In this document: piece by piece, positions 1-64,000 of the stretch
How the letters are laid out: every line of letters begins with the position of its first letter
Position numbering within the stretch: the stretch's first letter is position 1
Source: Psammoneis japonica
Taxonomy: Eukaryota
NCBI GenBank assembly: GCA_008632985.1
Contig: QPGO01000083.1
Coordinates: 285,075-349,074 of the forward strand
Reading direction: 5' to 3'
DNA length: 64,000 bases
The notes under the pieces: generated by a model
What the model was told of the DNA's origin: nothing
Seen by the model: only the letters and a program-made list of their open reading frames with translations
Database searches by the model: none
Program-made: the position numbers and the translations under genes

Positions 1-250
1 TTTGCACAGACACATGCTGCTCCAGAGCATGTGTCTGTGCATTTGTGCAGCTTTTGTGCAAGTTGAATTGCAGAGGGATGTTGTTAGACACAAAACATTT
101 GTCATGCCTGCCAAATTGATGGACAACCATTGGAGGCACATTTTGCTGGTGCAAACGTGCAGAATTTCACACAGCTGCACAGATGGTCTGCCTCTGGAGA
201 AGGTCTGTGCAGGTGAGAGTGCACAGGAGGTCTCTGGAGGGGGTCTGTGC
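1..250 (+). repeat. Hypermutated copy of the dispersed hairpin-bearing repeat at 22371-22630
   Basis: Colinear by eye with 22371-22630 (tttgcacaga..tccagagc.., cagctgcacagatggtct, ctctggag..tctgtgca). TA and CG of the other copy are replaced here by TG/CA. Confidence 0.8.
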
Positions 251-915
251 ACAAGTGGGGACACAGGTCATGGGGTCTGTGGCGCAATCCTGAAAAGAAG
301 TTGGCTGCTTCTGACGCGCCTCCTCGACAGCGACAGATCAGAGCTCTTGACAGCTTGTCCAGCTTTGGACATGACAGCTCCAAGTTTCCACATTTTTTGT
401 GAACTCTTTCTGATGCTGTGCCCATCACTTGGCCTTGTTGTTGGATTGCCATGGCTGTCTGCTGCAGAAGTGGCATTTTTGTTGAGGAAATCTGTCCCAG
501 GGATGAGATGGCTCATGTGTGGCGAGGGAGACCCTGTGCAGAACAAAACAACAATGAGGAAAGACACTGCACATGTGAGTTTTCAAGAATGTAAACATGT
601 GAGGCCTCAATGAAACACACAGTGTGAATGGTGATGCACAAGGCTCGTCAATGGACAGCTGGGTGATGATGTTGTCAGCACAAACCTTGACAAGATTTTT
701 CACCATCAGCTGCCCATGTGAACCTGTGTGTTCTCGAGCTGTCACATGCCTTGTGCCATGACGTGTGATGTTCCATTGAGATTTCACAACAAAACACTTC
801 AGAGACGACCACATTTTTGAAATCGGTGAAACGCCATTGCCTCTGTGTTATTTTGATCCGCGAGCCAGAAAACACTCCCCAAAATCCAAAATTGCTCTAT
901 CGGGTGCAGAGCAAA

Positions 916-2529
916 ATGTCCTGGGTTGTACCAGGCCACGTAGAAAATGAACGGGCTGAGAACTCCGGTAGTATCTTACCCATCATAATATCCCCCAAAG
1001 TGAGGCAAGATCCAACCATGATGTCAAGCCAAGAACGTGCGATCCACATGTGTGAAGTATGTGGGAGACCACTTGGGTGGATTGAAAATGCCGGTGTCCC
1101 CCTTGCTGTCGGTGTGAGTCTTGACCCTGTCGGATCAACGAATGTGTGCGCCGCTTGCGGTCATCATTACAACGAATTCTCGTCGCCAGAACCACAAGCA
1201 ACTCGTCTGGTTGCCTGTTGTCTTGCACGCGATTGGGATGAAGCGCTTGAATGCGTAACTTCTGCACCGCACGCAGCGAAATGCGTTTCAAGTTTCGACG
1301 GCCGAACTCCGATCCAAATGGCAATCTTTCACCGAGCCCCGCTAGCTCTTATTCGAGCTCTTGTCAGCGCTTGGCCGGAGTGTTACGTTGTCGATGAAAA
1401 CGACGTCGACCCTGACCCCCTCCCTTATGTAATCTCCAAATTTGAACTCTCTGAATATACTTACAATTTGATGGAGATTTTTGTTGAGGCCGATAACAAC
1501 GCCATTCTCAACGCATGGTACTTGAGGATAACTCCTACAGGGTATTTCTGTCGAGAGTTTTCTGAAAAGCTTAAAGAGGCGTCTGGGCTTCCAGCATCAC
1601 TCTCCATGAATGATGTTCTGGCCTATCACAATGAAGAAAATGGAATTGATGCAGGCGAGATTGAACTTGCTTTTCGGCACCTCACGTTACTTGTCAAGGC
1701 GGAATACCATGGGTCCATCCATGTTGACGATTTTTCTCTCGTGCATGCTGTTGCTGGTTGCCGCGATCCGTTCCTTCGGCCAGCGGGCTTGTTGGACCTT
1801 GCCATTCGTTTCCATCGACAAGAGCTTGAACAAGTGGATTTGCATGGAAACTCTCCGCTCCATGTCGCTTCATCTACCACTAACCGTAACAAGAACGAAC
1901 ATGTTGATTTCCAGATTTTCCAGATTCCAGAGTACATTTATGATTTGTTTTGCAGCAAGATTGATGAATATGGGCTTTTCTGTGATTTTGAAGGTTACCG
2001 CCATGTGAATTGCCGTTGTTTCAATCATTGCGAGTGCAGGTGTTCCAAAAAGACGGACGACATGGATTGCACGAAATGCTCTGACAAGAATTACAAAGAA
2101 ACAGAGTGCACCTGCTTCGAGCGCTATGCTTCTGGTCGTAAAATCTTCGATAGATACTTTTTTCCAAAGATGAGCAATGAGCACCGATTGGACAAAGAAT
2201 CTGAGATTCAAATGCTTGCAGAGGCATGTCCCCGCTCAGCCGGCCTCTATAACAATCGTGGGGAGCTCCCCATCCATTGCGCCATTGCGTGTGGGAAGGT
2301 TTGGGATGGAGGAATCAATCATCTTGTCAAAGCATTCCCACAGTCTTTGGCGTTGAAGCACCAGGGCTTGTACCCATTTGCGCTTGCGGCTCTGGGTGAG
2401 ACTTCGGATCTCGACACGATTCTAGAATTATTACTCGCTGATCCTTCTCTGGTCAAGTGTGCAGTGCCCCACTCTGGTGACGCTATTTCTCCACAAAAGC
2501 GCTCGAGCAAGAAACGCGAGTACGAATGA
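916..2529 (+). CDS. Ankyrin-repeat-like protein with N-terminal CxxC pairs and a Cys-rich insert
   Basis: Long ORF (817..2529, first ATG at 916). Ankyrin-like motifs GRTPIQMAI, GNSPLHVAS, GELPIHCAI and C-terminal LYPFALAA..LDTILELL. Normal dinucleotide composition. Confidence 0.7.
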   Translation: MSWVVPGHVENERAENSGSILPIIISPKVRQDPTMMSSQERAIHMCEVCGRPLGWIENAGVPLAVGVSLDPVGSTNVCAACGHHYNEFSSPEPQATRLVACCLARDWDEALECVTSAPHAAKCVSSFDGRTPIQMAIFHRAPLALIRALVSAWPECYVVDENDVDPDPLPYVISKFELSEYTYNLMEIFVEADNNAILNAWYLRITPTGYFCREFSEKLKEASGLPASLSMNDVLAYHNEENGIDAGEIELAFRHLTLLVKAEYHGSIHVDDFSLVHAVAGCRDPFLRPAGLLDLAIRFHRQELEQVDLHGNSPLHVASSTTNRNKNEHVDFQIFQIPEYIYDLFCSKIDEYGLFCDFEGYRHVNCRCFNHCECRCSKKTDDMDCTKCSDKNYKETECTCFERYASGRKIFDRYFFPKMSNEHRLDKESEIQMLAEACPRSAGLYNNRGELPIHCAIACGKVWDGGINHLVKAFPQSLALKHQGLYPFALAALGETSDLDTILELLLADPSLVKCAVPHSGDAISPQKRSSKKREYE

Positions 2530-2801
2530 GTCGTCCGGATGAAATAGACCACATTTGATTCATAGCTTTATAGTAAAAAGATATTGCTTCGTGATAAATT
2601 TGATATGCTGCAGAAATAGTCAACCATAGCTTATCTTAAACCCAGTGTTTCCAGTTTCTAATCAGGGTCTGGGAAGCACCATGAACACCAACGGCTTTAC
2701 CGAAAAAATGATGAGTTAATTACCAACGATGATTGGCTCTTTTTGTCTAAAACAAAACTGCCCCGGAGAGCAAGCTAGGCAGTTATCAAAAACTTTCAAC
2801 T

Positions 2802-4151
2802 CTACACAAACCGCTCTTGTCGTACAAATCCCGCTTGATGTTGTCGCCGTTCGTCGGCATGGGTGGCTGCTGCTACGGCGGCTCCGGTTGCGGCCGAGAC
2901 ACCCGACAGACCCGCCAAGGCTGTTGTTTTGATAACATTGACAATGATGCGACAAGTCAAAACCGCAGGTGTCACGAGCTCCCCCACGGCAGAAACCACG
3001 GGAGCCGTGACGCGTGCCGTCGATTGACCAATGCCGGTAGACATCCAAATGTCGGTCGGAAGCATTGCAAGATTGACGACACCATCCACCACATTTTGGC
3101 GTTCAATCACAAACACGGCATTCCGATGTAGTCGCATTGTAGCTTTCCTACCAGACTTTGGCAACGTGTACTCTAGCAATAAATGAGAACCACAAACATC
3201 CATGACTCGAAATGGCGACATGGGAGGTACGAGGGGAGTCAGGCCATTGTGCGTAGGCGATCGCCGAGCAAAGGCCTCCATGGCGACCCAATCATTATGA
3301 CGAGGCTCTAGTCCATATGGAGTATAAGAAACCAGTACTCGGACACGACCTTTTATACAGGATTCTTCTTGCTCTCGTTGTTGTTTTTCAGCCTCTCGAA
3401 GTGCAGCCGCCTTGGGATCGTGTTCCTGCAGGGCAGCCATGATGTCATCCTCGTCTACATTCTTTTTCAACTCCAGTGGAATCCATGCTTCCATGACACT
3501 GACTTGCGGGCTGCCATCTAGAGTCGTTCCTAGACAGAGTGACGAAATATCAAGTGATCCCGTTCCCAATAAACGCTCATCGGGAGACGGCACTCCCACA
3601 GGAATTACGTTTTCGGCCGCACTCACATCCTCATCCATGCGCACCTGAAGCAAAATTGGCATTCCATCTCTTGGCATACTTCCCTTGCGGAGTGGCAATT
3701 CAAACTCACACGATTGCCATACGGGATTATCATTTTGGGAAATCACCGGTGATTGTACCACATCGCTCTGAGGAGTCCATCCCACAACTCTCGGTTTGGC
3801 TCGTTTCTTTTGATTCAAATCCGCAATGCTTTCCTTGACTTCATTTTCTTCAAACGCCAATCCAAACTGAGCAAAACTCGAAATGGGTCCATGTGCTTTT
3901 GACAGACCCAAATGTTTCACGGGTCCCAGTGCAAGAGCGCTCCAATACGAACGTTTGAGTTCTGCAGCTTCGAGCAATTGAATGCGAAACTTTCCAATCA
4001 AACCCTTTTGATGGTGCAACAACCGATACGGATTGTCTCGAAAAGCAGACGACTGAGTCCATGTAATCTTATCAGGCTGAGAATGAGTCGATTGACGAGC
4101 CCGAGTGGCTTCGTACGTGTTGTCTTGGTGATGCTGTTGCGGCGTCGTCAT
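2802..4151 (-). CDS. C2-domain-like protein, copy A (449 aa)
   Basis: Intact ORF with C2-like segments (FRIQLLEAAELK, SPVISQNDNPVW, LQVRMDED, LLGTGSLDIS, GRVRVLVSYTP). Near-identical to 17122..18471. Confidence 0.75.
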   Translation of the reverse strand: MTTPQQHHQDNTYEATRARQSTHSQPDKITWTQSSAFRDNPYRLLHHQKGLIGKFRIQLLEAAELKRSYWSALALGPVKHLGLSKAHGPISSFAQFGLAFEENEVKESIADLNQKKRAKPRVVGWTPQSDVVQSPVISQNDNPVWQSCEFELPLRKGSMPRDGMPILLQVRMDEDVSAAENVIPVGVPSPDERLLGTGSLDISSLCLGTTLDGSPQVSVMEAWIPLELKKNVDEDDIMAALQEHDPKAAALREAEKQQREQEESCIKGRVRVLVSYTPYGLEPRHNDWVAMEAFARRSPTHNGLTPLVPPMSPFRVMDVCGSHLLLEYTLPKSGRKATMRLHRNAVFVIERQNVVDGVVNLAMLPTDIWMSTGIGQSTARVTAPVVSAVGELVTPAVLTCRIIVNVIKTTALAGLSGVSAATGAAVAAATHADERRQHQAGFVRQERFV

Positions 4152-5949
4152 GGTTGCTTTTTACTTTTTATTGCGTTTCTGCATGCTGGACGGCGATTTT
4201 GGAAGCGTCATCGCGAGCGCGCTTTACGACGCGCATACAGTCATCAATAGTTCTGCACGGCGGCGCGCGCATGTTTTCTGTGCTGTGCTGCGCTGTCTAA
4301 GGCATGGGCCAGCTCTCCAGCTAGCTAGGAGAGGCTCCAGCTAGCAGAGCAGCTCTAGCTGCTTCTAGTTGGCCATCTACACAAGCGTCACATTTGGGAC
4401 AAATGTGATTTCCGCATGATGTTCCAATCCCAAACACCACACTCCTCGCACCCAACAAGCTCCCAGAGATGGAGACGAGCCGGGCGGGGCAAGACTGGCC
4501 TGCGAGTGTTGAGCTTCTTCTTCTGTTGGATCTTCTGGGGGAGGGTGCCTTCAGGCCGAGACAACCAGCCATGGTCTTTGCCATCTGTGACTGATCTTGT
4601 TCTGGTTTGTCCTTTCCTCGCTTGTTTTCCAGCTTTGTTGAGACAGGAACCCTGGTCAGCCAACGTGGCTGGGTCGTGTCAAAGCTTCAGAAAAGATGCT
4701 CATTTGTGTTCTTCTCTCTCCCATCATGTCCAATCACTTTGCTTCTTGCCTCAACAATGAGTTGTTTGTCAACCTTGCTTGTCAACTTGAAACTGATGTG
4801 GTGTCACCTTTCTCCTCGGAATCTCCGTCTTCACCCTCATCTCAGACCCCTCCCTCCAGCCAGGGTCATCAGGGGGGTCATGCAGCCTTGAGCCCCGCCT
4901 CAGAGGGCTCAAGCCTTGGAGGTGGTGTGTGGGGCACCCATGCATGAGTGTGCAAAAATTTGGAGTTGGTGGATTTCTGAAGTGTCACTGCAGTCGTGCA
5001 TGCAAACATGCATCGGAAGTCAAACTCATCTGCTCTGTTTCAGGCTGATGCACTGCTTCAATGATGACAATGACCGACGATCCATCCATCAATCACATCC
5101 ATTTAATTTGATTTGACAAACACTCACACAGTGACCCCAATGTGAACGTTGACACTGCAGCTCTCCAGCTTGAACCCATCACGCTGTGTTGACCCCACAC
5201 AATGGGGCCTGCAAAGCCTCAGCCTTGCCACCAAAGCACTCGATGATGCACCTCTTCAGATGAGAATCAAGTCCATTTTTTGCAAAGTTAAAAGTCACTG
5301 CAGAAGAGGGACAAATATTTTTCTGTTTTTCTTGGTGCTGGCCCACACAGTTCTGCACACAAATGATGACTCCACATCAAGAAAGATTGCTGTTTTGACA
5401 AATGCATGAAAGGAGGTGAGCACCATGATGCTTCTGTCAACAATTTCCACATCAACAAACATCAGAACAGATGAAAATGACACTGGAGAGTTGACCCTTG
5501 CCACTGGTGCAAAGAAAACCCCAACAGCATTCCAAGAAAACCAGCAAATTCTGCTCCAAGCTTGGCTGGCCATGGAGCACCCACAACAAAAACTTGAGTG
5601 CAAAACCACAATGCTGGCTCCACTCATTCCAATGCTTGTGTCATGTCCTTCCTTGTCAGTGCAAAAGATCAGGCTGCACACCAAACTTTTGTGGAAGAAG
5701 ATGTGTGAGAAATGCCAAAGAAGAAGGTGTGAAAGTGGCACCCAGCACCACTGAGGTGGTCAACAGCAAAAGGAAAATGGAGGAGCTGGTGAAAGAGGAG
5801 TTGGTGCAACCCAGGAGCTTGTCCCAAGCACTGTCAAGGTGACTTGGTGAGGAGGCAGGCAAGCCAGGATTTGTGCTGGGGACAGAGGAGTCCATGTGAC
5901 CTGGAAGCTTGTCCCAAGCACTGCTGAGGTGAACCTTGGTGAGGAGGTT

Positions 5950-7950
5950 GTCAGGGGCAGGCAAGCCAGGTGCAAGGCGGGGGGGGGGGTCGCTGCAACA
6001 TCAATGGCTGGGAAGTGGTGTGCAGATGGGGTTGCATGAGGTGGGGGTGGAGTCAGGGGTGAGTTGAGCACCAACGTCAGCTGGGTGCTTCTTTGAGGGG
6101 TGGTTGGGAAGTGGGCCTGCAGGTTTGAGCAGGACATCTGTTGGGAACAGCGTGGGCCTGGGAGAGGGCTGAGGTCAGTGATGGTGGTGCAAACAGCATC
6201 TTGGATTTGGCTGGATGGCAGGGTCTTGAGAAGGCATGGCCACCAAAGGGGTTGAGGGCACAGGAGCCACACAGGCATGTAGAGCATTGAAGGTTGAAGG
6301 GGACAACAGGAAGGTGGAGCTTGCGCTGAAGGAGAAGGGCAAGTTGGGAGGATGAGAGGGTCCTTGGGAAAGGGAGTGGAGGCACAGGCTGGTGAGAGGG
6401 GAGAGAGCAAGGAGGGTGGAACTTGCTTGAGGTCTGGGCAACTGTGGCAGAGCAGAGTGTTTGGTTTGTTGTGGTGGAAGTGGGTGCACTGGGTCAGGCC
6501 TCAAAAGCTGACCAGGAGAGGGGTTGGAAAGATGAGGAGCCAAGCCAGAAGAGGGAGGGGGTGAGGTGGCAGAATGCGGTGCAGAGGCAGAGGGTGGGGT
6601 GAGAGTTAGACCAACAGGCCAAGGGACCAGGCCATGTGGGCAGGAGGGTGGGTGTTGTTGGCTGCCAAAGGATGTGCCATGCCTGGCCAGTTGGAAAGAG
6701 CAGGCAAGGGAGATGAGAAGGGAGGGAATGGGTGCAGCAAAGAGATGCTGCAGCAGCTGACATCATGGAGGGAGGCTGGGAGATGGGCGATGAGCTGGAC
6801 GGTGGTGATGGGAAGTGGGGGAGGGATGTGGTGGTGAGGCAGTGAGGTGGGAGAGGAAGCAAAGGGAGTGGCCAGCTGCAGTGTCAGTGAAGGGTGAGGC
6901 CCAATGGAAGAGGTTGGGTGTGTCATTGAATGATGAGCAAAGGCAGCAGACATGTTTGGAGAGGAGGCAAGTGATGATGGGATGGAACGTTGGTGAAAGA
7001 GTGTGCTCTGGGTTTGTTTGTCAGTGAGTTGGGTCTTGAGGTGGCAAAGGTCTGAGGCAAAGGAAGCAGCTTTGTGTCAGACAAAAAATTGGAGGCAAAA
7101 TCAGGGGAACCTGCAGGTTTGCTGAGGAGTTGAATGCCTGTGGTGACTTTGGGGTGGAAGCTGGGTTGGTGGTGGGATTGAAAAGGGCAAGGGCATTGGA
7201 GAGGGAGGCAGCAGCATCAGGGGGGAGAGTGAGGGTGAAGAGCCAGTGGCAGAGCTGAGAATCTTCTTCTTGGCATGGCTGAGTGTGGTGCCATGCAAGG
7301 TGCCAGGATGGACAGTTGGTGCAGGAGCCAAGGGATGATGGAGCAGGGGAGGAAAATGTGGGTGTCATCAAGATGCTCAAGAGGTGGTGGACTTGGAGTG
7401 GGGAGGGAGATGGAGCTTCAGCTGTTGGTTGAGTGTGATGAGGACTCCGGCCAAGCCCAGGCAGGCAAAGGTGGGAGTGAGGGGACAGCCTTGGGCAATG
7501 CCTTCAGGTTGCACAAAGGAGGGCCGCCAGCGCTGGTGGTCATGGTGTTGTCAGACATTGGGCTGTTGGTGTGCCATGCTGAAGAAGAGGAGGAGAGGGT
7601 GGTGCTGAGGGGAGGAAAAGAGCATGTCATGTCAGACATCACAGGGGCTTGTTGAGTTGGTTTGCATGGCTCCAGAAGGACTGCTTTTTGGTGGAGGGCA
7701 CATCTGGATGGGGAGAGGCATTGTTCCATGTTGGCACAGATGGCATGGATCAGAAAGTCCATGATGCTGTGGATGCTGACACCAAATTGGCCAGAGCAGA
7801 GCAGGTCAGCAGCAAAGGTGGTGATGAAGAGAAGGTGTGCAACAAGGGTGCCTGTGACATGGCAAAAGAAAGTGCCAACACTGAGATTGTGAACTGGGTG
7901 GCCATGATCAAGCCCCGCCTCACGCTTTGCGGCACTGGCTCTGTTGCCAG
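5950..7950 (-). mobile_element. Degenerate non-LTR retrotransposon with RT, zinc knuckle and restriction-like endonuclease (CRE/R2-type architecture)
   Basis: Minus-strand fragments in the expected order: LSVGTFF..GQFGVSI..MDFLIH (RT N-part), EGIAQGCPLTP (~7475-7505), EHLDDTHIF (YxDD with Y->H, ~7352-7378), CLCGSCALNPFGGHAFS (zinc knuckle, ~6225-6280), PADV (~6073-6085) and AIDV (~5995-6010). Many frameshifts. Confidence 0.7.
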
Positions 7951-9399
7951 TCACTTTGGAACAAGGACGTCACAATCAGGTGATGTCCTGACCGGCCAGT
8001 CCTTGTTCCTCTTCTGCCATGCTGTTTCAGTGTGCTGGAAGTGTGGGTCAGTCGGCACCAGCACAACTGGCAATGGAGTGATGGCACTTAAATTAGATCT
8101 TTTTTTTTTTTTGCCAACACTGATGTGCAGGCCAGAGCTCAGAAAGGTTGGGTGGGTCATTGTGGAGGGTTGGTCTGAGAAGACGGAGACTTGGAGTGGT
8201 TGGAAGAGGCACTGGCTTGCTGAAAGGCAAGGACTGACTAAATGCACAGTGTGCATTTTTGAGTTTTTGGGGCTCATTTTGTGCCAAATGTGCAAAAATG
8301 GGCCAATGTGTAGAAACACACTGGGGTTCTACGTGGCTCACATTGAAGGGTTGCAACACACCAGTGATGAGCTGGCAACTGCACCAGAAGTGAACAGAAA
8401 CAAGCAACAATCACAAAACTGACTGTTGCACACACCAACAGCAGTCACCTGCTCAAGCAAGTGACAATGCTTGCTGTTCATTTGTTCAGACGTGCGGATC
8501 TCAAAAATGTTGTGCAGGATCTCATGCTGCAAGCTTTCGAGAATCCTTTTCAACTGAGAATGCACACACTTCACAGATGCGCTTGAGACTTGATCCAACA
8601 CTGCCAAATGCACAGCAAGCTTCAGACAAGCAAATCCACAGTGGGGGTGAAAAGGAGGGCAATGATGAAAGTGGGGCAAAGTGCAACAGGGCAGGTGGAG
8701 TGCCACTGCAACAATGGTGCAAGTGGTGAGGAAGAGTCAGGAAGCCATTTTGGAAGGTGTGGAGAAGTGCAGCTTGGGTGGGGAGCAAACCCCGCCAGCA
8801 TTTTCAAAAAGGTTGCTGTCATCATTGTGCTCTTTTTTGGCAAAAAAGCATCTTGAAATCTGGGGGGGGGGCAGAGGTGGAGGGTTGAGCCAGCAAGAAA
8901 TTGTGCAGAAACATGCTGCGCTGGCTGCAAAGATTTCTGTGTGACACAAAATTGCCCACACATCTGCTCACACCTCTTGTCTCAAGAACGCTGGGCAGTG
9001 TCCCCTGCTTGCACATGCAGGGGTTTTGTTCACTCAAGAGCTTCCTCAGCAATGACCTGCTGCAGAAGCAGTGTTGCATGCTGCATGCCAGCAAGAGCCA
9101 CTGCAAGCTCACTTCTTCTTTTCGTTGACATTGCCTTGTGCATCAATGACTTGCAGAAAGCAAGCTTTGCTTGCTGCCTGTGCTGCCCACCCCCTTGCAG
9201 CTCTTTTCTTGCTGGAGCTCCTTCTTCTCCTGATTCCCTGGATGAGCAAGTCCAGCTTGAGGTCTGGTTTTTTGTGGTTTGTGCACCGCAGCCCACAAGA
9301 GAGCTTTGCTGGAAGCACATCAGCCACAAAGAGAGAAGCAGGAGGCAAAAAGAGCAAAAGAGGGCAGTCATCTGGCAATTGGCAGACACTGGCAATTTT

Positions 9400-10450
9400 C
9401 TTTTGAAGCATCATTGTGGCAGCCATGCATGGGAAGTTGTCCCACACTGTCTGCTGGATGCCCCGTGGGATGCCTTGCCAGTCTCTCTGTTCCAACCACA
9501 TCACAGACCATGCTTGAACCTGGTTTGTGGTGCTTCAAAAGGTGCGCTCTCCCCAAGACCTCAACTCCAGAGAGCTGTTTTTGGGGTGTGTGTGGCACAG
9601 CTGAGCTGCAGGTTGCATGTGCTGACATTGAGAGAACATGGCACCCCAGTCAAATGCAGGGTTTAAAATGATGCCTGATTGCCACTGTGTTCAAACCCAT
9701 TCTCTGTTTTGACTCTGGTGGACTCTGATTTGGTTCATTTTTGAGTGCACCACCACTCCTTTTTTGTGGCCTTGCTGTTGACAGTGCTCCTTGCTTTCCT
9801 GCTGCTGCATGGTCCCTGTGCCAATGTTGAGGCCAGACACTTCATCCAGATGGGTTCCAGTCACTCAAATCTTTTTGTGGTCGTGCTCCACATGATGCGT
9901 GGCCACCACCTTGTGCTTGGGGTGTCCCGAGCAAGACTGATGAAGTCCTCCATGCATTTCACTCTGCACAGGAGAGGGGAGCATTGCCACTGTGAAGTGC
10001 AGTGTAACAGAGGAGGAGAGTGTCAGCAATGTTGATGATGCAGATGTGGTGAAGAGCATCAGCCAGGCTGCTGGTGCAGTGGCGATGGTGGTGGTGGGTG
10101 GGGGGCACAGCTGGGGACGCGGCATGGATTGGAAGAGGCAGAGAGCATGTGCTGAGGTGGACAGGATGCTGCGGTCACTGGTTTGCAGTGCTTGCAGCAT
10201 TGTGGAGGTGTCGCAGCATGGCAACTGCAAGATGTTGCCCCAATCATGGCAGTGTGCAGTGACGCACGATCTCCCTTTCTTGGGGTCATTTCAGAGACAC
10301 AAGCACTGCAAAAGAGGGGCAGAGCTGTGTAGACAGCACACCTGCTGGCATGAAAGTGGCAAAGTGCCTCCAGCACTCCGGCTTTTTTGTTGGACAGCTG
10401 TTGAGATGTTGCAAAAGGAGGAGGAGGAGCTTGGCTGCAAGTGCCAACGA
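9400..10450 (-). pseudogene. Decayed, hypermutated copy of the 3' end and downstream flank of the 12340..16938 gene
   Basis: Colinear with ~12100-13130, e.g. gaggtggACAggatgctgcggtcActgg (10154) vs gaggtggATAggatgctgcggtcGctgg (12858), and gattGccactgtgttcaa vs gattAccactgttttcaa. Confidence 0.8.
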
Positions 10451-11222
10451 TGGCTGTTTGCTGTCTGAAAACAAAGCTGCCCTGCACCATGACACCAGCC
10501 AACTTTTCAAAATTCAGCTCAACACAAACCACTCTCATTGCACAAATGCTGTGAACAGCTGTGCAAGCCCGTCTCAAAGCCTTTTGCAGTGTGTGGCACT
10601 TTGCAAACCTCTTTGCATGGACCCTTCCCCTCACATGTCCTCCAGTCTGAGCCTCTCTGCTTCCTCCTGCTGGGTGCCTGGGTCATTTCTTGACCCAGTT
10701 GTTCAGGGGAGACAAACACGTCGCATTCTTCGATGGTTGAAGTTGGAGCAGTTGCCATGGCATGGAGACGGGGAACGATGGCACACCAGGTGTTATGAGC
10801 AAGGCGCGGCAACAAACATTCAGCACTTCCAAAAAGATGAAAATCATCAGCAATAAGTTCAAACGCATGCTCTGTAGACTTTGCGTAGCCAGCATACGAC
10901 ACACAATGCTCATACAAATGCAGGTAGATCATTATTTTAAAATTTCATTACATAAAGAAACCCTAACGGTTTTTGTATCATACAAATAAGCAATCTAATT
11001 ATGCGTATGGTCAGCACTCAGTATTTTTTGTGTCATTCATTATCATATGTTACGTATATGTATGTGTATTAGACAAAACGCCTCCGCTTGTCGTGGCTCA
11101 CAAAAGAGGAAAAGGCGCTCCAAACATACCCGTACCGTGTACCGTCTTCGTTGTCGCCACATTGTATCTCTTCGATACCTCTTCTCCTTTCACCAACTTG
11201 AAACTTGCTCTGTTGCTGCAGA

Positions 11223-11729
11223 ATGAAGTCCGTTTTCCTTTTTGCCGTGATCGTGGTTTTGTCACTGAAGGTGTCAGTTGGCGATGATCCCACTCCTACT
11301 CCCACACCTCCTGATCCCACGCCACCTCCTCACGGGATCTGTAGCCTCGGCAGAGAATCCGAGTACTTATGTGGCCTTTTGGTGAGTCTGTGTAAATGGT
11401 GTGGGGGCGAATGCATCGAAATGGGCGATGACCCCAACTGTCCATCCACATATCTCCGTCACCACCACGAATCAGCAGAAGATGAGGTTGAGGCGAAGAC
11501 TCATGTACTCTCGGAACTCCTCAAGAACGACGCTTTCAAGGAATCCTTAGATTCTGGAGTTGACCCTCTAACTGAAGGACCGTCCGTTTGTTATTTTGGA
11601 GAAGACCAAGCTATGTGTGAGGCGATGACCATCCTTGAGTGCAAGTGGTGTGACGTGTATAAACCATTCTGCACTGTCCGGTCTAACGCAAACTGCACAC
11701 GTCCTTCCATCGCGCCCGCGAATAGTTAA
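11223..11729 (+). CDS. Small secreted Cys-rich protein with Pro/Thr linker and two CKWC-containing repeats
   Basis: Signal-peptide-like MKSVFLFAVIVVLSLKVSVG, PTPTPTPPDPTPPP, two C..C..CKWC..C..C modules. Confidence 0.7.
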   Translation: MKSVFLFAVIVVLSLKVSVGDDPTPTPTPPDPTPPPHGICSLGRESEYLCGLLVSLCKWCGGECIEMGDDPNCPSTYLRHHHESAEDEVEAKTHVLSELLKNDAFKESLDSGVDPLTEGPSVCYFGEDQAMCEAMTILECKWCDVYKPFCTVRSNANCTRPSIAPANS

Positions 11730-12339
11730 GGAGCCATTCGCTAAAGGTATGCAGTATTCGCGGCGTATTTTAGCGTACTTTTTTCGTTAGAGCAGTTTAG
11801 AAAACGAGAATAAATTCCGTACGACCAATGTGCTTTGAAGAATTCATGGTGACGTCCCAGTACATTTGTTATATATTTCTGATTATCTAAAACGATACGA
11901 CTTCATGGTTGTAGTCACATTTGAGCTTTTCATCAGACTTAAGCAATGAATCTAGCTCTAGAGCTAGTGAGATACTAGTAGAGGGCCTCTACTGGTAGCA
12001 ACTAGAGCTAGGTACTCTAGCTAGAAGTAGAGAATAGAGCGTAGCTAACGATAGTATTTTACGACAAGCTCTGGAGAGAGCGCAGCGGCTTCTGGTTCCA
12101 AAAGATAATCATTGTCACATCTTCAATCGATTGCCCTATCCTTCTTCAATTACAAATCAGTCTCCTTGTTCCAGATATAGACCATGCTTCTTCTTAGTAT
12201 GCTTCAAGCGGTACTCTTTTGATGCTCTTGCTTCCTCCAGAGTTGTTTAAGGATGTATCTGGTACAGTAGAACAGAAGGATGTCCCCGGTCAAGTGTATG
12301 ATTTAAAAAATGATTACCACTGTTTTCAAGCCCATTCTT

Positions 12340-15300
12340 TTATTTAGATTCCGGTAGATTCCGATTCGGTTCGTTCTGTTGCGCGTAACCACTCCCATTG
12401 TGGCTACTGCTGCTACTAGTAGTGCCTTGCCCCTGCTGCCACGGGCCACCGTTATTGTAACCAGACATGGATTGGAGCCCCTGTCGAAACTTCATCCGAA
12501 AGGATTCTAGTTTCTCGTCTGATTCGGTGAGGGAGGACGCCGGGGCAGAACTCGGATCTTGTTGCGGTGTTCCAGACGCATACCGGTAGCCACCGCCTTG
12601 CTCGGGATTTCCCGCATACGGCTGATGCATTCCTCCGCCCACTCCGTACGGATAGTGGGAGTAGTACCCTTGCGAAGCGTGATGTTGCGGAGGAGGAGGA
12701 GGAGAATATCGGTGAGGTTGCTGTTGATGCGGAGGAGAAAATCGGTGAGGTTGCTGCTGATGCGGAGGTGGCGGAGAGTATCGGTGAGGATGCTGCTGAT
12801 GTGGTGGAGGAGGGGGGGAATGTCGTTGAGGATGCTGCGGAGGAGGCGGAGAATGACGAGGTGGATAGGATGCTGCGGTCGCTGGTTCGTGGTACTCGTA
12901 TTGTGGTTGTGGTGGTGCAGCATGGTAGTTGCTAGATGTCGCACTAGCCGCGGTAGCATGTGGTGACGCACGACCTGCACTTGGCATCATTTGCGACGAC
13001 TGCTGTGAAGGGGCGGAACCACCAACAAACCCATTCGCAAGAGTCGCAAGCGCTTCCAGTGCTTCGGTCCTCTTGTCAGACGGCTGTTGAGATGTTGCGG
13101 CAGGAGGAGGGGCTTGGCTGTAAGAGGGTGCAGCCGAAGCATGGTTGTAAGAGGGCGCAGCTGGAGCCTGACTGTATGAGCTGGCCACCGGAGCTCCACC
13201 ATAAGAAGGCGCTGCATTAACTTGGTTGTAGGGAGAGGCAGCTCGAGCTTCGCCGTATGAAGTGGTGTCTCGAGCTTGGTTGTACATAGGGGCGACAGGG
13301 GCTAGGCTGCTGCTCAACCACGTATCAGCCGGTTGCGCTGATTCAGAGTAAAATGGGTTGGCACGCTCCATCCTTTCATTCCTTGCTGTTTCTACAACCG
13401 ACGGACGCACTTCTTGAGCCTGTTCGCTCTGCGCCTCAATCAGCCTCTGCATCATTTCAGCACGTCGCTTTTCCTTGACTTGATGATCTTCTTGACGCCG
13501 TTCTTCTTGTACCTCTAGAATCTGTTTGGCTTCTTCTCGTTCAATCCGTTTTCGCTCTGCTTCCTCTCGTTTCCTTTGCTTCTCTTCCTCCAACTTCTTT
13601 TGACGTTTGGCTTCTCGTCTCTTTTGATCGGCGCGCCGTCTCTTTTCCGTACGAATCCGAATCTTTTCCGCCTTTTCTCGTTCTTCCTTTTCCTTTTGAG
13701 CACGGGCAATCGCCTCAAAGTCCACCGGTAATTCCCGCTTGCCGCACTTGTGCAGCACCATTCGTCCAAGACAAGCGTCACAAACATTGCTATCAAGTTC
13801 CACTGTATTGGAATCGTCTGCTATCGCGTTGGGCTTTTGCGCCACGTTCTTGGCGTCGTTTTCGACAGCCGGGGAAGCAGTATCCTTTTGCATTGCGGTA
13901 GAATCTGCCTCTGTTTCCTTTGTATTCGATGGAGCGTTTGAATTTTCCACCCCTGACACTTTCTGAGCCGCTAGAGAAGATGTCTCGTCCATTGAAACTT
14001 GAGAGGAAAGGGTGGCGGCTTCTTCCTTGGTTTCTTCCACCGACCCTGCAACAGCAGGTCCATTCGCCGTTGCTAAAGCAGCAGTAATACTAGCAGCCGC
14101 TGGTGCAACAACCTCCCCTGTAGCGCTTGTTTCCGTTGCCTTCACTGGCTCTCCCCCACTAGCAGCAGCAGATTCAGTCCCTCTTATAACGCTCATTGCC
14201 ACGGATACTCCTCCACTAGCTGCAAAAGTCGTAGAAACAACTGGATCACTCTCCCTTGCGGTTGCGGTCGTTTCCACTGGCATGGCTGGTTCTGCCCCAC
14301 GCTCTCTAGTACAAGCATCTGTCTCTCTTGGTACATTTGCGTCCACTCTTGGCAAGCTTGCTTCCATTGTCCCCCCACTGCTTGCTGCTGCTGCCGTTGT
14401 AGTAGCCCCATTTCTTCTTTCCCCTTGCTCAATCACATTGTCAGATGTTTCCTCTTCACCATTCTTCTTGATTTCCAATTCATCCCGTTTTATTTGCAAG
14501 TTTGATCCACGTCCCTTGGACCATGCTTGTCGTGCCATCATGTAGGATTGCAATTGGGGTACAAGACTTGCCTTCATGAGTGCTTCGAGATTGGCCGTAC
14601 GACCACGCTTGTTGCGGGAACCTCCTACTGGCCGTGTAGCAGCTGCTGCCGCAGCCGTGGGTTTCTTTCGATCGATAAAACAACGTTCCGTTTCGAGTGC
14701 ACGATCGACTTGGGGTAAAAGAGACAAGTAGTCTTGTGGAAAAACGTCATGTTGTGGTTGTTGTGCTGAAGCAGCATTCATTCCGCCACTCGCTGTAGCT
14801 GCAACCTTGCTCGTCTCGCTTTGTAACCGTTGCTTCAAGTAGGGTTCTGGATGACACGGCAAGTGCAGTAGTGCTTCTTCCGCTTGATCGTCATCGTCCA
14901 CAACTTGGACAATGGTTGCATTCAATTCTTCGAGTCGTTGCTGTTCTTCAACACTTTTTCGTAACGCCAAGGCCAATTCTTCATCCACAACTTCTTCTTC
15001 TTCTTCTACTTGTTGTTCTTGTAACACGACATGATCGACAACCACGGCATCGACTTCATCTTCGTCTTCTACATAAACCAAATTATCCGAAATGACTTGA
15101 TATCCCGGTGGATACATGATACCCGGCCATTCACTTTTAAGGGTAGACACCATTTGAACACACTGACCCTGTTGTGTCGTCAATAACAACCGTTCGTTTC
15201 TATATAAAACACAAGTAATCCCGTCTGGGGTGGGTCCCGCCAAGAGAAAGGCCGTATGCTTACCATCGGATGGAGCATCCCACATGTGCAATGTATTCTT

Positions 15301-16938
15301 GTATTCGACGGGTTGTCGAAAGGCATTGGGAACACCCACCACCAAGACATTTTGTAAATTTTCATCCTCCTCTTGATTCATGGATTGTTTCTTCTCGTCA
15401 CGATATACCAATTCATCCTCTCGAATTGTCATGTTGTTTTGTTGTTGTTGCGCAATGAAAAAACAATCTTGCCAAACAACCGAATGTCCATGCAAGGAAA
15501 TTGTTTCACCATAGACACGCAAGAGTGAAAGGGAGGACGTTTCAAACAGTCGTAATCCACGGGTCGATGCCACCAAGGTATAATTGCCTCGTGGTGATTG
15601 CGAAAGGGCTTGTGTCGATACGGTCTTGGTACCATTGACACGAAGAGGAATGGGTGCACGTTGTTGAACCACCATGGTTTGCAAATCCACCAAGAGCAAT
15701 TCTTGTGATGGAACTGCAACAGAATCATTCGTAGTATCATCATACAACAGCGTCACCATGAGGAATCGTTTCTCATTGGACTTATCCCACATGGCGGCGC
15801 ATTTCGGACCCAGCTTGATTGGTTTCTTCTCCTTTGCATCTAATGGCACAACTTGCATGGACTCTACTGATTTTTCGTTTGTAGTCTTTAAAAGGACCAA
15901 CGGATTCAATGTAGATGTCGCACCATGACAAAAACTTGCCAGACAACCTGATGATGATTTGGGATGCAAATCCATCCGTGTCGCGGGTCCTTCTTCATGC
16001 ATCAAGGTGTGTGTCCATACAATTGTATTTTGAACTACATCAATCATTTCCACCTCCGACTTGGTTGAAAGACACACTTTAGTACCACACAAACACAAAC
16101 TGACAATGGCATTTGGATGTTGGGACGCAATCGTTTTGTACGATTTCAAATCCGGTACACGAATGCCGTATTTTGTTGTTGTCTTTTTGTTTTTGGAAAT
16201 CTTGCACAATTCGACAAACTCCCGTGTCGAAGCACTCGTGGATAATAGAGAAATGGGTAATGGCATGGGAGCATCCAATGAATACACGGAAACAAATCCC
16301 GCCGTATCACCCAAGAGTAAATGATGATCCGACGCCGTGCTGCATGTCACAGCACGAGATACCAACGACGCGTCGGGTTTTAATGTTTTTTCGGAATCAT
16401 AATCCAATGGATGGTAAACATCCTGGACTGGAATGGACGTCCACTTCGGTTTCGGTGCTTGTCGTGGAGTTCCCAAACCACGGCCAAACGCAAGTGACGT
16501 GGAGGGATTTCGTTTCAAGCGTTGCAACAGTGATTGAGAAGAAGACTTGTCAAGCATGGGAAACATGGGTGCTACCGATACGGCGTGGGGCAATACATGA
16601 TCGACTTGTGGTTCCGGAGAGTCTGGTGGTACTGCAGCTTGTTCTGGACTGGTACTCGAAGCAGCAAAACTCAGAGGACGTTTGCGACGACGACGGCCGC
16701 CCCGTGGTGTCGTCGCGGATGATGATGCAGCGAGAGATTCAGATTCTTCTTCATGACTTGCTTGTTCTCCTTTTTTCTTTTTCGTAGTAAACGTCGATGG
16801 ATTCGAATCGGTATAATGTTGCACCGGCTTGCGATGACGACGGCGGCTGTAGTTGCTGCTGTTGGTGCCCACCATGGTGGTGTGTTGTGACTCTTGTTTT
16901 TTCATGTGGCTGTCAAATGCGCAAGTGGAATGGACCAA
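12340..16938 (-). CDS. Large protein with WD40-like region resembling RBBP5/Swd1, UIM-like motif, CxxC-H-C knuckle, coiled coil and H/P/Q-rich tail
   Basis: 1532-aa ORF. The beta-propeller-like N-half ends in EWPGIMYPPGYQVISDNLVYVEDEDEVD (similar to the RBBP5 WSAFAPDF..ENVEYEE motif, from memory). Also EELALALRKSVEE (UIM-like), CDACLGRMVLHKC and HRYSPPP repeats. Confidence 0.6.
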   Translation of the reverse strand: MVHSTCAFDSHMKKQESQHTTMVGTNSSNYSRRRHRKPVQHYTDSNPSTFTTKKKKGEQASHEEESESLAASSSATTPRGGRRRRKRPLSFAASSTSPEQAAVPPDSPEPQVDHVLPHAVSVAPMFPMLDKSSSQSLLQRLKRNPSTSLAFGRGLGTPRQAPKPKWTSIPVQDVYHPLDYDSEKTLKPDASLVSRAVTCSTASDHHLLLGDTAGFVSVYSLDAPMPLPISLLSTSASTREFVELCKISKNKKTTTKYGIRVPDLKSYKTIASQHPNAIVSLCLCGTKVCLSTKSEVEMIDVVQNTIVWTHTLMHEEGPATRMDLHPKSSSGCLASFCHGATSTLNPLVLLKTTNEKSVESMQVVPLDAKEKKPIKLGPKCAAMWDKSNEKRFLMVTLLYDDTTNDSVAVPSQELLLVDLQTMVVQQRAPIPLRVNGTKTVSTQALSQSPRGNYTLVASTRGLRLFETSSLSLLRVYGETISLHGHSVVWQDCFFIAQQQQNNMTIREDELVYRDEKKQSMNQEEDENLQNVLVVGVPNAFRQPVEYKNTLHMWDAPSDGKHTAFLLAGPTPDGITCVLYRNERLLLTTQQGQCVQMVSTLKSEWPGIMYPPGYQVISDNLVYVEDEDEVDAVVVDHVVLQEQQVEEEEEVVDEELALALRKSVEEQQRLEELNATIVQVVDDDDQAEEALLHLPCHPEPYLKQRLQSETSKVAATASGGMNAASAQQPQHDVFPQDYLSLLPQVDRALETERCFIDRKKPTAAAAAATRPVGGSRNKRGRTANLEALMKASLVPQLQSYMMARQAWSKGRGSNLQIKRDELEIKKNGEEETSDNVIEQGERRNGATTTAAAASSGGTMEASLPRVDANVPRETDACTRERGAEPAMPVETTATARESDPVVSTTFAASGGVSVAMSVIRGTESAAASGGEPVKATETSATGEVVAPAAASITAALATANGPAVAGSVEETKEEAATLSSQVSMDETSSLAAQKVSGVENSNAPSNTKETEADSTAMQKDTASPAVENDAKNVAQKPNAIADDSNTVELDSNVCDACLGRMVLHKCGKRELPVDFEAIARAQKEKEEREKAEKIRIRTEKRRRADQKRREAKRQKKLEEEKQRKREEAERKRIEREEAKQILEVQEERRQEDHQVKEKRRAEMMQRLIEAQSEQAQEVRPSVVETARNERMERANPFYSESAQPADTWLSSSLAPVAPMYNQARDTTSYGEARAASPYNQVNAAPSYGGAPVASSYSQAPAAPSYNHASAAPSYSQAPPPAATSQQPSDKRTEALEALATLANGFVGGSAPSQQSSQMMPSAGRASPHATAASATSSNYHAAPPQPQYEYHEPATAASYPPRHSPPPPQHPQRHSPPPPPHQQHPHRYSPPPPHQQQPHRFSPPHQQQPHRYSPPPPPQHHASQGYYSHYPYGVGGGMHQPYAGNPEQGGGYRYASGTPQQDPSSAPASSLTESDEKLESFRMKFRQGLQSMSGYNNGGPWQQGQGTTSSSSSHNGSGYAQQNEPNRNLPESK

Positions 16939-17121
16939 TCAGAATTGAGATACGTAGAATTGTACGTGCACAGTACTAGCCATGCTGGCGTGGCCAATGC
17001 TGTTCTCGATTTTCGCGGGCGCGATTTTATTTTTTGTGCGTGACGGACACCGTCTGTCCATCTCAACGTTCCTCATCGCCAACGTGCACGTCCGTCCTCT
17101 CACAAAACAAAAGAACCAACC

Positions 17122-18471
17122 ATGACGACACCGCAACAGCATCACCAAGACAACACGTACGAAGCCACTCGGGCTCGTCAATCGACTCATTCTCAACCTG
17201 ACAAGATTACATGGACTCAATCATCAGCTTTTCGAGACAATCCGTATCGGTTGTTGCACCATCAAAAGGGTTTGATTGGAAAATTTCGCATTCAATTGCT
17301 CGAAGCTGCTGAACTCAAACGTTCGTATTGGAGCGCTCTTGCACTGGGACCCGTGAAACATTTGGGTTTGTCAAAAGCACATGGACCCATTTCGAGTTTT
17401 GCGCAGTTTGGATTGGCGTTTGAAGAAAATGAAGTCAAGGAAAGCATTGCCGATTTGAATCAAAAGAAGCGAGCAAAACCGAGAATTGTGGGATGGACTC
17501 CTCAGAGCGATGTGGTACATTCACCGGTGATTTCCCAAAATGACAATCCCGTATGGCAATCGTGTGAGTTTGAATTGCCACTCCGCAAGGGAAGTATGCC
17601 ACGCGATGGAATGCCAATATTACTTCAGGTGCGCATGGATGAGGATGTGAGTGCGGCCGAAAACGTAATTCCTGTCGGAGTGCCGTCTCCCGATGAGCGT
17701 TTGTTGGGAACGGGATCACTTGATATTTCATCGCTTTGTCTAGGAACGACTCTAGATGGCAGCCCACAAGTCAGTGTCATGGAAGCATGGATCCCACTGG
17801 AATTGAAAAAGAATGTAGACGAGGATGGCATCATGGCTGCCCTCTATGAACACGATCCCAAGGCGGCTGCACTTCGAGAGGCTGAAAAACAACAACGAGA
17901 GCAAGAAGAATCCTGTATAAAAGGTCGTGTCCGAGTACTGGTTTCTTATACTCCATATGGACTAGAGCCTCGTCATAATGATTGGGTCGCCATGGAGGCC
18001 TTTGCTCGGCGATCGCCTACGCACAATGGCATGACTCCCCTCGTACCTCCCATGTCGCCATTTCGCGTCATGGATGTTTGTGGTTCTCATTTATTGCTAG
18101 AGTACACGTTGCCAAAGTCTGGTAGGAAAGCTACAATGCGACTACACCGGAATGCCGTGTTTGTGATTGAACGCCAAAATGTGGTGGATGGTGTCGTCAA
18201 TCTTGCAATGCTTCCGACCGACATTTGGATGTCTACCGGCATTGGTCAATCGACGGCACGCGTTACGGCGCCCGTGGTTTCTGCCGTGGGTGAACTCGTT
18301 ACACCTGCGGTTTTGACTTGTCGCATCATTGTCAATGTGATCAAAACAACAGCCTTGGCGGGTCTTTCGGGTGTCTCGGCCGCAACCGGTGCCGCCGTGG
18401 CTGCAGCCACCCATGCCGACGAACGGCGACAACACCAAGCGGGATTTGTACGACAAGAGCGGTTTGTGTAG
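17122..18471 (+). CDS. C2-domain-like protein, copy B (449 aa)
   Basis: Intact ORF differing from copy A at 5 residues seen (V/I, Q/H, D/G, Q/Y, L/M). Head-to-head with the 1532-aa gene, 183 bp apart. Confidence 0.75.
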   Translation: MTTPQQHHQDNTYEATRARQSTHSQPDKITWTQSSAFRDNPYRLLHHQKGLIGKFRIQLLEAAELKRSYWSALALGPVKHLGLSKAHGPISSFAQFGLAFEENEVKESIADLNQKKRAKPRIVGWTPQSDVVHSPVISQNDNPVWQSCEFELPLRKGSMPRDGMPILLQVRMDEDVSAAENVIPVGVPSPDERLLGTGSLDISSLCLGTTLDGSPQVSVMEAWIPLELKKNVDEDGIMAALYEHDPKAAALREAEKQQREQEESCIKGRVRVLVSYTPYGLEPRHNDWVAMEAFARRSPTHNGMTPLVPPMSPFRVMDVCGSHLLLEYTLPKSGRKATMRLHRNAVFVIERQNVVDGVVNLAMLPTDIWMSTGIGQSTARVTAPVVSAVGELVTPAVLTCRIIVNVIKTTALAGLSGVSAATGAAVAAATHADERRQHQAGFVRQERFV

Positions 18472-18626
18472 TTTTGAAAGTTTTTGATAACTGCCTAGCT
18501 TGCGCTCCGGGGCAGTTTTGTTTTAGACAAAAAGAGCCAACCATCGTCGTTATTAACTCATCATTTTTCGGTAAGGCCGTTGGTGTTCATGTTGCCAAAC
18601 CTTGATTAGAACCGGAATCATTGTAT

Positions 18627-19200
18627 TTAAGCGCCTTGTTGTATTGTGGGTGAGGTGAATTTGGCCCCGTCCTGCAGACGCGCAAAGAGCAAATCGACCG
18701 CCACGCCTTCAATGGTAAATTTAATAACGGGCGTATACGCGGCCGGAATGGGATGCAGGTCCGTCACGCAACCATGTTGTTCCAACAGCTGTACCAGTGA
18801 CGAGGAAAAGTCACTCCGCGTCTTAATGGGGAGGGCGCCGCAGAGCGAGCAAATCCAGGTCGGCGTAAGGACCGTGTACGCCCAATCGGTATGTATAATA
18901 GGAACAAAAGGATATCAGAGCCACTCGTGGCCGTTGCCATTATTTGTTGAAAACCTGATTGTTATTGGTTGTTGTTTTTTGGCTTGATGGAAGCGGCCCA
19001 TCCCATTGGTAAAGAATTCGCTCGAGAGATTGGAGAGCAAGCTTGCGTTGATTAGCCCCTCCTGTGAATCGAACAGATCGAGAGAGACAAAGGTTTGTCT
19101 CAATTCTTCCGATTGTTGAGGAACATTCTGTGTAGCACAAATGGGCCGAAGCGAGTGTTGCTCCGGATTGACCTGAGCTACGACCAGACTCCGTCTTTTA
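18627..19200 (-). pseudogene. Truncated, frameshifted poly(A) polymerase N-terminal fragment
   Basis: Minus-strand fragments LDLFDSQEG..RKLALQSLERILYQW, YRLGVHGPYADLDLLAL (~18841-18891), then in another frame DFSSSLVQLL..VTDLHPIPAAYTPVIKFTIEGVAVDLLFARL. These match the canonical PAP nucleotidyltransferase core. Confidence 0.75.
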
Positions 19201-19581
19201 TGGAAGTGACTTGTATTCTGGTGGCTACCGCTCGGTGGAAAGTGATGATTCCTTATACGTGGATTCGAACGACGCCGACCTTTTCCTTTCTTTGTTACAC
19301 TACTTGGAGCTGATGGGGGCGGTTCAGGGATGATTCCATGGCAGAAGATGTGGCGCCGTTCTGTTTTGACTACGACACCTGATGGTGAGCCATGGCCCAT
19401 GGCCATGCTTACGGTGGGCGTGATAGAGCGAGTGGATCGTGTTCGCTTTGTCGAGCTTCGAGCTGCTGTGCTCAGCGCATTATTTTCGCACAGTTTTGGA
19501 CAGTTGCTGTTGACTCAGCAACTTCTAGTATTCTTATCTTTTTACCGTCACAACTGCAACTACCGTTTCTCCTCTTTCCTA

Positions 19582-20304
19582 TCAGAGCGGACCACAATAC
19601 GAAAAATCGCCGGGACATTCCACATCGGGGCAAGCGCTCGTAGGGTCAACTTCCGCAGCTTCGGCAAGAGCAGTCGAGAGGCAGCACGCAAGACAGGCAA
19701 GATCGACTGCAAGTCCATTGCCGGTCGGGCTGATGTCCGGGTCGACGTCCTTGAATATCTCGGCCAATTGCTCGGACGCCATGAACTTGACAAACGACGT
19801 TGTCTTGGCGGCCAAGACCCGGGTCAAATTCTTGACCTTGTCAATCTTGAGCTGGCGAGCCTCCATGTGGCTCGTTGGCAGACTCGCTTTGACGAGACCT
19901 CCCACCAGTCCGCGCAGGAGCCGGCGGCCCTGCTGCTGGAGGATGGATTGAACCTGGGCGTTGACGTCGGCCTGCTTGTCCGTTAGAATCGTGTACTTGC
20001 TGCAACTCAAGTACTCTTCAATCTCTGGAAGTTGACTGGTGGTAATGAAGTTGAGAATAACAGCGAGCTTCCAAGCTTCCGAGGCCACGAGCTGAGCCGA
20101 CGTGATATCATCACTTCCCAACCAAGTAAGGTCGGTGATAAAAGCATCAATGAGAAGTTGCGTCCCCTCAATCATGGGCTCAACAACGGACTTGACCTTG
20201 GCGTCCAGATACTTGTACAGAGGGTTCTTGCAGATTTCGTCAGGCTTGCCTGCCGAAGCGAAGACGGCGGATGCCACGAGCAAAAGGGGACGGAAAAGCT
20301 TCAT
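19582..20304 (-). CDS. Secreted hypothetical protein
   Basis: Signal-peptide-like MKLFRPLLLVASAVFASAG, GC3-rich codon usage, internal RRLLRG motif, Cys-rich C-terminus. Confidence 0.65.
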   Translation of the reverse strand: MKLFRPLLLVASAVFASAGKPDEICKNPLYKYLDAKVKSVVEPMIEGTQLLIDAFITDLTWLGSDDITSAQLVASEAWKLAVILNFITTSQLPEIEEYLSCSKYTILTDKQADVNAQVQSILQQQGRRLLRGLVGGLVKASLPTSHMEARQLKIDKVKNLTRVLAAKTTSFVKFMASEQLAEIFKDVDPDISPTGNGLAVDLACLACCLSTALAEAAEVDPTSACPDVECPGDFSYCGPL

Positions 20305-20619
20305 CTTGTGATGTGAATGGAGCAATGTTTTCAGACTGAAGAATGCACCAGTTGCAGTTGGCAGTTGGCATCCGAAAGTGAAAAGTGAAGTTCAGTCGGC
20401 AGTGATAAAATTTGGAGTGAAGTACATGTACTGTAATCACGTAGAAATGTTCGTATTTTTTCTAGTACTGTACTGCACGGTGCTAATCTCAGCGACATAG
20501 TATCGTAGAAATATGTTCTTTGTACCAGAAGCATATATCTATGAATAATATATTGCGCTGGCAGCGCTGCCGACAGATTTCTCTTTTTTCCCACACTTCA
20601 CCGTGACGAAAAAAATGGT

Positions 20620-22130
20620 GAGTCGCCGTTGCTTTCGACGATGTCGTTTGCCAGAAGTGATGAGTACGAGTGTGATGTTTTGACAAATTATTGCTAATCA
20701 ACGTCAATACTAACGATATTGCTAAAAACATCACACTCGTACTCACCAGGAGACCGTTTTTGGACGATGCTACTGTTGGCACCGCTGCAAAGCAAAATGG
20801 TACGTGCAGCTGCTGTTGATGATATAGTTTGCCGAAAATAATACGTATGAGGACTATGTTTTGATGAAACATTGGCGTTCAATGTCAATACTAAATACAC
20901 ATGTAAAAACATCGCTCTCGTATTATTCAGGAGACCGTTTTGTGACGACCCTGCTGTTGGCTGTTGACACCGCGGCAAAAGTTTCAGCATGTTCCCTCGG
21001 CGAGTCAAAAGTTAGGAATACTCGTTGCTTATTCACTTTGGCTATCACAGTCAGCTCTCGCGCTGTCTTATAGATATATAGGAATGGAAAAAGGTGTTCA
21101 CGAAGCGCATTGCCATTTGGTGGTGGCTTTGATGCGCCCAGACCAGTCCATCTCGTCGTTTTTCAGCATGTTCCCTCCACCGAGTCAACAGGTAAGAACA
21201 CTCGTAGTGCTTTCACTTTAGCTCATGTAGTCATCTCTCATATTGTCTAATACATTTAGAGGCCCTCTGATGGTCTGTCCCGTCTCTTCCGTTCGCCGTC
21301 GGCAGTTTTCGGAAGGTTCGCTACTTCAGTGCGTCATTCCTGTTGCTCTCTTTGTACCTAATTAGCTTAACATTTGCTGTGAATGACATGTCAACAATCT
21401 ATAAAAAATAACTGTGTTGCACTAGGTTTAGAAGTTCTTCAGACAGTAGGAGTGACTAGCCACCCCCTGACCTTGACGACCAAGTGCGCCCAAAAATGCC
21501 AAGTTCCGGCCTCTCCTTGCGCCACCAAGGTCGCAAATTGTAATAAGTCAAACATTTATCTCGTCATAACAATCCAAAACAATGTTGGATGCACTGTCAC
21601 AATATTCTACACCGTTCCTAGCCCCACAAGCGACCGGCAACTGCCGACCGAGGACCAAAGCTCGAAACAAAAATGTTGTGTTCCGGCCTCTTATTGCACC
21701 ACCAAGACCGCATATTGAAATGACTCAAGCACATATCTCGTCATGACGACCCAAAGCAACACTCGATGCCCTGTTACAGGTTTCTTAATCGTTTCTAGCC
21801 CCACAAGCAACCGGCAACTAGCGACCGGAGAAAACAAAAAGCCGCGCCATGTCCATCAAAATGCTAAAGAAACACAAAACCTTTAGAAGACGCTAACAAA
21901 ACAACAACACCATCATACTCTTCGTATTCGAATTACCTTGTACCAATGCTATTGACGCCAGAACATCGTCCCACTGAAGTCCGATTTATGAATAGAGCGA
22001 AGTTGCGGAGAAAACAAAAAATCACCCTGTCCGTCTAAATGCCAAAGAAACACAAAACCTTTAGAAGATACCAACAAAAAACCAGCTCCATCATACTCAT
22101 TATATTCGAATTACCTTGCATCAATGCTCT
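20620..22130. repeat. Four successive imperfect tandem dimers with periods of about 181, 179, 177 and 178 bp
   Basis: Anchor pairs: caggagaccgtttt 20747/20928; cagcatgttccctc 20985/21164; ctagccccacaagc 21618/21795; aaagaaacacaaaacctttagaaga 21866/22044. Confidence 0.8.
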
Positions 22131-22370
22131 TAACCCTGTTATATTTTCCCAGTGACGGTGTATTCATGAACGCCGTGCCGCCATGGTGTTTTATTCTCGC
22201 CTTTTTCGCGAGTCCAGACACTCTTTGAGGTTATGGGCTTAAACCATACTGTGTCGCTTCGCGCGTAGAAAAAAAGCACCGTGACTGAAATTCTTAAAAT
22301 CAGAACCGCTACCAACTTTTATGTTGTAAAAAGTTAATGAATATCCCTGCTTATTATTTACGAGCTCGAA

Positions 22371-22680
22371 TTTGCACAGACATGCTCCAGAGCGTATCTT
22401 TGCGTTTACGTAGCTTTTGTACCAGTCGCATTGTAGAGTGATGTTATTCGCCTGCCCAACGAACTCTTTCTCGTACATAAAATATTTCTCACGCCTGCCG
22501 GATAGGTTGGAGGTTCATTTTCCTGGTACTGTACAGTCACGTAGAATTTAACGCAGCTGCACAGATGGTCTCTGGAGACCATCTGTGCAGGATAGTGCAC
22601 AGAGATGGTCTCTGGAGACCATCTGTGCATGAGACCCTGTCCAAACACTGTCATACGTGTGATCACACCTGACGTCATAG
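22371..22680. repeat. Dispersed repeat end with two tandem near-perfect hairpins (probable non-autonomous DNA element terminus)
   Basis: ctgcacagatggtctc-tg-gagaccatctgtgcag at 22557-22590 (16-bp arms) and a variant at 22596-22629. Homologous to 1-250, and 22632-22670 recurs inverted at ~28245-28282. Confidence 0.7.
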
Positions 22681-22892
22681 CGCCTAAAATGAGCCTCTTC
22701 GAAAAAATTGGTGGTCACCAGCCCTGTGCATGACGCAATTTTGGGCCACACCAACTTTCATGAGGATGTTTGTTCTCGCCAGAACAGACTTCCTCTGAAA
22801 CATCATGCCCCAAACATCATGCCCCACCGACAAAACACGAAAACAACTGACATGCATCATTTTTTGATGTGGCCAAAGCTCACGTGGCTGTG

Positions 22893-25800
22893 TGCCCGTG
22901 CATCTGTCGAGTCCTCCACCCTGCTCACGCACCTCACCACCGCACGTCTTGGTGATGGCACTTGGAAAGGTCCGACCCACTGGTTCATCCTTCATTGGCA
23001 AGATCAGCTGTGCAAGTGCGAGGCACTCATCCCGGCCAGTGACCACTTCTCTGAAGGACAGAAGCACGTCATGCTCGAGAATGCCGCACACCCTGTCGAG
23101 GAACTCCGTGCTGTCAAGAACCAAGCTGATCAGCATCGTGCGCAGAGTGGCAAGAGCCTCACATGCGATCAATGCTGTGGCTTGCTCCTCTCCGCGGCAG
23201 CTCAATGCGACAGCACGTTTCAACCCAAGACGACACCTCGAGCTCCCCGACGTGCCACATGCGCACACGACGTCTGCTCCGAGGAACCGTCCGACGATGT
23301 GTTCTACAACATTGACAGTGACATTGACGTCCTTCAGGCCAATGCTGCCTGCACCCGTGGTCCCAGCCTCACCGGTGACCAATGGAAACGTCTCCCTCCC
23401 GACTGCCAATGGATTTGGGATTCGTTGCCCCATTCCTCCAAGGCAATCATCCTTGAGCATTCTCGTCCGCCTCACCGTAACCCGTGAGACAGCAACTGCC
23501 ATGAGTCCATTGCGGCCAACCTTCACGACCAACGCCTTGGGAGTGACGGTGATGTCAACTTGTCCAACACGACTCCTGCTGACTCTGGTGACCCCGCTCC
23601 GAATGTGGGTGCCACTTCGGACAATCCCATCCTGGCGCACCTCACCAAGCGCAAGCCACTGCCACCCGGTGATCTGCGACGTCTGTTGTCTCCTAACCAA
23701 GCCCCCAACGCTGGACGACCGGGGCCATCCGCCGCTCCCTCTACTCCGCCAGCTCCTGCCGATGACATGGAACTCAACGGCCGCACTTGCCGCCGCGTTG
23801 ACAACCACAATGTCATTTGCTCTGCCTCTGCTCATCGCTCCACACGCACTGGTGCTCTAGTCGATCGTGGGGCCAATGGCGGCATTGCTGGCGACAACGT
23901 TCGCGTCATTGCATGCGCCTCTCGCCAAGTCAACGTTCAGGGCATTGACGACCATCAATTGGTGGACATCCCTGTTGTCACCGCTGGTGCCGTCATTGAG
24001 ACCCAGCGTGGTCCCGTCATCGCCATCCTCCATCAGTGCGCACACACGGGCAAGGGCAAGACCATCCATTCCTGCGGCCAGCTCGAATGGTGCAAACAGG
24101 ATGTCAATGATCGCTCTGTCAAGGTGCCCAACGGCTTGCAACGCATTGCCACTCCTGATGGCTGTGTCATCCCCATTGACATCAAGGGCGGCCTGCCTCA
24201 TGTTGCCATGCGACCTTACACTGATGCCGAATGGGACACCCTGCCCCATGTCATCCTCACCGGTGATGACACATGGGATCCTTCCATCCTCGATCACTCT
24301 GTCACTGACGACGACCAGTGGTGCGACGCGATCTCTGACCCACAGGACGATCCCACTGCCAACCTGTTTGACGAATGCGGCAACTGCCGTCATCGTGTCA
24401 TTGTCAACGAGACCATCATGTCCGCTTCCTTGTCTGCCGATCACGCGTCCGCCCTCGATGATCACCTCATTCCGAACGACGACATGTTCTGCGAGTGTCA
24501 TCTGCACGCGATTGACCCCAAGGACGACAACGTTCCACCCCCGGAGCGCACTGTGCAGCCCAAGGACCCCCCCTTCGAGTCTCTTTGGCCTCACTTTGGC
24601 TTCCCACCTGCCGATGCGGTCCGTCGTACTTTTGACTGCACCACGCAGTGTGCCCGCATGCCCGCCGGCACACACCTTAGGAAGGCCTGCAAATCACCCA
24701 ACCCCGCCCTTGATGTGCACTGCCGCAACGAGCCTGTCGCCACTGACACCATTCATGCCGACACCCCGGCCGTCGACTCTGGTTGCACCAGCGCCCAACT
24801 GTTTGTTGGCACCGAGTCTACCGTCACTGACGTCTGCGGCACCAAGACGGACAAAGAGTTTGTCAACACACTCGAGGATCAGATCCGTGAGCGTGGTGCC
24901 CCATCCAAACTCATTGGCGACCGTGCTCAAGTTGAGATCAGCAACAAAGTGCTCGGGATCCTACGAGCCCTCTTCATCTCCAGCTGGCAAAGTGAGCCTC
25001 ACCAGCAACACCAAAACTTTGCCGAGCGTCGACACCAGACCGTGAAGCGCATGGCGAACACTGTCATGGATCGTTTTGGTTCGCCCGCCCACACATGGCT
25101 GCTGGCGCTCATGTGTGTGTGCTTCACACTCAACCACACAGCATCCCCACGTCTCCACTGGCGCACGCCCCTCGAGACTCTCACTGGCTCCACCCCGGAC
25201 ATCAGCCCATTGCTTCGCTTTCACTGGTGGGAACCCGTGCACTTCCACCTCGATGACTCCGATTGGCCACCCGAATCCCGTGAGTTGCGTGGACGCTTCG
25301 TTGGCATTGCTGAGCACATCGGCCACCAGATGACCTTCAAGATTCTCTCTGACGAGACTCAGAAGATCCTCTGCCGGTCCAACGTACGCTCCGCTGCCAC
25401 CGATCCTGCCGTTCGAAACCTGCGTCTTGATCCTCCTGATGGGGAGCCACCTGAACCCATCATCAAATCTCGCCATGACGACAACCCCGTCGATTCTCCT
25501 GATGGGGAGATCAGGACACCCAAGATGCCAGTTTTCGATCTGCAAGACATCATCGGACGCACCTTCCTCATGCAGCCACAAGAGGACGGACAACGCCACA
25601 GAGCTCGCATCGTCAAGGCCGTCGAAGACCACGAATGGAAAGTGAACGGCAATCCCGAGCTTGCAAGTTCGTCTGCTCTGTCAACAACGACAAATGCGAG
25701 GAAGTCCTTGCCTGCAACGACATCATGAATCACATTGAGCAAGAAGACGAAGACACTGCTGTTTGGAAATTCCGACTCATCGTGTCACACGAAGGACCTC

Positions 25801-28059
25801 TGAAGCCTCATGACCCAACCTGGAAAGGCTCAAGCTACAACATCATGCTTGAATGGGAAAGTGGGGAGATCACGTCCGAGCCTCTTGCCATCATTGCCAA
25901 GGACGACCCCGTCACCTGCGCCATCCATGCACGAGAGAACGGACTTCTCGACACGGATGGCTGGAAGCGGTTCCGCACCATCGCGAGGTGCCAAAAGAAG
26001 CTATTTCGCATGGCCAACCAAGCCAAGCTTTGCTCCTTCCGCACTGCACCTCGCTGCAAGTGCGGATGCGAAGTTCCCCGGAACTGCAAACACGCCATGT
26101 CACTGGACGAGCGCAACGGCAACCGCAAATGGGGAGACGCAACTAATCTCGAGATGGACCAACTCAAGGAATACGAAGTCTTCCATGACTGCGGGCCCTT
26201 CGAGTCTTCCACTCCTCCTGCGGGACACAAGAAGATCCGAGTGCACCTGGTGTGCGATGTGAAACACGACGGTCGCCACAAGGCACGACTCGTAGCCGAT
26301 GGGCACCTCACGGACGCACCTGTCGACAGTGTCTGCTCCGGAGCAGTCTCCCTCCGTGGCCTTCGGCTGATGATTTTCCTGGCCGAACTCAACGAGTTGG
26401 AGACATGGGCCACCGACATTGGCAATGCCCATCTTGAAGCCACCACCAAGGAGAAGCTCTACATTGTAGCCGGACCCGAATTTGGCAAACTCGAAGGACA
26501 CATCCTTGTCATCCACAAGGCCCTGCATGGACTGCGCAGCTCCGGTCTCCGCTGGCACGAGCGCTTCGCTGACTGCCTGCGAGCTGAAGGCTTCTTCCCC
26601 TGCCGCGCCGAACCCGACATTTGGATGCACAGGAACGGCGACCACTGTGAGTGCATTGCCGTTTATGTGGATGACCTTGCCATTGCTGTGAAGGACCCTC
26701 AATCTTTCGTCGATGCTCTCACGGAAAAGCACAAGTTCAAGCTCAAGGGTGCGGGACCCATTGAGTTCCATCTGGGTTGCGACTTTTCCCGGGATCCCGA
26801 CGGCACCTTGTGCCTGTCTCCGCGCAAGTACATCGAGCGCATGGTCAACAGCAGCACCCGACTGTTTGGGGAGAAACCTGCCACCAACGCCCTGTCACCT
26901 CTGGAGAAGGGTGACCACCCCGAACTGGACACTTCCGAACTGCTGGAGCCCGATGGCATTCACAAGTTCCAGTCCCTTGTTGGTTCACTCCAATGGGCAG
27001 TGTCTCTTGGTCGAATTGACATTGCCACGGCCGTCATGTCACTCTCTAGCTTCCGAGCTGCGCCCCGTCAAGGCCACTTGGATCATGCCAAACGCGTCTG
27101 TGGGTGCCTCTCCAGGATGCGACACGGCGCTCTCCGCGTTCGCACGGAAGAGCCCGACTGTTTGGATCTCCCTGCTCCGGCCTGTGAATGGATGCATTCC
27201 GTGTGCGGCGAAGCAGAAGAGATGATCCCGAAGGACGCTCCACCGCCCCTTGGCAAGTTCGTCACTGCCACCCACTACGTCGATGCAAACTTGCACCATT
27301 GCATGCTCACCGGACGCTCTGTCATGGGAATGCTCCACTTCCTCAACAAATTCCCGGCTGATTGGTTCTCTAAGAAGCAAGCCACCGTGGAGACTGCGAC
27401 CTGCGGGTCTGAATTTGTTGCCGCAAGGACTTGTGTCGAGCAGATCATCGACCTGCGCATCACCCTGCGCTGCCTTGGCGTCCCGATCCGTGATGTCAGT
27501 TACATGTTCGGTGACAACAAGTCAGTTGTAGACAGTGCCACCATCCCGCACTCCAAGTTACACAAGCGACACACCGCACTGTCGTTCCACCGTGTGCGTG
27601 AGGCAATCGCCTCTGGTTGCCTTGAGTTCCACTTCATCGAAGGCTCCCGCAACCCTGCTGACATTCTCAGCAAGCATTGGGGTTGCTCCCAAATCTGGGA
27701 CCTTCTCCGCCCCCTCATGTTCTGGAACTTCATTCCATCCGAAGTCGAATCTGTTTCTGTGACTCCTCAAGCAAACTGGGGAGTGACAGGATTTGAACAG
27801 GATTTAGGTGCGCGCGAAATGTCGCACGCTGTTTAGTTTGCCGCGCACAGTTTTGTGTGCTCCAGTTCCACGCGTTCGCGCGCGACGCAGTTTGCTTTCG
27901 AGCCACAAGGCTCACAAGAATGACAACAGCAGCCCGATTGCACCGACTCACACGTCTTTCGGCTCCTGCAACGGTCTCTGAGCGGAGACTCATCTGCCAT
28001 TTAGACAGCAGCAAGGAGTTGTTGTTTGAATTCTTGCCATTTGCCTTCAATTTCTGTCA
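22893..28059 (+). mobile_element. 5'-truncated Ty1/copia (CoDi-like) LTR retrotransposon, copy 1, inactivated
   Basis: gag remnant, protease (LVDRGANGG), integrase, RT (KARLVADGH, YVDDL) and RNase H (FGDNKSV, NPADILSK). CGA->TGA stop at 23485, 1-nt frameshift near 25660, PPT-like ggggag before the 3' LTR. Confidence 0.95.
27784..28059 (+). repeat. 3' LTR of copia copy 1 (276 bp, TG...CA)
   Basis: tgacagg...tttctgtca, reverse-complement homolog of the LTRs at 53691 and 60684. Confidence 0.95.
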
Positions 28060-31000
28060 ATGTCGTTCTCGTCGTGTTGTTGTCGCCTGGTTCATTCATG
28101 TTGCATCTGGCATTGCTTCGCGCACTGTGAGTTTGAATCATTCGATTGATGTCTGTGAGGTCGCACTGTCATGCGTGCGAATGTGTTTGGACAGAACATT
28201 GCGGGTGTGGCCTGTGACGTCATGATAAAAGCCTGTGTGACGTGGGCATGATCACACCTGTGACAGTGTTTGGACAGAGTCTAACCCCACTCCGCGCACT
28301 GTGTGCATGGCATGCTGTGCACAACATTTCAGAGGTGTTGCAAAACTTCCCCGAGACATTGCATTTCTGTGGACATGCCGAACCTTTCAGTGCACTCGAC
28401 AGTCGCAACAGGCTGCAAAGGACAGCTTCCGCCACAGGTCTTACATGGTTGTTTAATGCCACAGAAGTTGGTCAATTTTGGTGGGATTTTTTACGTAGAA
28501 TTCTACGTTGTGCACAGTGTGCCATGCACAAGGTCCGAGTCGCTCAAGTTCCATGCACCTGACTCAGCATGACATGCACAGCATTTGTTGACGTTGACTC
28601 AATGCTTGTTGCCATGTTTGATGGACAGCCTTTAATCTGGCAGCTTTCTTGTTCCAGTGACCTTGGAAGTGTGGTCACTTTTTGGCGAGGCCAGTGCGCA
28701 GCTTGTCTGCGAGAAGTTACACAAGCATTTTTCTACGTGGTTTCTACAAGAATCGTTGAATCTCATTGCACGTGTGCCACACCAACCGCTTAAAGTGGGT
28801 CAACAAGAACGTCAAAGGCGTCTGACATGTTTGACACAACAAGGTCTTTCCAGATTCTTCAAAGTGGTTGATCAATGGCATGACCAAAAGGCGCCAAAAA
28901 ATTGAGTTGTGCACAGCATGCTGTGCACATGCGCGATTTTGGCGAAAATGCGCAAAAATGTCTGTGCACAGCATGCCATGCACAATGCAAGCGGGGACAA
29001 GCAGGGGTGTCCCTGGTCCGCGCATCATTGCGCTTTTGTGCAACAGTGTGCAATTTTTGGGTCACAGTCATTTTGAGGTCATTCTCCATGCCATTGCAGC
29101 AAAGTGCAATGAGGATTGCATGTGCATGTGTGTCATCGGATGCCACATAAAAATGGCATTGGCATGTCAAATGCCTCATTCAGCATGAACATCAATGTTC
29201 AAACAATGGCGCTCAAAATGTCAACCCTGTGGAGTTCCACGTCAATTCCAGTGCAAACCGCGATGTGCTTTTCCGCAACGTGGCGATTTTCACAACCAAA
29301 AATGCATCCTCTTGCTGGTTGTCTTTACGAAAGCCACCTCAGGTTGTTTGACACTGTCAAACCACCAGACACAATCATTGAAGCCTGCTTTGGCCAGTTG
29401 GGTCAGGTCAGGTGTCAAATGACCGGCTTTGTCAATTGTTGGCAACAGCACAAAACCATGTTGTACTTTCGCGCAACGTGAATGCGCGGACCAGGGACAT
29501 GAGTTAGCCGGGGTTGGACTCTGCTGTAGCTCGTTGGTCGCGCACATTTTGAGAGTAATGAGTGATCAATTTACGGCATGCAGGAATGACCCACTCAGTG
29601 CATGTGGGGGGTGGGGGGCTGGCAAACTGAGCGGCAGCGAAGCAAGTCGTGAATTCGGCAACAAGGCCGCGTGAGTCTCCATTCCATTTGGGAGGTTCTA
29701 CAATCTTCCCGGTGAGAGCAGGAAGACCAGTGGATGCCAACTGTGAGAGGATTGCACAGCCATCACATCCATGGACGCAGCAAGTGTCTTCTTCCATCCC
29801 TCGCACAAACGGCGGTCCAGCAGCACGTCATCCTGAACAAGTTTCGAGCACATTTTCATGGAGAGTGCTCCTGCCAATGAGATGAGCCGATCATCACACT
29901 GTCACAGAAATCGTGCTGAGTGGGTCAGGGTGTGTCGGGTTTGTGCATGGGAGTGCCAGCTTGGGCAAAGCGAGTGTGCACAGCCTTCAGAAAAATGGCA
30001 ACATCAAAAGGTTCAAGGGAGTGGAGGTGCAGTCTGGGAGTCTTGCAGAAAGTTTTGGCATTGTGGTGCTTCTCTGATGCAGACGTGAACTTTCCTGCAA
30101 CAGAGAAGCCAGACAACATGTCTGGGAACGATGAGTGGGAGGAGAGCAGCCAGCAAGGCAATGCAATGGTTTCCAGGATCACAGTGATCTTCATGGCCAT
30201 CAGGGAATCCACAGGTGGGGATGAAATGTGGGGAAGGGCTGAAGAGTCTGGGGATGGAAGGGGGACCACGTTTGGCATCTCTGCACAAATGGCAGCAAAT
30301 TCCTTGTGTGTTCCTTTGACGGCATGACAAGCAGCATCTGAAACCTTCTCAGACACCAAAGCATGGGTGCTGGCATCATCAACTGATGCCCGGGGTGCAT
30401 TGAGCTGGGCCTTTGTAAGGAGTTGAGCAGAATTGTTGAGAACTGGCCAGCAGCATTGCGATGCAGGGTGCAACTTTTTCCCTGAATTTTGCTCTGGGAC
30501 AATTTTGTTTGTCAAAAAAAGCTCATCATTTTGGCAAGACCATTGGCACACATGTTGCTTGGCTTGAAGCTCGTCCATGGTTGACCATTTCTGCAGCGAA
30601 TCAAATTTGTCACAAAGCACTGTCTGGCACTGTAAAGCAATGAGTCAATCTGTGCAATTTCATCCGGACGACTCATTGGTGCTTCCGTTTCTTGCTTGAG
30701 CACTGCTGTGGAGAGCCAGGCATGGCAGCAGCACAGTCAGGCACTGCACAATTGACCAGAGAAGGATCAGCAAGCAACAATTCTAGAATCGTGTTGACAT
30801 CCGATGTCTCACCCAGAGCCGCAAATGCAAATGGTGGGTGCAAGCCCTCATGCTTCAATGCCAAGGACTCTGGAAATGCTTTGACAAGATGTTTGATCCC
30901 TCCATCCCAAACCTTCCCACACGCAATGGCACAATGGATGGGAAGCTTGCCGCAATTGTTGCAGAGGCTTTTCTCAACTGTCATCTGTCAATGAGAGGTG

Positions 31001-32290
31001 AGTTGTGCAGGCTTTGCCAATGTCCCAGCTGCAGCAGGATCTGTGCAAAAGCAGCTGCAGCTGAGCATCCAGACCCAGAGTTTTCACTCAAGCAAGGAGC
31101 AGCAGCAAGTGCACTGGTGCACTTTGTTGTGTGCCAGCTCTCTTTGGGAGTGCCTTGAAAAAAAAACAGGGCCCAACATCAACAATCAAATTGACTGCTT
31201 TTAACCTGTGATTGCTTTGAACAATCTTGCCAGCTCAGGACAACTGCCTGTTGATGAAAAATTTCTGCCACCCCCTTGTTTCTCAATGCCGCCCTCTTCT
31301 CCAACACATGAAGCAGGCTGGCGGGTGTCTCCATCATCAGCCCAGATGGGGTTTGTGCAGCAAGTGAAGCAGCTTGTGTGGAACAAAGTGATTTGCAACA
31401 TCCCTCTTAGATGGCTTGCTTTTGAGTGCAATGAGATGTGAGCTGATGCTGGCTGTGACAGGAGGTGGGTGTGTCAGATGTCTGAGATGTTGTGAAAGAA
31501 ACATGCACGTCATGTGCATGCACACGCAGACTTGTTCCAGACTTGGGTGGCACGCACATGCCCCTTTTTGCACAAAAAAATAAAAGTTTTTGTGCTTTGT
31601 CAAACATCGCACACATTTCATTAAATTGACCACATGAGTGCTTGCAAGCAAAACAAACAGAATGAACTCGAACCAACAAACAGCCAAACTGGCCATGGCT
31701 TTCAGTGACCATGATGGCCCACTTTTTTCAGCCTTGTGGAAAATTGAATGTCATGACGAGGACCTCTGCATTTGACACAGTCTGTGGCATCAACAAAAAC
31801 AGTGAAAACGCTTGTTGCAGGCTGCAGCTTGGCACAATGATGCCAAATCTGTCAGCAACAACAATTGAGCCTCAATTCACTCAGCTGGTTCTTGCCAAAG
31901 TGGCTGTGTGCAGCTTGGCTGGGGCTCTGGCACACAGGATCTCTCCAGCTGCTGCTTGGAAAAAATCTTGTCTTGTTTGCCCCTCAACACCCAGCTCTGC
32001 AGAAAAGGTCTCGGTCTTGGCCTTCGTCTTGTGCCAGGCAAGAAGAGCAAAGTGCTCTGGCGTGTTGGCTCTCTCTGCTCCCTCCTCTTGTTGGACTCTG
32101 CCCCTGAACTTCAACCTAGCTCACCACACACCACGACGTGATGGGAGGCGTTGGGCAAATGATGCTGACGCTCATGTGACGACCGCTGCCTTAACAATGA
32201 CGTTGAACTGAGCTCGTCACCCCTCAGACACGTTGCGCATCATTGGAGGATCTTCGGACAAAATCCTTCGGCAAGTCATCGGAGGATCTT
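28060..32290. other. TpA-depleted hypermutated block of nested repeats and gene remnants
   Basis: Very few TA and reduced CG. A short, less-mutated island lies at ~29460-29660. Confidence 0.85.
30570..30975 (-). pseudogene. Hypermutated inverted copy of the 3' end and 3' flank of the ankyrin-like gene (2245-2630)
   Basis: LCNNCGKLPIHCAIACGKVWDGG..GLHP..TILELLLADPSLV vs LYNNRGELPIHCAIACGKVWDGG..GLYP..TILELLLADPSLV. The 3' UTR also aligns. Confidence 0.9.
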
Positions 32291-33290
32291 CTTTCAAAAA
32301 CAATGATCTGGTCGTGTAAAGCACGAATAAATGTCGGAGTTGCATGCATCGGAACTCCGAACGGTAGAAATGGCCACTCCGAATGCCGGAATCATAAGCC
32401 CAAAATAACGTTTCGTGCCAAAAAATCCGATTTCTACAGTATACCGATGTAGGAAATCATTGTACACATAATATGTATAGAGGATACTCCGAGTACGCCG
32501 GTCAGGCGAAATTTTGAAATGCTGATGTATGCTATATTCATGTGTTTTTTTGAAGTATCCAGTGCTGGCGCCAAAACATAGGCCGGCGTCATTTCCGTTG
32601 TCGTAATATTTTTACATACATAATTTTCTACACATTTCATCTACTACAACGGCATTTTCCTGGCCACTCCGCGTCTGGTACAAACGTCGTAGAGGCACCG
32701 ACGTTAGAAATTGTTTTGGCCACGCAACATCGATTTTAATACAGTAATGAAGCTAGTATATAATAATATTATGTGTTAGTTGTAACAGTCAAATTATTTT
32801 CGAAGTTGTACAGTCAGCCGCCACCGTTTCCCTCACACTTTTTCTTGCCGGAACTTGTCTGTTTAGCCATCGAATAAACGAGTAAGTTGTTGAACATGTG
32901 ATGGATATGATGACTGCAAAGGAGTGTTAGATGTTTTGAGGTGCTTCTGAGTGAGCGCTGGTTGCGAAAGCGTTGAGTTGATCGAGAACGAGCCTCATTC
33001 ATGTTGCTCGCGCGTGATGTGCTGGAGTTGATCGATGTAGTCATGATGAACAATGCCATCGAGGCGACTACTTGCCCTATGACCCTCTACTGCTGTTTGC
33101 GTCATCTTTAGGAGTGTTTGGTGTTGGTAGCATGTTGTGTTTGCCGTATTTTGATTTCTGTGAAACTGATCGTTGCTCACCAAACCCGTGAATTTTGACC
33201 GTTAATTTGTTACAGGTTCTCATTCGAACGATACTCTACCTACTCTCAGCCACAACTCTCATACTTCATAATCATCATACAGCCTTAACA

Positions 33291-34699
33291 ATGAAGCCAA
33301 GAACAGTTTCGATATTTATGATGCTCATGGCATATGCCAGAGGGCTAACTCTCGAAACACTCGGGGGGCAGACTCCCGGTGAGACAACTCTCGGGGAGCT
33401 AACTCTCGGACCTGTGCGGAGCCTTGACCTTCTCAAACCCGGTTCTCAAGTGGAAGAACAAACCATCTTGGAGGGAAGCGTAACAGACCTTGACGGAACG
33501 GAGTATAGCTTGGCGAGACTAGTTCCTCATACCGACATTTATTCTCCCGATGACTATGAATTGATCAACCCAGACACGGTAAGGGATAAGATATCTTTAG
33601 AGGAGATGCCAGTCGCTGTCTACATTGGGGAATACAACGATACAACACTCCTTGCCACAGTCGACGATGATAGGAAAATCAGCGAAATAGACATTTTGTC
33701 GCCAGGACGATCAACCTCTCTCGTGAGACAAAAGGATGGCTCGTTTGTGACGTTTTCGCCGGATGATATCGATCTAAACGCTCTGCGTGACCTCGGTATT
33801 CATTTTGGCGAAGGTGTACCTCCTCCCGCAGAAGACGACTCAGGAGGTCCCACACGAAGTCTGCGAGGAGCTGCTGAAGAATTCTTTCCCATGGAAGAGC
33901 GCAAGCTTCAATGCGTTCACAATCCTAACAGGGGCGGCAATTGTAAGTGCCTCAAGACGATCAAGGTGGGCTTCGTTTATGATGGTTTGTTCTGCGAAAG
34001 GTGGGGTAAAAACAAGTGGAAAGCGCAAGCCAAGATTACCAGTATTGTTGCCAAGGCATCCGCAATCTTTTTCGAGAATACCATGTGTGTCAAACTGCAA
34101 GTTACTCGCATGCATCTCGAGGGCGGAAAGTGCTCAGCCACCAACCGCCCATTCAAGGGCCAGACTGCCACTGTGTGCGGTGGAGGCGGAGCCTTTTTGA
34201 ACAAGTTTTCAAGTTATATGAGAGAAAACACTGGTAAAGGTACGAGGAGCAAACAATATGGGTTTGATCCCTACACTGTAGTCCATGCGTTTTCGGGAGA
34301 AAAGCCAGGCGGTGGTGCCATCGGCTGCGCCTGGAAGGGGACCGTCTGCAGACCAAACGGTGGTATCGGCGTCGACTTCCCGAACTTTTCCAACGATTCA
34401 TTACTCCAAGCTAACCTGTACGCACATGAATTAGGTAAGATGCTTTTCGAATATTGGATTTGCGACTCTTGTTTCATCATTTTTCGCTCACACTCGAATT
34501 AGCCCATAATTTAAGCGCAGGACACATAAGCCAAGTGGGTTTTCTCATGTCACGAGTTGTACAATCAACTGAGAAAATGAATGGCTCAACAAGATCGGCC
34601 ATAATAACCAAACTCAATCAGGTGCGCTGTACCTATAACCAAGAAGCCAATACGGGATTCCAAACGTTGGGTCCGACTCTGGGCCCTAGATATCCATAA
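33291..34699 (+). CDS. Secreted metzincin (reprolysin/M12B-like) zinc metalloprotease, 2 exons
   Basis: Signal peptide at ATG 33291. Removing the GT-AG intron 34435-34502 reconstitutes HELAHNLSAGH followed by Met-turn GFLMS. GCAWKGTVC motif present. Confidence 0.8.
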
Positions 34700-36699
34700 T
34701 TCACATAAAACAAGCTACAGTAATGGGATAGTCTTGTAGTTCCTAATAGGTTCATATTATTCGCTCCCCCCTCAAGTGCTACCGTAGACTAGTCTTCGTC
34801 TCGAGTTGCCTCATTGACGTATTACGAATGAACAGCGGTGCCCATGCTCGCTCGCTCGTTTCGTTCTCGGAGGTTCTTGTTAGCACAGAAAAAGAACACC
34901 ATCAAAGGACAAAACAGCACCTTCTGCGTTCTTGATTGTGCACCAAGTAGAGGCCTTGTGGACTTTCTTGCCATGGGCTGGCTGCCGGCCACAGGATATT
35001 GCTTTGCTGTGCAGTCTCTTCCACCACCGGGCCATCTGCTCCCAAACCGGCGGGTGGCTCCGCTGACTGTGTTCCCAGCCAAGGTGATCGTTTTGGTCAG
35101 AGCTCTTTTTCACTCGCACACACACCAACCGGAAAACGCACCAGCCAGATTTAGAACGAATAACAATGGAAACAGTCGTCATTGAAGCGTTCTCCTATAG
35201 ACAATACAATTATTATACATTTGATTCTATCATTCTACCGGTACTGCGTATACTGGTAAACCCATTGGTTCGCAAACTCGTAGGTCTACAGACTTGGGGT
35301 CTCAAGTAATTACATTTGCGTCTCAGTCGTAGGTTCCGTGCGAGCCGTGGCGTCATCTTCGTCATTCTCATTTCTGCGACGAACCACAACAGCGCCAGTA
35401 GACGCGGCATCTCGTCCAGTCGTTCCACCGTTGCTTGCTCCCTGACTGCTAAGAGACGAGAACGATTGGGTGGTGCCCTGGTCGACATCGACTTGCGGTG
35501 GAATAACACGACGTTCCGACAAGATTTCTTGGATACGCGTATCGATGAGAGTATCCATCCGCCCCCAATCACTTTGGGAGAGTCCAAAGAGGCGTTCGAC
35601 TGCGTCCTCTGGAGCAACAGTTTGGGCTAACGTGTAAACAGCATTGACGCCGTCACGGTCGCGCTGATCCACGCAGGCTTGGAGACCGACAAGGACTAAA
35701 TGACAGTAACGGTCCTCCGCTGTTGCTAAGAGATCTTGAAGAAGCTGGAGCAGTGGCTCGTCTTCGATTTTGAAAAAGAAACGGAAAAGCAGCTAGCGTG
35801 AGATTCAATTTCGTTGTCACGCCGTTTCTTGTTCCGTGAGACACAGCATCGACAGGGCACTTACCATCAGAAATGATATCCTGCGGCATGATGAGACAGC
35901 ACGTAGACTATGAGCGTTGGAAAGGCAACTGTGATGGCACAACAGGCAACAGCGTCGAAACAGAACGGCGCGGAAAAGTGAAAACGTCAAGTCTCGCGCG
36001 TGATGAAACCACTTGTTCCGGCGCGGTACAGATGCTACGTAGAAAACCTGTACATCCGTAAACATGTACAGTAAGGCGGTACTGGTAGACTGAATTCGTG
36101 TGTCAACGGTGTGTACCACGAGGCAACGATGTGGAAGCTTCCATTTGCGTTTTCCACTGCATTATGAAATTCACTACGATTCCACAATAGCAATACTGAT
36201 GTATGGAACACGAATTCAACGGGCTTCGAACAATCGAAAGAACTTACCGCTTTTGTTCGAACGTTGGAGAGTTTCACGGTCGTTGCATCCGATCGACACG
36301 AATTAATGTCGTCATCTTGGCTGAGCTCTCTTTTCGACATTGGGCCGTGAAAGCTGCCTATTATGTGAGGGTTTACCATTACAGTTGAACTCATGGTGGA
36401 TGTTGATGTGATTGAAATGGACAGCAACAGATGTGGTATGAAGGAGTGCAGCAGCGAGACGCGGCAGCAGATTGAAGAGAGCAGCATGACAAGTCACGAC
36501 TGTTCATCCGCGTGGACCAGTACTGATTCCTACGTACGACGTCTGCCAGGGCCCGGAATTCTTTCTCACAAATTCAAAATCACAACAACAAACAAAAAAA
36601 ACAAACGACAAAATTACTGAGCCTGTGTGCCTGCTGACATGAAAGTGCTTCATAATTTCGTGGCATTGCCACTATCTCGCGATGGATGGTCGTTCAACA

Positions 36700-38189
36700 A
36701 GTTCGTCTGTTTGCCTGCGGTGCGCATGGTCTTCAATTACAACGTAACAGTAGAGCGGGAAGAACGAGCGTTCTCGTACTATTCACTTCTTTCGAGATTC
36801 CCATTGCTCCACGTCGTGACAGAAACTTTCAATCGGAATATGAAAAATTATTGCAAAACGGGTGTGTGAATGCAGTGAACCATGGTGAATTCGAGGGAGC
36901 TGTGAACCTACTGGTCCATCGAGCAAACGCAGAAGACAGCGGAAGTAGAACGGGTTGCAACACTTGCCGTGCAACGATGCCGAAGAGGTGGGAAGACCTT
37001 TATGCTTCACGCAAGCTTTTCGTCGACCAGCGGTTAGAAAGAGGGCACTATCATCATTTTCATATCCATGAACAGCTTGTCCTCATACGATCCAGATTTA
37101 AAGGATGACTACTGTGCAATTTTGTCGAGAATTGCTTGGGAAATTAGTGGCCGAGAGCTGAATAGTTTCCGCTTCTTCAAGACGAAATACAGCGATTGTG
37201 GAGCATTTTATCCATGGCTCAGCGTAGAGAACCGCGTGATTCTTATAGTGGATGAATTGAACATTACTCGATACACTTCAGGACGGTACAATGATTTGTG
37301 TTCTCTACTTGATAATCTTGTGCAGCAGAAAGGATCGCTTTGCTCTACTCAACTCATCAACGCGGAACAGCCGATCTCTTACGTGGCCGGCGTCCTTCGG
37401 GGGATGGTTTAACCCTTTCAAAACGCGAGAACCATTGGCTGTCTATTCCTCGAATTCTTTGTGAAAGATGCTTGCATGGATTGCTGCAAAACCCTTCTCA
37501 GCAGCCATCCTTTTGGTGTGCCGTACTGCGAGGGCGGGTGCCTGCACTGGTTCTCCAATCGAATCTTGTTCTTGCCAAGTTTGCCGTGTTTCAAGACTCA
37601 ACTTCGGGAAAAAAGGAGCGCATATCTTGTCTGGCGGCTGTCATTACAGGGAAATTGACTCTCACACTCACGTAATTTTTCAGGGCTTATTCATACATGA
37701 GCGAACGCTTTACGAGTGGGCATTCAGCTTTCTTTGCATGGACCGTCTTTATGGTTGCCCAAGCCGCCGTCTCGCAGGCTCCGTGTGACGTTGGAGAATC
37801 CTGATGTCGATGAACCAAAGGCTTTCGACGCTATAGACCAGCTTGCTGTTCTTATGCGCTTGCTCTCCGAACAGCATCATGTACTTGTTCCTTGGAACTC
37901 AGGAATTCACGATGCTGGCGGCTCCGCATTCCAAGGGACTGAGATATTTCATGTTGCAGCAAGTGCAAAAACCGTCGATGGCATCATTGAGGGAGTTAAT
38001 GTTCGCTATACAGACTCACCAGTTTTGCAGGTAGTCGCGGCTCCCATGTTTGCTTTCTTCCCCAGGTGTGACTTTTTCGTTCTACACAAGCGTGAAGATG
38101 GATGGAAAATTGCTGCTGTCTACCAGTGCACAAAAGGTACTGAGAATCCCAGCGAAGATGCAGGGACAGAGGTTCCGCTGTCGGTGTGA
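36700..38189 (+). pseudogene. Frameshifted P-loop NTPase plus restriction-endonuclease-like gene (Crinkler C-terminal-like)
   Basis: Consecutive overlapping plus-strand ORFs with Walker B-like VILIVDELN, GRVPAL and PRCDFFVLHK..AVYQCTKG. Family assignment is by motif resemblance only. Confidence 0.4.
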
Positions 38190-38581
38190 TGGATAGAAGG
38201 AACGTGCCGCAAGTACCGCCTTCAGCAAGGCAAACGTGTGCCACAGAAGTTACACCGTGGATGGGTCTTGATGGGTGATGGGAGAATCAAATCAGGTTGA
38301 CTGTCTCGGTTTATCGGTGTCTGACTGTCTGAAGCGTCGCCTCAAGAGCCTGTTCCTGACGAGAATCCATGTTGCTTGGCTGACATGGTGAGCGAGGAAG
38401 GAGCAGAAGAAAGCCAGGTCGCCCGAGAAGGGCTCGAAAAAAGCTCGCACGAACTGAAACGGTTGCTGCTGCGTCGTGTCGTGATGAGAAGAGATGTCCT
38501 TCTATTAGAGAGTATAAACTAGTAGTTTCAAGGCTGTTACGGCCTCTACCTGCGGTCGTAGAGAGTAATATCATGGAGACA

Positions 38582-41145
38582 TCACCATTGAAATTGAAAG
38601 CGGGAAGTCTGGGGTCCAAAAGCTGCCAAGTATAGATACACTATAGGAACATTTCGTTGTGCCATGTACGCGACGCGAGGAAGCATGGAATTTAAGCTTG
38701 AGAATTGAAAGATCATAGTTGAAACGAATGCAAGATGCCGAGCTTTTTCCAATGTGCATCTTGCTTGCAACAATAGATGCGGCTTTCTTTTCAACACTGA
38801 AATCATGTCTTCCACATGATCGTGCTCCGCCGTAAGTTGTTCTACTTGTGCCGGGGTGAGAGAAAGCTGAGGGCGAGCCTCGGATGCGTCGCCCGAAATG
38901 ACACGTTGCACACGTTCTCGTTGAATGTCCGTTAGTGTGGTCTGAAATAGTGTTGCAGCATGTCAATCACATCCGCAGCGGCCATGTAACCCAACATGAG
39001 TTTCTTATCGATACGTCCGGGTCGAATAAGGGCGGGGTCCAGCATTTCAGGATGATTTGTTGTCATTATAAGGATTCGTCCCGGCGTATCAACGACCCCA
39101 TCCAATACGTTGAGCAGGCCTGTCAAGTTCAGCTTGTCTTGCCTATTTTGGACCAAGGACTTTCCTTACTGTCGGACCCACGATGACAGAGCTGGACCCA
39201 TTGTCGGTGGTCTTATTCGAAGAATCATTCTTAGCATCAGAGGATGCTTCAGTCGTTCCGTTGACAAGGTTCTCTGAGGCAACAGCTGTGAGATGAACCT
39301 CGTCGTCACTGCCATACTTGGTGTATGACAATTCCCTTGACAAGTTGGGCTTTGGAATGGACGAAAACGATAACGGAGATGGCAAACCACGAACATTTAC
39401 CAGGTCTGCTTCGTCGGTGAACAGTGGAGGGACTGTAACGTTAGTCCCAAGCAGTTCATCGACAAACTCATCATCAACATCAGCGCCGGCATCCAGCAAA
39501 GCCTTGATAGACCTTGCATGGATACCGACGAACCGGTCCACCGTGGAGTATCCCTCCATGAGTTCGTTGGCGGACAACAAGGCCTCGTTGCCAATTTTTA
39601 CCAATGCATCTTCCCCTCCACTTTCTCCTACAAACCAAGTCCAGGGAGAACCATCATTCTTTGTGCCAAAGAGCGAATAACGTCTGGTTTGAGAGCTTCT
39701 TCCTTGAGTCGTTCAGACCTGGTCATGAGCAACTCCACCAACTCTCGACAATCTGGCTCATTGCTTTCCAACAACATGCGCCAGATCGATTTTGGTACTG
39801 GCGGTAGATCGACTTGTTCTGTTTGGGTGACTTCGGCCGTTCGTTTTCCGTCTCGTCGTCGGACAATTCTTGAGCACGCATCAACATCCTCCATGACAAA
39901 AATAACGTCCTTGAAACCGAGTTCCACCGGCACGTCCTCGCCGCGTACGTAGTACCTTTTGCTGAAGAAAATATTCATAAGCTCTGAATTGGTGGAGATT
40001 TTCGCGAGTGGGACGTTGACAATGGACCGACCCGTGTGCTGTGCGAGCGCCTTGATGAGCGATGTCTTTCCTGTCCCAGGAGGGCCGTGTAGGAGTAAAC
40101 CGAGCTTGTGTGGATACCCCTTGATTGCGTATCTGCCTTTCTTGGCAGTGAAGTTTCCGACAAGATTCAATAGAGACTGCTTCTGTTGAAAAAACAGCGA
40201 TTCAAAGGTTTTTTCGTCACTCAATTTGTATCGGACATGAATGGGGCCTCCATCATTGTCTTCATCATCGCTGTCTCGTCTACCGCCGGAAATACTGTCT
40301 TGTTGAATCTCGTAAAGATACCGCGAATTGTCCTCCAGGGATTTAAGCTCCCCCATGTACCACCGGTAGGCGGTTTCGATAAAAACATCAATGGACGAAG
40401 GACCAGGCGACACGAAATGATACCGAATCGTATTGAGACGGCTTCCGCCATCCTTTCCGATTGGCTCAGTTGATTCCTCAATTCGCAAGTGGACTGCAAA
40501 CTGAAATAATCCCTCTTCATCGTCCTTACAAGGAAAATCCCCCAATTTGTACCACTCATTGTGAAGCGGTTTCTTAACCACAGAATATTTGCTCAGTATC
40601 CCCGCTAGAGTCTTTTTATTAGATGAAGGCTCGTAACTATCCTCGTACTCATAGTAGTTATTGTTGATGAGATTCTTGCTCCCAACGGAAGTCAGGTCCA
40701 CGTTGGCCGCCTCGAGATTCAGTTTGCACTTGTGAAATACGTAGAGTTGCACTGCCTTGATCAGCACTGAGTTTTGTGTGTCAGTATCCATATTCCTGCT
40801 TCCCCCATAGGTGTCCTTGGTGCTCTTTGTTACAAGGAACCGTTGATATTTGTTACTCCGGTCGAATTTCCATCTCTGCCATTCTCTGTATCTCAAGTCA
40901 CGAACGCTCCGCTCGACCATTGTAAAGATGAATCTCATCAAGAACGGGATACACATGGCAATGAGAATATCGGTGACGACATCACCTGTCTTGAGAGCAT
41001 TGACGAGTCCCAGCGATTGAATCCCTCCCAAGAAATCACCTTGATGCATTTGTTCATTCATGGTGCTGGGCAGCGGCGCGGTGTTTACGCCTTCTTCCGA
41101 AAATTGTGAGACATATGAAATCGGCATGGACGACCATTCCCTCAC
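38582..41145 (-). CDS. BCS1-like AAA+ ATPase, split by apparent single-base frameshifts
   Basis: Walker A GLLLHGPPGTGKTS, Walker B FVMEDVD, LNLTGLLNVLDG..MTTNHPEMLDPALIRPGRID. Frame changes near 39630, 39150 and 38945. 3' end uncertain. Confidence 0.85.
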
Positions 41146-41735
41146 AAGTACGACTTCAGCTTGTTAGAACTTCGAAGAACCTTGCAATGTTTGCGGGTCT
41201 CGTGGCATCTCACGTCTCGAACAATACACAATCAAACACGGTCGTTCATGGGCGAGCGACCCCGCTGTTTCCATGGGTCGTGGATGTTATTTTGCACGCA
41301 TGACTCAGATCTTTTGACGTTGTACACCCGGGACTTGAGAAGTGAAAAGTAGATCTACTCCCGTCGTCGCAGTAGCTGCCCTCGCAAACACGGGTTCATC
41401 TGACGGTGTCACCCCAAGTCGCAAGAGCAACTAATAGGTCGGCCTTTACTCATGCTTTTAGCTCTAGTAGCTACTTCTACGGTACTTTCTTACTTTTTCC
41501 GATCCTTTTTAAAGCACAGAACCCTAAACCCAATCCAGTACGAAATTTCGAAATTTTTAAATGCCAGTTCTTAATTTACGAACATAATCAATATATCGAA
41601 AGATTTTTTGCGTTCACCGCATTCAGCATGTTCACGTTCACCGTTCACCACCTTCACCACCTTCACCTCCACAAGCAGCTTGAAGCTGATCGATCTCCTA
41701 GATGCATGCAGCCTGTCTATTGTGAATTGAACAAA

Positions 41736-42424
41736 ATGGCAAGAAACAAAAGCCCCATTGGTATCAAGGCGGTCCTTGCCGGTATCTGCTTGGCTGCGTT
41801 TGTGTATCACAACCGTTTCCTCTTTGGTTTGCCCTGTCCTCCTCCCGAACCGGATTTCACCGCGATTTCCAATCACAAGCAACTCGACAAGTGGCTGGCG
41901 GTATACGAAAAGGAGCTCGGTGACGATTATGATGCGTATCGAAACCATTGTTTGCGGGTTTTGAGTTTTACCAAGTATACGTTGCTACAAGAGAAAGTTG
42001 GAAACATTGACGAGGAGGTATTGGGTATTGCTTTAGCCCATCACGACATTGCACTCTGGACGAGCGGTGATTTGAGTTACTTGGAACCATCGGCCGCCGA
42101 AATGGAAAAGGCAAAGCACAATCTATCGGATGATCAAATCAAGGTGGCACACGAAATCATCATGCAACATCACAAGTACACGTGTGGAGTAGCAAATCAT
42201 TTTCTCCACAAGACGCCTTGCTAGTTAATGCGGTTCGTAAGGCGGACTGGACGGACTTTACCTATGGTGTAGTTCGATACGGAATGCCAGTGGGCAATGT
42301 GTGTGAGGCCTATCGTATGGTTCCGGAGCTGGGCTTTCACGACGTACTAAACGGAATGGGGGCTCGGCTCTCCCCAGACAATCTACTCAAACGGTTAGAC
42401 GTGCTCAAGATTTTCAAGTGGTAA
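41736..42424 (+). CDS. HD-domain phosphohydrolase-like protein with N-terminal hydrophobic segment; one frameshift near 42182
   Basis: YRNHCLRV..ALAHHDIALWT..YLEPS..HHK, continuing in another frame as LVNAVRKADWTD..GFH..KW*. Confidence 0.65.
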
Positions 42425-42529
42425 AAGGTATTTCTATATTAAAAAAAGATGTCGAATGACCTGTGGCAAAAGTCAGTGTTATTTGCGCCGCTCTCCGATG
42501 TAGATAAAAAATCTTCAACACGTAAAAGT

Positions 42530-44060
42530 GATCAGCAGCACACCACACAGACCTGTTTTGAAGCAGGAGGCAGGTTTCTGGCAAGAAAGCCTTGTTTGAC
42601 TTGTGTTCTTCAACCTTTTGGCTTTTTTGTTGACTCGGCACTCAGCATGAAACAGTTGACACTAGAGACAGGAGGCTTTTATCCTGTTCTGAGGGACGTT
42701 TGCAGCATCTGCGTGAGCTGCATGCCCTTGGGACAAGAAAACCCAGACTGCAGACCAACAGCTGCACAAGAAGGAAACACGAACGATTGATGGTGGAGTT
42801 GTCAGGGGCGCAGACATGTCAACAACAGTTGGTGTCTCAAGGGCCGCATCATCTTGTGCAAACATGACAAGCACCTTTTTTAATGCACTGGAGAATTCCA
42901 GCAGAGGAGGAAGGAGCGAGTTGCTCTCTCTGTTCTGTGACAAGCAGCTGCTGAGACAGCCACTCTCTCTCTCTGGCTGGCAGCAACAGCAGTGGACTGC
43001 CATGCCAGGCATGCCACAAAGAGCCCTGCATTCATTCAGTGGTGATTGTGATGATGTGGGTTGGCCAGGCCCGTGACTGCCCATGCTCGCCTGCACAAAT
43101 TTCACAGTGCCAGGGACTGCCTGTGGAAGTGCATGACAAAGTGCATGAACGTGGTGCATGAGTGTTTTGTGAGCCTCAGGTGTGAAGAACCTGCCGGCAT
43201 GTTTGAATGATTTCATGCTTTTTTAATTTTTCATCTGTGTTGAGCAGTGGAAACTTGGCTGTCTTTTTGGCATCATGGTCTGTCCAATCTGATGTCAGGC
43301 TTTTCATGTTGTCATTTGTGATGTGTTGTTTGCAGGGGTTGTCAATTTGACAAACAGCCCACCACCAAAGAAGCTCAAGCATGACAACATCAATGACTCC
43401 AATGACTTGCTAGCTTTGGTGCAAGCAGTGGCAGCAAAGTCTCCTCCTCCTCTCCTCTTGCATCTCCACTTTCTCACACATCACTGCTGTCAACATGAGT
43501 TGGGGAGGATTTCTCAGAAGTGCACTTGCGCATGGCTCAACATTTGTGACTGCAGCTTTTTGAAAACATGCCGCTCCACTCCAATGACAATGCTTGCCAT
43601 GTTGTCAAGCCGCACCTGTTGGAAATGTTGAGCCAAGTTCAAGGATCATTTGGAAGACCCACATGGTGTGTTTTTTGACCAACTGCACATTTTGGAGCCA
43701 GGCACCTGCGAGCACGGTCTGTGCAAGGCCAAGTTTCTGCAGGGAGGCATGGAAAAGGAAAAGGAAGGATTGGCCACCATGGCCGGCAGTTGCAAACAAG
43801 ATTGCACAAGTGACTCCACAATTGAAACGCTCCACCATTTTCACATGCTCCTCAATTTGAAGACCATTGTGGCGCAAGTCGTCTGCCATCGCATGATGGA
43901 AGCCCTCATTTCCAATGAGACTGTCCACCCGCTTCAGCATCAACTTTTCTTGGAATGAAAAGTAAAATCATCCCACTGGCTCTTGAGAGTGCTGTTCAAC
44001 TCTTGGACGATGACCCTTGTGAAATGGAATGGCTCGCCCTTGACGAATGCCTGTGCCAAT
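42530..44060. other. TpA- and CpG-depleted hypermutated block
   Basis: Near absence of TA (survivors mostly ttta/taaa/taga), TG/CA-rich. Confidence 0.85.
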
Positions 44061-44409
44061 TGACAGCACTACAAGTCACAAAGCTCGTCAGTTCCGAGAT
44101 GCTGGAGATTCTGTTGTCATCCCCAAGGTAGAAGGAGGTATGTTTGTTCGCGAACAATCAAGTTGGCCGACGCGGTATGGGATCGAGGAGTCCAGCGAAA
44201 TCCTGACCAAGTGCACCGTCGGTGACAAAACAAAACCCAAATTCTATTTTTAAGGTGCTTCTACACTTCCGCCCCGCAACAAGTGCACCGTCGGTGACAA
44301 TTGGACCAACGCCGTCAAGACTCCAGTCTACAAGAATCCAAAGAACCCAAATGAAGGCTTTTCGAAGGATTTCACAAAAGCGGTCAAGACCGAATCCCGA
44401 GAAGTCAAC

Positions 44410-45774
44410 GTGCGACACGAGATCCAAAGCTTCAAGGCACGTCCAAACGGTGGTCTCCTCACGTTCAACACAAACAAGATGATTTTTGATGAAGCAGGAG
44501 TCCCCCTTGACGGTTTTTTGAACAAACAAGGCTTTGATGCAGTGAGATCCTTTCTCAAGGGCCGCATCGTCTTGTACAAGCACCGCAAGCACCATTTTAT
44601 ACTGGTGCACCATCCCTACTGCAACGCCAGTGACCCACAAGAACACGTGACGGATGAAGAGCGCCTACAAACGGGATTGGAAGTCGCCATCATTACGTCT
44701 GTCACGTCGTCCCTACGCGGCCTGGATCCGTTTGACGAAAACACCCAGTTTGGTAATCCGATTCACGCCATGTTGTCAACCTACCTGACCTTGAATTGCC
44801 TTCACATGGGACGAGTCATGTCGATGGCCATGTACAGGGAATTCATTTCCGAAGAGTCGTTCATGGCTCTAAAAGAGAACGAATTGGCAAAGTTGGAAGA
44901 CGACCCCGACGTTGCCTTTTCGGAACGTGCTCGCAAGCAACGTGACAAGGACTGCGATCGCCCAGTAACTTCGGATTTGTTCATTCGGGCTCGCTCGATT
45001 GTATGCCAAGTCTTGGAAGGTTCGCCACAGCAGTGTGAAACCATGCTGAATCAGTTGCAGGCGTTGTTTTCAATTGACAAGAAGGGCGAGTTGCTACATC
45101 AAAACGACATTCGCAATCGCTATCAATCGTTTTTGAAGGATCACGTCGTACCCAACAGCGACTTGGCACGCTTGATCGTCGGATACATCAATCGCCCCGA
45201 GAAAAGTCGCGGTGGCAACCTCGCAACAGGTCCTGGTAAAGCTGCAACCAACGATGATATTGCAAATGGCAACGACTTTATGGAATCTCTCATTGCTCAA
45301 CACGGACCGCGCAAAGGTTCCCCCTCGGGTGGTGCTCCCTTTTGGATGCGTGCCAAGAGCACTCCAAAAGGCCCTCCTCCAACTGGAAAAAAGAGCATTT
45401 GTGGAAACTTTGTTTTCCCCATGGGATATCCCGTGTATGACGAGATGACGCATCAAGGCCTTGTTACTCGCACAGAATCCAAGCCTTCCAAAAAGGCCAC
45501 CAAGAACAACACCAAACACGCCAAGTCCAAAAAGTACCCAGAGTATTCCGTCTATACAAAGAAGGCCCGAGTGGTGAACGACGACGAAACGTCCACGTAC
45601 ATCCACTCGAGCTGCGATGGACCAAGAAGAAGGACGACAAGAAACAGCAAACGTTGGCGGCTGCCTTTTCGCTTCGGAAACCGTCGACTGGCGGTCGGGG
45701 TGCGTAGGTTGATATGTCGTGTTGTACCGTACGGCATGGTACTGTCTATAGAACCCTTGAATGTATGGCTCTAG
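44410..45774 (+). CDS. Hypothetical protein (probably the downstream part of a longer frameshifted gene)
   Basis: 454-codon ORF with protein-like composition and no ATG at its start. No family recognised. Confidence 0.45.
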   Translation: MRHEIQSFKARPNGGLLTFNTNKMIFDEAGVPLDGFLNKQGFDAVRSFLKGRIVLYKHRKHHFILVHHPYCNASDPQEHVTDEERLQTGLEVAIITSVTSSLRGLDPFDENTQFGNPIHAMLSTYLTLNCLHMGRVMSMAMYREFISEESFMALKENELAKLEDDPDVAFSERARKQRDKDCDRPVTSDLFIRARSIVCQVLEGSPQQCETMLNQLQALFSIDKKGELLHQNDIRNRYQSFLKDHVVPNSDLARLIVGYINRPEKSRGGNLATGPGKAATNDDIANGNDFMESLIAQHGPRKGSPSGGAPFWMRAKSTPKGPPPTGKKSICGNFVFPMGYPVYDEMTHQGLVTRTESKPSKKATKNNTKHAKSKKYPEYSVYTKKARVVNDDETSTYIHSSCDGPRRRTTRNSKRWRLPFRFGNRRLAVGVRRLICRVVPYGMVLSIEPLNVWL

Positions 45775-47259
45775 GAAATTTCGACGGCGGATTTGATGCA
45801 CTTGTCAGAGCTCGATACGGTATACCCGAGTTTATCAGTTAGTAATTCTGTTTAGTTGTAGAATTGCACAAGTGCAGATGTAAGGTATATTTGTAAAGTT
45901 GCTTATGAGTGAGATGAAAATAGAAATAGGAATAGAACTGCATGAATTGAATCAAACTCACTTGTTCAGTTTTTCCAACCTTTACTAGTTTCAATTCTTC
46001 CTCTCCATGCGTGAGTGATAAAGCCACTCCTTCATTATATATTTGCGGTGATTAATGACTTTGTATCGAATGTTATGATCCGAGTATTCTCGCAATGGTT
46101 AATTGTGTTGAGAGATGGTTCTTACGCCTCGCTTGACGAATCGAGAATACTGATCTCCGACCAATACAATGCCATATACCTCATCTAAGGCATACGGTAC
46201 TCCAATTTTCTCTTTTAACAGATCATTTGTCTCTGTTGACGGTTTGTTGTCTATATCATAGGTATCAATTGCTTCTTGTATCGGCAATCGCTCTTGATGA
46301 GATACGGCTGTTGTCGACGTATTGTCGTCTTATATTTTCCCATCCTCGTTGATGTAATGAACATGCTGTTCATACTTTTCTTCTGATATCCTCTATCACT
46401 TGTGATGAAAAAGATTCAGAGAATCTTCGACTTCATATTGTTGTACTCCAGTTGGTGAGTCTTGAAGTGCGTCTTGATGTACTCCACTCGTCGTGAGATG
46501 GGTCTTCAATTTTTGTAACTTGCTGACACTTCATCACATAAATTAGGGACTTGCTAACGACAACCCTAGATTGATAAGGTACGAGTCGTTCTAGCCCTTA
46601 TCTATAGATCCGAATGCCTTCAGAAACCAAGAGAAGCCTCCACCTTGGACGAGATAGATGTAATCAAAAGCAACTGAATTGATACAAGCGGAAAGAAAAA
46701 GGCAGAACGATTGACTGTGAGTACTTGTCGTGACAGAGCTAATGCCTATGCATCGTATGCATATATAAAAACAATCTTATGAGCATCTTACCTCGTAGAA
46801 GGAATAGACCGTGATGGTACAGCGTCTCAAAAGTGCCATTGCCGCTTATTGTATTTGTGAGAAGAAAACGTGTGTGTTGGGTTGCACACGGTACATGCAG
46901 AGCGCATGAAACAAGTAGGTGCTACGTACGTACATACTGTACGCGCACGGTACATACAACATGCGCATTCGCGCGAAAGAAATTTGATTTAGGCGGGTGC
47001 ACTTTAGAATCTCTTTCCGCGCCCGCGCCAAGCCTTTATTGTTGTACACTGCATGATGTAGTGCAGTGCAAACACTGTCCCACAACGATCATTGTTTCTT
47101 TTTCGCCACCATGGAGCAAATAAAATGCTTACAGAGCCTCTAGGGTGTTAATTTTAGTCCCGAGCCAAGCGACAACATGCGCGCGTTTTGGTGGTTGGAG
47201 CAGGCAAGTGGTGGCTGATCCAATGTAGTGATCTACCCCATCCCCACCAAAAAAAAAAG

Positions 47260-47362
47260 TCTCGCGAGCCGGAATCGAACCAGCGACCGATGGATTTGCT
47301 GCATAGTTACACGCACTTGTCATACTACAGTCCACCGCTCTACCAAACTGAGCTATCACGAG
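47260..47362 (-). tRNA. tRNA-Tyr(GTA) with 29-nt canonical intron
   Basis: Acceptor stem CTCGTGA/TCGCGAG, A box TAGCTCAGTTTGGTAGAGC, anticodon arm GTGGA-CTGTAG^A-TCCAT with intron 47296-47324, T arm GGTTCGATTCC, oligo-T terminator at 47249-47258. Confidence 0.97.
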
Positions 47363-47399
47363 ATATGCGCAAGCAGGGCGTCATCCAGGCATTTTAAGA

Positions 47400-49340
47400 C
47401 TGCGTTTGGAAATTTTCGCGCAAACTCATTGAAGTCTTTTCTCATTGTCAACGCGCAGAGCCATGTCAACCACACAAAAACGTTGGGCATCCACAGTGGC
47501 TCCATGGAGCCGCTCCAAGAGAAAAGATTGATCATGCTGCCAAAAACCACCTGTGTCACCATTGGTCAAAAGAAAAATGCTGCTCACATGTCTTGGACAC
47601 AAAAGTGCTGGGGGGGGAAAAGTCATGGACCTGGTGGCCGCTGCTGCGTTGCTCAAACAATCATGTCTGGGCAGCATGGCTCAGAAGACAGTCAATCAGG
47701 AAAGCAAGTCATGGACTGTTTGACAGCTCTTGTCACTTGTCAAAAAAGCAGGCAGTTTGTGGGCACCCATCATTTCAGCTGCTGGCTGACGGGTTCCAAT
47801 CCCAGGTGGGACTCCGTGTGACATTGGGCCCGCAGAATTCTACGTGCGAGCTTCGCAGCAAATCTCACAGCAATGAAAATGTGAATGATCACCAACAGAA
47901 AAAGAGGCAATTTTACGAACGCATCTCCTCCTTCAGACTTGCAGCACATGAACAAAAGTTTGCATGGGTGTGTTCTGCAGACATTAAAGAACACACCCAG
48001 CACATTTTCATTGTCACAAATGTTGAAAATGGAAAGCGTTTGGCTTCGCAAAATAGGAAGCATGAAACAATTTCGTAGAATGTCACATTTTTTGTTGCTT
48101 CATTTGGCACTCATGGCAAAGACTTTGAAGGCAGTGCCAGGTGGTCAAAGTGCCATAAAGAGAGAGAAGCAGAGCTGCTTCCTCCAACAGATTTTGGAGC
48201 TGAGAACAAGATGAGCTCAAGAAGCTTGAAATCCAGTGTGCAGCAGAGCCAAGAGCAGCTTTTTTGTCAGCAATGAAGTGTCATTGCCATGCATGGAATT
48301 TTTGGCAAGAGTGCAGTGTTCATTTGTGGTGATGTGGCCTCCACTGATGGAAAGAGTTTGCACCAAGTTTTCTGGCACCAGCGCTGCTGCTGAGTGCAGA
48401 ACACACTCGTCACCCACCAGAAAGGCTGGGCCAAGATGCTGTGTTCTTCAAAAAAATTGCAAAGCTTGCAAAACAAAAACCAGCTGGGTTCATCATCAGC
48501 AACTGAAGTGGCTTTTCTGTGAAAATGCAAACAGTTGCTCTCATGCTGGAACTGCACTCTTGAGAAATGGTGCACAGAGATCAGCACACTCAATGCCATC
48601 ATCCCATCTGCTGGTGTCTTTTGAAGTGGCTCTGACTTGCTGCCAGCAATGTTGGTTGACACACCATGGTGCAAATGCTCATGCAATCAAGCACATGGAT
48701 GCAGGTGAACACCCCAGATGAGCAAATTCAAAGAGCAGTGAAGCAGCACATCAATTTTTGTGCATGTGGCAAGAGAAGCAAGACAAAGCTGGTTTTTGCA
48801 GGTCTGTGGCAGGTGGCTCTGAACTGCATTGTCAATTGAGGCAAGAATGGAGAGCTTTCATGCCCATCAACCAAATCAACTTGTCACTTTGTGGCCTGGT
48901 TGTTGTGGTCCCATGCATTGTGCACAGCAGGAATCTGATGTCAACACACACAGCTTTTCTTGCCAGGCTGGTGGCTGCCCCCCTTCTTTGATGATGGCTG
49001 CTGTTTGGAAAAGCTTCTGCCTGTGCCTTCAAATTTGTCCACATTTGTCCATTGTGACATGCAAAGCCACTTCATGGCCATTTGTGGCACATGAGAAGTT
49101 TTTCACTGTGAAACAGGTTTGGTGCTGCTGAGAAAAGTTGTTTTTTGGGGGCATTTTTGGCCGAAGCTCGACTCGCACAAGAAGGTTCCATGATGCCCCC
49201 ACAAAATTTCAGCGCATTACAACATTTCAGTGCATCTCCATGTTGTGCATGGATTTTGGCAACGACACCCGGCAGGCCATCATGGCAGTGAACACACACA
49301 GATTGAAAAGAAGAAAAATTCGGAGGAGTCGATTTTTTTC
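47400..49340. other. TpA- and CpG-depleted hypermutated block between tRNA-Tyr and the Ca2+-ATPase promoter
   Basis: Near absence of TA. Contains a repeat shared with ~63640-63770. Confidence 0.85.
47790..47910 (+). repeat. Dispersed repeat, second copy at ~63640-63770
   Basis: ggtgggactc..gtgtgacatt..gggccc[g/a]cagaattct[a/g]cgtgcgagct..gcaatgaaaatgt[g/a]aatgat in both copies. Confidence 0.8.
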
Positions 49341-49675
49341 TCTTAGCCACGCACGGTCAGACGGGATAGACATCTTTCATATTGCTACTACAATCCGTGC
49401 ACGACCAAGCCCGTATGTAGAAATCTACTTTAATTAGTACGGGACACACTCCAACGGATCATTTTTCAATTTTTTGCGCAAACTTCAACGTGGAAGCCAC
49501 CAACCACAAAAAAACAAACAGGCGAACGGCACGACCAACAGGCGAAACAAATAACAAATAACAACACAATCATTGGTTTTTTTGAGGGGGCACGTGGCCG
49601 ACAGTTGTTGAACTTCGCTGCAACAAAAGCAGACTGCGAGACCAATAGATCGTCATTTCCAATCTCTCTTTTGCC

Positions 49676-52928
<3,253 letters not shown>

Positions 52929-53690
52929 ATGTGGATTCAACACTGTTGGGGACCATAACTGGAAGATGATTGTGCTAGCAATTCACATGCATGTTTCTGT
53001 TGGTGTAGTTTTTAGATTGTTTTTAACCTGAGGGAGGAAATCATTTGGACGTCTGCCATTGTATTCCACGACCTGTTTGATACATTTCTAGCCTTTCTCA
53101 GTCTTCCACCAAGATTGCACTTCGTTAAGCCGCATTTTGGATATGGGTTCGATGAAGGTTCAGAGAGATTGCCTCTTACCGTACGCCCGTAGTTGTACAG
53201 AAGGCTGCGCTCTAGCTAGTTGCGTGCTCACCACGAACCTGAACGTGCGCGACCAACTAGCCCTACCCCGGCTAACTCACAAGTAAATATTTTTTGTTAA
53301 AATACAAACATATCAAAAAAAACGAGTGAGATAGTGAAACAAAAGATCAATACGATTGGATTGCAACAGAGAGCGAAAATGAGTATCGAATCGTGGTGTA
53401 AATGCAAAATCCATTTTTCATCTTACAATTGGCCGTTTACCTTTCAACACAAGCAATGTATCTTCATTCTATATGACTAGTAGATAGCGTTGGTATTGTT
53501 GAAAGGATTGGAAATAGTCTAAAAAGCCGCTCCGATTCTCATGGTGTGTGGTGTTTTGAGTTTGGAGGTATGATGCGCACACGTGACTGATGAGTCCCGT
53601 CTAACATGACAGCGCGAAAGCTCAGTGCAGCAGTGATGATGTACCGGTACGAATTTTTGTACTATGTACAACATGTGCCTGTACGTCTTA

Positions 53691-53966
53691 TGATAGAAAT
53701 TGAAGGCAAATGGCAAGAATTCAAACAATAACTCCTTGCTGCTGTCTAAATAGCAGATGAGTCTCCGCTCAGAGACCGTCACAGGAGCCGAAGGACGTGC
53801 AAGTCGGCATAATCGGGCTACTGTCATTATTCTTGTGAGCCTTGTGGCTCGAAAGCAAACCACATCGCGCGTGAACGCGCGGAACTAAAGCACACAAAAC
53901 TGTGCACGGTAAACTAAACAGCGCGCGATGCTTCGCGCGCACCTAAATCCTGTTCAAATCCTGTCA
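53691..53966 (-). repeat. 3' LTR of copia copy 2
   Basis: Direct repeat of 60684-60959, preceded (element sense) by PPT-like ggggag. Confidence 0.97.
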
Positions 53967-56900
53967 CTCCCCAGTTTGCTTGAGGAGCCACAGAAACAGA
54001 TTCGACTTCGGATGGAATGAAGTTCCAGAACATGAGGGGGCGGAGAAGGTCCCAGATTTGGGAGTGACCCCAATGCTTGCTGAGAATGTCAGCAGGGTTG
54101 CGGGAGCCTTCGATGAAGTGGAACTCAAGGTGACCAGAGGCAATTGCCTCACGCACACGGTGGAATGACAGTGCGGTGTGTCGCTTGTGTAACTTGGAGT
54201 GCGGGATGGTGGCACTGTCTGCAACCGACTTGTTGTCACCGAACATGTGACCAACGTTGCGGATCGGGACGCCAAGGCAGCGCAGGGTGATGCGCAGGTC
54301 GACAATCTGCTCAACACAAGTCCTTGCGGCAACAAATTCAGACCCGCAGGTCGCAGTCTCCACGGTGGCTTGTTTCTCAGAGAACCAATCAGCCGGGAAT
54401 TTGTTGAGGAAGTGGAGCATTCCCATGACAGAGCGTCCGGTGAGCATGCAATGGCACAAGAAAAAACAATCTGCTCAACACAAGTCCTTGCGGCAACAAA
54501 TTCAGACCCGCAGGTCGCAGTCTCCACGGTGGCTTGTTTCTTAGAGAACCAATCAGCCGGGAATTTGTTGAGGAAGTGGAGCATTCCCATGACAGAGCGT
54601 CCGGTGAGCATGCAATGGTGCAAGTTTGCATCGACGTAGTGGGTGGCAGTGACGAACTTGCCAAGGGGCGGTGGAGCGTCCTTCGGGATCATCTCTTCTG
54701 CTTCACCACACACGGAATGCATCCATTCATGGGCCGGAGCAGGGAGATCCGAATGGTCGGGCTCTTCCGTGCGAACGCGGAGAGCACCGTGTCGCATCTT
54801 GGAGAGGCACCCACAGACGCGCTTGGCACGATCCAAGTGGCCTTGACGGGGCGCAGCTCGGAAGCTAGAGAGTGACATGACGGCCGTGGCAATGTCAATT
54901 CGACCAAGGGACACTGCCCATTGGAGTGAACCAACAAGAGACTGGAACTTGTGGATGCCATCGGGTCCCAGCAGTTCGGAAGTGTCCAGTTCGGGGTGGT
55001 CACCCTTCTCTAGAGGTGACAGGGCGTTGGTGGCAGGTTTCTCCCCAAACAGTCGGGCACAGCTGTCGACCATGCGCTCGATGTACTTGCGCGGAGACAG
55101 GCACAAGGTTCCGTCGGGTTCCCGGGAAAAGTCGCAACCCAGATGGAACTCAATGGGTCCCGCACCCTTGAGCTTGAACTTGTGCTTTTCCGTGAGGGTG
55201 TCGACGAAAGATTGAGGGTCCTTCATGGCAATGGCGAGGTCATCCACATAAACGGCAATGCATTCACAGTGGTCGCCGTTCCTGCACATCCAAATGTGGG
55301 GTTCGGCGCGGCAGGGGAAGAAGCCTTCAGCTCGCAGGCAGTCGGCGAAGCGCTCGTGCCAGCGGAGACCGGAGCTGCGCAGTCCATGCAGTGCCTTGTG
55401 GATGACAAGGATGTGTCCTTCGAGTTTGCCGAACTCGGGTCCAGCTGCAATGTAAAGCTTCTCCTTGGTGGTGGCTTCAAGGTGGGCATTGCCAATGTCG
55501 GTGGCCCATGTCTCCAACTCGTTGAGTTCGGCCAGGAAAATCATCAGCCGAAGGCCACGGAGGGAGACTGCTCCGGAGTGGACACTGTCGACAGGCACGT
55601 CCGTGAGGTGCCCGTCGGCTACGAGTCGTGCCTTGTGGCGACCGTCGTGTTTCACGTCGCACACCAGGTGCACTTGGATCTTCTTGTGTCCCGCAGGAGG
55701 AGTGGAAGACTTGAAGGGCCCGCAGTCATGGAAGACTTCGTACTCGTCGAGTTGGTCCATCTCGAGATTAGTTGCGTCTCCCCACTTGCGGTTGCCGTTG
55801 CGTTCGTCCAGTGACATGGCATGTTTGCAGTTCCGGGGAACTTCGTGTCCACACTTGCAGCGAGGTGCAGTGCGGAAGGAGCGAAGCTTGGCTTGGTTGG
55901 CCATGCGAAATGGCTTCTTTTGGCGCCTCGCGATGGTGCGGAACCGCTTCCAGCCATCCGTGTCGAGGAGTCCGTTCTCTCGTGCATAGATGGCACAGGT
56001 GACGGGGTCGTCCTTGGCGATGATGGCAAGAGGCTCGGACGTGATCTCCCCACTTTCCCATTCAAGCATGATGTTGTAGCTGGAGCCTTTCCAGGTTGGG
56101 TCGTGAGGCTTCAGAGGTCCTTCGTGTGACACGATGCGTCGAAATTTCCAAACAGTGGTGTCTTCGTCTTCTTGCTCAATGTGATTCATGATGTCATTGC
56201 AGGCAAGGACTTCCTCGCATTCGTCATTGTTGACAGAGCAGACGAACTTAGTGAGCTCGGGATTGCCGTTCACTTTCCATTCGTGGTCTTCGACGGCCTT
56301 GACGATGCGAGCTCTGTGGCGTTGTCCGTCCTCTTGTGGCTGCATGAGGAAGGCACGTCCAATGATGTCTTGCGGATCGAAAACTGGCATCTTGGGTGTC
56401 CTGATCTCCCCATCAGGAGAGTCGACGGGGTTGTCGTCATGGCGAGATTTGATGATGGGTTCAGGTGGCTCCCCATCAGGAGGATCAAGACGCAGGTTTC
56501 GGACGGCAGGATCGGGGGTGGCGGAGCGGACGTTGGACCGGCAGAGGATCTTCTGATTCTCATCAGATAGAATCTTGAAGGTCATCTGGTGGCCGACGTG
56601 CTCAGCAATGCCAACGAAGCGTCCACGCAACTCACGGGATTCGGACGGCCAATCGGAGTCATCGAGGTGGAAGCACACGGGTTCCCACCAGTGAAAGCGA
56701 AGCAATGGGCTGATGTCCGGGGTGGAGCCAGTGAGAGTCTCAAGGGGCATGTGCCAGTGGAGACGTGGGGACGCTGCATGGTTGAGCATGAAGCACACGC
56801 ACATGAGCGCCAGCAGCCATGCATGGGCGGGCGAACCAAAACGATCCATGACAGTGTTCGCCATGCGCTTCACGGTCTGGTGTCGACGCTCGGCAAAGTT

Positions 56901-59744
56901 TTGGTGTTGCTGGTGAGGCTCACTTTGCCAGCTAGAGATGAAGAGGGCGCGCAGGATCCCGAGCACTTTGTTGCTGATCTCAACTTGAGCACGGTCGCTA
57001 ATGAGTTTGGATGGGGCACCACGTTCACGGATCTGATCCTCGAGTGTGTTGACAAACTCTTTGTCCGTCTCAGTGCCGCAGACGTCAGTGACGGTAGACT
57101 CGGTGCCAACAAACAGTTGGGCGCTGGTGCAACCAGAGTCGACGGCCGGGGTGTCGGCACAAACGGTGTCAGTGGCGACAGGCTCGTTGCGGCGGTGCAC
57201 ATTAAGGGCGGGGTTGGGTGATTTGTGGGCCTTGCGAAGGTGTGCACCGGCGGGCATGCGGGCGCACTGCGTGGTGCAGTCAAAAGTACGACGGACCGCA
57301 TCGGCAGGTGGGAAGCCAAAGCAAGGCCGAAGAGACTCGAAGGGGGGGTCCTTGGGCTGTACAGTGCGCTCCGGAGGTGGAACATCATCGCCCTGGGGGC
57401 CAATCGCATGCAGATGACACTCGTAGAACACGTCGTCGTTCGGAATGAGGTGATCATCGAGGGCGGACGCGTGATCGGCAGACAAGGAAGCGGACATGAT
57501 GGTCTCGTTGACAACGACACGATGACGGCAGTTGCCGCATTCGTCAAATAGGTTGGCAGTGGGATCGTCCTGCAGGTCAGAGATCGCGTCGCACCACTGG
57601 TCGTCGTCAGTGACAGAGTGATCGAGGACGGAAGGGTCCCATGTGTCATCACCGGTGAGGATGACATGGGGCAGGGTGTCCCATTCGGCGTCAGTGCAAG
57701 GTCGCATGGCAACACAAGGCAGGCCAGCCTTGATGTCAATGGGGATGACACAGCCATCAGGAGTGGCAACACGTTGCAAGCCGTTGGGCACCTTGACAGA
57801 GCGATCGTTGACATCCTGTTTGTGCCATTCGAGCTGGCCGCAGGAATGGATGGTCTTGCCCTTGCCCGTGCATGCGCACTGATGGAGTGTGGCGATGACG
57901 GGACCACGCTGGGTCTCAATGACGGCACCAGCGGTGACAATGGGGATGTCCACCAATTGATGATCGTCAATGCCCTGAACGTCGACTTGGCGAGAGGTGC
58001 GTGCAATGACGCGAACGTCGTCGCCAGCAATGCCGCCGTTGGCCCCACGATCGACTAGAGCGCCAGTGCGTGTGGAGCGATGAGCAGAAGCAGAGTGAAT
58101 GACATTGTGGTTGTTGACGCGGCGGCAAGTGCGACCGTCAAGTTCCATGTCATCTGCAGAAGCTGGTGGGGTAGAGGAAGCGGCGGATGGCCCCGGTCGA
58201 CTGGCATTGGGGGCTTGGTTAGGAGACAACAGACGTTGCAGATCACCGGGTGGCAGTGGCTTGCACTTGGTGAGGTGCGCCAGGATGGGATCATCCGAAG
58301 TGGCGTCCACATGTGGAGCGGAGTCACCAGAGTCAGCAGGAGTCGTGTTGGACAAGTTGACATCACCGTCACTCCCAAGGCGTTGGTCATGAAGGTTGGC
58401 CGTAACAGACTCATGGCAGTTGCTGGCTCGCGGGTTGCAGGGAGGTGGACGAGAATGCTCAAGGATGATCGCCTTGGAGGAATCGGGCAACGAATCCCAG
58501 AGCCGTTGGTGGTCGGGAGGGAGACGTCTCCATTGGACACCGGCGAGGCTGGGACCGCGGGTGCAGGCAGCATTGGCTTGAAGGACGTCAACGTTGCTGT
58601 CAATGTCGTAGAACACATCGTCGGACGGTTCCTCGGAGTGGACGTCGTGTGCGTGTGTGGCGCATCGGGGAGCTCGAGGTGTCGTCTTGGGTTGAAATGT
58701 GCTGTCGCACTGAGCTGCGGCGGAGAGGAGCAAGCCACAGTGTTGATCGCATGTGAGGCTCTTGCCACTCTGTGTACGATGCTGATCAGCTTGGTTCTTG
58801 ACAGCACGGAGTTCCTCGACAGGGTGCACGGCATTCTCGAGCATGACGCGCTTCTGTCCTTCAGAGAAGTGGTCACTGGCCGGGATGAGTGCCTCGCACT
58901 TGCGCAACTGATCTTGCCAATGAAGGATGAACCCGTGGGTCAGACCTTTCCAAGTGCCATCACCAAGACACGCGGTGGTGAGGCACGTGAGCAGGGTGGA
59001 GGACTCGACAGATGCGCGGGTGGAGGCAAGCGCGTGCTCAGACAAGGAGCGGCAGACGGTCTGTGCGTCAGAAGACCCCACATTTTCGCGAATGAGAGCC
59101 TTGCCCTTGTCGGTGAGAAGGATGCGTTCGAAGACGGCGAACATGCACTTTTGCTGTTCAGCAAAGAGCAGTTTGTCTTCGGGGCTGGTCGGTTTGTACG
59201 ACGAGTCTAGAATGCACTTGACGTCTTGGGCACGGGCTTGTGCCACAAGTGAGGTGTGCCAAGTGTGCCACTGCTTGTCAGATTTGAGAGCCGTGAAAGT
59301 GGGATCACGCTTGATGCCTCGCTTGAAGTCCCGCACCGGGTCGCGTGCCTTGGTCGAGTTGGTGACATGTGGAGGTGCAAGGGGTGAGCTGCCGATGGAC
59401 ACAGAAGACATGTGGTCGGGGCTGAGGCGGCAGGCAAGGAACTCGTCATGCGTGAACAAAGAGGAGTCGTTGGCAACGTCAAGACCTTTGTGTGCTTTGA
59501 CAATGTACAGACTGACTGGTGCTGCTAACATGTTCTCATAACCACGGGGCAAAGGGATTGCATTGGCGCCGTTGTCGCACTCAAGCGAGTCGATTTGGGA
59601 CGGCATGAATGTGAACAGTTCCTGATGCGAGTCTGTGCCGTCTTGGGCCAAAGCCAAACGAAGAGGACTCCCAGCACCTTGGGCAAGCACGGTTCCAACC
59701 ACGTGCTCGAAACCATCGGTTTGTTGCTGACGAGTGAGAACCAT
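53914..59744 (-). pseudogene. gag-pol polyprotein of copia copy 2, Tyr-depleted and frameshifted in RNase H
   Basis: ORF from ATG 59744. Conserved Tyr replaced by Cys/His. A tandem duplication with 164-bp period (54302-54624) shifts the frame. Confidence 0.9.
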
Positions 59745-60683
59745 GGTGGACAAAGGTGGTGTCAGGACAATCAATTCTGGTTGGGAAGCGAAGGTAGACT
59801 CGAAACTTGGGTGAGAGTGGACTTGACTTGAAATGGACTTGACTTGAAATCTTGAACTGTCTTAAAATCAGAAGTCGCCGGGCTTTGTTGTCCCGTTCGT
59901 TGTCAAGTGCTAAACTTCCCATCCGGTCCGTAGAGTTGTGCCGGCACGTCCGAACCCGCAGCTGGTGGCGCTTTGGGTTGCTTGCGAGTGGAGCAGCGGG
60001 TTGCAAACCCCTGCAGGCAAGCTGACTGGAGGTGGACAAGACCCCCGAACCGTTCTCATTTTGTGTCGGTTGGATTTCCCGATCAGGCTGGCCAGTTGAC
60101 GCAGGCGTTGGGCGCTGTGGACGAACGAACAAACGCGGGAAAGCACCCTCGCCCCAACGCAGGCTGCAATCACGGCCACCTGCTCTCACAGTCGTCCTCG
60201 TGGACCTGGCAGAACTGTAGAGCACCAGCAGTCCGGGGCAGATCAGGTGCAATGGACTCGGTGTGCTTGTAGAGTGGCAGCAAAACCGCAGTCCGAAGAG
60301 TGGACAAAGGTTCTTGGCCGTGAAGACATGTACACACACACATGTCTTCAGCGACTAAGATCCTTGAACATGTGGGGTTCTTGACCGTTAACCGAGGAAC
60401 AGGTATATCAAGGGATGTTGATCAAGGATAGACTTGGATATGACCGTTGAATGTAAGTCTTCAGCGATCAAAGGTAGTGCAATCAATCCAGATGTCCAGC
60501 GGCAAGGAGACTTGACGGTGACGTTAACTTCCTGCCGATGCCCTGGTGTTGAATGCGCGTAGACTTGCCGATGTATGTAGAACACATACGGAGGTCCACG
60601 TAGAATTGAAATAGCGTCGTTGGTAAATCAACGACGACGATGGCGGTTGCTCAATGGGTTGACAATGAGCAAGACTGTTAATC

Positions 60684-60959
60684 TGATAGAAATTGAAGGC
60701 AAATGGCAAGAATTCAAACAACAACTCCTTACTGCTGTCTAAATGGCAGATGAGTCTCCGCTCAGAGACCGTTGCAGGAGCCGAAGGACGTGTAAGTCGG
60801 TGTGATCGGGCTACTGTCATCATTCTTGTGAGCCTTGTGGCTCGAAAGCAAACTACATCGCGCGTGAACGCGCGGAACTAAAGCACACAAAACTGTGCAC
60901 GGTAAACTAAACAGCGCGCGATGCTTCGCGCGCACCTAAATCCTGTTCAAATCCTGTCA
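60684..60959 (-). repeat. 5' LTR of copia copy 2
   Basis: Direct repeat of 53691-53966, followed (element sense) by gattaacagtc. Confidence 0.97.
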
Positions 60960-60964
60960 TCTTA

Positions 60965-63900
60965 CGTGCTCTGGTGGCACTTTGACAGCGACTCCCTCCA
61001 ACACTGACGTGCTGAGTTTCTCACAAAAAAACACACACAAGCAACCATGAGCAGCCCTGTGAATGCTGCAAGCAGCTTGGTGTCTCCCATGTGGTGTGGC
61101 TGGGCTTGTCCATTCTTCGAAGCACAGCAGCTGTGTTTGCCATGTGACAAGCATCCGGTCGGTTGCTGTTTCGACTTTAAACTGTGGTGTCTGACAGGCA
61201 TTGTTCTTGAACAGTGAATTAAACAGCTGTCAAATTGTCCCTGTCACCCTTTGTGGGCACTGGGGAATGTGGGTCTGCTGCTGTGGGGTCGGTCCTGATC
61301 AACTTTTCTGCCGCACTCAACCGGTGCACTGGAAATGTGGGTCAGCTGGCGCCGGCACAGCCAACAACAGCTCAGTGGAACTTAAAACACAGATTTGGTT
61401 TTTCTTTAATTGACAATCTGTGCACATTGTCAGGAGTTGTGTGTGTCCACCCCACTGAGAAACTGTCATCGAACAGGTTGATGGGCATGCAAAGATGACC
61501 GGCAGACACTTCAACAGTGTCGCCCCATTGCTTCAGCTTGACCTTGCTCTGTTGTTGACATGGATTTGTTTTCTTGTGCAGAGCTTTCATCCTGCCATCA
61601 TCCATGGGCAGTCAACACATGAGATCAATGGAAAACACAGAGAACGTCCCTGCCAAGCAGAGATTCGCTGGTGTGGTGCTGCAGATGATGGTTTGGCAGT
61701 GAGCGCAACAGGTTTGTGGAGCTGTTGGAACAAGCAAGAGCCAGAAAAGTTGTAGGTTGATGTTGGTGAGATGGTGCTTCATGAAGACTGGCCTCAGAAA
61801 CTCCAAGAGGAGCACAACAAATGCGCTGGAAATGCCAGCCAGCTGTGCAACAACCCCCAGCTGTGTCCCCAGAGAGTGCACTTGACTGTTTTCAGTCAGC
61901 CCGGCTTTTCCATTGCATCGTTCTGAGATGCTTGAATGTGGAGCTTGAACCGCTGGGTTGTCCTCAGAAAAATGCTTCTGATCCAGCATTCGTTGATGGC
62001 TTGCATTGTTGCCATGTGTTTCATGATGAGGTCCAAGACCCAAGTTGACATTTCTCAATGCTTCCTTGTGGCACATCTCTGAGCTTCCTCTTCCACATTC
62101 AGAGCTCAATGGAGCTGCATTTCTGAAACTCCCTGAGTTGCACCATGCCAGCACTGCTGAGTTCCTGCAATCCAGCAACATTTGTCCATCGCAGCAGGCT
62201 TGGGAATGTTTCTCTCTTCACCCCAATGATGGTGCTGGATGCAGAGCACACAGCAGTGGTGTGCGCATTGGCTGAAACCAGCAGTGCATGAAGCACAACA
62301 GCTTTCAATCACTCCTCCCACAATGCGTCCAAGATTGTGCCCATCTTTTGCAGAGGTGGTTGGCTGAGTCGTTTTTTTCTGCCAAACATCTTTTTTTTTT
62401 GCTGGTGGCCTTGCTGCTGAGAATGGTGGGCAGATGATGCACAAAGCGGCAGCCACGCTAACTCAACAAGCACGACTTAGTTTCAGCACTGCAAATTCGC
62501 CGTTAAAATGCCGTGGCTGGAAACTGCAGAAACCAACACACCATGGCGACTCTACGGTCGCTGTTTCCTCAACGGCATCACCTTCAAGAGCCACAACAAA
62601 GAACAACATTTCACATCTCGTGAACTTGTGTGTGGCAGAATTGACACATGCAAGTGCAATGGGCTCATTGTTGACTCATGCAGTCAAAAAACGATGGGAA
62701 AAAAATTGAACATTTTTCAGCTGTTTTCACTGCGATCAATCAACATCAAAGCACAGCAAGGCACACACATGTGAAATGAATTGCACGACATTGATGTGTG
62801 TCAGTGTTGTGGTGAGTTCATGGCTGTTGATGGAGTGCATTGCATTCGCGGTCGCCATTGTCGTTGCGTTTCAACAAGTCGTGGAAAATTTGAAATCCAG
62901 AACATTTGTGTGTGCAGGCATGTTGTCACTTGTGGGATTTAAACATTGGACATTGCTCTGTGCACAGAGCATTTGCATTTTTCACTTGTTGCAATCTCAT
63001 GTGTGCACAAGGTGTTGGCATTGATTGCCCAATGTGACACACATCAATGTCCAAATGTAAACATCAGACTTGCCGCCAGCAAAAAAAAAGGTGGGGGTGG
63101 TTGTTGGCTTGACTTGCAACACCATAAAAACAAGGCACCGATGGAGTTCTTTTCACTCCCCTTTCTCCACCCTCTCTTTCTGATTCTTGTTCATTGTTGC
63201 CAATTGTTTGAATGGCATGCAAAGTTTTGTCTTGTCATCTGAGAATGCAATCGCGTGAAGCTTCAATTTTTCAGTCCAGAGCCCATTGGAGGGCCCTCCC
63301 GATGGTCTTCTGGCACTTGCTTTCACCAATGTAGCCATGGCACTTGTGAACAAAAGAATCAGCAAGTTCAGGGCTTTCAATTGCAATGACTTCAAACTTG
63401 GCAAGAAACTTCCCCTGGAGCAAAGGTCACAGCACATTTTCAGCTCGCATTTCACAACTTCTCGTGCTCTCTTTTCTCTGAAAGAAATCCACAGTCATGA
63501 GATTCTCAAGTGGTTCGTGAATTTTCACTCGCGGGTCTCCAGCATCAATGGCAAAGAAGGAACCAGATGTTCCTTTGTCCCGGTTGAAACCTTGGACGAG
63601 ATGAGGTGCCTCTGCCTCAAGAGAGACAAAGCCTTTTGAAGGGCTCCAGTCCTGGGTGGGACTCTGTGTGCGGTGTGTGACATTTGGCATTTGGCGGGCC
63701 CACAGAATTCTGCGTGCGAGCTCCGCAACAAATTTGTCAAGCAATGAAAATGTAAATGATGACAGAAACATCCTTGCCACAACCGCCCCGCTCAAATCTG
63801 AATCTCTGTCATGCCAGTCTCTAGCTAGAGCAGAAGTGCTGTGGCATGTGCAATGCATGTGCGTTGTCAAACAGCTGCAATGGCCACCGCGACTGTCAAC

Positions 63901-64000
63901 ATTCTCAAGCAGCAGGGGAAGAAAGTGAAGTTTGGCAAAGTCGATGATGACGACATTGATTTTGGGTGCAAAGAGAAGAAATCGCGGCGGCGTTGGAATG
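60965..64000. other. TpA-depleted hypermutated block, possibly a decayed DNA transposon
   Basis: Near absence of TA. Shares repeats with ~8030-8105 (at ~61325-61405) and with 47790-47910. Minus-strand CCASCTAGFSQCAHHCCVL (~62245-62300) resembles a SWIM zinc finger, weak evidence. Confidence 0.7.

Follow-up and report, generated by a model that had tools for sequence, protein, structure and literature searches.

The question raised by this locus is how almost half of the window (the whole 64,000-bp stretch of DNA analysed here) came to be nearly free of the dinucleotide TpA. Given TA positions only, a two-state HMM delineates 7 depleted segments with sharp edges that sum to 29,698 of the 64,000 bp (46%). 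The observed/expected ratio (o/e) of TpA is 0.08 in the depleted DNA (140 TA) versus 0.59 in the normal DNA (1,392 TA), where individual segments range from 0.50 to 0.64. An earlier, sequence-only reading had described about half of the window as nearly devoid of TpA, which agrees with these values, and 6 of its 7 blocks coincide with the HMM segments to within ~30 bp; the sixth block ends at 60217 rather than at 59780.

Composition and content of the TA-depleted blocks

Only four dinucleotides, TA, CG, TG and CA, distinguish the two compartments. In addition to the loss of TA, the o/e of CG is 0.56 in depleted versus 1.01 in normal DNA, whereas CA (1.66 versus 1.18) and TG (1.58 versus 1.21) are elevated. 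For the other 12 dinucleotides, the gap is at most 0.11; in particular, AA, TT and AT show ratios of 1.17/1.16, 1.17/1.15 and 0.87/0.96 between the compartments, and TC is 1.05 in both. The blocks fall into two classes: class 1, depleted of CG as well as TA (CG o/e 0.16-0.43), and the interiors of Copia elements, with loss of TA only (CG o/e ~0.88). The depleted regions and the recognisable sequences within them are as follows:

1-848, no strand: class-1 block, TA o/e 0.04 (2 TA), CG o/e 0.26
1-251, no strand: diverged copy of 22371-22629 by alignment, inside class-1 block 1-848
4379-10793, no strand: class-1 block without recognisable protein domain (no Pfam match), TA o/e 0.04 (13 TA in 6,415 bp), CG o/e 0.16
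10030-10441, no strand: diverged fragment of gene 12340-16938, inside block 4379-10793
22686-32316, no strand: composite depleted block, Copia copy A followed by unidentified depleted DNA, TA o/e 0.11
30577-30968, no strand: fragment of gene 817-2529, in the depleted DNA after copy A, block 22686-32316
42524-44069, no strand: class-1 block, TA o/e 0.06, CG o/e 0.28, run contig at ordinary word depth (~58x)
47396-49343, no strand: class-1 block, partly highly repeated, TA o/e 0.05, CG o/e 0.28
53945-60217, no strand: depleted zone of element B, loss of TA only, CG o/e 0.88
60964-64000, no strand: class-1 block adjoining element B, TA o/e 0.08, CG o/e 0.43

The repeated part of block 47396-49343 is apparent from the summed word depth in DNA run X1, which is 51,642 at 47338-48004 and 65 at 48672-49338. 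The earlier reading placed transposons and duplicated fragments in the blocks. This holds for the two blocks with an RVT_2 domain and for the three that contain diverged copies of sequences from elsewhere in the window, two of which are fragments of window genes, but does not extend to the remaining class-1 DNA: none of the 75 ORFs of at least 100 aa in the class-1 blocks and the adjoining unidentified depleted DNA reaches the Pfam cut-off. We infer that the class-1 blocks are mobile DNA, and it is in this sense that the process can be called transposon-directed there. Among the genes of the window, the one for a Ca-ATPase has its best named relatives in oomycetes (63-65%) and centric diatoms (59-63%), which points to a stramenopile, though not to a diatom in particular.

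Direction, timing and specificity of the mutation

The best characterized targets are two Copia elements, denoted A and B:

22895-28059, + strand: Copia copy A, frameshifted and 5'-truncated, RVT_2 E 2e-25, 94.6% identity to copy B
27784-28059, + strand: 3' LTR of copy A, 3 TA left
53691-60959, - strand: complete Copia element B, with a 276-bp 5' LTR, leader, 1,936-codon ORF, polypurine stretch and 276-bp 3' LTR
53691-53966, - strand: 3' LTR of element B, termini TG..CA, 11 TA left
60684-60959, - strand: 5' LTR of element B, 10 TA left
53686-53690, no strand: target-site duplication, left copy, 5 bp
60960-60964, no strand: target-site duplication, right copy, 5 bp; identical 5-mers border both LTRs
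53964-59774, - strand: gag-pol ORF of element B, open but hypermutated, Tyr 0.67%, YVDD retained

The RVT_2 domains (E 7e-24 and 2e-25), the 276-bp LTRs and the 5-bp duplication identify these elements as Ty1/Copia, with 1,240 homologues at E <= 1e-10; copy A lacks the 5' LTR, the leader and approximately the first 240 codons. In element B, the two LTRs together with 466 bp of the leader retain a near-normal TA content (3.6-4.3 per 100 bp) compared with 0.6 per 100 bp in the interior. On the 5' side, the density changes from 0.9 TA per 100 bp at 59775-60217 to 4.3 at 60218-60683, i.e., at a sharp limit 466 bp inward of the 5' LTR. Such uneven loss of TA within a young element is not predicted by a uniform domain-wide process and argues against it.

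The two LTRs of an element are identical at integration, so that the differences between them record subsequent mutation. In element B, 11 of the 276 LTR columns differ, at 9 sites, and all of these are TA<->TG/CA or TG<->CA differences; all 11 are transitions, with no transversions, and none of the 20 CpGs differs, nor does any position outside the TA/TG/CA sites. The probability that the 7 single LTR changes would all be of the TpA type by chance is ~1e-8, or 3e-5 if only transitions are considered. The LTR differences, all of them at TpA, arose after insertion; thus, editing follows integration. Moreover, with 9 TA sites but none of the CpGs changed, the CpG and TpA processes are separable, the latter being the faster one.

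Comparison of copies A and B yields 292 differences over 5,165 aligned bases. There are 59 double differences at adjacent bases: in 51, TG in one copy faces CA in the other, and TA never faces CG; TA is common to both copies at 20 sites and is opposed to TG or CA at 25. The two outcomes, TG and CA, are nearly equally frequent (37:34 in copy A and 31:29 in copy B) and show no clustering in runs (z = 0.85 and -1.56). The copies also show 89 CG<->TG/CA differences, for which, along with the loss of CG in class 1, deamination of 5-methylcytosine accounts.

The polarity of the change is apparent from the encoded protein. The tyrosine content is 2.9-5.0% in all 120 homologous polyproteins versus 0.67% in element B. 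At the 41 conserved Tyr columns (Tyr in at least 80% of 30 homologues), element B contains Cys in 21, His in 8, Phe in 4, Pro in 1 and Tyr in 7, so that 34 of the 41 are lost and 29 are replaced by Cys or His, whereas 72-100% of the conserved residues other than Tyr are kept. The retained residues are the tyrosine of YVDD and 6 other conserved Tyr. The derived residue is the same in A and B in 19 of these columns and different in 7; the shared ones might be either context-biased outcomes or part of interior damage inherited from an already mutated progenitor.

Paralogous sequences point in the same direction. In three pairs consisting of a normal and a depleted copy, 29 of the 38 TA of the normal copy correspond to TG or CA, 2 are unchanged and 7 are changed otherwise (29 of the 36 changed), as had been claimed in the sequence-only reading wherever a homologue exists in the window. 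The parent genes of the depleted fragments are intact and keep their TA, the mutation being found in the block copy only. Thus, as judged by comparison of sequences, the LTR pair, the double differences, the Tyr columns and the paralogues together show that the TpA->TpG/CpA mutation is real, acts at the DNA level, follows integration, is specific for TpA, and proceeds from TA to TG/CA. The TpA-specific A:T->G:C change, opposite to RIP, that was proposed earlier is thereby upheld, and the LTR spectrum, restricted to TA/TG/CA sites, answers the demand for TpA specificity raised with that proposal.

A predicted mechanism and the competing explanations

Very likely, a host process is responsible that would convert TpA to TpG or CpA (A:T->G:C) in chromosomal DNA after integration, within domains with sharp limits that contain retrotransposons as well as relics of these and captured fragments of genes. 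The palindromic TpA would be attacked about equally on either strand, and editing would end once a site has become TG or CA, near saturation overall. Such editing should be unable to convert a sense codon to a stop, the only obtainable stop being TGA and only from TAA; hence elements would be disabled through missense changes, such as Tyr to Cys or His, with their ORFs left open. Decay of CpG to TpG/CpA would proceed separately and more slowly within these domains, which would account for older blocks being depleted of CG as well as TA. Targeting probably follows a silencing domain, delineated by a chromatin mark or small RNA, and not sequence duplication as such.

Editing occurs preferentially at T-A-Y, i.e., with a pyrimidine 3' of the edited A. 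The survival of TA, measured as the share of a context among the residual TA in depleted DNA divided by its share among TA in normal DNA, is lowest (0.04) for ATAC/GTAT and highest (3.66) for TTAA. C or T follows the edited A in 37 of the 51 polarised conversions, and at the 37 sites with A-pyrimidine on one strand only, that strand is the edited one in 27 (p = 0.008). Tentatively, this footprint can be attributed to a TadA/ADAT-like enzyme that prefers 5'-T-A-Y-3' and deaminates adenine to inosine. Similarly to the process described here, TadA and ADAT2-ADAT3 target an adenine that follows U or T: in tRNA, the target A34 is preceded by U33, and the motif on which bacterial TadA acts, U-A-C-G, is similar to the T-A-Y preference. 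By analogy, action of TadA/ADAT2 on chromosomal transposon DNA is a candidate activity; a DNA-editing ADAT2, BjADAT2, is described in amphioxus (PMC10354150). None of the 14 long ORFs of the window contains a deaminase or TET/JBP domain, in line with the earlier impression that no candidate enzyme gene is visible here.

Because TpA is palindromic, editing of adenine in T-A-Y and editing of thymine in R-T-A leave identical footprints. The same process and targeting could therefore involve thymine chemistry, whereby a TET/JBP-type dioxygenase would produce 5-hydroxymethyluracil (5hmU) at the T of TpA in transposons, and mispairing with G or faulty repair would fix T->C. This variant seems rather unlikely: TC is not depleted in the blocks, and 5hmU, which pairs with A, has only a weak mutagenic effect, in contrast to inosine, which is always read as G. 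There is a parallel in dinoflagellates, where 5hmU produced by a TET/JBP homologue silences transposable elements and where, according to older work cited in the same source, T is replaced preferentially in the dinucleotides TA and TC (PMC11572971). The modification is also enriched over repeats, including Copia elements, but the base-resolution map of 5hmU in Breviolum reveals no sequence motif (PMC11071213).

All other explanations fare much worse than the predicted TpA editing. The blocks could be intrinsically poor in TA, as a result of codon bias or because a factor recognising TA is avoided, with no hypermutation of the resident copies. The TA-poor zone of element B indeed nearly coincides with the ORF, the YVDD tyrosine and the 6 other Tyr are kept, and A and B agree at 19 of the 26 derived Tyr positions. 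Nevertheless, this possibility is very improbable given the post-insertion LTR differences that are all at TpA, the 34 lost Tyr, the 51 TG-versus-CA doubles, and the same loss in non-coding blocks and gene fragments. Furthermore, the TA o/e is 0.50-1.02 in 76 of the 79 metagenomic relatives, so this Copia family is not intrinsically TA-poor. One of the 79, L044, has a TA o/e of 0.02 (3 TA in 2,766 bp) and a Tyr content of 0.12%, and the Tyr of its YVDD motif is replaced by Cys.

A base-calling or assembly artefact, in which a long-read platform misreads a modified base at TpA and the true sequence is TA, is extremely unlikely. The contigs of run X1, built from exact 31-letter words at a word depth of ~58x, show the TA-free sequence as well: the run contains a fraction of 0.90 of the words sampled from positions 1-10000, a region that is 64% depleted DNA, and one contig (record 1) covers 40001-43611 at a depth of 57.8, including the 1.1-kb single-copy stretch 42524-43611, where it differs from the window by 10 substitutions with one TA gained and one lost. 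This answers the concern about amplified reads raised with the earlier reading, on the provision that X1 is a short-read or HiFi run, its platform being inferred from the uniform word depth of ~58 and not on record. Where the window and the run differ at TpA-type sites in 44070-46700, TA is on the window side in 9 of 11 cases, the opposite of what an artefact predicts; the run and the assembly of the window may derive from the same sample. The frequent 1-bp insertions and deletions that separate the window from the run contigs (12 listed in 20 kb and 13 more) could favour an artefact and look like the signature of a long-read assembly with incomplete polishing. Miscalls that depend on the strand would be expected, at a palindrome, to produce a mix of TA, CG, TG and CA, yet there is no CG excess. 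In addition, the unrelated metagenome contig L044 is in the same state, and the measurement of the process in Bigelowiella natans, discussed below, is based on Illumina data.

Editing at the RNA or cDNA stage before integration, by an ADAR-like enzyme acting on retrotransposon RNA or through errors of reverse transcriptase, might be considered given that the best-identified targets are retrotransposons and that ADARs favour U 5' of the edited A (Mettrop et al. Discussion, bioRxiv 10.64898/2026.01.13.699255), but is hardly credible as the LTRs of one integrated element differ, the strands are equally affected (TG:CA ~1:1), and the targets also include pieces of ordinary genes and single-copy DNA other than retroelements. 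Scarcely more tenable is a general bias of repair or recombination, i.e., GC-biased gene conversion among repeats or Pol-eta-type errors at WA motifs: both drive A:T towards G:C and repeats do recombine, but AA, TT and AT are unchanged between the compartments, no transversions are found in the 11 LTR columns, and a 1.5-kb inverted gene duplicate with 95% identity (2635-4162 and 17111-18631) keeps 44 and 45 TA, respectively, with TpA-type events accounting for only 7 of its 60 differences. Pol-eta-like repair, one of the candidates suggested earlier, would hit A in both TA and AA and cause transversions, and is rejected with AA at 1.17 versus 1.16 and none of the LTR changes a transversion.

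Relationship to known systems and implications

Hypermutation of TpA had been proposed as undescribed, which no longer holds. In B. natans, TpA->TpG/CpA changes occur de novo in mutation-accumulation lines, in the DNA of integrated giant viruses and virophages; the enzyme proposed is an ADAT2-like deaminase, and RT and DDE domains are enriched among the TpA-poor CDS (Mettrop et al., bioRxiv 10.64898/2026.01.13.699255). For a mutation rate far above background, the window offers indirect evidence, namely the 9 TA sites hit, against no other change, in the two 276-bp LTRs since insertion and the abundance of TpA-type changes among the differences between the window and run X1. In both cases, nearly all changes are A->G/T->C, affect TpA only, giving TpG or CpA, and are confined to DNA known or presumed to be foreign or mobile in an otherwise ordinary genome, with the neighbouring genes spared. 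The differences involve the host (a stramenopile-like organism here, a chlorarachniophyte there), the targets (LTR retrotransposons and relics as opposed to integrated viruses), the extent of depletion (saturated here, with TA o/e of 0.04-0.13, compared with a Rho of 0.45 in the virus region of B. natans) and the evidence, which is comparative here (LTR pairs, copies and homologues) and comes from mutation-accumulation lines there. The words retrotransposon, LTR, diatom and stramenopile are absent from the text of the preprint, and the T-A-Y preference and the co-occurring CpG decay seen here are not found in its abstract, Results or Discussion.

Like RIP of ascomycete fungi, the process is a hypermutation of DNA by transitions at a specific dinucleotide, with inactivation of transposons and a strong dinucleotide footprint in blocks as the result. 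However, RIP converts CpA to TpA, raises TA and AT content, makes stop codons and is triggered by duplication. Here the direction is opposite: TA is destroyed and stops cannot be made from sense codons. Because TA is lost and not gained, with the polarity fixed by the 29 Tyr->Cys/His replacements, the process does not qualify as RIP; furthermore, the 1.5-kb duplicate keeps its TA, and where a fragment is mutated, it is the block copy only, not both. Deamination of CpG 5-methylcytosine likewise yields TG/CA and acts on transposon DNA but cannot remove TA. Finally, APOBEC3 and ADAR in animals are comparable in performing deaminase-type editing against retroelements, with clustered transitions; these enzymes act on cDNA or RNA prior to integration and are strand-asymmetric, APOBEC giving G->A, in contrast to the editing of both strands and the post-integration divergence of LTRs observed here.

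These observations bear on annotation in that TA-free DNA has TGA stops only, which results in many long, spurious ORFs such as the 75 mentioned above, and that dead elements also retain full-length open frames. For a process whose only description to date is one 2026 preprint, they widen the target range from integrated viruses to LTR retrotransposons, provide in LTR pairs a built-in clock that proves post-integration editing, and narrow the specificity of the enzyme to T-A-Y. A comparative hunt for the enzyme gene among footprint-bearing and footprint-free genomes becomes feasible, and a natural editor of adenine in double-stranded DNA would be of interest to genome engineers. Conceivably, an ancient defence based on a natural DNA adenine base editor, derived from TadA/ADAT and preferring T-A-Y, is common to stramenopiles, rhizarians and some uncultured organisms (L044); guided to silenced domains, the editor would rewrite all TpA in transposons and integrated viruses and kill their proteins without producing stop codons. 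If such a shared defence exists, the footprint in two distant lineages would make both the enzyme and its guide findable by phylogenetic profiling. Should the pattern prove genome-wide, programmed A:T->G:C editing of invading DNA would be known from two lineages, with the one represented by this organism by far the more heavily marked.

Dinucleotide compartments and transposons of the window

Per-500-bp statistics and a two-state HMM using TA positions alone partition the window into seven depleted and six normal segments, with the depleted ones amounting to 29,698 of the 64,000 bp. The block boundaries proposed in the sequence-only reading agree accurately with the HMM segments.

TA-depleted segments (HMM)
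1-848
4379-10793
22686-32316
42524-44069
47396-49343
53945-60217
60964-64000

Dinucleotide o/e in the two compartments
TA: depleted 0.08, normal 0.59
CG: depleted 0.56, normal 1.01
CA: depleted 1.66, normal 1.18
TG: depleted 1.58, normal 1.21

Depleted DNA retains 140 TA dinucleotides, compared with 1,392 in normal DNA, and the gap between the compartments is at most 0.11 o/e for the remaining 12 dinucleotides. Both TA and CG are gone from the class-1 blocks (CG o/e 0.16-0.43), and the loss is confined to TA in the interiors of the Copia elements (CG o/e 0.88, GC 57%).

The stretch 44070-46700 is scored as normal and is flanked by two depleted blocks, with TA o/e already low (0.26-0.40) at 44001-45500. 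Here, 11 of the 24 listed substitutions between the window and word-based contigs (31-letter words) of the sequencing runs X1 and X2 are TpA-type and another five are CpG-type; in nine of these 11, a TA of the window corresponds to TG or CA in the run. These differences could indicate either that the process is still spreading between sub-lines or that the assembly is in error. For an orphan ORF in the same stretch (44410-45771), none of 5,893 candidates passes as a homologue at E <= 1e-5.

Pfam domains were identified in six of the 14 long ORFs scanned, including the reverse transcriptases of the two Copia elements.

Copia elements and their ORFs
53691-60959, minus strand: element B, a complete Copia (LTRs, target-site duplication, ORF)
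53964-59774, minus strand: ORF with RVT_2 (Copia-type reverse transcriptase; Pfam)
22895-28059, plus strand: copy A, 94.6% identical to B, frameshifted and missing the 5' end
25635-27836, plus strand: ORF with RVT_2 (Copia-type reverse transcriptase; Pfam)

The LTRs of element B are 276 bp long and have TG..CA termini; the element is flanked by an identical 5-bp target-site duplication and contains a 1,936-codon ORF and a purine-rich tract ahead of the 3' LTR. Near the 3' end of this ORF, a 159-bp tandem duplication (54302-54460 and 54466-54624, 98% identity) copies part of the C-terminal coding region. The family is extremely abundant in X1, where 12,395 contigs match 53341-60000; the summed word depth, which is not a copy number, is ~70,000-99,000 over the Copia interior, compared with ~58 for single-copy DNA, and reaches 194,671 in the bin containing the 3' LTR of element B. 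Read literally, this summed depth would mean that solo LTRs are numerous. Contigs of X3, a tiny run of the same sample comprising 0.16 million letters, are confined to the Copia interior (54478-59499) within the stretch compared, and next to no sampled words of 1-10000 are present in it.

The other Pfam-matched ORFs, in normal DNA, encode a two-exon P-type Ca-ATPase, an AAA protein and a reprolysin-like peptidase. The closest named relatives of the Ca-ATPase, whose gene has a single intron of 80 nt, come from oomycetes (63-65%) and centric diatoms (59-63%); other matches are at most 70%, and a near-identical match is absent. On these grounds the window is probably not from Bigelowiella natans.

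Substitutions at TpA and their direction

The two LTRs of a retroelement are identical when it integrates. Those of element B differ in 11 columns that form nine sites, each of which is TA versus TG/CA or TG versus CA, with no differences outside such sites. The chance that the seven single LTR changes are all TA-type is p ~1e-8, or 3e-5 if only transitions are considered. One site reads TATG, CACA and TGCA across three LTR copies, the outcome that independent mutation of two adjacent TAs would give. Against these nine TA sites, none of the 20 CpGs in the LTR pair has changed, and CpG decay is thus a distinct, slower process.

Alignment of copies A and B over 5,165 positions shows 292 differences. 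The 59 adjacent double differences include 51 of TG against CA and not one of TA against CG. Given 324 shared CpGs and 89 single CpG-type differences, only about three CpG double changes are expected by our arithmetic; therefore, the doubles mark ancestral TAs that mutated independently in both lineages. The remainder consists of 41 other transitions and 28 transversions, a background divergence of ~1.3%.

The same direction is apparent in the protein, since TAY to TGY/CAY corresponds exactly to tyrosine to cysteine or histidine. All 120 homologous polyproteins listed contain 2.9-5.0% Tyr, compared with 0.67% in B; Cys is 3.6% in B, compared with a homologue median of 1.0%, and His is likewise raised. 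At the 41 conserved Tyr columns (Tyr in at least 80% of 30 homologues), B has Cys in 21, His in eight, Phe in four, Pro in one and Tyr in seven, and other conserved residue types are 72-100% retained.

A tblastn search of the window with three Copia homologues and nine window proteins found no more Copia remnants in the class-1 blocks and recovered only two gene fragments, which are listed first below.

Diverged copies in depleted DNA
30577-30968: fragment of gene 817-2529
10030-10441: fragment of gene 12340-16938
1-251: copy of 22371-22629

In the paralogue pairs, TG or CA stands in the depleted copy at 29 of the 38 TAs of the normal copy, and two TAs persist; for CG, 32 of 50 became TG or CA and 11 are unchanged. 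Thus, the TpA-specific substitution excess on which the proposal of hypermutation in the sequence-only reading depended is present in the LTR pair, the A/B doubles, the Tyr columns and the paralogues. The pair 1-251 and 22371-22629, one copy fully depleted of TA and CG and the other normal, contains nested palindromes and may be a foldback or MITE-like element.

Both strands are affected, with TG:CA outcomes of 37:34 in A and 31:29 in B, and a strand-run test for processive one-strand editing was not significant and showed no run clustering (z = 0.85 in A and -1.56 in B). Each site undergoes a single change: once converted, a site has ceased to be TpA, and doubles of TA to CG are absent. The sequence context matters strongly for the survival of TA.

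Relative TA survival by context (share among residual TA of depleted DNA divided by share among TA of normal DNA)
ATAC/GTAT: 0.04
ATAT: 0.10
GTAC: 0.78
CTAG: 1.93
TTAA: 3.66

In 51 polarised single conversions, the base after the edited A is C in 25 and T in 12, and the unedited A of the opposite strand precedes C or T in 20. At 37 sites A-pyrimidine is present on one strand only, and the editing fell on this strand at 27 of them (p = 0.008). A 3'-pyrimidine rule (T-A-Y or, in thymine terms, R-T-A) alone fits both the survival and the polarised-conversion analyses; were sensitivity set by the base on the 5' side of the T, TTAA would be converted most readily, and it is in fact the context that resists best.

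In the young element B, the interior is saturated (0.6 TA per 100 bp), and a density of 3.6-4.3 persists in the two LTRs and over 466 bp at the start of the leader, with sharp internal edges of TA density at 53966/53967 and 60217/60218. Targeting that is uniform over a domain does not explain the edge at 60217/60218. The LTRs are not immune because the LTR of copy A is heavily mutated, with three TA remaining. Where Tyr is conserved, the derived residue is identical in A and B in 19 cases and differs in seven, which fits a T-A-Y bias towards Cys; part of the interior load could also be inherited from a mutated, still mobilised progenitor.

Authenticity of the depleted DNA and candidate chemistry

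Run X1 contains 0.90 of the sampled 31-letter words from 1-10000, of which 64% is depleted DNA, and, in the comparison over 40001-60000, an X1 contig with a word depth of 57.8 spans 42524-43611 of a depleted block; among its ten listed substitutions relative to the window, one creates and one destroys a TA. X1 does not represent independent biology because it may be the sample behind the window assembly. Its platform is unrecorded, and exact-word contigs at a uniform depth of ~58 appear unlike noisy long-read output. Many 1-bp insertions and deletions separate the window from run contigs over 40001-53271 (12 listed and 13 more), which suggests an imperfectly polished long-read assembly. Run X2 is RNA-like: one contig skips 51871-51950, with GT..AG ends. 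Its contigs cover several normal segments, and it is blank at 42669-44002, 46671-49338 and most of 53341-60000, a blank that says nothing on expression or silencing.

Among 79 metagenomic loci encoding relatives of the element B polyprotein, TA o/e is 0.50-1.02 in 76, 0.41 and 0.31 (L046, an intermediate case) in two, and 0.02 in L044. Given the ordinary TA content of 76 relatives, the Copia family is not intrinsically TA-poor. The environmental locus L044 (1-2766) has three TA in 2,766 bp and encodes a 59%-identical Copia polyprotein with just two in-frame stops, 0.12% Tyr and Cys in the Tyr position of the YVDD motif. The TA-free hypermutated state thus recurs elsewhere.

Altogether, the process acts on DNA after integration, is specific for TpA, and affects both strands with a T-A-Y bias. 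Since TpA is its own reverse complement, adenine and thymine routes are inseparable from sequence alone. The favoured chemistry, put forward tentatively, is adenine deamination by a candidate TadA/ADAT-like enzyme. Inosine is invariably read as G; in tRNA, A34 lies directly 3' of U33, and U-A-C-G is the sequence on which bacterial TadA acts. Deamination of DNA by amphioxus ADAT2 has been reported (PMC10354150). The main rival, thymine hydroxylation at TpA, draws on dinoflagellates, in which 5hmU made by a TET/JBP enzyme is reported to silence transposons and earlier studies found that TA and TC were the preferred dinucleotides for replacement of T (PMC11572971); however, base-resolution mapping in Breviolum reportedly shows 5hmU without a motif (PMC11071213) and TC is not depleted in the window. 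This route seems rather unlikely. Artefact, intrinsic composition, RNA-level editing, gBGC and Pol eta were considered and rejected.

Targets, relation to Bigelowiella natans and open reading frames

The inverted duplicate 2635-4162/17111-18631 (1.5 kb) shows seven TpA-type events among 60 differences and keeps 44 and 45 TA, a normal content in both copies. It is a 449-codon gene of no known family, with identities of 95.4% for DNA and 98.9% for protein. The region 20612-22134, which lies immediately upstream of the depleted block beginning at 22686, comprises three tandem-repeat sets (units ~130-170 bp, 72-82% identity) with normal TA content. Duplication alone is therefore not the trigger. 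The genes from which the mutated fragments derive are intact. Some depleted DNA has ordinary X1 word depth and, therefore, present copy number does not define the targets. Targeting would instead operate at the level of domains, through a putative silencing mark or small RNA.

The process had been put forward as a candidate for an undescribed one, which is not the case. Full-text literature searches for TpA-directed repeat hypermutation turned up only a 2026 preprint on B. natans (bioRxiv 10.64898/2026.01.13.699255), the one description found, and papers on RIP. According to this preprint, mutation-accumulation lines gained 302 new nuclear mutations, of which 231 lie in integrated giant virus and virophage DNA, nearly all of these being A to G or T to C and all at TpA; there are TpA-poor, CpA- and TpG-rich clusters, TpA-poor coding sequences are enriched for RT/DDE domains, and an ADAT2 homologue is the proposed candidate enzyme (bioRxiv 10.64898/2026.01.13.699255). 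The passages of the preprint considered here do not mention retrotransposons, LTRs, diatoms or stramenopiles (bioRxiv 10.64898/2026.01.13.699255). The footprint in the window is the same, whereas the lineage is apparently another one, the targets are retrotransposons, saturation is reached, and mechanistic detail is added.

The class-1 blocks, together with the unassigned depleted DNA next to them, contain 75 ORFs of at least 100 aa, none of which reaches the Pfam cut-off; two matches below the threshold (E 0.008 and 0.0099) were attributed to chance. Conversion of a sense codon to a stop is impossible because the new C occurs in no stop codon and T followed by the new G yields TGA from TAA only; therefore, ORFs remain open while the proteins decay. 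Because TA-free DNA has TGA stops only, the depleted blocks carry many long ORFs on both strands, and the 75 family-less ones (e.g., in 4379-10793) are a trap for gene prediction.

What the first reader, a model, noticed from the sequence alone, without database searches (positions are those of the whole stretch)
22893..27836. Two copia copies carry Cys versus His at the same conserved Tyr positions: inactivation by missense without closing the ORF
Copy 1/copy 2: EWCK/EWHK, GLPHV/GLPCV, RKACKSP/RKAHKSP, EPVHF/EPVCF, CGCEVP/CGHEVP, DSVCSG/DSVHSG, HWGCSQ/HWGHSQ, AIHARE/AIYARE, RPYT/RPCT. TGC and CAC are each one transition from TAC. Copia motifs normally have Tyr here (NAYL, KALYGL, ATYGSE; seen as NAHL, KALHGL, ATCGSE), which fixes the direction as TA loss. 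This process removes rather than creates stops, so elements look intact to ORF finders but are probably dead.
Basis: partly seen in the sequence, partly recalled or inferred. Interest (0 to 1): 0.85.

Follow-up and report, generated by a model that had tools for sequence, protein, structure and literature searches.

The report
TpA-erasing hypermutation of copia retrotransposons
Two copies of a copia-type jumping gene in a diatom-like alga have had almost every TA dinucleotide turned into TG or CA, a rare kind of targeted DNA mutation that kills the element by missense changes while leaving long open reading frames.

Summary
All 9 Cys/His peptide pairs and all 3 motifs sit at homologous positions. 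Against 80 relatives, 26 of 35 (copy 2) and 27 of 36 (copy 1) conserved Tyr are Cys or His. Relatives average 0.4 of 36, maximum 10.

The cause is loss of TpA. TA observed/expected is 0.12-0.13 in the copies against 0.44-0.99 in 73 related elements. Family consensus points to TA, not CG, at 18 of the 20 decidable TG/CA discordant sites. All 11 differences between copy 2's own LTRs lie at TA sites, which favours mutation after integration.

CpG decay runs alongside but more slowly. Half the window is TA-depleted.

The signature matches the TpA-to-TpG/CpA hypermutation reported in one 2026 preprint on Bigelowiella natans. Here the host is a stramenopile nearer diatoms than oomycetes, and the target is a high-copy LTR retrotransposon.

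The enzyme is unknown.

The "ORF stays open" claim holds for copy 2, although its last ~170 residues are frameshifted. It does not hold for copy 1.

The parts
22893..28059 (+). Copy 1: 5'-truncated copia-type element (interior plus 3' LTR), TA o/e 0.12
   Evidence: It aligns without gaps to copy 2 over 22895-25661 and 25665-27445. 29 TA are observed against 234 expected.
27784..28059 (+). Copy 1 3' LTR, itself strongly TA-depleted
   Evidence: It keeps only 3 TA, at 27805, 27834 and 28002.
23485..23487 (+). In-frame TGA in copy 1 where copy 2 has CGA (CpG decay)
25660..25665 (+). 1-nt deletion in copy 1 relative to copy 2, causing a frameshift
   Evidence: Most laid contigs carry an extra T here. 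An assembly indel cannot be excluded.
53691..60959 (-). Copy 2: full-length LTR element with TG...CA LTRs
60684..60959 (-). Copy 2 5' LTR (276 nt), TA largely kept
53691..53966 (-). Copy 2 3' LTR (276 nt), 11 TA kept
60960..60964 (-). Target-site duplication TAAGA, 5' side
53686..53690 (-). Target-site duplication TAAGA, 3' side
53967..60200 (-). Hypermutated interior of copy 2: TA o/e 0.13, CG o/e 0.89
   Evidence: 38 TA are observed against 282 expected. The edges are taken from the TA positions.
60201..60683 (-). Copy 2 leader between the 5' LTR and the depleted interior, TA-dense (spared)
   Evidence: 20 TA lie between 60218 and 60679. TA o/e is 0.58-0.79.
53964..59861 (-). 1965-aa stop-to-stop frame of copy 2 (P0001); copia-type reverse transcriptase at residues 1389-1600; C-terminal ~170 residues out of frame
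54302..54624 (-). 164-nt tandem duplication in copy 2 that shifts the frame; its 3 mismatches all lie at TA-derived sites
28060..32400 (.). Older relic next to copy 1, depleted in both TA and CG; 30577-30968 is a mutated copy of 2243-2627
   Evidence: A 1464-nt contig from a public run matches 29468-30928.
3601..10900 (.). Relic domain, TA o/e 0.10, CG o/e 0.26
   Evidence: sequence seen.
42501..44700 (.). Relic domain, TA o/e 0.16, CG o/e 0.50
47401..49400 (.). Relic domain, TA o/e 0.09, CG o/e 0.31
   Evidence: sequence seen.
60965..64000 (.). Relic domain flanking copy 2, TA o/e 0.10, CG o/e 0.45

Best explanation
The two sequences are copies of a very abundant Ty1/copia-type LTR retrotransposon in a stramenopile alga. 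Each copy has been inactivated independently by a mutational process that converts TpA into TpG or CpA. That is an A:T-to-G:C transition at the A of TpA on either strand.

The process has removed about 80% of the TA dinucleotides from the element interiors, while ordinary divergence between the copies is only about 1.4%. It turns Tyr (TAY) into Cys or His and destroys TAA and TAG stop codons.

It most likely acts on chromosomal DNA after integration, within delimited, probably methylated or silenced domains. The same domains also lose CpG more slowly, and old relics end with neither TA nor CG.

Shown: the signature, its polarity, its confinement to certain repeats and domains, and differences between sister LTRs that lie only at TA sites. 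Inferred: action in situ, an enzymatic basis (DNA adenine deamination, or oxidation of T at TpA), and a genome-defence role.
For: Signature. The copies differ at 292 of 5167 aligned bases, 264 of them transitions. 220 of the 292 mismatched bases fall in pyrimidine-purine steps: TG/CA 53 sites (106 bases), TA/TG or TA/CA 25, CG/TG or CG/CA 89.

Polarity.
- Conserved Tyr has become Cys or His at 26 of 35 and 27 of 36 columns, against a mean of 0.4 of 36 in 80 homologs.
- Family consensus implies TA at 18 discordant sites and CG at 2, with 21 unclear.
- It implies CG at 40 of the CG/x sites and TA at 2.

Not intrinsic to the family. 73 related metagenome loci have TA o/e 0.44-0.99, median 0.69. 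The copies have 0.12-0.13.

After integration.
- Copy 2 has a 5-bp target-site duplication.
- Its two LTRs differ at 11 bases, all at TA-derived steps. All 20 CpG are kept and there are no other changes.
- The 3 mismatches in its internal tandem duplication are also at TA-derived steps.

Targeted.
- A 1.5-kb repeat pair of similar divergence (95%) shows an ordinary spectrum: 27 transversions among 63 mismatches, 39 shared TA kept.
- Tandem repeats and host genes keep TA.
- Depletion ends within tens of bases of copy 2's 3' LTR.

Order of events. Of 128 bins of 500 bp, 31 are low in TA with normal CG, 29 are low in both, and 2 are low in CG only. In a relic compared with its less mutated relative, TA is lost at 11 of 13 sites and CG at 10 of 17.

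Precedent. De novo mutations that are TpA-only, to TpG/CpA, arose in integrated viral DNA of B. natans during asexual mutation-accumulation lines.
Against: Copy 2's LTRs and 5' leader are much less depleted than its interior: 11 TA in 276 nt and 30 TA in 759 nt, against 38 TA in 6234 nt. A uniform in-situ process does not predict this. It resembles the sparing of LTRs seen when replication intermediates are edited.

At Tyr columns the two copies agree (C,C 20 and H,H 5) more often than they disagree (7). This is somewhat more than independence predicts, so some changes may be inherited or site-biased.

On the sense strand TG gains exceed CA gains: Tyr to Cys 39 against His 14, and TG o/e 1.53-1.61 against a family median of 1.30, CA 1.31-1.32 against 1.21. 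A strand-blind process would not do this.

No whole genome was available. No candidate enzyme, no intact master copy and no genome-wide statistics could be examined.

The public run laid on the region may be the assembly's own source, so it is not independent.
Confidence: 0.8

Rival explanations
1. Editing happens before integration. An RNA or cDNA deaminase, an adenine-acting analogue of ADAR or APOBEC restriction, edits each replication intermediate, so every new insertion arrives already hypermutated. Only a slow residue of change occurs in the chromosome.
For: LTRs and leader of copy 2 are spared while the interior is saturated. The copies carry independent TG/CA choices at 53 sites. There is a sense-strand bias toward A-to-G.
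Against: Both strands are hit heavily. T-to-C on the sense strand is about a quarter to a half of events, which editing of one strand of RNA or minus-strand cDNA does not give.

Sister LTRs and an internal duplication differ only at TA sites.

The depleted interior shows no gradient: TA o/e is 0.08-0.19 per kb.

Copy 1's LTR and its adjoining non-copia flanks are depleted as one domain.

In B. natans the same signature arises de novo in integrated DNA.
Confidence: 0.12
2. The Cys/His pairs come from methylated-CpG decay of Arg CGC codons: CGC to TGC in one copy and to CAC in the other.
For: CpG decay does occur in these copies. There are 89 CG/TG or CG/CA sites. Conserved Arg has become Cys, His or Trp at 7 columns in copy 1. 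Copy 1's stop codon is a CGA-to-TGA change.
Against: Homologs have Tyr, not Arg, at these columns. With 324 shared CG and 89 single losses, only about 3 TG/CA discordant sites are expected, against 53 observed (hand arithmetic). Consensus polarity favours TA 18 to 2.
Confidence: 0.02
3. Sequencing or assembly artefact. A base modification at TpA in silenced DNA makes a long-read basecaller read TA as TG or CA.
For: The assembly seems to carry small indel errors relative to contigs of a public run, which suggests long reads. The library type of that run is not on record.
Against: Short contigs of run X1 reproduce a TA- and CG-free relic, with 4 differences and 3 gaps over 1464 nt, and match a flank piece exactly. 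A systematic miscall should give the same letter in the same context, yet two 95% identical copies disagree (TG against CA) at 53 sites. The run may be the assembly's own data, so this is not fully independent.
Confidence: 0.03
4. Non-enzymatic bias: GC-biased gene conversion among the many copies, or selection against TA or UpA in the element's RNA.
For: The copies are GC-richer (0.56-0.57) than the rest of the window (0.49).
Against: The change is confined to TpA and is not general W-to-S. It destroys invariant catalytic-domain Tyr residues, so it is not selected for function. Relatives are not TA-poor. Copies diverge rather than homogenise at these sites.
Confidence: 0.03

Closest known systems
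TpA-specific hypermutation of integrated viral DNA in Bigelowiella natans (Mettrop et al., bioRxiv 10.64898/2026.01.13.699255; abstract, Results and Discussion read; supplements not seen)
   Same: The changes are exclusively A-to-G and T-to-C at TpA, giving TpG and CpA. They are confined to foreign or mobile DNA domains. The long-term signature is TA depletion with CA+TG enrichment. Low-TpA coding sequences there are enriched for reverse transcriptase and DDE transposase domains.
   Different: The host here is a stramenopile nearer diatoms, not a chlorarachniophyte. The target is a very high-copy LTR retrotransposon. Depletion is near saturation (TA o/e 0.12-0.13, against 0.45 for their viral region). 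The LTRs and leader of one copy are spared. CpG decay occurs in the same domains. No de novo mutations were observed here; only the historical record was read.
Repeat-induced point mutation (RIP) of fungi
   Same: Hypermutation by transitions that is dinucleotide-specific and inactivates transposon copies independently, in the chromosome.
   Different: The polarity is opposite. RIP makes TpA from CpA and TpG, raises AT content and creates stops. Here TpA is destroyed, GC rises and stops disappear. A 1.5-kb duplicated pair is not affected.
APOBEC3 and ADAR editing of retroelements and viruses in animals
   Same: Deamination-type transition hypermutation that inactivates retroelements. ADAR prefers a 5' U before the edited A (as quoted).
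   Different: Those act on one strand of cDNA or on RNA and give one-strand signatures (G-to-A or A-to-G). Here both strands of TpA are hit and sister LTRs diverge.
5-methylcytosine decay at CpG in methylated transposons
   Same: A self-complementary pyrimidine-purine dinucleotide decays to TG or CA in silenced repeats. The same domains of this window show it.
   Different: It is a different dinucleotide with the opposite base change. In the copia copies TA is lost roughly 13-17 times faster per site than CpG (inference).
5-hydroxymethyluracil at TA and TC in dinoflagellate repeats (PMC11572971; passages only)
   Same: A thymine modification with a TA preference that marks and silences transposons. 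Mispairing of oxidised T with G could give T-to-C (this step is my own knowledge, not from a call).
   Different: No mutational consequence is described in the passages read. No excess of change at TC was seen here. The host is not a dinoflagellate.

Membership tests
Ty1/copia LTR retrotransposon | Copia-type reverse transcriptase (Pfam RVT_2) | tested here: met
   P0001 residues 1389-1600 match with E 7.5e-24 and 85 bits against a cut-off of 31.6. The same single hit is found in all 5 homologs scanned.
Ty1/copia LTR retrotransposon | Direct long terminal repeats with TG...CA ends and a short target-site duplication | tested here: met
   The LTRs are 276 nt and 96% identical. They begin TGACAGG and end CTATCA. 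The 5-bp duplication is TAAGA.
Ty1/copia LTR retrotransposon | Integrase placed before reverse transcriptase | tested here: inconclusive
   No Pfam integrase or protease hit at E up to 0.1 in P0001 or in 5 homologs. The region upstream of the reverse transcriptase is strongly conserved across the family but was not assigned to a domain.
   No reference CoDi sequence was available from any tool. The CoDi paper (PMC2806351) was only searched for terms. The host's position near diatoms makes the label plausible.
TpA hypermutation (B. natans type) | Mutations are A:T-to-G:C transitions restricted to TpA, giving TpG and CpA | tested here: met
   All 11 differences between the sister LTRs are of this type.
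TpA hypermutation (B. natans type) | Confined to foreign or mobile DNA domains, with host genes spared | tested here: met
   Depleted domains are repeats and relics. The Ca-ATPase gene, the tandem repeats and another repeat pair keep TA.
TpA hypermutation (B. natans type) | Arises de novo in chromosomal DNA during vegetative growth | not testable with these tools
   Only one assembly window and contigs of one sample were available.
Fungal RIP | C-to-T at CpA, producing TpA excess and AT enrichment | tested here: not met
   TA o/e is 0.12-0.13 and GC is raised. Polarity runs away from TA.
Fungal RIP | Any duplicated sequence of sufficient length is mutated | tested here: not met
   The 1.5-kb pair 2635-4162 / 17111-18631 has an ordinary mutation spectrum.
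ADAR/APOBEC-type editing of replication intermediates | One-strand signature fixed before integration, so sister LTRs are identical at edited sites | tested here: not met
   Both TG and CA outcomes are common. Sister LTRs differ at 11 bases, all in TA-derived steps.

The most novel reading that the evidence does not exclude
TpA-to-TpG/CpA hypermutation is not a peculiarity of one chlorarachniophyte. It is a widespread genome-defence system of the SAR supergroup (stramenopiles, alveolates, Rhizaria) that acts on chromosomal DNA and is recruited to silenced, methylated domains. In this stramenopile it has erased TA from on the order of a thousand copia copies and from half of a 64-kb region. Its sense-strand bias and its sparing of LTRs and leader point to targeting guided by transcription or small RNA, by a still unidentified DNA adenine deaminase or thymine oxidase. 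One of 80 environmental relatives (P0050, 10 of 36 Tyr changed to Cys or His) hints at further hosts.
Probability: 0.45. Interest if true: 0.85.

Novelty: new member of a known kind. Interest (0 to 1): 0.72.

Why it matters
Outside fungi, targeted hypermutation of transposons in chromosomal DNA is barely documented. The A:T-to-G:C, TpA-specific form turned up in only one paper, a 2026 preprint on one rhizarian alga, in my full-text searches.

A second, distant host would show that the system is broader. In this host it saturates a very abundant retrotransposon and coincides with CpG decay. That gives a natural system for finding the enzyme, which could be a natural DNA adenine editor or a T-oxidation pathway.

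There is also a practical consequence. Because the process removes stop codons, ORF finders and gene predictors will call long false genes in all six frames of such regions. Transposon ages estimated from LTR divergence will also be badly inflated: copy 2's LTRs are 4% diverged, yet identical outside TA sites.

Tried and rejected
- Whole-genome analysis was not possible: no genome is held.
- Dinoflagellate host idea: a spliced-leader fragment gave one 2-mismatch hit, which is chance level. The Ca-ATPase tree places the host with stramenopiles. The idea was dropped.
- The protein atlas gave no taxonomic help for the ATPase. It gave only weak leads, 0.81 or below, for the 1532-aa ORF.
- The cluster-member look-up for names of the best hits and of P0050 could not be made: the database was switched off.
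- Earlier findings of this scan: nothing by place, words or sequence.
- Strand-coordinated tracts: a runs test on the 53 discordant sites gave 25 runs against 27.3 expected, P = 0.30. No clustering was detected.
- Extended motif. The flanking base did not predict the outcome, TG or CA. Retained TA are enriched in CTA or TAG contexts: 15 of 20 by hand count, against at most 17 of 53 discordant sites, Fisher P = 0.0014. This is a modest context effect of unclear meaning.
- TC as a second target, as for dinoflagellate 5hmU: TC/CC differences number 17 and CT/TT 6, with no clear excess once both strands are pooled.
- No RNA holder was listed among the sequencing runs, so expression could not be assessed.
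- The first alignment attempt timed out. It was rerun with faster settings.
- bioRxiv supplements (the mutation tables and motif figure of the B. natans preprint) are closed and were not seen.


Full report
OBSERVATION. The window holds two copies of one LTR element.

Copy 2 (53691-60959, minus strand) is full length.
- Its two LTRs are 276 nt, 96% identical, with TG...CA ends.
- It has a 5-bp target-site duplication, TAAGA.
- It has a stop-to-stop frame of 1965 aa. The only Pfam match is the copia-type reverse transcriptase RVT_2, E 7.5e-24.

Copy 1 (22893-28059, plus strand) lacks about 1.9 kb of the 5' end.
- It aligns to copy 2 without gaps, except for one base, and apart from a duplication that only copy 2 carries.
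- It carries an in-frame TGA (23485-23487) and a 1-nt deletion near 25662.

IS IT MORE THAN CHANCE, AND WHICH WAY DID IT GO? A search with residues 640-1760 of copy 2's protein found 1052 relatives at E up to 0.001 among 4708 candidates. The best 120 are 54-66% identical and mostly 1800-1950 aa long. I aligned both copies with the first 80 of these (P0002-P0081); the other 40 were not used.

At columns where at least 80% of the 80 have Tyr:
- Copy 2 has Cys 19, His 7, Phe 3 of 35.
- Copy 1 has Cys 20, His 7, Phe 3, Ser 1 of 36.
- The homologs have a mean of 0.4, a median of 0 and a maximum of 10 Cys+His at the same 36 columns.

So relatives have Tyr, not Cys, His or Arg, and the direction is loss of TA.

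At the DNA level the copies differ at 292 of 5167 aligned bases, 264 of them transitions. The joint table of pyrimidine-purine steps is:

| State in the two copies | Sites |
|---|---|
| TA/TA | 20 |
| TA against TG or CA | 25 |
| TG against CA | 53 |
| CG against TG or CA | 89 |
| CG/CG | 324 |

A CpG-only model fitted to the last two numbers predicts about 3 TG/CA discordant sites (my arithmetic), not 53.

I used the family's protein consensus as an outgroup for 41 discordant sites. 18 imply an ancestral TA, 2 imply CG and 21 are undecidable. For the CG/x sites, 40 imply CG, 2 imply TA, 1 is other and 36 are undecidable.

Two processes therefore run in these copies: a very fast TpA-to-TpG/CpA change and a slower CpG-to-TpG/CpA change.

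HOW STRONG. TA observed/expected is 0.12 in copy 1 (29 against 234 expected) and 0.13 in copy 2's interior (38 against 282). Seventy-three related elements fetched from metagenomes have 0.44-0.99, median 0.69. One of the two seed patterns of that search required the intact Tyr motif, which biases it against mutated copies.

Taking 0.69 as the starting point, each copy has lost about 80% of its TA (inference). CpG losses are about 12% in copy 1 and 9% in copy 2, that is 50 and 39 of 413 sites. The remaining divergence is 72 of 5167 bases, or 1.4%.

Six-frame stop density is 45 per kb in both copies, against a median of 88 and a minimum of 55 in the 73 relatives. This is why the region is full of long ORFs on both strands. 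It is also why copy 2's frame stays open through a frameshifting 164-nt duplication: its last ~170 residues no longer match the family consensus. Copy 1's stop is a CGA-to-TGA change, made by CpG decay and not by TA loss.

WHEN AND WHERE IT ACTS. LTRs of one element are identical at integration. Copy 2's two LTRs differ at 11 bases. All 11 lie in TA-derived steps, all 20 CpG are conserved, and there is no other change. The 3 mismatches between the two units of copy 2's internal duplication are also in TA-derived steps. This favours action on integrated DNA.

The process is selective.
- A 1.5-kb inverted repeat pair of similar divergence (2635-4162 / 17111-18631, 95%) has an ordinary spectrum, with 27 transversions among 63 mismatches and 39 shared TA.
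- Tandem repeats at 20600-22200 and the host genes keep TA.

It is also delimited. In copy 2, depletion covers 53967 to about 60200. The 3' LTR keeps 11 TA in 276 nt, and the 5' LTR plus leader keep 30 TA in 759 nt. CpG is likewise better kept there: CG o/e is 1.1-1.3 against 0.8-0.9 in the interior.

Copy 1's LTR, by contrast, is depleted together with its flanks, as part of one 9.8-kb low-TA domain.

I cannot explain the sparing of copy 2's LTRs and leader. It fits a chromatin, methylation or small-RNA domain centred on the coding region. It also keeps a pre-integration editing model alive.

THE WIDER WINDOW. 32.3 of 64 kb lies in segments with TA o/e below 0.3. The segments outside the copia copies also lack CpG: CG o/e is 0.26-0.60, with CA and TG at 1.5-1.8. 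Their sequence is complex, not simple repeats.

One such relic (30577-30968) is a mutated copy of 2243-2627. Relative to that copy it has lost TA at 11 of 13 sites and CG at 10 of 17, with almost no changes in the opposite direction.

Of 128 bins of 500 bp:

| TA | CG | Bins |
|---|---|---|
| normal | normal | 66 |
| low | normal | 31 |
| low | low | 29 |
| normal | low | 2 |

TA therefore goes first and CpG follows in the same domains.

HOST AND COPY NUMBER. The P-type Ca-ATPase ORF (49744-51951) has its best named matches in oomycetes (64-65% identity) and diatoms (61-63%). No B. natans protein is among the best 120.

In a quick tree the window's protein, together with one unnamed sequence, is sister to a clade that holds all 7 named diatoms (support 0.98), with the oomycetes outside. 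Only oomycetes, diatoms and one animal were named, so the placement "stramenopile, nearer diatoms" is coarse.

Contigs of one public run (possibly the assembly's own sample) were laid on 21001-31000.
- 9661 records matched.
- Summed word depth is 58,000-99,000 over the copia interior, against 61 over 29685-30686.
- 268 of 325 variable places are transitions.

The tool warns that summed depth is not a copy number. I read it only as "very many copies".

Among the 34 variant rows shown, 12 are places where copy 1 has TG or CA and at least 87% of the other copies have CG. Several TA-derived sites are split between CA and TG across copies, for example about 52/48 and 75/25. This fits independent mutation of each copy. 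A 1464-nt contig reproduces a TA- and CG-free relic with 4 differences and 3 gaps, which argues against a basecalling artefact.

MECHANISM. TpA is its own reverse complement. A single activity that changes the A of TpA to G on either strand therefore gives both TpG and CpA.

Candidates are:
- Deamination of adenine in DNA, proposed for B. natans with an ADAT2-like candidate.
- Oxidation of the T of TpA to 5hmU or 5fU, with mispairing to G. Dinoflagellate 5hmU prefers TA and TC and marks transposons (passages). The mispairing step is my own knowledge.

I found no extended motif. Retained TA are enriched in CTA or TAG contexts. There are no strand-coordinated tracts.

There is a moderate bias toward A-to-G on the sense strand: Tyr to Cys 39 against His 14 over both copies. 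TG o/e rises by 0.23-0.31 above the family median and CA by about 0.10. This would fit preferential attack on, or poorer repair of, the non-template strand of a transcribed element. That is inference.

COMPARISON AND NOVELTY. In six full-text searches the only paper describing this signature is a 2026 preprint on Bigelowiella natans. There, 230 of 231 single-nucleotide mutations in two integrated viral regions were A-to-G or T-to-C at TpA. The rate was about 1000 times the background. Low-TpA coding sequences were enriched for reverse transcriptase and DDE domains (supplements closed).

Term searches inside the CoDi paper and a 2025 preprint on diatom transposons found no mention of such mutation.

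The present case shares the defining signature. It differs in host (a stramenopile), in target (a very abundant copia element), in degree (near saturation), in its coincidence with CpG decay, and in the sparing of the LTRs and leader of one copy. It is the mirror image of fungal RIP and fails RIP's defining tests.

I file it as a new member of a recently described kind.

LIMITS.
- One window and no genome.
- One sample's contigs.
- A fast alignment mode.
- A small number of polarisable sites.
- An unidentified host species.
- No candidate enzyme examined.

Polarity was settled by outgroups without it.

Noticed in passing
window 2635-4162 and 17111-18631: A 1.5-kb inverted repeat pair, 95% identical, brackets about 13 kb. 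That stretch includes a TA- and CG-free relic and a 1532-aa ORF (12340-16938, minus strand) with no Pfam family and only weak atlas leads (0.81 or below). Its mutation spectrum is ordinary, unlike the copia copies.
   Followed up: partly
window 6001-8000: Within a TA- and CG-free relic the plus strand is very G-rich (GC skew 0.47), with CA o/e 2.1-2.3 against TG 1.6. This strand asymmetry is unexplained.
   Followed up: no
window 20600-22200: Three blocks of tandem repeats with periods of 164-181 nt, 71-78% identical, with normal TA content. These repeats are not targeted by the TA-loss process.
   Followed up: partly
window 22555-22630: A near-perfect palindrome of about 30 nt (gcacagatggtctctggagaccatctgtgca) occurs twice in tandem, just upstream of copy 1's truncation point. 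The 207 bases between 22686 and 22892 are TA-free although they are not part of the copia alignment.
   Followed up: no
window 49744-52928: A SERCA-type Ca-ATPase gene is split into two overlapping ORFs in different frames (49744-51951 and 51942-52928). This could be a real frameshift or a 1-nt assembly error. Contigs of run X1 show small indels against the assembly elsewhere.
   Followed up: no
protein P0050 (environmental homolog, 1888 aa): It is the only one of the 80 aligned relatives with a partial version of the same signature: 10 of 36 conserved Tyr are Cys (6) or His (4). Its DNA could not be fetched.
   Followed up: partly
loci L025, L056, L035, L008, L050 and others: Many related elements from metagenomes have CG o/e of 0.05-0.25 with normal TA. 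In their hosts only CpG decay acts on this family.
   Followed up: no
window 1-1400 and 42501-44700: Low-TA segments overlap the starts of long ORFs without known families (769-2529, 44254-45774). Some long ORFs in this window may be by-products of stop-codon depletion rather than genes.
   Followed up: no

Follow-up and report, generated by a model that had tools for sequence, protein, structure and literature searches.

Transposon territory in a diatom genome loses TpA and CpG dinucleotides to the same products, TpG and CpA, a pattern suggestive of targeted A-to-G mutation of DNA by an agent of a little-known kind. In the preferred reading, to which a probability of about 0.6 is assigned, two mutational processes of very different rate act on the same silenced territory, with TpA lost by adenine deamination that a silencing mark would license. 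The window is a 64,000-nucleotide stretch of DNA from the diatom Psammoneis japonica (contig QPGO01000083.1), and positions are counted from its first letter. As an earlier note on this DNA had stated, its older blocks are short of both dinucleotides, with observed/expected (o/e) ratios of 0.04-0.11 for TpA and 0.16-0.46 for CpG across five blocks:

4390..10790, no strand: doubly depleted block with a decayed paralogue (~9640-10440) of ORF 12340-16938; TpA 0.04, CpG 0.16
28060..32290, no strand: TA- and CG-depleted composite block; TpA o/e 0.11, CpG 0.46; sharp right edge at ~32300
42530..44060, no strand: doubly depleted block; TpA 0.06, CpG 0.28
47400..49340, no strand: doubly depleted block; TpA 0.05, CpG 0.28
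60965..64000, no strand: doubly depleted block adjoining the 5′ LTR of copia copy B; TpA 0.08, CpG 0.43

For the block at 28060-32290 the expectation is 269 TA and 260 CG, and the counts are 29 and 121; its TpG/CpA o/e is 1.75, and past its right edge near 32300 the density of TA climbs from 0-2 to 4-14 per 100 bp. CpG is uneven inside it, at 0.65 in 28280-29500 and 0.09-0.40 in the right part. The other four blocks range over 0.04-0.08 for TpA and 0.16-0.43 for CpG, and the adjoining gene DNA (32291-42500) has o/e values of 0.61 and 1.03. In the decayed paralogue at ~9640-10440, TG or CA stands at 21 of 26 TA and 29 of 42 CG sites of ORF 12340-16938.

The block at 28060-32290 is a mosaic in which older repeats lie beside a fragment of a gene:

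28280..29000, no strand: repeat family M1, ~720 bp, MITE-like; 12 other copies aligned
29008..29500, no strand: repeat family M2, ~490 bp, MITE-like; 6 other copies aligned
29501..30559, no strand: depleted DNA; TpA 0.10, CpG 0.39
30560..30970, minus strand: decayed copy of the 3′ end of intact ORF 769-2529; 75% amino acid identity over 97 residues
31526..31883, no strand: repeat family F3, ~355 bp; at least 22 other matches, 10 aligned

Inverted ends of 32 bp (M1, copy L034) and 31 bp (M2, copy L043) were found, and none were detected in the two F3 copies tested. The M1 copy in the block retains 8/39 TA and 24/33 CG, with all 39 TA left in L034; the M2 copy retains 3/26 TA and 17/23 CG; and the F3 copy retains 0/20 TA and 4/11 CG, with 18-20 of 20 TA left in five other copies. 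The decayed copy at 30560-30970 carries TG/CA at 12/19 TA and 10/19 CG of the intact ORF. A genome search gave no further match to 29501-30559, and the ORF at 29925-30644 has no Pfam match. At columns other than TA and CG, the block repeats are 4.8-8% diverged from their family majority, compared with 0.75% for the copia elements, which agrees with the earlier claim that they are older than the copias.

Two copia copies border depleted blocks:

22895..28059, plus strand: copia copy A, 5′ part missing; RVT_2 match, E 2.7e-25; its 3′ LTR (27784-28059) adjoins the block
53691..60959, minus strand: copia copy B, full length, with 276-bp LTRs and a 5-bp target-site duplication
60684..60959, minus strand: 5′ LTR of copy B; the same end is often spared family-wide

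The copies are 94.6% identical over 4552 columns, with TpA o/e of 0.12 and 0.23 and CpG o/e of 0.85 and 0.89. The ORF of copy B is open over 1965 codons, and its LTR pair differs at 7/14 TA, 0/20 CG, and 0/204 other columns, with two TG/CA swaps. Rates were estimated from 30 family copies that were the best matches to copy B and not a random draw. In these, TA has become TG/CA at 66% of 210 TA sites, CG has decayed at 4.8% of 487 CG sites, and private changes elsewhere amount to 0.18%; the loss of TpA outpaces the change of CpG to TpG/CpA about 20-fold, and change at other sites by a factor of hundreds. TpA loss thus runs far ahead of CpG loss, as first proposed, and the copias are indeed low in TpA and high in CpG. 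The further proposal that they lose TpA only is not exact, since both TA and CG have decayed after insertion in the 30 copies and young elements therefore lose both. Copy A, the most diverged among 31 copies, has lost 47/357 CG.

The two LTRs of one insertion offer an internal comparison. Across the 30 pairs, 232/378 TA columns differ (124 TG, 108 CA), with a further 48 TG/CA swaps, as do 31/595 CG columns and 28/6210 other columns; the insertions have a perfect 5-bp target duplication in 28 of 30 cases. Because the two LTRs of one insertion differ, the changes arose after it, and the TA and CG columns bear out the idea of two chemically different transitions converging on TG/CA. TpA becomes TpG or CpA (A:T to G:C) in genomic DNA after insertion and on both strands, with at least two losses on each strand in 42 of 44 LTRs having at least five losses. 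Editing of A to I in the RNA or cDNA of a retrotransposon, ahead of insertion, could draw on a raw sense-strand excess of A>G (1432 TG vs 822 CA inside the query, 1069 vs 787 outside) and on two A_deamin loci in the genome, yet it is largely refuted by the differing pairs and has next to no probability: both strands are altered within single LTRs, once context is accounted for the strand term is 0.14 +/- 0.09 (not significant, with a weak bias possible), and MITE-like repeats and gene fragments are altered too. The LTR pairs, both-strand hits, and strand term likewise run counter to ADAR/APOBEC-type action, which alters one strand before integration.

The hits are independent in each copy. Linkage of TG/CA outcomes over 60 sites equals that of shuffled data (r2 0.0484 vs 0.0481), and no strand coordination was found among neighbouring hits in the 30 copies (z at most 1.6). 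The target preference is TA followed by a pyrimidine, with TTAA and CTAA resistant and the 3′ base ranking C (1.19), T (1.01), A (0.60), G (0.51). In the 30 copies, A>G changes away from TA are 2.3 times as frequent as G>A changes away from CG, opposite in direction to the 2.21-fold GC-to-AT mutation bias of Phaeodactylum (PMC6604790). The implied TpA o/e before loss is 0.60 and the present value 0.19, and dating the LTRs with the Phaeodactylum rate would give very roughly 3e-7 per TA site.

The direction of the change and its coding consequences can be read from 120 homologues. Among the 20 columns in which at least 80% of them carry Tyr, copy B has 5 Tyr, 8 Cys, and 3 His; 91 of the 120 homologues have no Cys or His there. 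Conserved Tyr codons become Cys or His codons, so that the elements are disabled although they gain no stop codons. An initial metagenome scan was negative; the Tyr-to-Cys/His scar does recur in two copia relatives from beyond this genome. Four metagenome copia loci with CpG o/e of 0.10-0.24 lack it, which favours distinct machinery for the two losses. A protein search with the Ca-ATPase yielded no named close relative. An error of assembly or base calling, an inherited composition, or selection acting on TA to its disfavour might be suspected from scattered small indels between sequencing run X1 and the assembly and from the somewhat low TpA o/e of genes (~0.5-0.6), but the chance of any of these is very remote. 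A contig from run X1 reproduces block DNA at 29468-30928 with 4 substitutions and 3 gaps over 1464 bases, so the depletion is not an assembly artefact, and these explanations are refuted by that contig together with the TA-intact copies of the same families, the loss of conserved Tyr, and a median TpA o/e of 0.71 in 80 metagenome relatives.

TA loss comes in tracts with sharp edges, each a few hundred bases long, and is near all-or-none within them. TA retention covaries out to ~200 bp (z 13-23), and retention in 5′ LTRs is bimodal, with a variance of 18.6 compared with at most 6.3 across 2000 shuffles; this and the other tests below the level of the element (LTR, tract, first 740 bp) are exploratory and mutually dependent. 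The earlier note had called the two losses clocks, a description that fails in its strict form: TA loss and background divergence, a noisy measure, are uncorrelated over 30 copies (rho 0.12-0.14), and loss is near complete in copies almost free of transversions (0-3), with 8/39 TA left in L033, 1/34 in L045, and 3/20 (6/15 CG) in L056. Other copies with 14-16 transversions retain 19/21 and 21/26 TA, with subfamily structure as a possible cause. Where flanks lie in normal DNA (8 of 60), TpA is 0.33 in the first 30 bp (6 vs 18 expected) and 0.40-0.64 farther out, and therefore there is little spreading, on small numbers. LTR retention is independent of flank state (6.75 vs 6.85 of 15), and the CG edge lies a median of 78 bp inside the TA edge, a weak result (20 edges, 15 positive, p 0.044).

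Both losses occupy the same territory, as first supposed: in a non-random sample of 371 kb, 100 1-kb segments are low in both dinucleotides, 42 in TA only, and 3 in CG only. The separation of the two losses had been staked on their not scaling together across copies; covariation is seen in the 30 copies (rho 0.60, p 0.0005) and proportionality is absent. Both losses tend to leave an element's promoter end intact, and host genes are spared as well. Family-wide, 5′ LTRs keep 281/450 TA compared with 129/450 in 3′ LTRs (p 2e-24) and have lost 4/561 CG compared with 26/563 (p 5e-5), and over the first 740 bp the CG sites lost number 5/701 in TA-spared and 11/331 in TA-stripped tracts (p 0.005). 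The coupling is imperfect, as TA-stripped 5′ LTRs have lost 1/276 CG against the 26/563 of 3′ LTRs (p 0.0005), the fine-scale covariance of TA and CG across the element reaches only z -1.5 to -1.6, and some fully stripped 5′ ends show no CG change. A common silencing mark guiding both losses is plausible: these indirect signs mostly favour it, and the CG retained in TA-stripped 5′ LTRs is the one result against tight coupling.

A system set off by homologous pairing of repeats, like the repeat-induced point mutation (RIP) of ascomycete fungi, would also target repeats. RIP changes C to T and creates TpA. The likeness lies in dinucleotide-specific transitions that cripple repeats after insertion, and the targets here are indeed mostly repeats and duplicated gene fragments, altered by transitions only; unlike in RIP, TpA is destroyed and G+C raised. 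A control pair is informative:

2635..4162, minus strand: duplicated ORF, partner 17111-18631; 96% identical, largely spared

This pair, 13 kb apart, has 39 TA in common (of 44 and 45) and 87 CG in common (of 92 and 97), which pairing-driven mutation would not lead one to expect. Twin LTRs, originally identical, meet different fates, same-family copies span intact to stripped, and the target in Bigelowiella natans is reported as single-copy (10.64898/2026.01.13.699255). RIP-like mutation is accordingly highly improbable.

In the preferred reading of two processes, CpG decay would be passive deamination of 5-methylcytosine set on transposons by a DNMT5-type enzyme, and TpA loss would be active and episodic, either permitted by the same repressive chromatin or shut out by active chromatin. 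It would most likely proceed by deamination of adenine to hypoxanthine by a TadA/ADAT2-fold enzyme, with hypoxanthine then fixed as G during replication. The young and old patterns would represent early and late points on a single exposure curve, with exposure set by locus as well as age. A bolder extension is possible but tentative, namely that diatoms have a dedicated chromatin-guided DNA adenine mutator that reads the CG-methylation silenced state, rewrites TpA tracts, is kept off promoters, and shares common descent with the rhizarian system as an old SAR defence in several diatom lineages.

The genome contains 27 C5-methylase matches, and DNMT5 was not established among them, the one weak candidate tested having no PDB match. 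Searches with PF00383, PF14437, and PF02137, and comparisons with the PDB and the ESM Atlas, singled out no candidate deaminase; of two ESM Atlas searches, one gave no usable match and the other gave matches at 0.78. The deaminases found look like housekeeping types, including an ADAT2-like gene, as expected in any eukaryote, and a TadA-like deaminase whose hydrophobic leader suggests organelle import. The uncoordinated strands speak against a processive single-strand deaminase, which might coordinate hits.

Two other mechanisms would act on the same territory. In heterochromatin, a writer enzyme may modify the T or the A of TpA so that the base miscodes, as would a modified thymine pairing with G or a methylated adenine deaminating later; TpA decay would then passively trail a second epigenetic mark, just as CpG decay trails 5-methylcytosine. 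This is a real but minor possibility that fits the palindromic target, the uncoordinated hits on both strands, the nucleosome-scale tracts, and the territory common with CpG decay; the near all-or-none tracts suit active bursts better than slow decay, as does the heterogeneity among Bigelowiella lines, and the non-TA A>G excess suggests an enzyme of relaxed specificity. Alternatively, repair of T:G mismatches after 5-methylcytosine deamination, with error-prone fill by a Pol eta/iota-type polymerase placing G opposite T, would explain the common territory, patch-sized tracts, covariation across copies, and off-motif A>G excess. Coupled repair is nevertheless improbable: patch resynthesis predicts same-strand runs, which were not observed in the 30 copies, CG is unchanged in some of the fully stripped 5′ ends, and copia relatives with heavy CpG decay retain their Tyr codons. 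Pol eta also targets AA as well as TA, and AA>AG accounts for only 41 private changes over ~660 columns in 30 copies, compared with 66% TA loss.

The TpA-erasing process would be a transposon defence running opposite to RIP, and the enzyme behind it may be an adenine deaminase that acts naturally on DNA. Over one third of the DNA sampled in this diatom (142/371 kb, non-random) has been rewritten and a young retrotransposon family disabled. An isolated signature becomes a testable system, now that its preferred motif, the length of its tracts, its avoidance of promoters, and its rate relative to CpG decay have been measured, in a group that permits gene knockouts. Without removal of the TA, CG, TG, and CA columns, dating by LTR divergence and repeat annotation in such genomes are strongly biased.

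Among known systems, 5-methylcytosine deaminates passively, and the CG to TG/CA excess here (31/595 vs 28/6210) falls within transposon territory. In Phaeodactylum tricornutum, CG methylation of transposons depends on DNMT5, and 80-90% of DNMT5-dependent regions overlap H3K27me3, H3K9me2, or H3K9me3 (Hoguin et al. 2023, PMC9998398). The confinement of CpG to TpG/CpA change to transposon territory is alike; the A:T to G:C change lies outside what 5-methylcytosine deamination can produce. TadA edits UACG, and evolved TadA editors favour TA (PMC12265680 and PMC13225742). TadA/ADAT2 and adenine base editors thus share the A-to-G change and TA preference, with UACG matching the TAC preference here; those enzymes are engineered or tRNA-acting, and the likeness is one of outcome and context.

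For targeted A:T to G:C chromosomal mutation, the papers searched, few of them subscription papers, gave one precedent and no other TpA hypermutation in diatoms or elsewhere. It comes from an unrelated alga, Bigelowiella natans, for which a 2026 preprint describes hypermutation confined to TpA in viral inserts, namely integrated DNA of NCLDV and virophages (Mettrop et al., bioRxiv 10.64898/2026.01.13.699255). New mutations were seen there in 11 of 15 mutation-accumulation lines, mainly in two viral inserts, at ~1e-7 to 1e-6 per site per generation, and ADAT2 is proposed as the enzyme; the words "CpG", "diatom", and "LTR" are absent from its main text. Both systems change TpA to TpG/CpA in nuclear DNA, on both chromosomal strands, locally, and on foreign or mobile targets; action is uneven among lines there and among tracts and copies here, which may be comparable. 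The Bigelowiella system is rhizarian and directly observed, with TpA still abundant, whereas the diatom process is inferred from copies, its targets are retrotransposons, MITE-like repeats, and gene fragments, it approaches saturation over 142/371 kb, and a slower CpG decay accompanies the TpA loss.

Within the block at 28060-32290, 29 TA and 121 CG dinucleotides are present against 269 and 260 expected, and TpG/CpA stands at 1.75 of expected, while gene DNA beside the block has TpA and CpG (observed/expected here and below) of 0.61 and 1.03. The other four blocks (4390-10790, 42530-44060, 47400-49340, and 60965-64000) have TpA of 0.04-0.08 and CpG of 0.16-0.43, in agreement with an earlier note that had described all five as low in both, and the two copia elements in the window have TpA of 0.12 and 0.23 and CpG of 0.85 and 0.89. 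A contig from run X1 reproduces 29468-30928 with only four substitutions and three gaps, which rules out an assembly error as the source of the depletion. At 31001-31007, one X1 contig carries four differences, including a TG/CA swap, and then jumps to 31882, which can be read as a second haplotype or paralogue. The block is a patchwork of repeats, a gene fragment, and other DNA:

28280-29000, M1, a MITE-like repeat of 720 bp
29008-29500, M2, a MITE-like repeat of 490 bp
between M2 and the ORF fragment, a stretch of about 1 kb without family assignment
30560-30970, a decayed fragment of ORF 769-2529
31526-31883, F3, a repeat of 355 bp

CpG stands at 0.65 across M1 and M2, falling to 0.09-0.40 farther right. 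Outside TA and CG columns, the M1, M2, and F3 copies differ from their family majorities at 42/526, 21/389, and 14/290 positions, distances inflated by subfamily structure, compared with 0.75% for copia copies, so it is fair to call the block repeats older. Copies of the three families range from TA-intact to wholly stripped, with heavy CG loss confined to stripped copies and one mild exception (L036, TA kept at 31/38 and CG at 24/31). Five TA-intact F3 copies (L051, L054, L057, L059, and L060) each border depleted DNA on one side and normal DNA on the other, which places them at block edges. A degenerate tandem array with units of about 178 bp occupies 20612-22170, ahead of the forward-strand copia, and the reverse-strand, full-length copia B has an internal 164-bp tandem duplication at 54302-54624.

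Compared with the intact ORF, the block fragment has changed to TG/CA at 12/19 TA and 10/19 CG sites, and a second gene and its relic give 21/26 and 29/42. The silicon-transporter family has 24 matches in the 91-Mb genome, which marks the host as a diatom, one locus (G000:C38:226311-230342) being a single 1511-codon open frame with three such domains. Copia B has 33 full-length matches in the genome; across the best 30, itself included, 66% of 210 TA-origin columns were lost (range 50-87%), compared with 4.8% of 487 CG columns and 0.18% private changes at other sites, making TA loss ∼22 times CG loss on a log scale. TpA loss thus runs ahead of CpG loss, as proposed earlier, but young elements do not lose TpA only. 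The implied TpA of the family before loss, 0.60 of expected, is normal for the genome. The direction, TA to TG/CA, is fixed by tyrosine conservation in homologous proteins: where at least 80% of 120 homologues have Tyr (20 columns), copia B has five Tyr, eight Cys, and three His, and 91 of the homologues have neither Cys nor His there. Such changes cannot create stop codons. The copia B ORF (53964-59861, reverse strand) stays open for 1965 codons despite Cys or His at 11/20 conserved Tyr, and every stop listed within copia family matches is TGA, as expected from CGA decay. Private A>G changes outside TA (150 over 2582 columns) exceed G>A changes outside CG (68 over 2663) 2.3-fold, opposite in direction to the 2.21-fold GC-to-AT bias given for Phaeodactylum in the available text of PMC6604790.

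Thirty LTR pairs, of which 28 are flanked by perfect 5-bp target duplications, differ at 232/378 TA columns (124 TG, 108 CA), 31/595 CG columns, and 28/6210 others; a further 48 columns are TG/CA swaps. Because paired LTRs differ at TA columns, the change was made after insertion, in chromosomal DNA. RIP triggered by homology is disfavoured, as the twin LTRs tell against it and an ORF pair 96% identical nevertheless shares 39 of 44-45 TA. Across copies, the outcome at one site does not predict that at another (r2 0.0484 vs 0.0481 shuffled), a few LTR columns look inherited, and both strands are affected in 42/44 LTRs with five or more losses. Raw counts favour sense-strand A>G, with a strand term of 0.14 ± 0.09 once context is included, and no strand coordination of neighbouring changes was found in copia copies (z at most 1.6). 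Surviving TA is strongly clustered over distances of up to about 200 bp (z 13-23). When 89 kb of doubly depleted DNA is set against 196 kb of normal DNA, relative survival ranges from 0.002 for ATAC and 0.003 for ATAT to 0.26 for CTAA and 0.59 for TTAA. If the Phaeodactylum mutation rate of 4.77e-10 (PMC6604790, available text) holds, LTR background divergence corresponds to at most about 5 million generations and 3′ LTR loss to a rate of at least ∼3e-7 per TA site per generation.

The two losses share ground: among 371 one-kb windows, a non-random sample comprising 171 on this contig and two 100-kb stretches of other contigs, both are low in 100 and neither in 226, TpA alone is low in 42, and CpG alone in three, all of them at block edges. 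Over the 30 copia copies the losses correlate with each other (rho 0.60, p 0.0005) but not with background divergence. The "two separable clocks" of the earlier note therefore keep their common territory but not their clock behaviour, and the data are best read as two processes that share a territory but differ in rate. Of 60 copia flanks, 52 fall within DNA already depleted, which suggests that the elements inserted into silenced blocks or survived there. Tests of the relation at finer scale are exploratory and mutually overlapping. TA is retained at 281/450 sites in 5′ LTRs vs 129/450 in 3′ LTRs, and CG is lost at 4/561 vs 26/563, although depleted DNA forms 29/30 5′ flanks. This protection is bimodal (15 copies spared, 15 not) and reaches about 400 bp beyond the LTR; of the CG sites within the first 740 bp, 5/701 are lost in TA-spared and 11/331 in TA-stripped tracts (p 0.005). 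Stripped 5′ LTRs proper lost CG at only 1/276 (p 0.0005 vs 3′ LTRs), which, with weak fine-scale covariance along the whole element (z -1.5 to -1.6), argues against tight coupling. Error-prone patch repair of 5mC lesions is an improbable source of the TpA changes.

CpG decay is consistent with deamination of 5mC; the DNMT5 of Phaeodactylum places this mark on transposons, in regions that also carry H3K9me2/3 and H3K27me3 (PMC9998398, available text). The C5 DNA methylase family has 27 genome matches (L132-L146, several contigs), several with internal stops, and DNMT5 was not established among them. TpA loss looks like an active, episodic process restricted to silenced chromatin and excluded from promoters. 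Its TA-pyrimidine preference resembles the UACG substrate of TadA and the TA preference of evolved forms, in the portions of that literature consulted, and TadA-type deamination may lie behind it; a miscoding modification at TpA is unlikely, if less so than patch repair. The genome encodes TadA-like, ADAT2-like, and other deaminases and two A_deamin loci, none of which was tied to TpA loss. The A_deamin loci (ADAT1/ADAR-type) are separate (L152 on contig C40, L153/L154 on C79), and C79 also has a 491-codon open frame (L127:313-1785, reverse strand) in which a 2OG-Fe(II) dioxygenase comes after a zinc deaminase half-domain, a putative single protein.

Outside this genome, 80 related metagenome copia loci have a median TpA of 0.71, and only L203 (0.31) falls below 0.4. 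It has Cys or His at 11/21 conserved Tyr and matches the P. japonica genome at 66-70% identity at best (40 of 386 candidates scored); the homologue protein P0181 has such changes at 8/20 and at most 66% identity to P. japonica copies. Organisms other than P. japonica thus probably carry the Tyr-to-Cys/His scar as well. Its absence from the remaining loci means little, as short-read contigs of multicopy elements can mask copy-specific changes. Loci L172, L174, L176, and L177 show the reverse, CpG of 0.10-0.24 without Tyr-to-Cys/His change, so CpG decay can proceed without the TpA process.

The observation is real, and its earlier interpretation is right in part. In the literature searched, no report of such TpA loss in diatoms was found. 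The closest system is Bigelowiella natans, whose integrated viruses acquire A:T to G:C mutations at TpA only, at about 6e-7, with ADAT2 proposed (Mettrop et al., bioRxiv 10.64898/2026.01.13.699255, available text). P. japonica shares the concentration of A:T to G:C change at TpA, the action on both strands of chromosomal DNA, and the restriction to foreign or mobile DNA; its TpA loss is uneven between copies and tracts. The P. japonica process is a variant of this barely known phenomenon; what the window contributes is the relation of the two decays, now measured.

Follow-up and report, generated by a model that had tools for sequence, protein, structure and literature searches.

Hypermutation directed at TpA has been described in the chlorarachniophyte Bigelowiella natans, where it acts on integrated giant-virus and virophage DNA (Mettrop et al., bioRxiv 10.64898/2026.01.13.699255). 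According to the available part of this preprint, TpA is converted to TpG or CpA in silent integrated viral DNA, at a rate measured de novo to be about 1000-fold above background, and the TpA-poor coding sequences of B. natans are enriched in reverse transcriptase and DDE domains. CpG, LTRs, diatoms and stramenopiles are not mentioned in that part of the text, and a search of open-access PMC and bioRxiv found no other paper on TpA-to-TpG/CpA hypermutation. Here we analysed a 64,000-nucleotide stretch of DNA (the window), in which an integrated Ty1/copia element has probably undergone a host-driven, TpA-directed A:T-to-G:C hypermutation.

As far as the available description of B. natans goes, the two cases are alike in that the changes are almost solely A-to-G or T-to-C, all on TpA, that foreign or silent DNA is struck while host genes are spared, and that the lasting trace is a depletion of TpA with an enrichment of CpA+TpG. 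They also differ. The rate lies about three orders of magnitude over the genome in B. natans and at least about 30-fold above other bases here; the target here is a highly repeated LTR retrotransposon, whereas single-copy virus is the main target in B. natans, where the process does not hinge on copy number. The evidence here is comparative (an LTR pair, tandem units, paralogous copies and polarisation on proteins), whereas that from B. natans consists of de novo mutations, which appear in cultured lines and only in part of these. As to erosion, rho TpA is 0.00-0.19 here as compared with 0.45 in the B. natans viral region, and CpG decay runs alongside it here.

Other known processes can be compared in the same way. 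Fungal RIP is likewise a transition hypermutation of chromosomal mobile DNA in a CA/TG/TA dinucleotide context that inflates dating; here, however, TA gives CA/TG, G+C goes up, no stops are made, a duplicate is not hit per se and the host is not a fungus. RIP would strike every duplicate of adequate length, and the 1.5-kb pair described below has an ordinary spectrum. TadA works in an anticodon-loop context with a 5' U/T. Enzymes of the ADAR and ADAT/TadA types resemble the present case in that A is read as G and a 5' U/T is preferred (for the ADAR preference, see Mettrop et al.), but they act on RNA, whereas here both strands of resident DNA were changed. APOBEC3 is also a host deaminase mutating retroelements in a short sequence context; it converts C to U on minus-strand cDNA before integration and leaves G-to-A on one strand, whereas the changes here are A:T to G:C, on both strands and post-integration. 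Finally, CpG decay of methylated transposons also ends in TG/CA: it is present in the family studied here and nearly complete in the relics, but it is much slower here than the loss of TpA.

The element is a Ty1/copia LTR retrotransposon at 53691-60959, with direct LTRs, TG...CA ends and a 5-bp target duplication, composed as follows:

53686..53690, no strand assigned: left target-site duplication TCTTA, matching 60960-60964
53691..53966, minus strand: 3' LTR, 276 bp, TG...CA, having lost 5 of 16 inferred ancestral TpA
53964..59774, minus strand: copia-type polyprotein frame of 1936 codons, hypermutated, with RVT_2 at residues 1360-1571
53967..53974, minus strand: polypurine-tract-like run CTGGGGAG (sense strand) adjoining the 3' LTR, its putative role judged from position alone
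54302..54624, no strand assigned: tandem duplication of two units of about 164 bp, found in the 53691-60959 element only
60684..60959, minus strand: 5' LTR, 276 bp, TG...CA, having lost 6 of 16 inferred ancestral TpA
60960..60964, no strand assigned: right target-site duplication TCTTA

The element lies on the minus strand, as the frame runs from 59774 to 53964 and the purine run sits beside 53967; 53691-53966 is thus the 3' LTR and 60684-60959 the 5' LTR. The polyprotein matches Pfam RVT_2, the copia-type reverse transcriptase (E = 7.3e-24). Integrase, gag and RNase H had no Pfam match up to E = 1, either in this polyprotein or in its unmutated relative P0010; the whole family is too divergent for these models. 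A stop census found no premature stop in the polyprotein frame, which is still open because loss of TpA creates no new stop codons.

A preliminary description of this DNA had claimed that the LTRs differ only at TA/TG/CA dinucleotides, with an intact TCTTA duplication and some 20 unchanged CpGs, and our alignment bears out each of these points. Between 53691-53966 and 60684-60959 there are 11 mismatches and no gaps, all of them transitions (53729 T/C, 53738 G/A, 53752 A/G, 53780 C/T, 53781 A/G, 53800 C/T, 53808 C/T, 53809 A/G, 53811 A/G, 53828 T/C and 53861 C/T), and all fall within the same 9 TA/TG/CA dinucleotides; the two 5-bp duplications are identical. By dinucleotide, 20 CpGs are shared and intact (20/20, no CpG change), 7 sites read TA in both LTRs, 7 read TA against TG or CA, and 2 read CA against TG. 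The target bases make up 32 of 276, and all 11 mismatches lie inside them (p = 5e-11 under a uniform distribution); none of 200000 simulated sets of 11 random transitions was confined entirely to TA/TG/CA pairs. Divergence is 11/32 at TpA bases as compared with 0/244 at other bases (upper 95% bound 1.2%; Fisher p = 9e-12), in line with the earlier statement that the change was far faster than background, although this spectrum comes from a single LTR pair. In the same pair, 0 of 40 CpG copies were altered as against 11 of 32 TpA copies.

The 11 mismatches fall on 16 inferred ancestral TpA sites. Two sites appear to be hit in both LTRs, as compared with an expected overlap of 1.9, which fits saturation of TpA. 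Read on the sense strand, the 5' LTR carries 2 TG and 4 CA events and the 3' LTR 4 TG and 1 CA: both types of change occur in both LTRs, in agreement with the proposal that chromosomal DNA was changed after integration and on both strands.

The direction of change can be read from the proteins. Among 50 Tyr columns conserved in 60 relatives, the element keeps only 8, and shows Cys (TGY) at 24, His (CAY) at 11, Phe at 4 and other residues at 3. Tyr makes up 0.67% of its polyprotein as compared with 3.8% in relatives, the lowest content among 121 proteins (the next-lowest is 2.86%). The preliminary description had placed the direction away from TA and named a TG/CA-ancestral consensus as the opposing outcome; comparison with the 60 relatives gives the contrary of that outcome, Tyr turning into Cys or His. 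Other records follow the element at family Tyr columns, with Cys or His at 13/18 in P0296, 14/15 in P0339 and 10/17 in P0286, and two control records keep the family Tyr at 31/37 and 22/25. P0002 and P0003, taken by bit score for close unmutated relatives, were set aside: their proteins are about 50% identical and each holds two RT-like stretches.

Nucleotide comparisons within the family were made with a second copy:

22895..28059, plus strand: copy 2 of the same family, 5'-truncated and about 94% identical, used as comparison copy and outgroup
27784-28059, plus strand: 3' LTR of copy 2, with only 3 TpA remaining

Across the three LTRs, 53800/01 and 53861/62 show CA, TA and TG, which takes 2 steps from TA as compared with 4 from CG. 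At 53861/62, other copies in public contigs carry T in 97% and A in about 70% of the depth, among the contigs listed, all from runs of one sample that is possibly the assembly's own source. In an 82% pair, TA in one copy corresponds to TG or CA in the relic at 11 of 13 sites, with no reverse change. Between the tandem units at 54302-54624 there are 3 base differences, which lie in 2 TA-family dinucleotides and fit the TpA spectrum (3/3); at position 54378 unit 1 has CA, whereas unit 2 and copy 2 have TA. One result points the other way: with the LTR of copy 2 as the only outgroup, simple parsimony polarises 4 of the 7 single-difference sites towards TA (53729, 53738, 53752 and 53828). We discount it because this LTR is saturated, with so few TpA left, but it still counts against the proposed direction.

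The two copies were also hit independently: at 8 Tyr codons one of them has TG where its counterpart has CA, and only 6 of 43 family Tyr codons are still TA in both. At the 18 coding sites with TG against CA, the family residue is Tyr at 10 and Arg at 2. Among 61 family Arg codons, 11 have CG in just one copy, the second having TG or CA, and 1 pairs TG with CA. Of 46 polarised changes between the copies, 4 are TA to TG/CA, 2 are TG to TA and 19 are ordinary CpG decay; a further 12 appear as CA/TG to CG and are possibly mis-polarised. The loss of TpA in the LTRs (5/16 and 6/16) is far below that at internal Tyr codons, so much of the internal loss is older than this insertion. It follows that new copies went on being made from elements already mutated, and the explanation proposed below does not account for this.

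The family is multi-copy in public contigs, very abundant and polymorphic at the LTR sites: it is represented by 2718 contig pieces, and the summed depth, about 56 in the flank, reaches 84,000-776,000 over the LTR, contig depth not being equal to copy number. A scan of metagenome contigs for close LTR-bearing relatives returned just one 2.3-kb locus, at 47% identity.

Two controls within the window show what is spared:

49744..52928, plus strand: gene for the host's P-type Ca-ATPase, unaffected although only 760 bp separate it from the element
2635..4162, no strand assigned: non-TE sequence duplicated over 1.5 kb at 95% identity (second member 17111-18631), its mismatches following an ordinary spectrum

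The host Ca-ATPase keeps 9 of 13 conserved Tyr and has changed none to Cys; it has no match above 70% identity, and its best named matches are from oomycetes and diatoms. The host is thus not B. natans. The 1.5-kb pair has 63 mismatches, including 29 transversions, and 39 conserved TpA. That this 95%-identical duplicate was not hit suggests that duplication alone is not the trigger.

Base composition extends the signature beyond the LTRs. In both copia copies rho TpA is 0.04-0.19 and rho CpG 0.79-0.95, TpA is depleted about 5-20 fold (TpA/ApT = 0.25 and 0.12), (CpA+TpG)/(ApC+GpT) is 1.3-1.4, and G+C reaches 56-57% as compared with 45-51% nearby; rho TpA is 0.45-0.92 in host-like kilobases. By the TpA-depletion and CpA+TpG-enrichment thresholds in the available text of Mettrop et al., 18 of 64 one-kb windows pass. 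Three blocks are poor in both TpA and CpG:

5001..11000, no strand assigned: old TpA- and CpG-poor relic block, per kb rho TA 0.00-0.29, rho CG 0.11-0.34 and CA+TG 1.7-1.8, without copia match
28060..32000, no strand assigned: relic block beside copy 2, rho TA 0.05-0.19 and rho CG 0.16-0.70, holding a degraded copy of 2243-2627
61001..64000, no strand assigned: relic block beside the 53691-60959 element, rho TA 0.07-0.09 and rho CG 0.34-0.49

From their composition and position these blocks are probably transposon remains. The TA- and CG-free relics gave no Pfam match and no tblastn match to 8 copia-family proteins, and a homolog search with the relic ORF 769-2529 found none.

Two minor features of the changed sites may be recorded. 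A 3' C follows 58 of 127 mutated A as compared with 88 of 257 unmutated ones, a weak excess (p = 0.04, uncorrected) that we take as a hint and do not claim; at young events the count is 6 of 14. No coherent strand bias emerges: Tyr-to-Cys outnumbers Tyr-to-His 24:11 (p = 0.04), but raw counts on the sense strand show more CA than TG.

What we observe is the spectrum and direction of change, that it is confined to the element and that host DNA is spared; host-driven hypermutation at TpA is, in our judgement, the probable explanation. The process would strike chromosomal DNA once the element is integrated, hitting both strands and each site by chance, a change of A on the top strand turning TpA into TpG and a change of A on the bottom strand turning it into CpA. 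Its rate would exceed that of all other bases at least about 30-fold. It would target mobile or silent DNA and not just any duplicated sequence. The LTRs would have been identical at insertion and each would since have lost about one third of its TpA, at different sites, hence the 11 differences. In the long term, nearly all TpA would be removed and a slower, ordinary CpG decay would follow, leaving relics with hardly any pyrimidine-purine step other than TG or CA; the frame would stay open while conserved Tyr turns into Cys or His. As Mettrop et al. propose for B. natans, the chemistry is most likely a deamination of adenine to hypoxanthine at 5'-TA, carried out by a nucleic-acid adenosine deaminase. 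Chromatin or small RNA may guide the process to its targets.

A different chemistry would start from the thymine of TpA: modified, for example to 5-hydroxymethyl- or 5-formyluracil by a TET/JBP-type enzyme, it would mispair with G and yield T-to-C without any adenine being deaminated. TpA being palindromic, sequence does not tell A-to-G after a T from T-to-C before an A, which counts for this reading. So do two points of background: T is replaced by hydroxymethyluracil in dinoflagellates chiefly at TpA and TpC, and 5-formyluracil mispairs with G. However, there is no conspicuous excess of TpC-to-CpC (C/T mismatches followed by C are 5 of 121), and known polynucleotide adenosine deaminases already prefer a 5'-U/T (Mettrop et al., in the text available). 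We regard a thymine origin as unlikely, though worth keeping in mind.

The LTR differences might also have come from read mixing in assembly or polishing, from miscalled modified bases, or from ectopic gene conversion by polymorphic family members. The abundance of the family and its polymorphism at these very sites speak for such an origin, and among the contigs listed none spans the LTR together with its flank. Yet, among the variants listed, polymorphisms of the family outside TpA never differ between the two LTRs (53793, 53872, 53906 and 53929-31): at 53793 more than 99% of the other depth in public contigs is A, among the contigs listed, and still the two LTRs agree. Moreover, over 130 bp the derived state is found now in one LTR, now in the other, so that conversion would have to proceed by numerous very short tracts, and a flank contig shows 0 differences from the window. 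This origin seems to us quite improbable; even if it were true, only the post-integration argument would fall, and the family-wide direction and signature would stand.

Editing before integration, by A-to-I on element RNA or deamination of single-stranded cDNA with nothing happening after insertion, would suit the internal TpA loss that predates the insertion and the surplus of Tyr-to-Cys over Tyr-to-His. Under the standard scheme of reverse transcription, however, editing of RNA leads to identical LTRs, and here the LTRs differ, with both types of change in each. Editing of cDNA predicts TA-to-TG on the sense strand only in the 5' LTR and TA-to-CA only in the 3' LTR, a prediction that 8 of the 11 events contradict. 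The tandem units, born in DNA, carry the same spectrum. ADAR/ADAT-type enzymes do favour a 5' U, but in B. natans the events took place in dividing cells, on chromosomal DNA (Mettrop et al., in the text available). All together, we give pre-integration editing very little credence.

For the two CA/TG sites, 53780/81 and 53808/09, the preliminary description had allowed a formal origin as CpGs. Under this reading 5-methylcytosine would have been deaminated on opposite strands in the two LTRs. CpG decay is indeed present in the family, as the Arg codons show, and relics are CpG-poor. Nevertheless, neither LTR has lost any of the remaining CpGs, the two hits in one LTR would have to fall on the same sites as the two in the other (p = 1/231), and TG-against-CA coding sites lie on family Tyr far more than on Arg; an origin in TpA fits better, and one in CpG is highly improbable. 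Classical RIP or another C-to-T hypermutation, with CpA/TpG ancestral and TpA as the product, agrees with differences that are all transitions at CA/TG/TA and with the polarisation by the copy 2 LTR alone, but it is practically untenable: family Tyr codons became Cys or His and never the reverse, TpA is depleted and not enriched (by the TpA/ApT and (CpA+TpG)/(ApC+GpT) ratios above, set beside the usual RIP thresholds), G+C of the element is above its surroundings with a frame free of premature stops, CA/TG and three-state sites require extra steps, and the 1.5-kb duplicate is untouched.

Host-driven TpA hypermutation of the integrated element would thus represent a second, independent natural case, from a different major lineage than B. 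natans, as the host looks like a stramenopile. A wider spread among protists then becomes plausible. More tentatively, and as a possibility that we rate below even chances, TpA hypermutation may be an old guided genome defence common to the SAR supergroup, at least to Rhizaria and stramenopiles. It would edit the resident double-stranded DNA of silenced elements independently of duplication, disable their proteins without stop codons and, together with CpG methylation decay, lead to the TG/CA end state.

New in the present case are LTR retrotransposons as targets, the post-integration action on both strands, duplication alone apparently being no trigger, a loss of TpA that outruns CpG decay, and an end-state DNA with pyrimidine-purine steps almost all TG or CA. 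For genome analysis, dating by LTR divergence is inflated in such genomes, as the preliminary description had warned (4% overall as compared with 0/244 at non-TpA bases). As TAA and TAG vanish, gene finders should call long spurious frames in hypermutated DNA, and eroded elements should be missed by homology searches. If the chemistry is DNA adenine deamination at 5'-TA, its enzyme would amount to a DNA adenine editor of natural origin, and if the SAR-wide reading is true, old transposon remains that are not recognisable by other means would be mappable from composition alone in many protist genomes.

The TCTTA-flanked element is a Ty1/copia LTR retrotransposon, and a second copy of the same family (copy 2) lies in the window. 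Because the long open frame runs on the minus strand and a purine run adjoins position 53967, the repeat at 53691-53966 is the 3' LTR and the repeat at 60684-60959 is the 5' LTR.

53691-60959, minus strand: copia element, 7269 bp, with 276-bp direct repeats ending TG...CA
53686-53690 and 60960-60964: target duplication TCTTA, intact
53691-53966, minus strand: 3' LTR, assigned from frame orientation and purine run
60684-60959, minus strand: 5' LTR, assigned from frame orientation and purine run
59774 to 53964, minus strand: 1936-codon frame
adjoining 53967, sense strand: purine run
22895-28059, orientation opposite to the element: copy 2, 5'-truncated, ~94% identical

The copia-type reverse transcriptase RVT_2 was the sole Pfam match of the element polyprotein (E = 7.3e-24), as it was of P0010, an unmutated relative. 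Public data contain 1538 relatives of the element protein; among the best 120, the RT region is 52-73% identical to that of the element and most proteins are ~1900 aa long. The LTR family is very abundant, with 2718 matching contig pieces in the public contigs of one sample. In the unique flank, summed contig depth jumps from ~56 to 1900-6700 at 53220-53307 and 53484-53571, which places short repeats in the interval separating the element from the host gene. At 22684-22895, DNA similarity of copy 2 to the full element stops at 22895, although a family protein still aligns from 22747 onward; the 5' part of copy 2, including the second LTR, is absent or replaced.

The preliminary description held that the two LTRs differ only at TA, TG or CA dinucleotides, with no other substitution or indel, about 20 unchanged CpGs and an intact target duplication, and our analysis confirmed each of these points. 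The alignment was gap-free, and its 11 mismatches, all transitions, fell within the same 9 dinucleotides. CG faced CG 20 times, TA faced TA 7 times, TA faced TG or CA 7 times and CA faced TG twice; CpG changes were looked for in this dinucleotide table and none was seen. All 11 mismatches lie inside the 32 bases of 16 inferred TpA sites (uniform p = 5e-11), with no difference at any of the remaining 244 bases. When 11 random transitions were simulated 200000 times, no set fell wholly within TA/TG/CA pairs. Change far faster than background, as had been proposed, is equally apparent (11/32 TpA bases against 0/244 others, Fisher p = 9e-12), and no CpG copy was changed (0/40) against 11/32 TpA copies. 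At 53793, both LTRs carry G, in the context AAAGA, where A makes up over 99% of contig depth in other copies; this is a non-TpA A-to-G change older than the insertion.

To determine direction, the element protein was aligned with 60 full-length relatives and columns were scored where at least 70% of the relatives have Tyr. At the 50 family-Tyr columns, the element has Tyr 8 times, Cys 24, His 11, Phe 4 and other residues 3 times. Its Tyr content (0.67%, against 3.81% in relatives) is the lowest among 121 proteins, the second-lowest being 2.86%, and its Cys content is 3.56% against 0.92%. With TAY coding for Tyr, TGY for Cys and CAY for His, TpA is the ancestral state, from which TpG and CpA arose. 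On these alignments, the element's direction of change is away from TpA, as originally claimed, and opposite to that of fungal repeat-induced point mutation (RIP, C:G to T:A); a family consensus with TG or CA ancestral was looked for, and the relatives show the opposite. Per kb, TpA observed/expected is 0.04-0.19 and CpG 0.79-0.95 in both copia copies, TpA/ApT is 0.25 and 0.12, and G+C exceeds that of the surroundings. At 53800/01 and 53861/62, three LTRs show CA, TA and TG, which requires two changes if TA was the starting state and four if it was CG; at 53861/62, T accounts for 97% and A for ~70% of contig depth in other copies. In an unrelated 82% repeat pair, 11/13 TA of one copy are TG or CA in the partner, and the reverse was never seen (0). 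One result is contrary: the copy 2 LTR (27784-28059) has the same non-TA state at 4/7 single-difference sites, and naive parsimony would there give change toward TA. We discount this because just 3 TpA remain in that LTR, making it a saturated outgroup. Of the 46 differences between the copies that were polarised, 12 appear to run from CA/TG to CG and 2 run from TG to TA; these may be mis-polarised.

Change after integration and on both strands, as the preliminary description proposed, is borne out by the presence of both TG and CA outcomes in each LTR. Consistent strand bias, or a context wider than the dinucleotide, was looked for in the element data and not found. A ~164-bp tandem duplication at 54302-54624 within the element, absent from copy 2, repeats the observation independently: the 159 bases shared by its units are identical except for 3, which lie in 2 TA-family dinucleotides, and 54378 is CA in unit 1, TA in unit 2 and in copy 2. 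This duplication, situated towards the 3' end of the polyprotein, causes a frameshift, and the final ~200 amino acids of the 1936-aa translation are therefore unlikely to be native. The two CA/TG sites of the LTR pair had been considered possible former CpGs. This reading is less favoured: 1.9 TpA hits shared by the two LTRs are expected under saturation and 2 were seen, against a coincidence p of 1/231 for the CpG reading. Between the two copies, TG faces CA at 53 sites in all, including 8/43 family Tyr codons; the 18 at codon positions 1-2 fall on family Tyr (10), Phe (3), Arg (2) and elsewhere (3). Because such coding sites are mostly on family Tyr, the two LTR sites are better read as TpA struck in both LTRs. 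Deamination of single-stranded cDNA could make the LTRs differ, but it predicts sense TA-to-TG only in the 5' LTR and TA-to-CA only in the 3' LTR; with 2 TG and 4 CA seen in the 5' LTR and 4 TG and 1 CA in the 3' LTR, 8/11 events are of the wrong type. RNA editing cannot account for differences between the LTRs, because standard reverse transcription yields two identical ones.

The host Ca-ATPase gene, 760 bp from the element, has kept 9/13 conserved Tyr, the others being His (1), Ser (1) and Phe (2) with no Cys, and its composition is normal. It occupies two overlapping frames (49744-51951 and 51942-52928), pointing to a frameshift or a short intron near 51.94 kb. The window also holds an inverted duplicate:

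2635-4162 and 17111-18631: 1.5-kb inverted duplicate, 95% identical

Its spectrum is ordinary (63 mismatches, 29 of them transversions; 39 TpA conserved). Judged by background divergence, it is older than the LTR pair and it is untouched, thus duplication alone is not the trigger. The open frames that hold its two members, 452 and 475 codons long, have no Pfam match; the pair may be host paralogs.

CpG decay is a second process, slower than TpA loss. Between the two copies, CG faces TG at 34 sites and CA at 55, and 324 CpG are conserved; both copies have CG at 43 of the 61 family Arg codons, and at 11 one copy has decayed (copy 2 in 8 cases). Elsewhere, relic blocks show TpA rho (observed/expected) of 0.00-0.29, CpG rho of 0.09-0.70 and CpA+TpG at 1.7-1.9 times expectation:

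5001-11000 (~5-11 kb): relic block
28060-32000 (28-32 kb): relic block
43001-44000 (43-44 kb): relic block
48001-49000 (48-49 kb): relic block
61001-64000 (61-64 kb): relic block

These blocks are complex sequence, not microsatellite, with sharp borders to host-like DNA; Pfam, copia-family and homolog matches were sought in them and none was found. We take them to be probable old targets, where TpA loss and CpG decay are both almost complete. At 6001-8000, G-over-C skew is strong (0.47), with 125-129 TG against 73-85 CA per kb on the plus strand, as would be expected if both the A-to-G and the C-to-T changes had fallen mainly on one strand. Within 769-2627, the 3' end of a 586-codon frame without known relatives has a degraded 82% copy inside a relic block, at 30577-30968, where TpA is lost at 11/13 sites and CpG at 10/17.

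Numerous long open frames (e.g. 394, 383 and 294 codons) occur in several of the six frames at 53964-60959 and 22684-27836. They arise because TAA and TAG are almost gone: the sense frames of the copia copies contain 0, 5 and 8 TAA/TAG against 1, 21 and 73 TGA. An open frame in these copies is therefore no evidence of an intact gene.

In open-access full-text literature (PMC, bioRxiv), the TpA signature was found only in Mettrop et al. (bioRxiv 10.64898/2026.01.13.699255). In that preprint, integrated giant virus and virophage DNA in Bigelowiella natans mutation-accumulation lines gains ~6e-7 mutations per site per generation, ~1000-fold above the remaining genome, nearly all A-to-G and T-to-C and every one on TpA; TpA-poor coding sequences are enriched in reverse-transcriptase and DDE domains, and an ADAT2-like DNA adenosine deaminase is proposed. 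Spectrum, direction, targeting and long-term trace all match those of the element, and 18/64 one-kb windows here pass its thresholds. The systems also differ. The target here is a repeated LTR retrotransposon rather than a giant virus and virophage, erosion is much deeper, and CpG decay accompanies TpA loss, whereas the preprint text mentions neither CpG, LTRs nor other taxa. The host also differs: its Ca-ATPase has no match above 70% identity, the best named being oomycetes (62-65%) and diatoms (59-63%), and a quick single-gene tree places it outside both clades with weak support. Cys or His also occupy family Tyr columns in three further public proteins (P0296, 13/18; P0339, 14/15; P0286, 10/17), and two control proteins keep Tyr at 31/37 and 22/25.

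Since insertion, the LTRs have lost 5/16 and 6/16 TpA, much less than the internal Tyr codons; thus much of the internal loss predates insertion and mutated copies were still being copied, which counts against the proposed account, in which we infer both the adenine chemistry and the guidance of targeting. All together, the original observation and interpretation hold, and the feature is genuine, pronounced and of biological interest. This kind of hypermutation was already described in 2026, but the host lineage and the target class are new.
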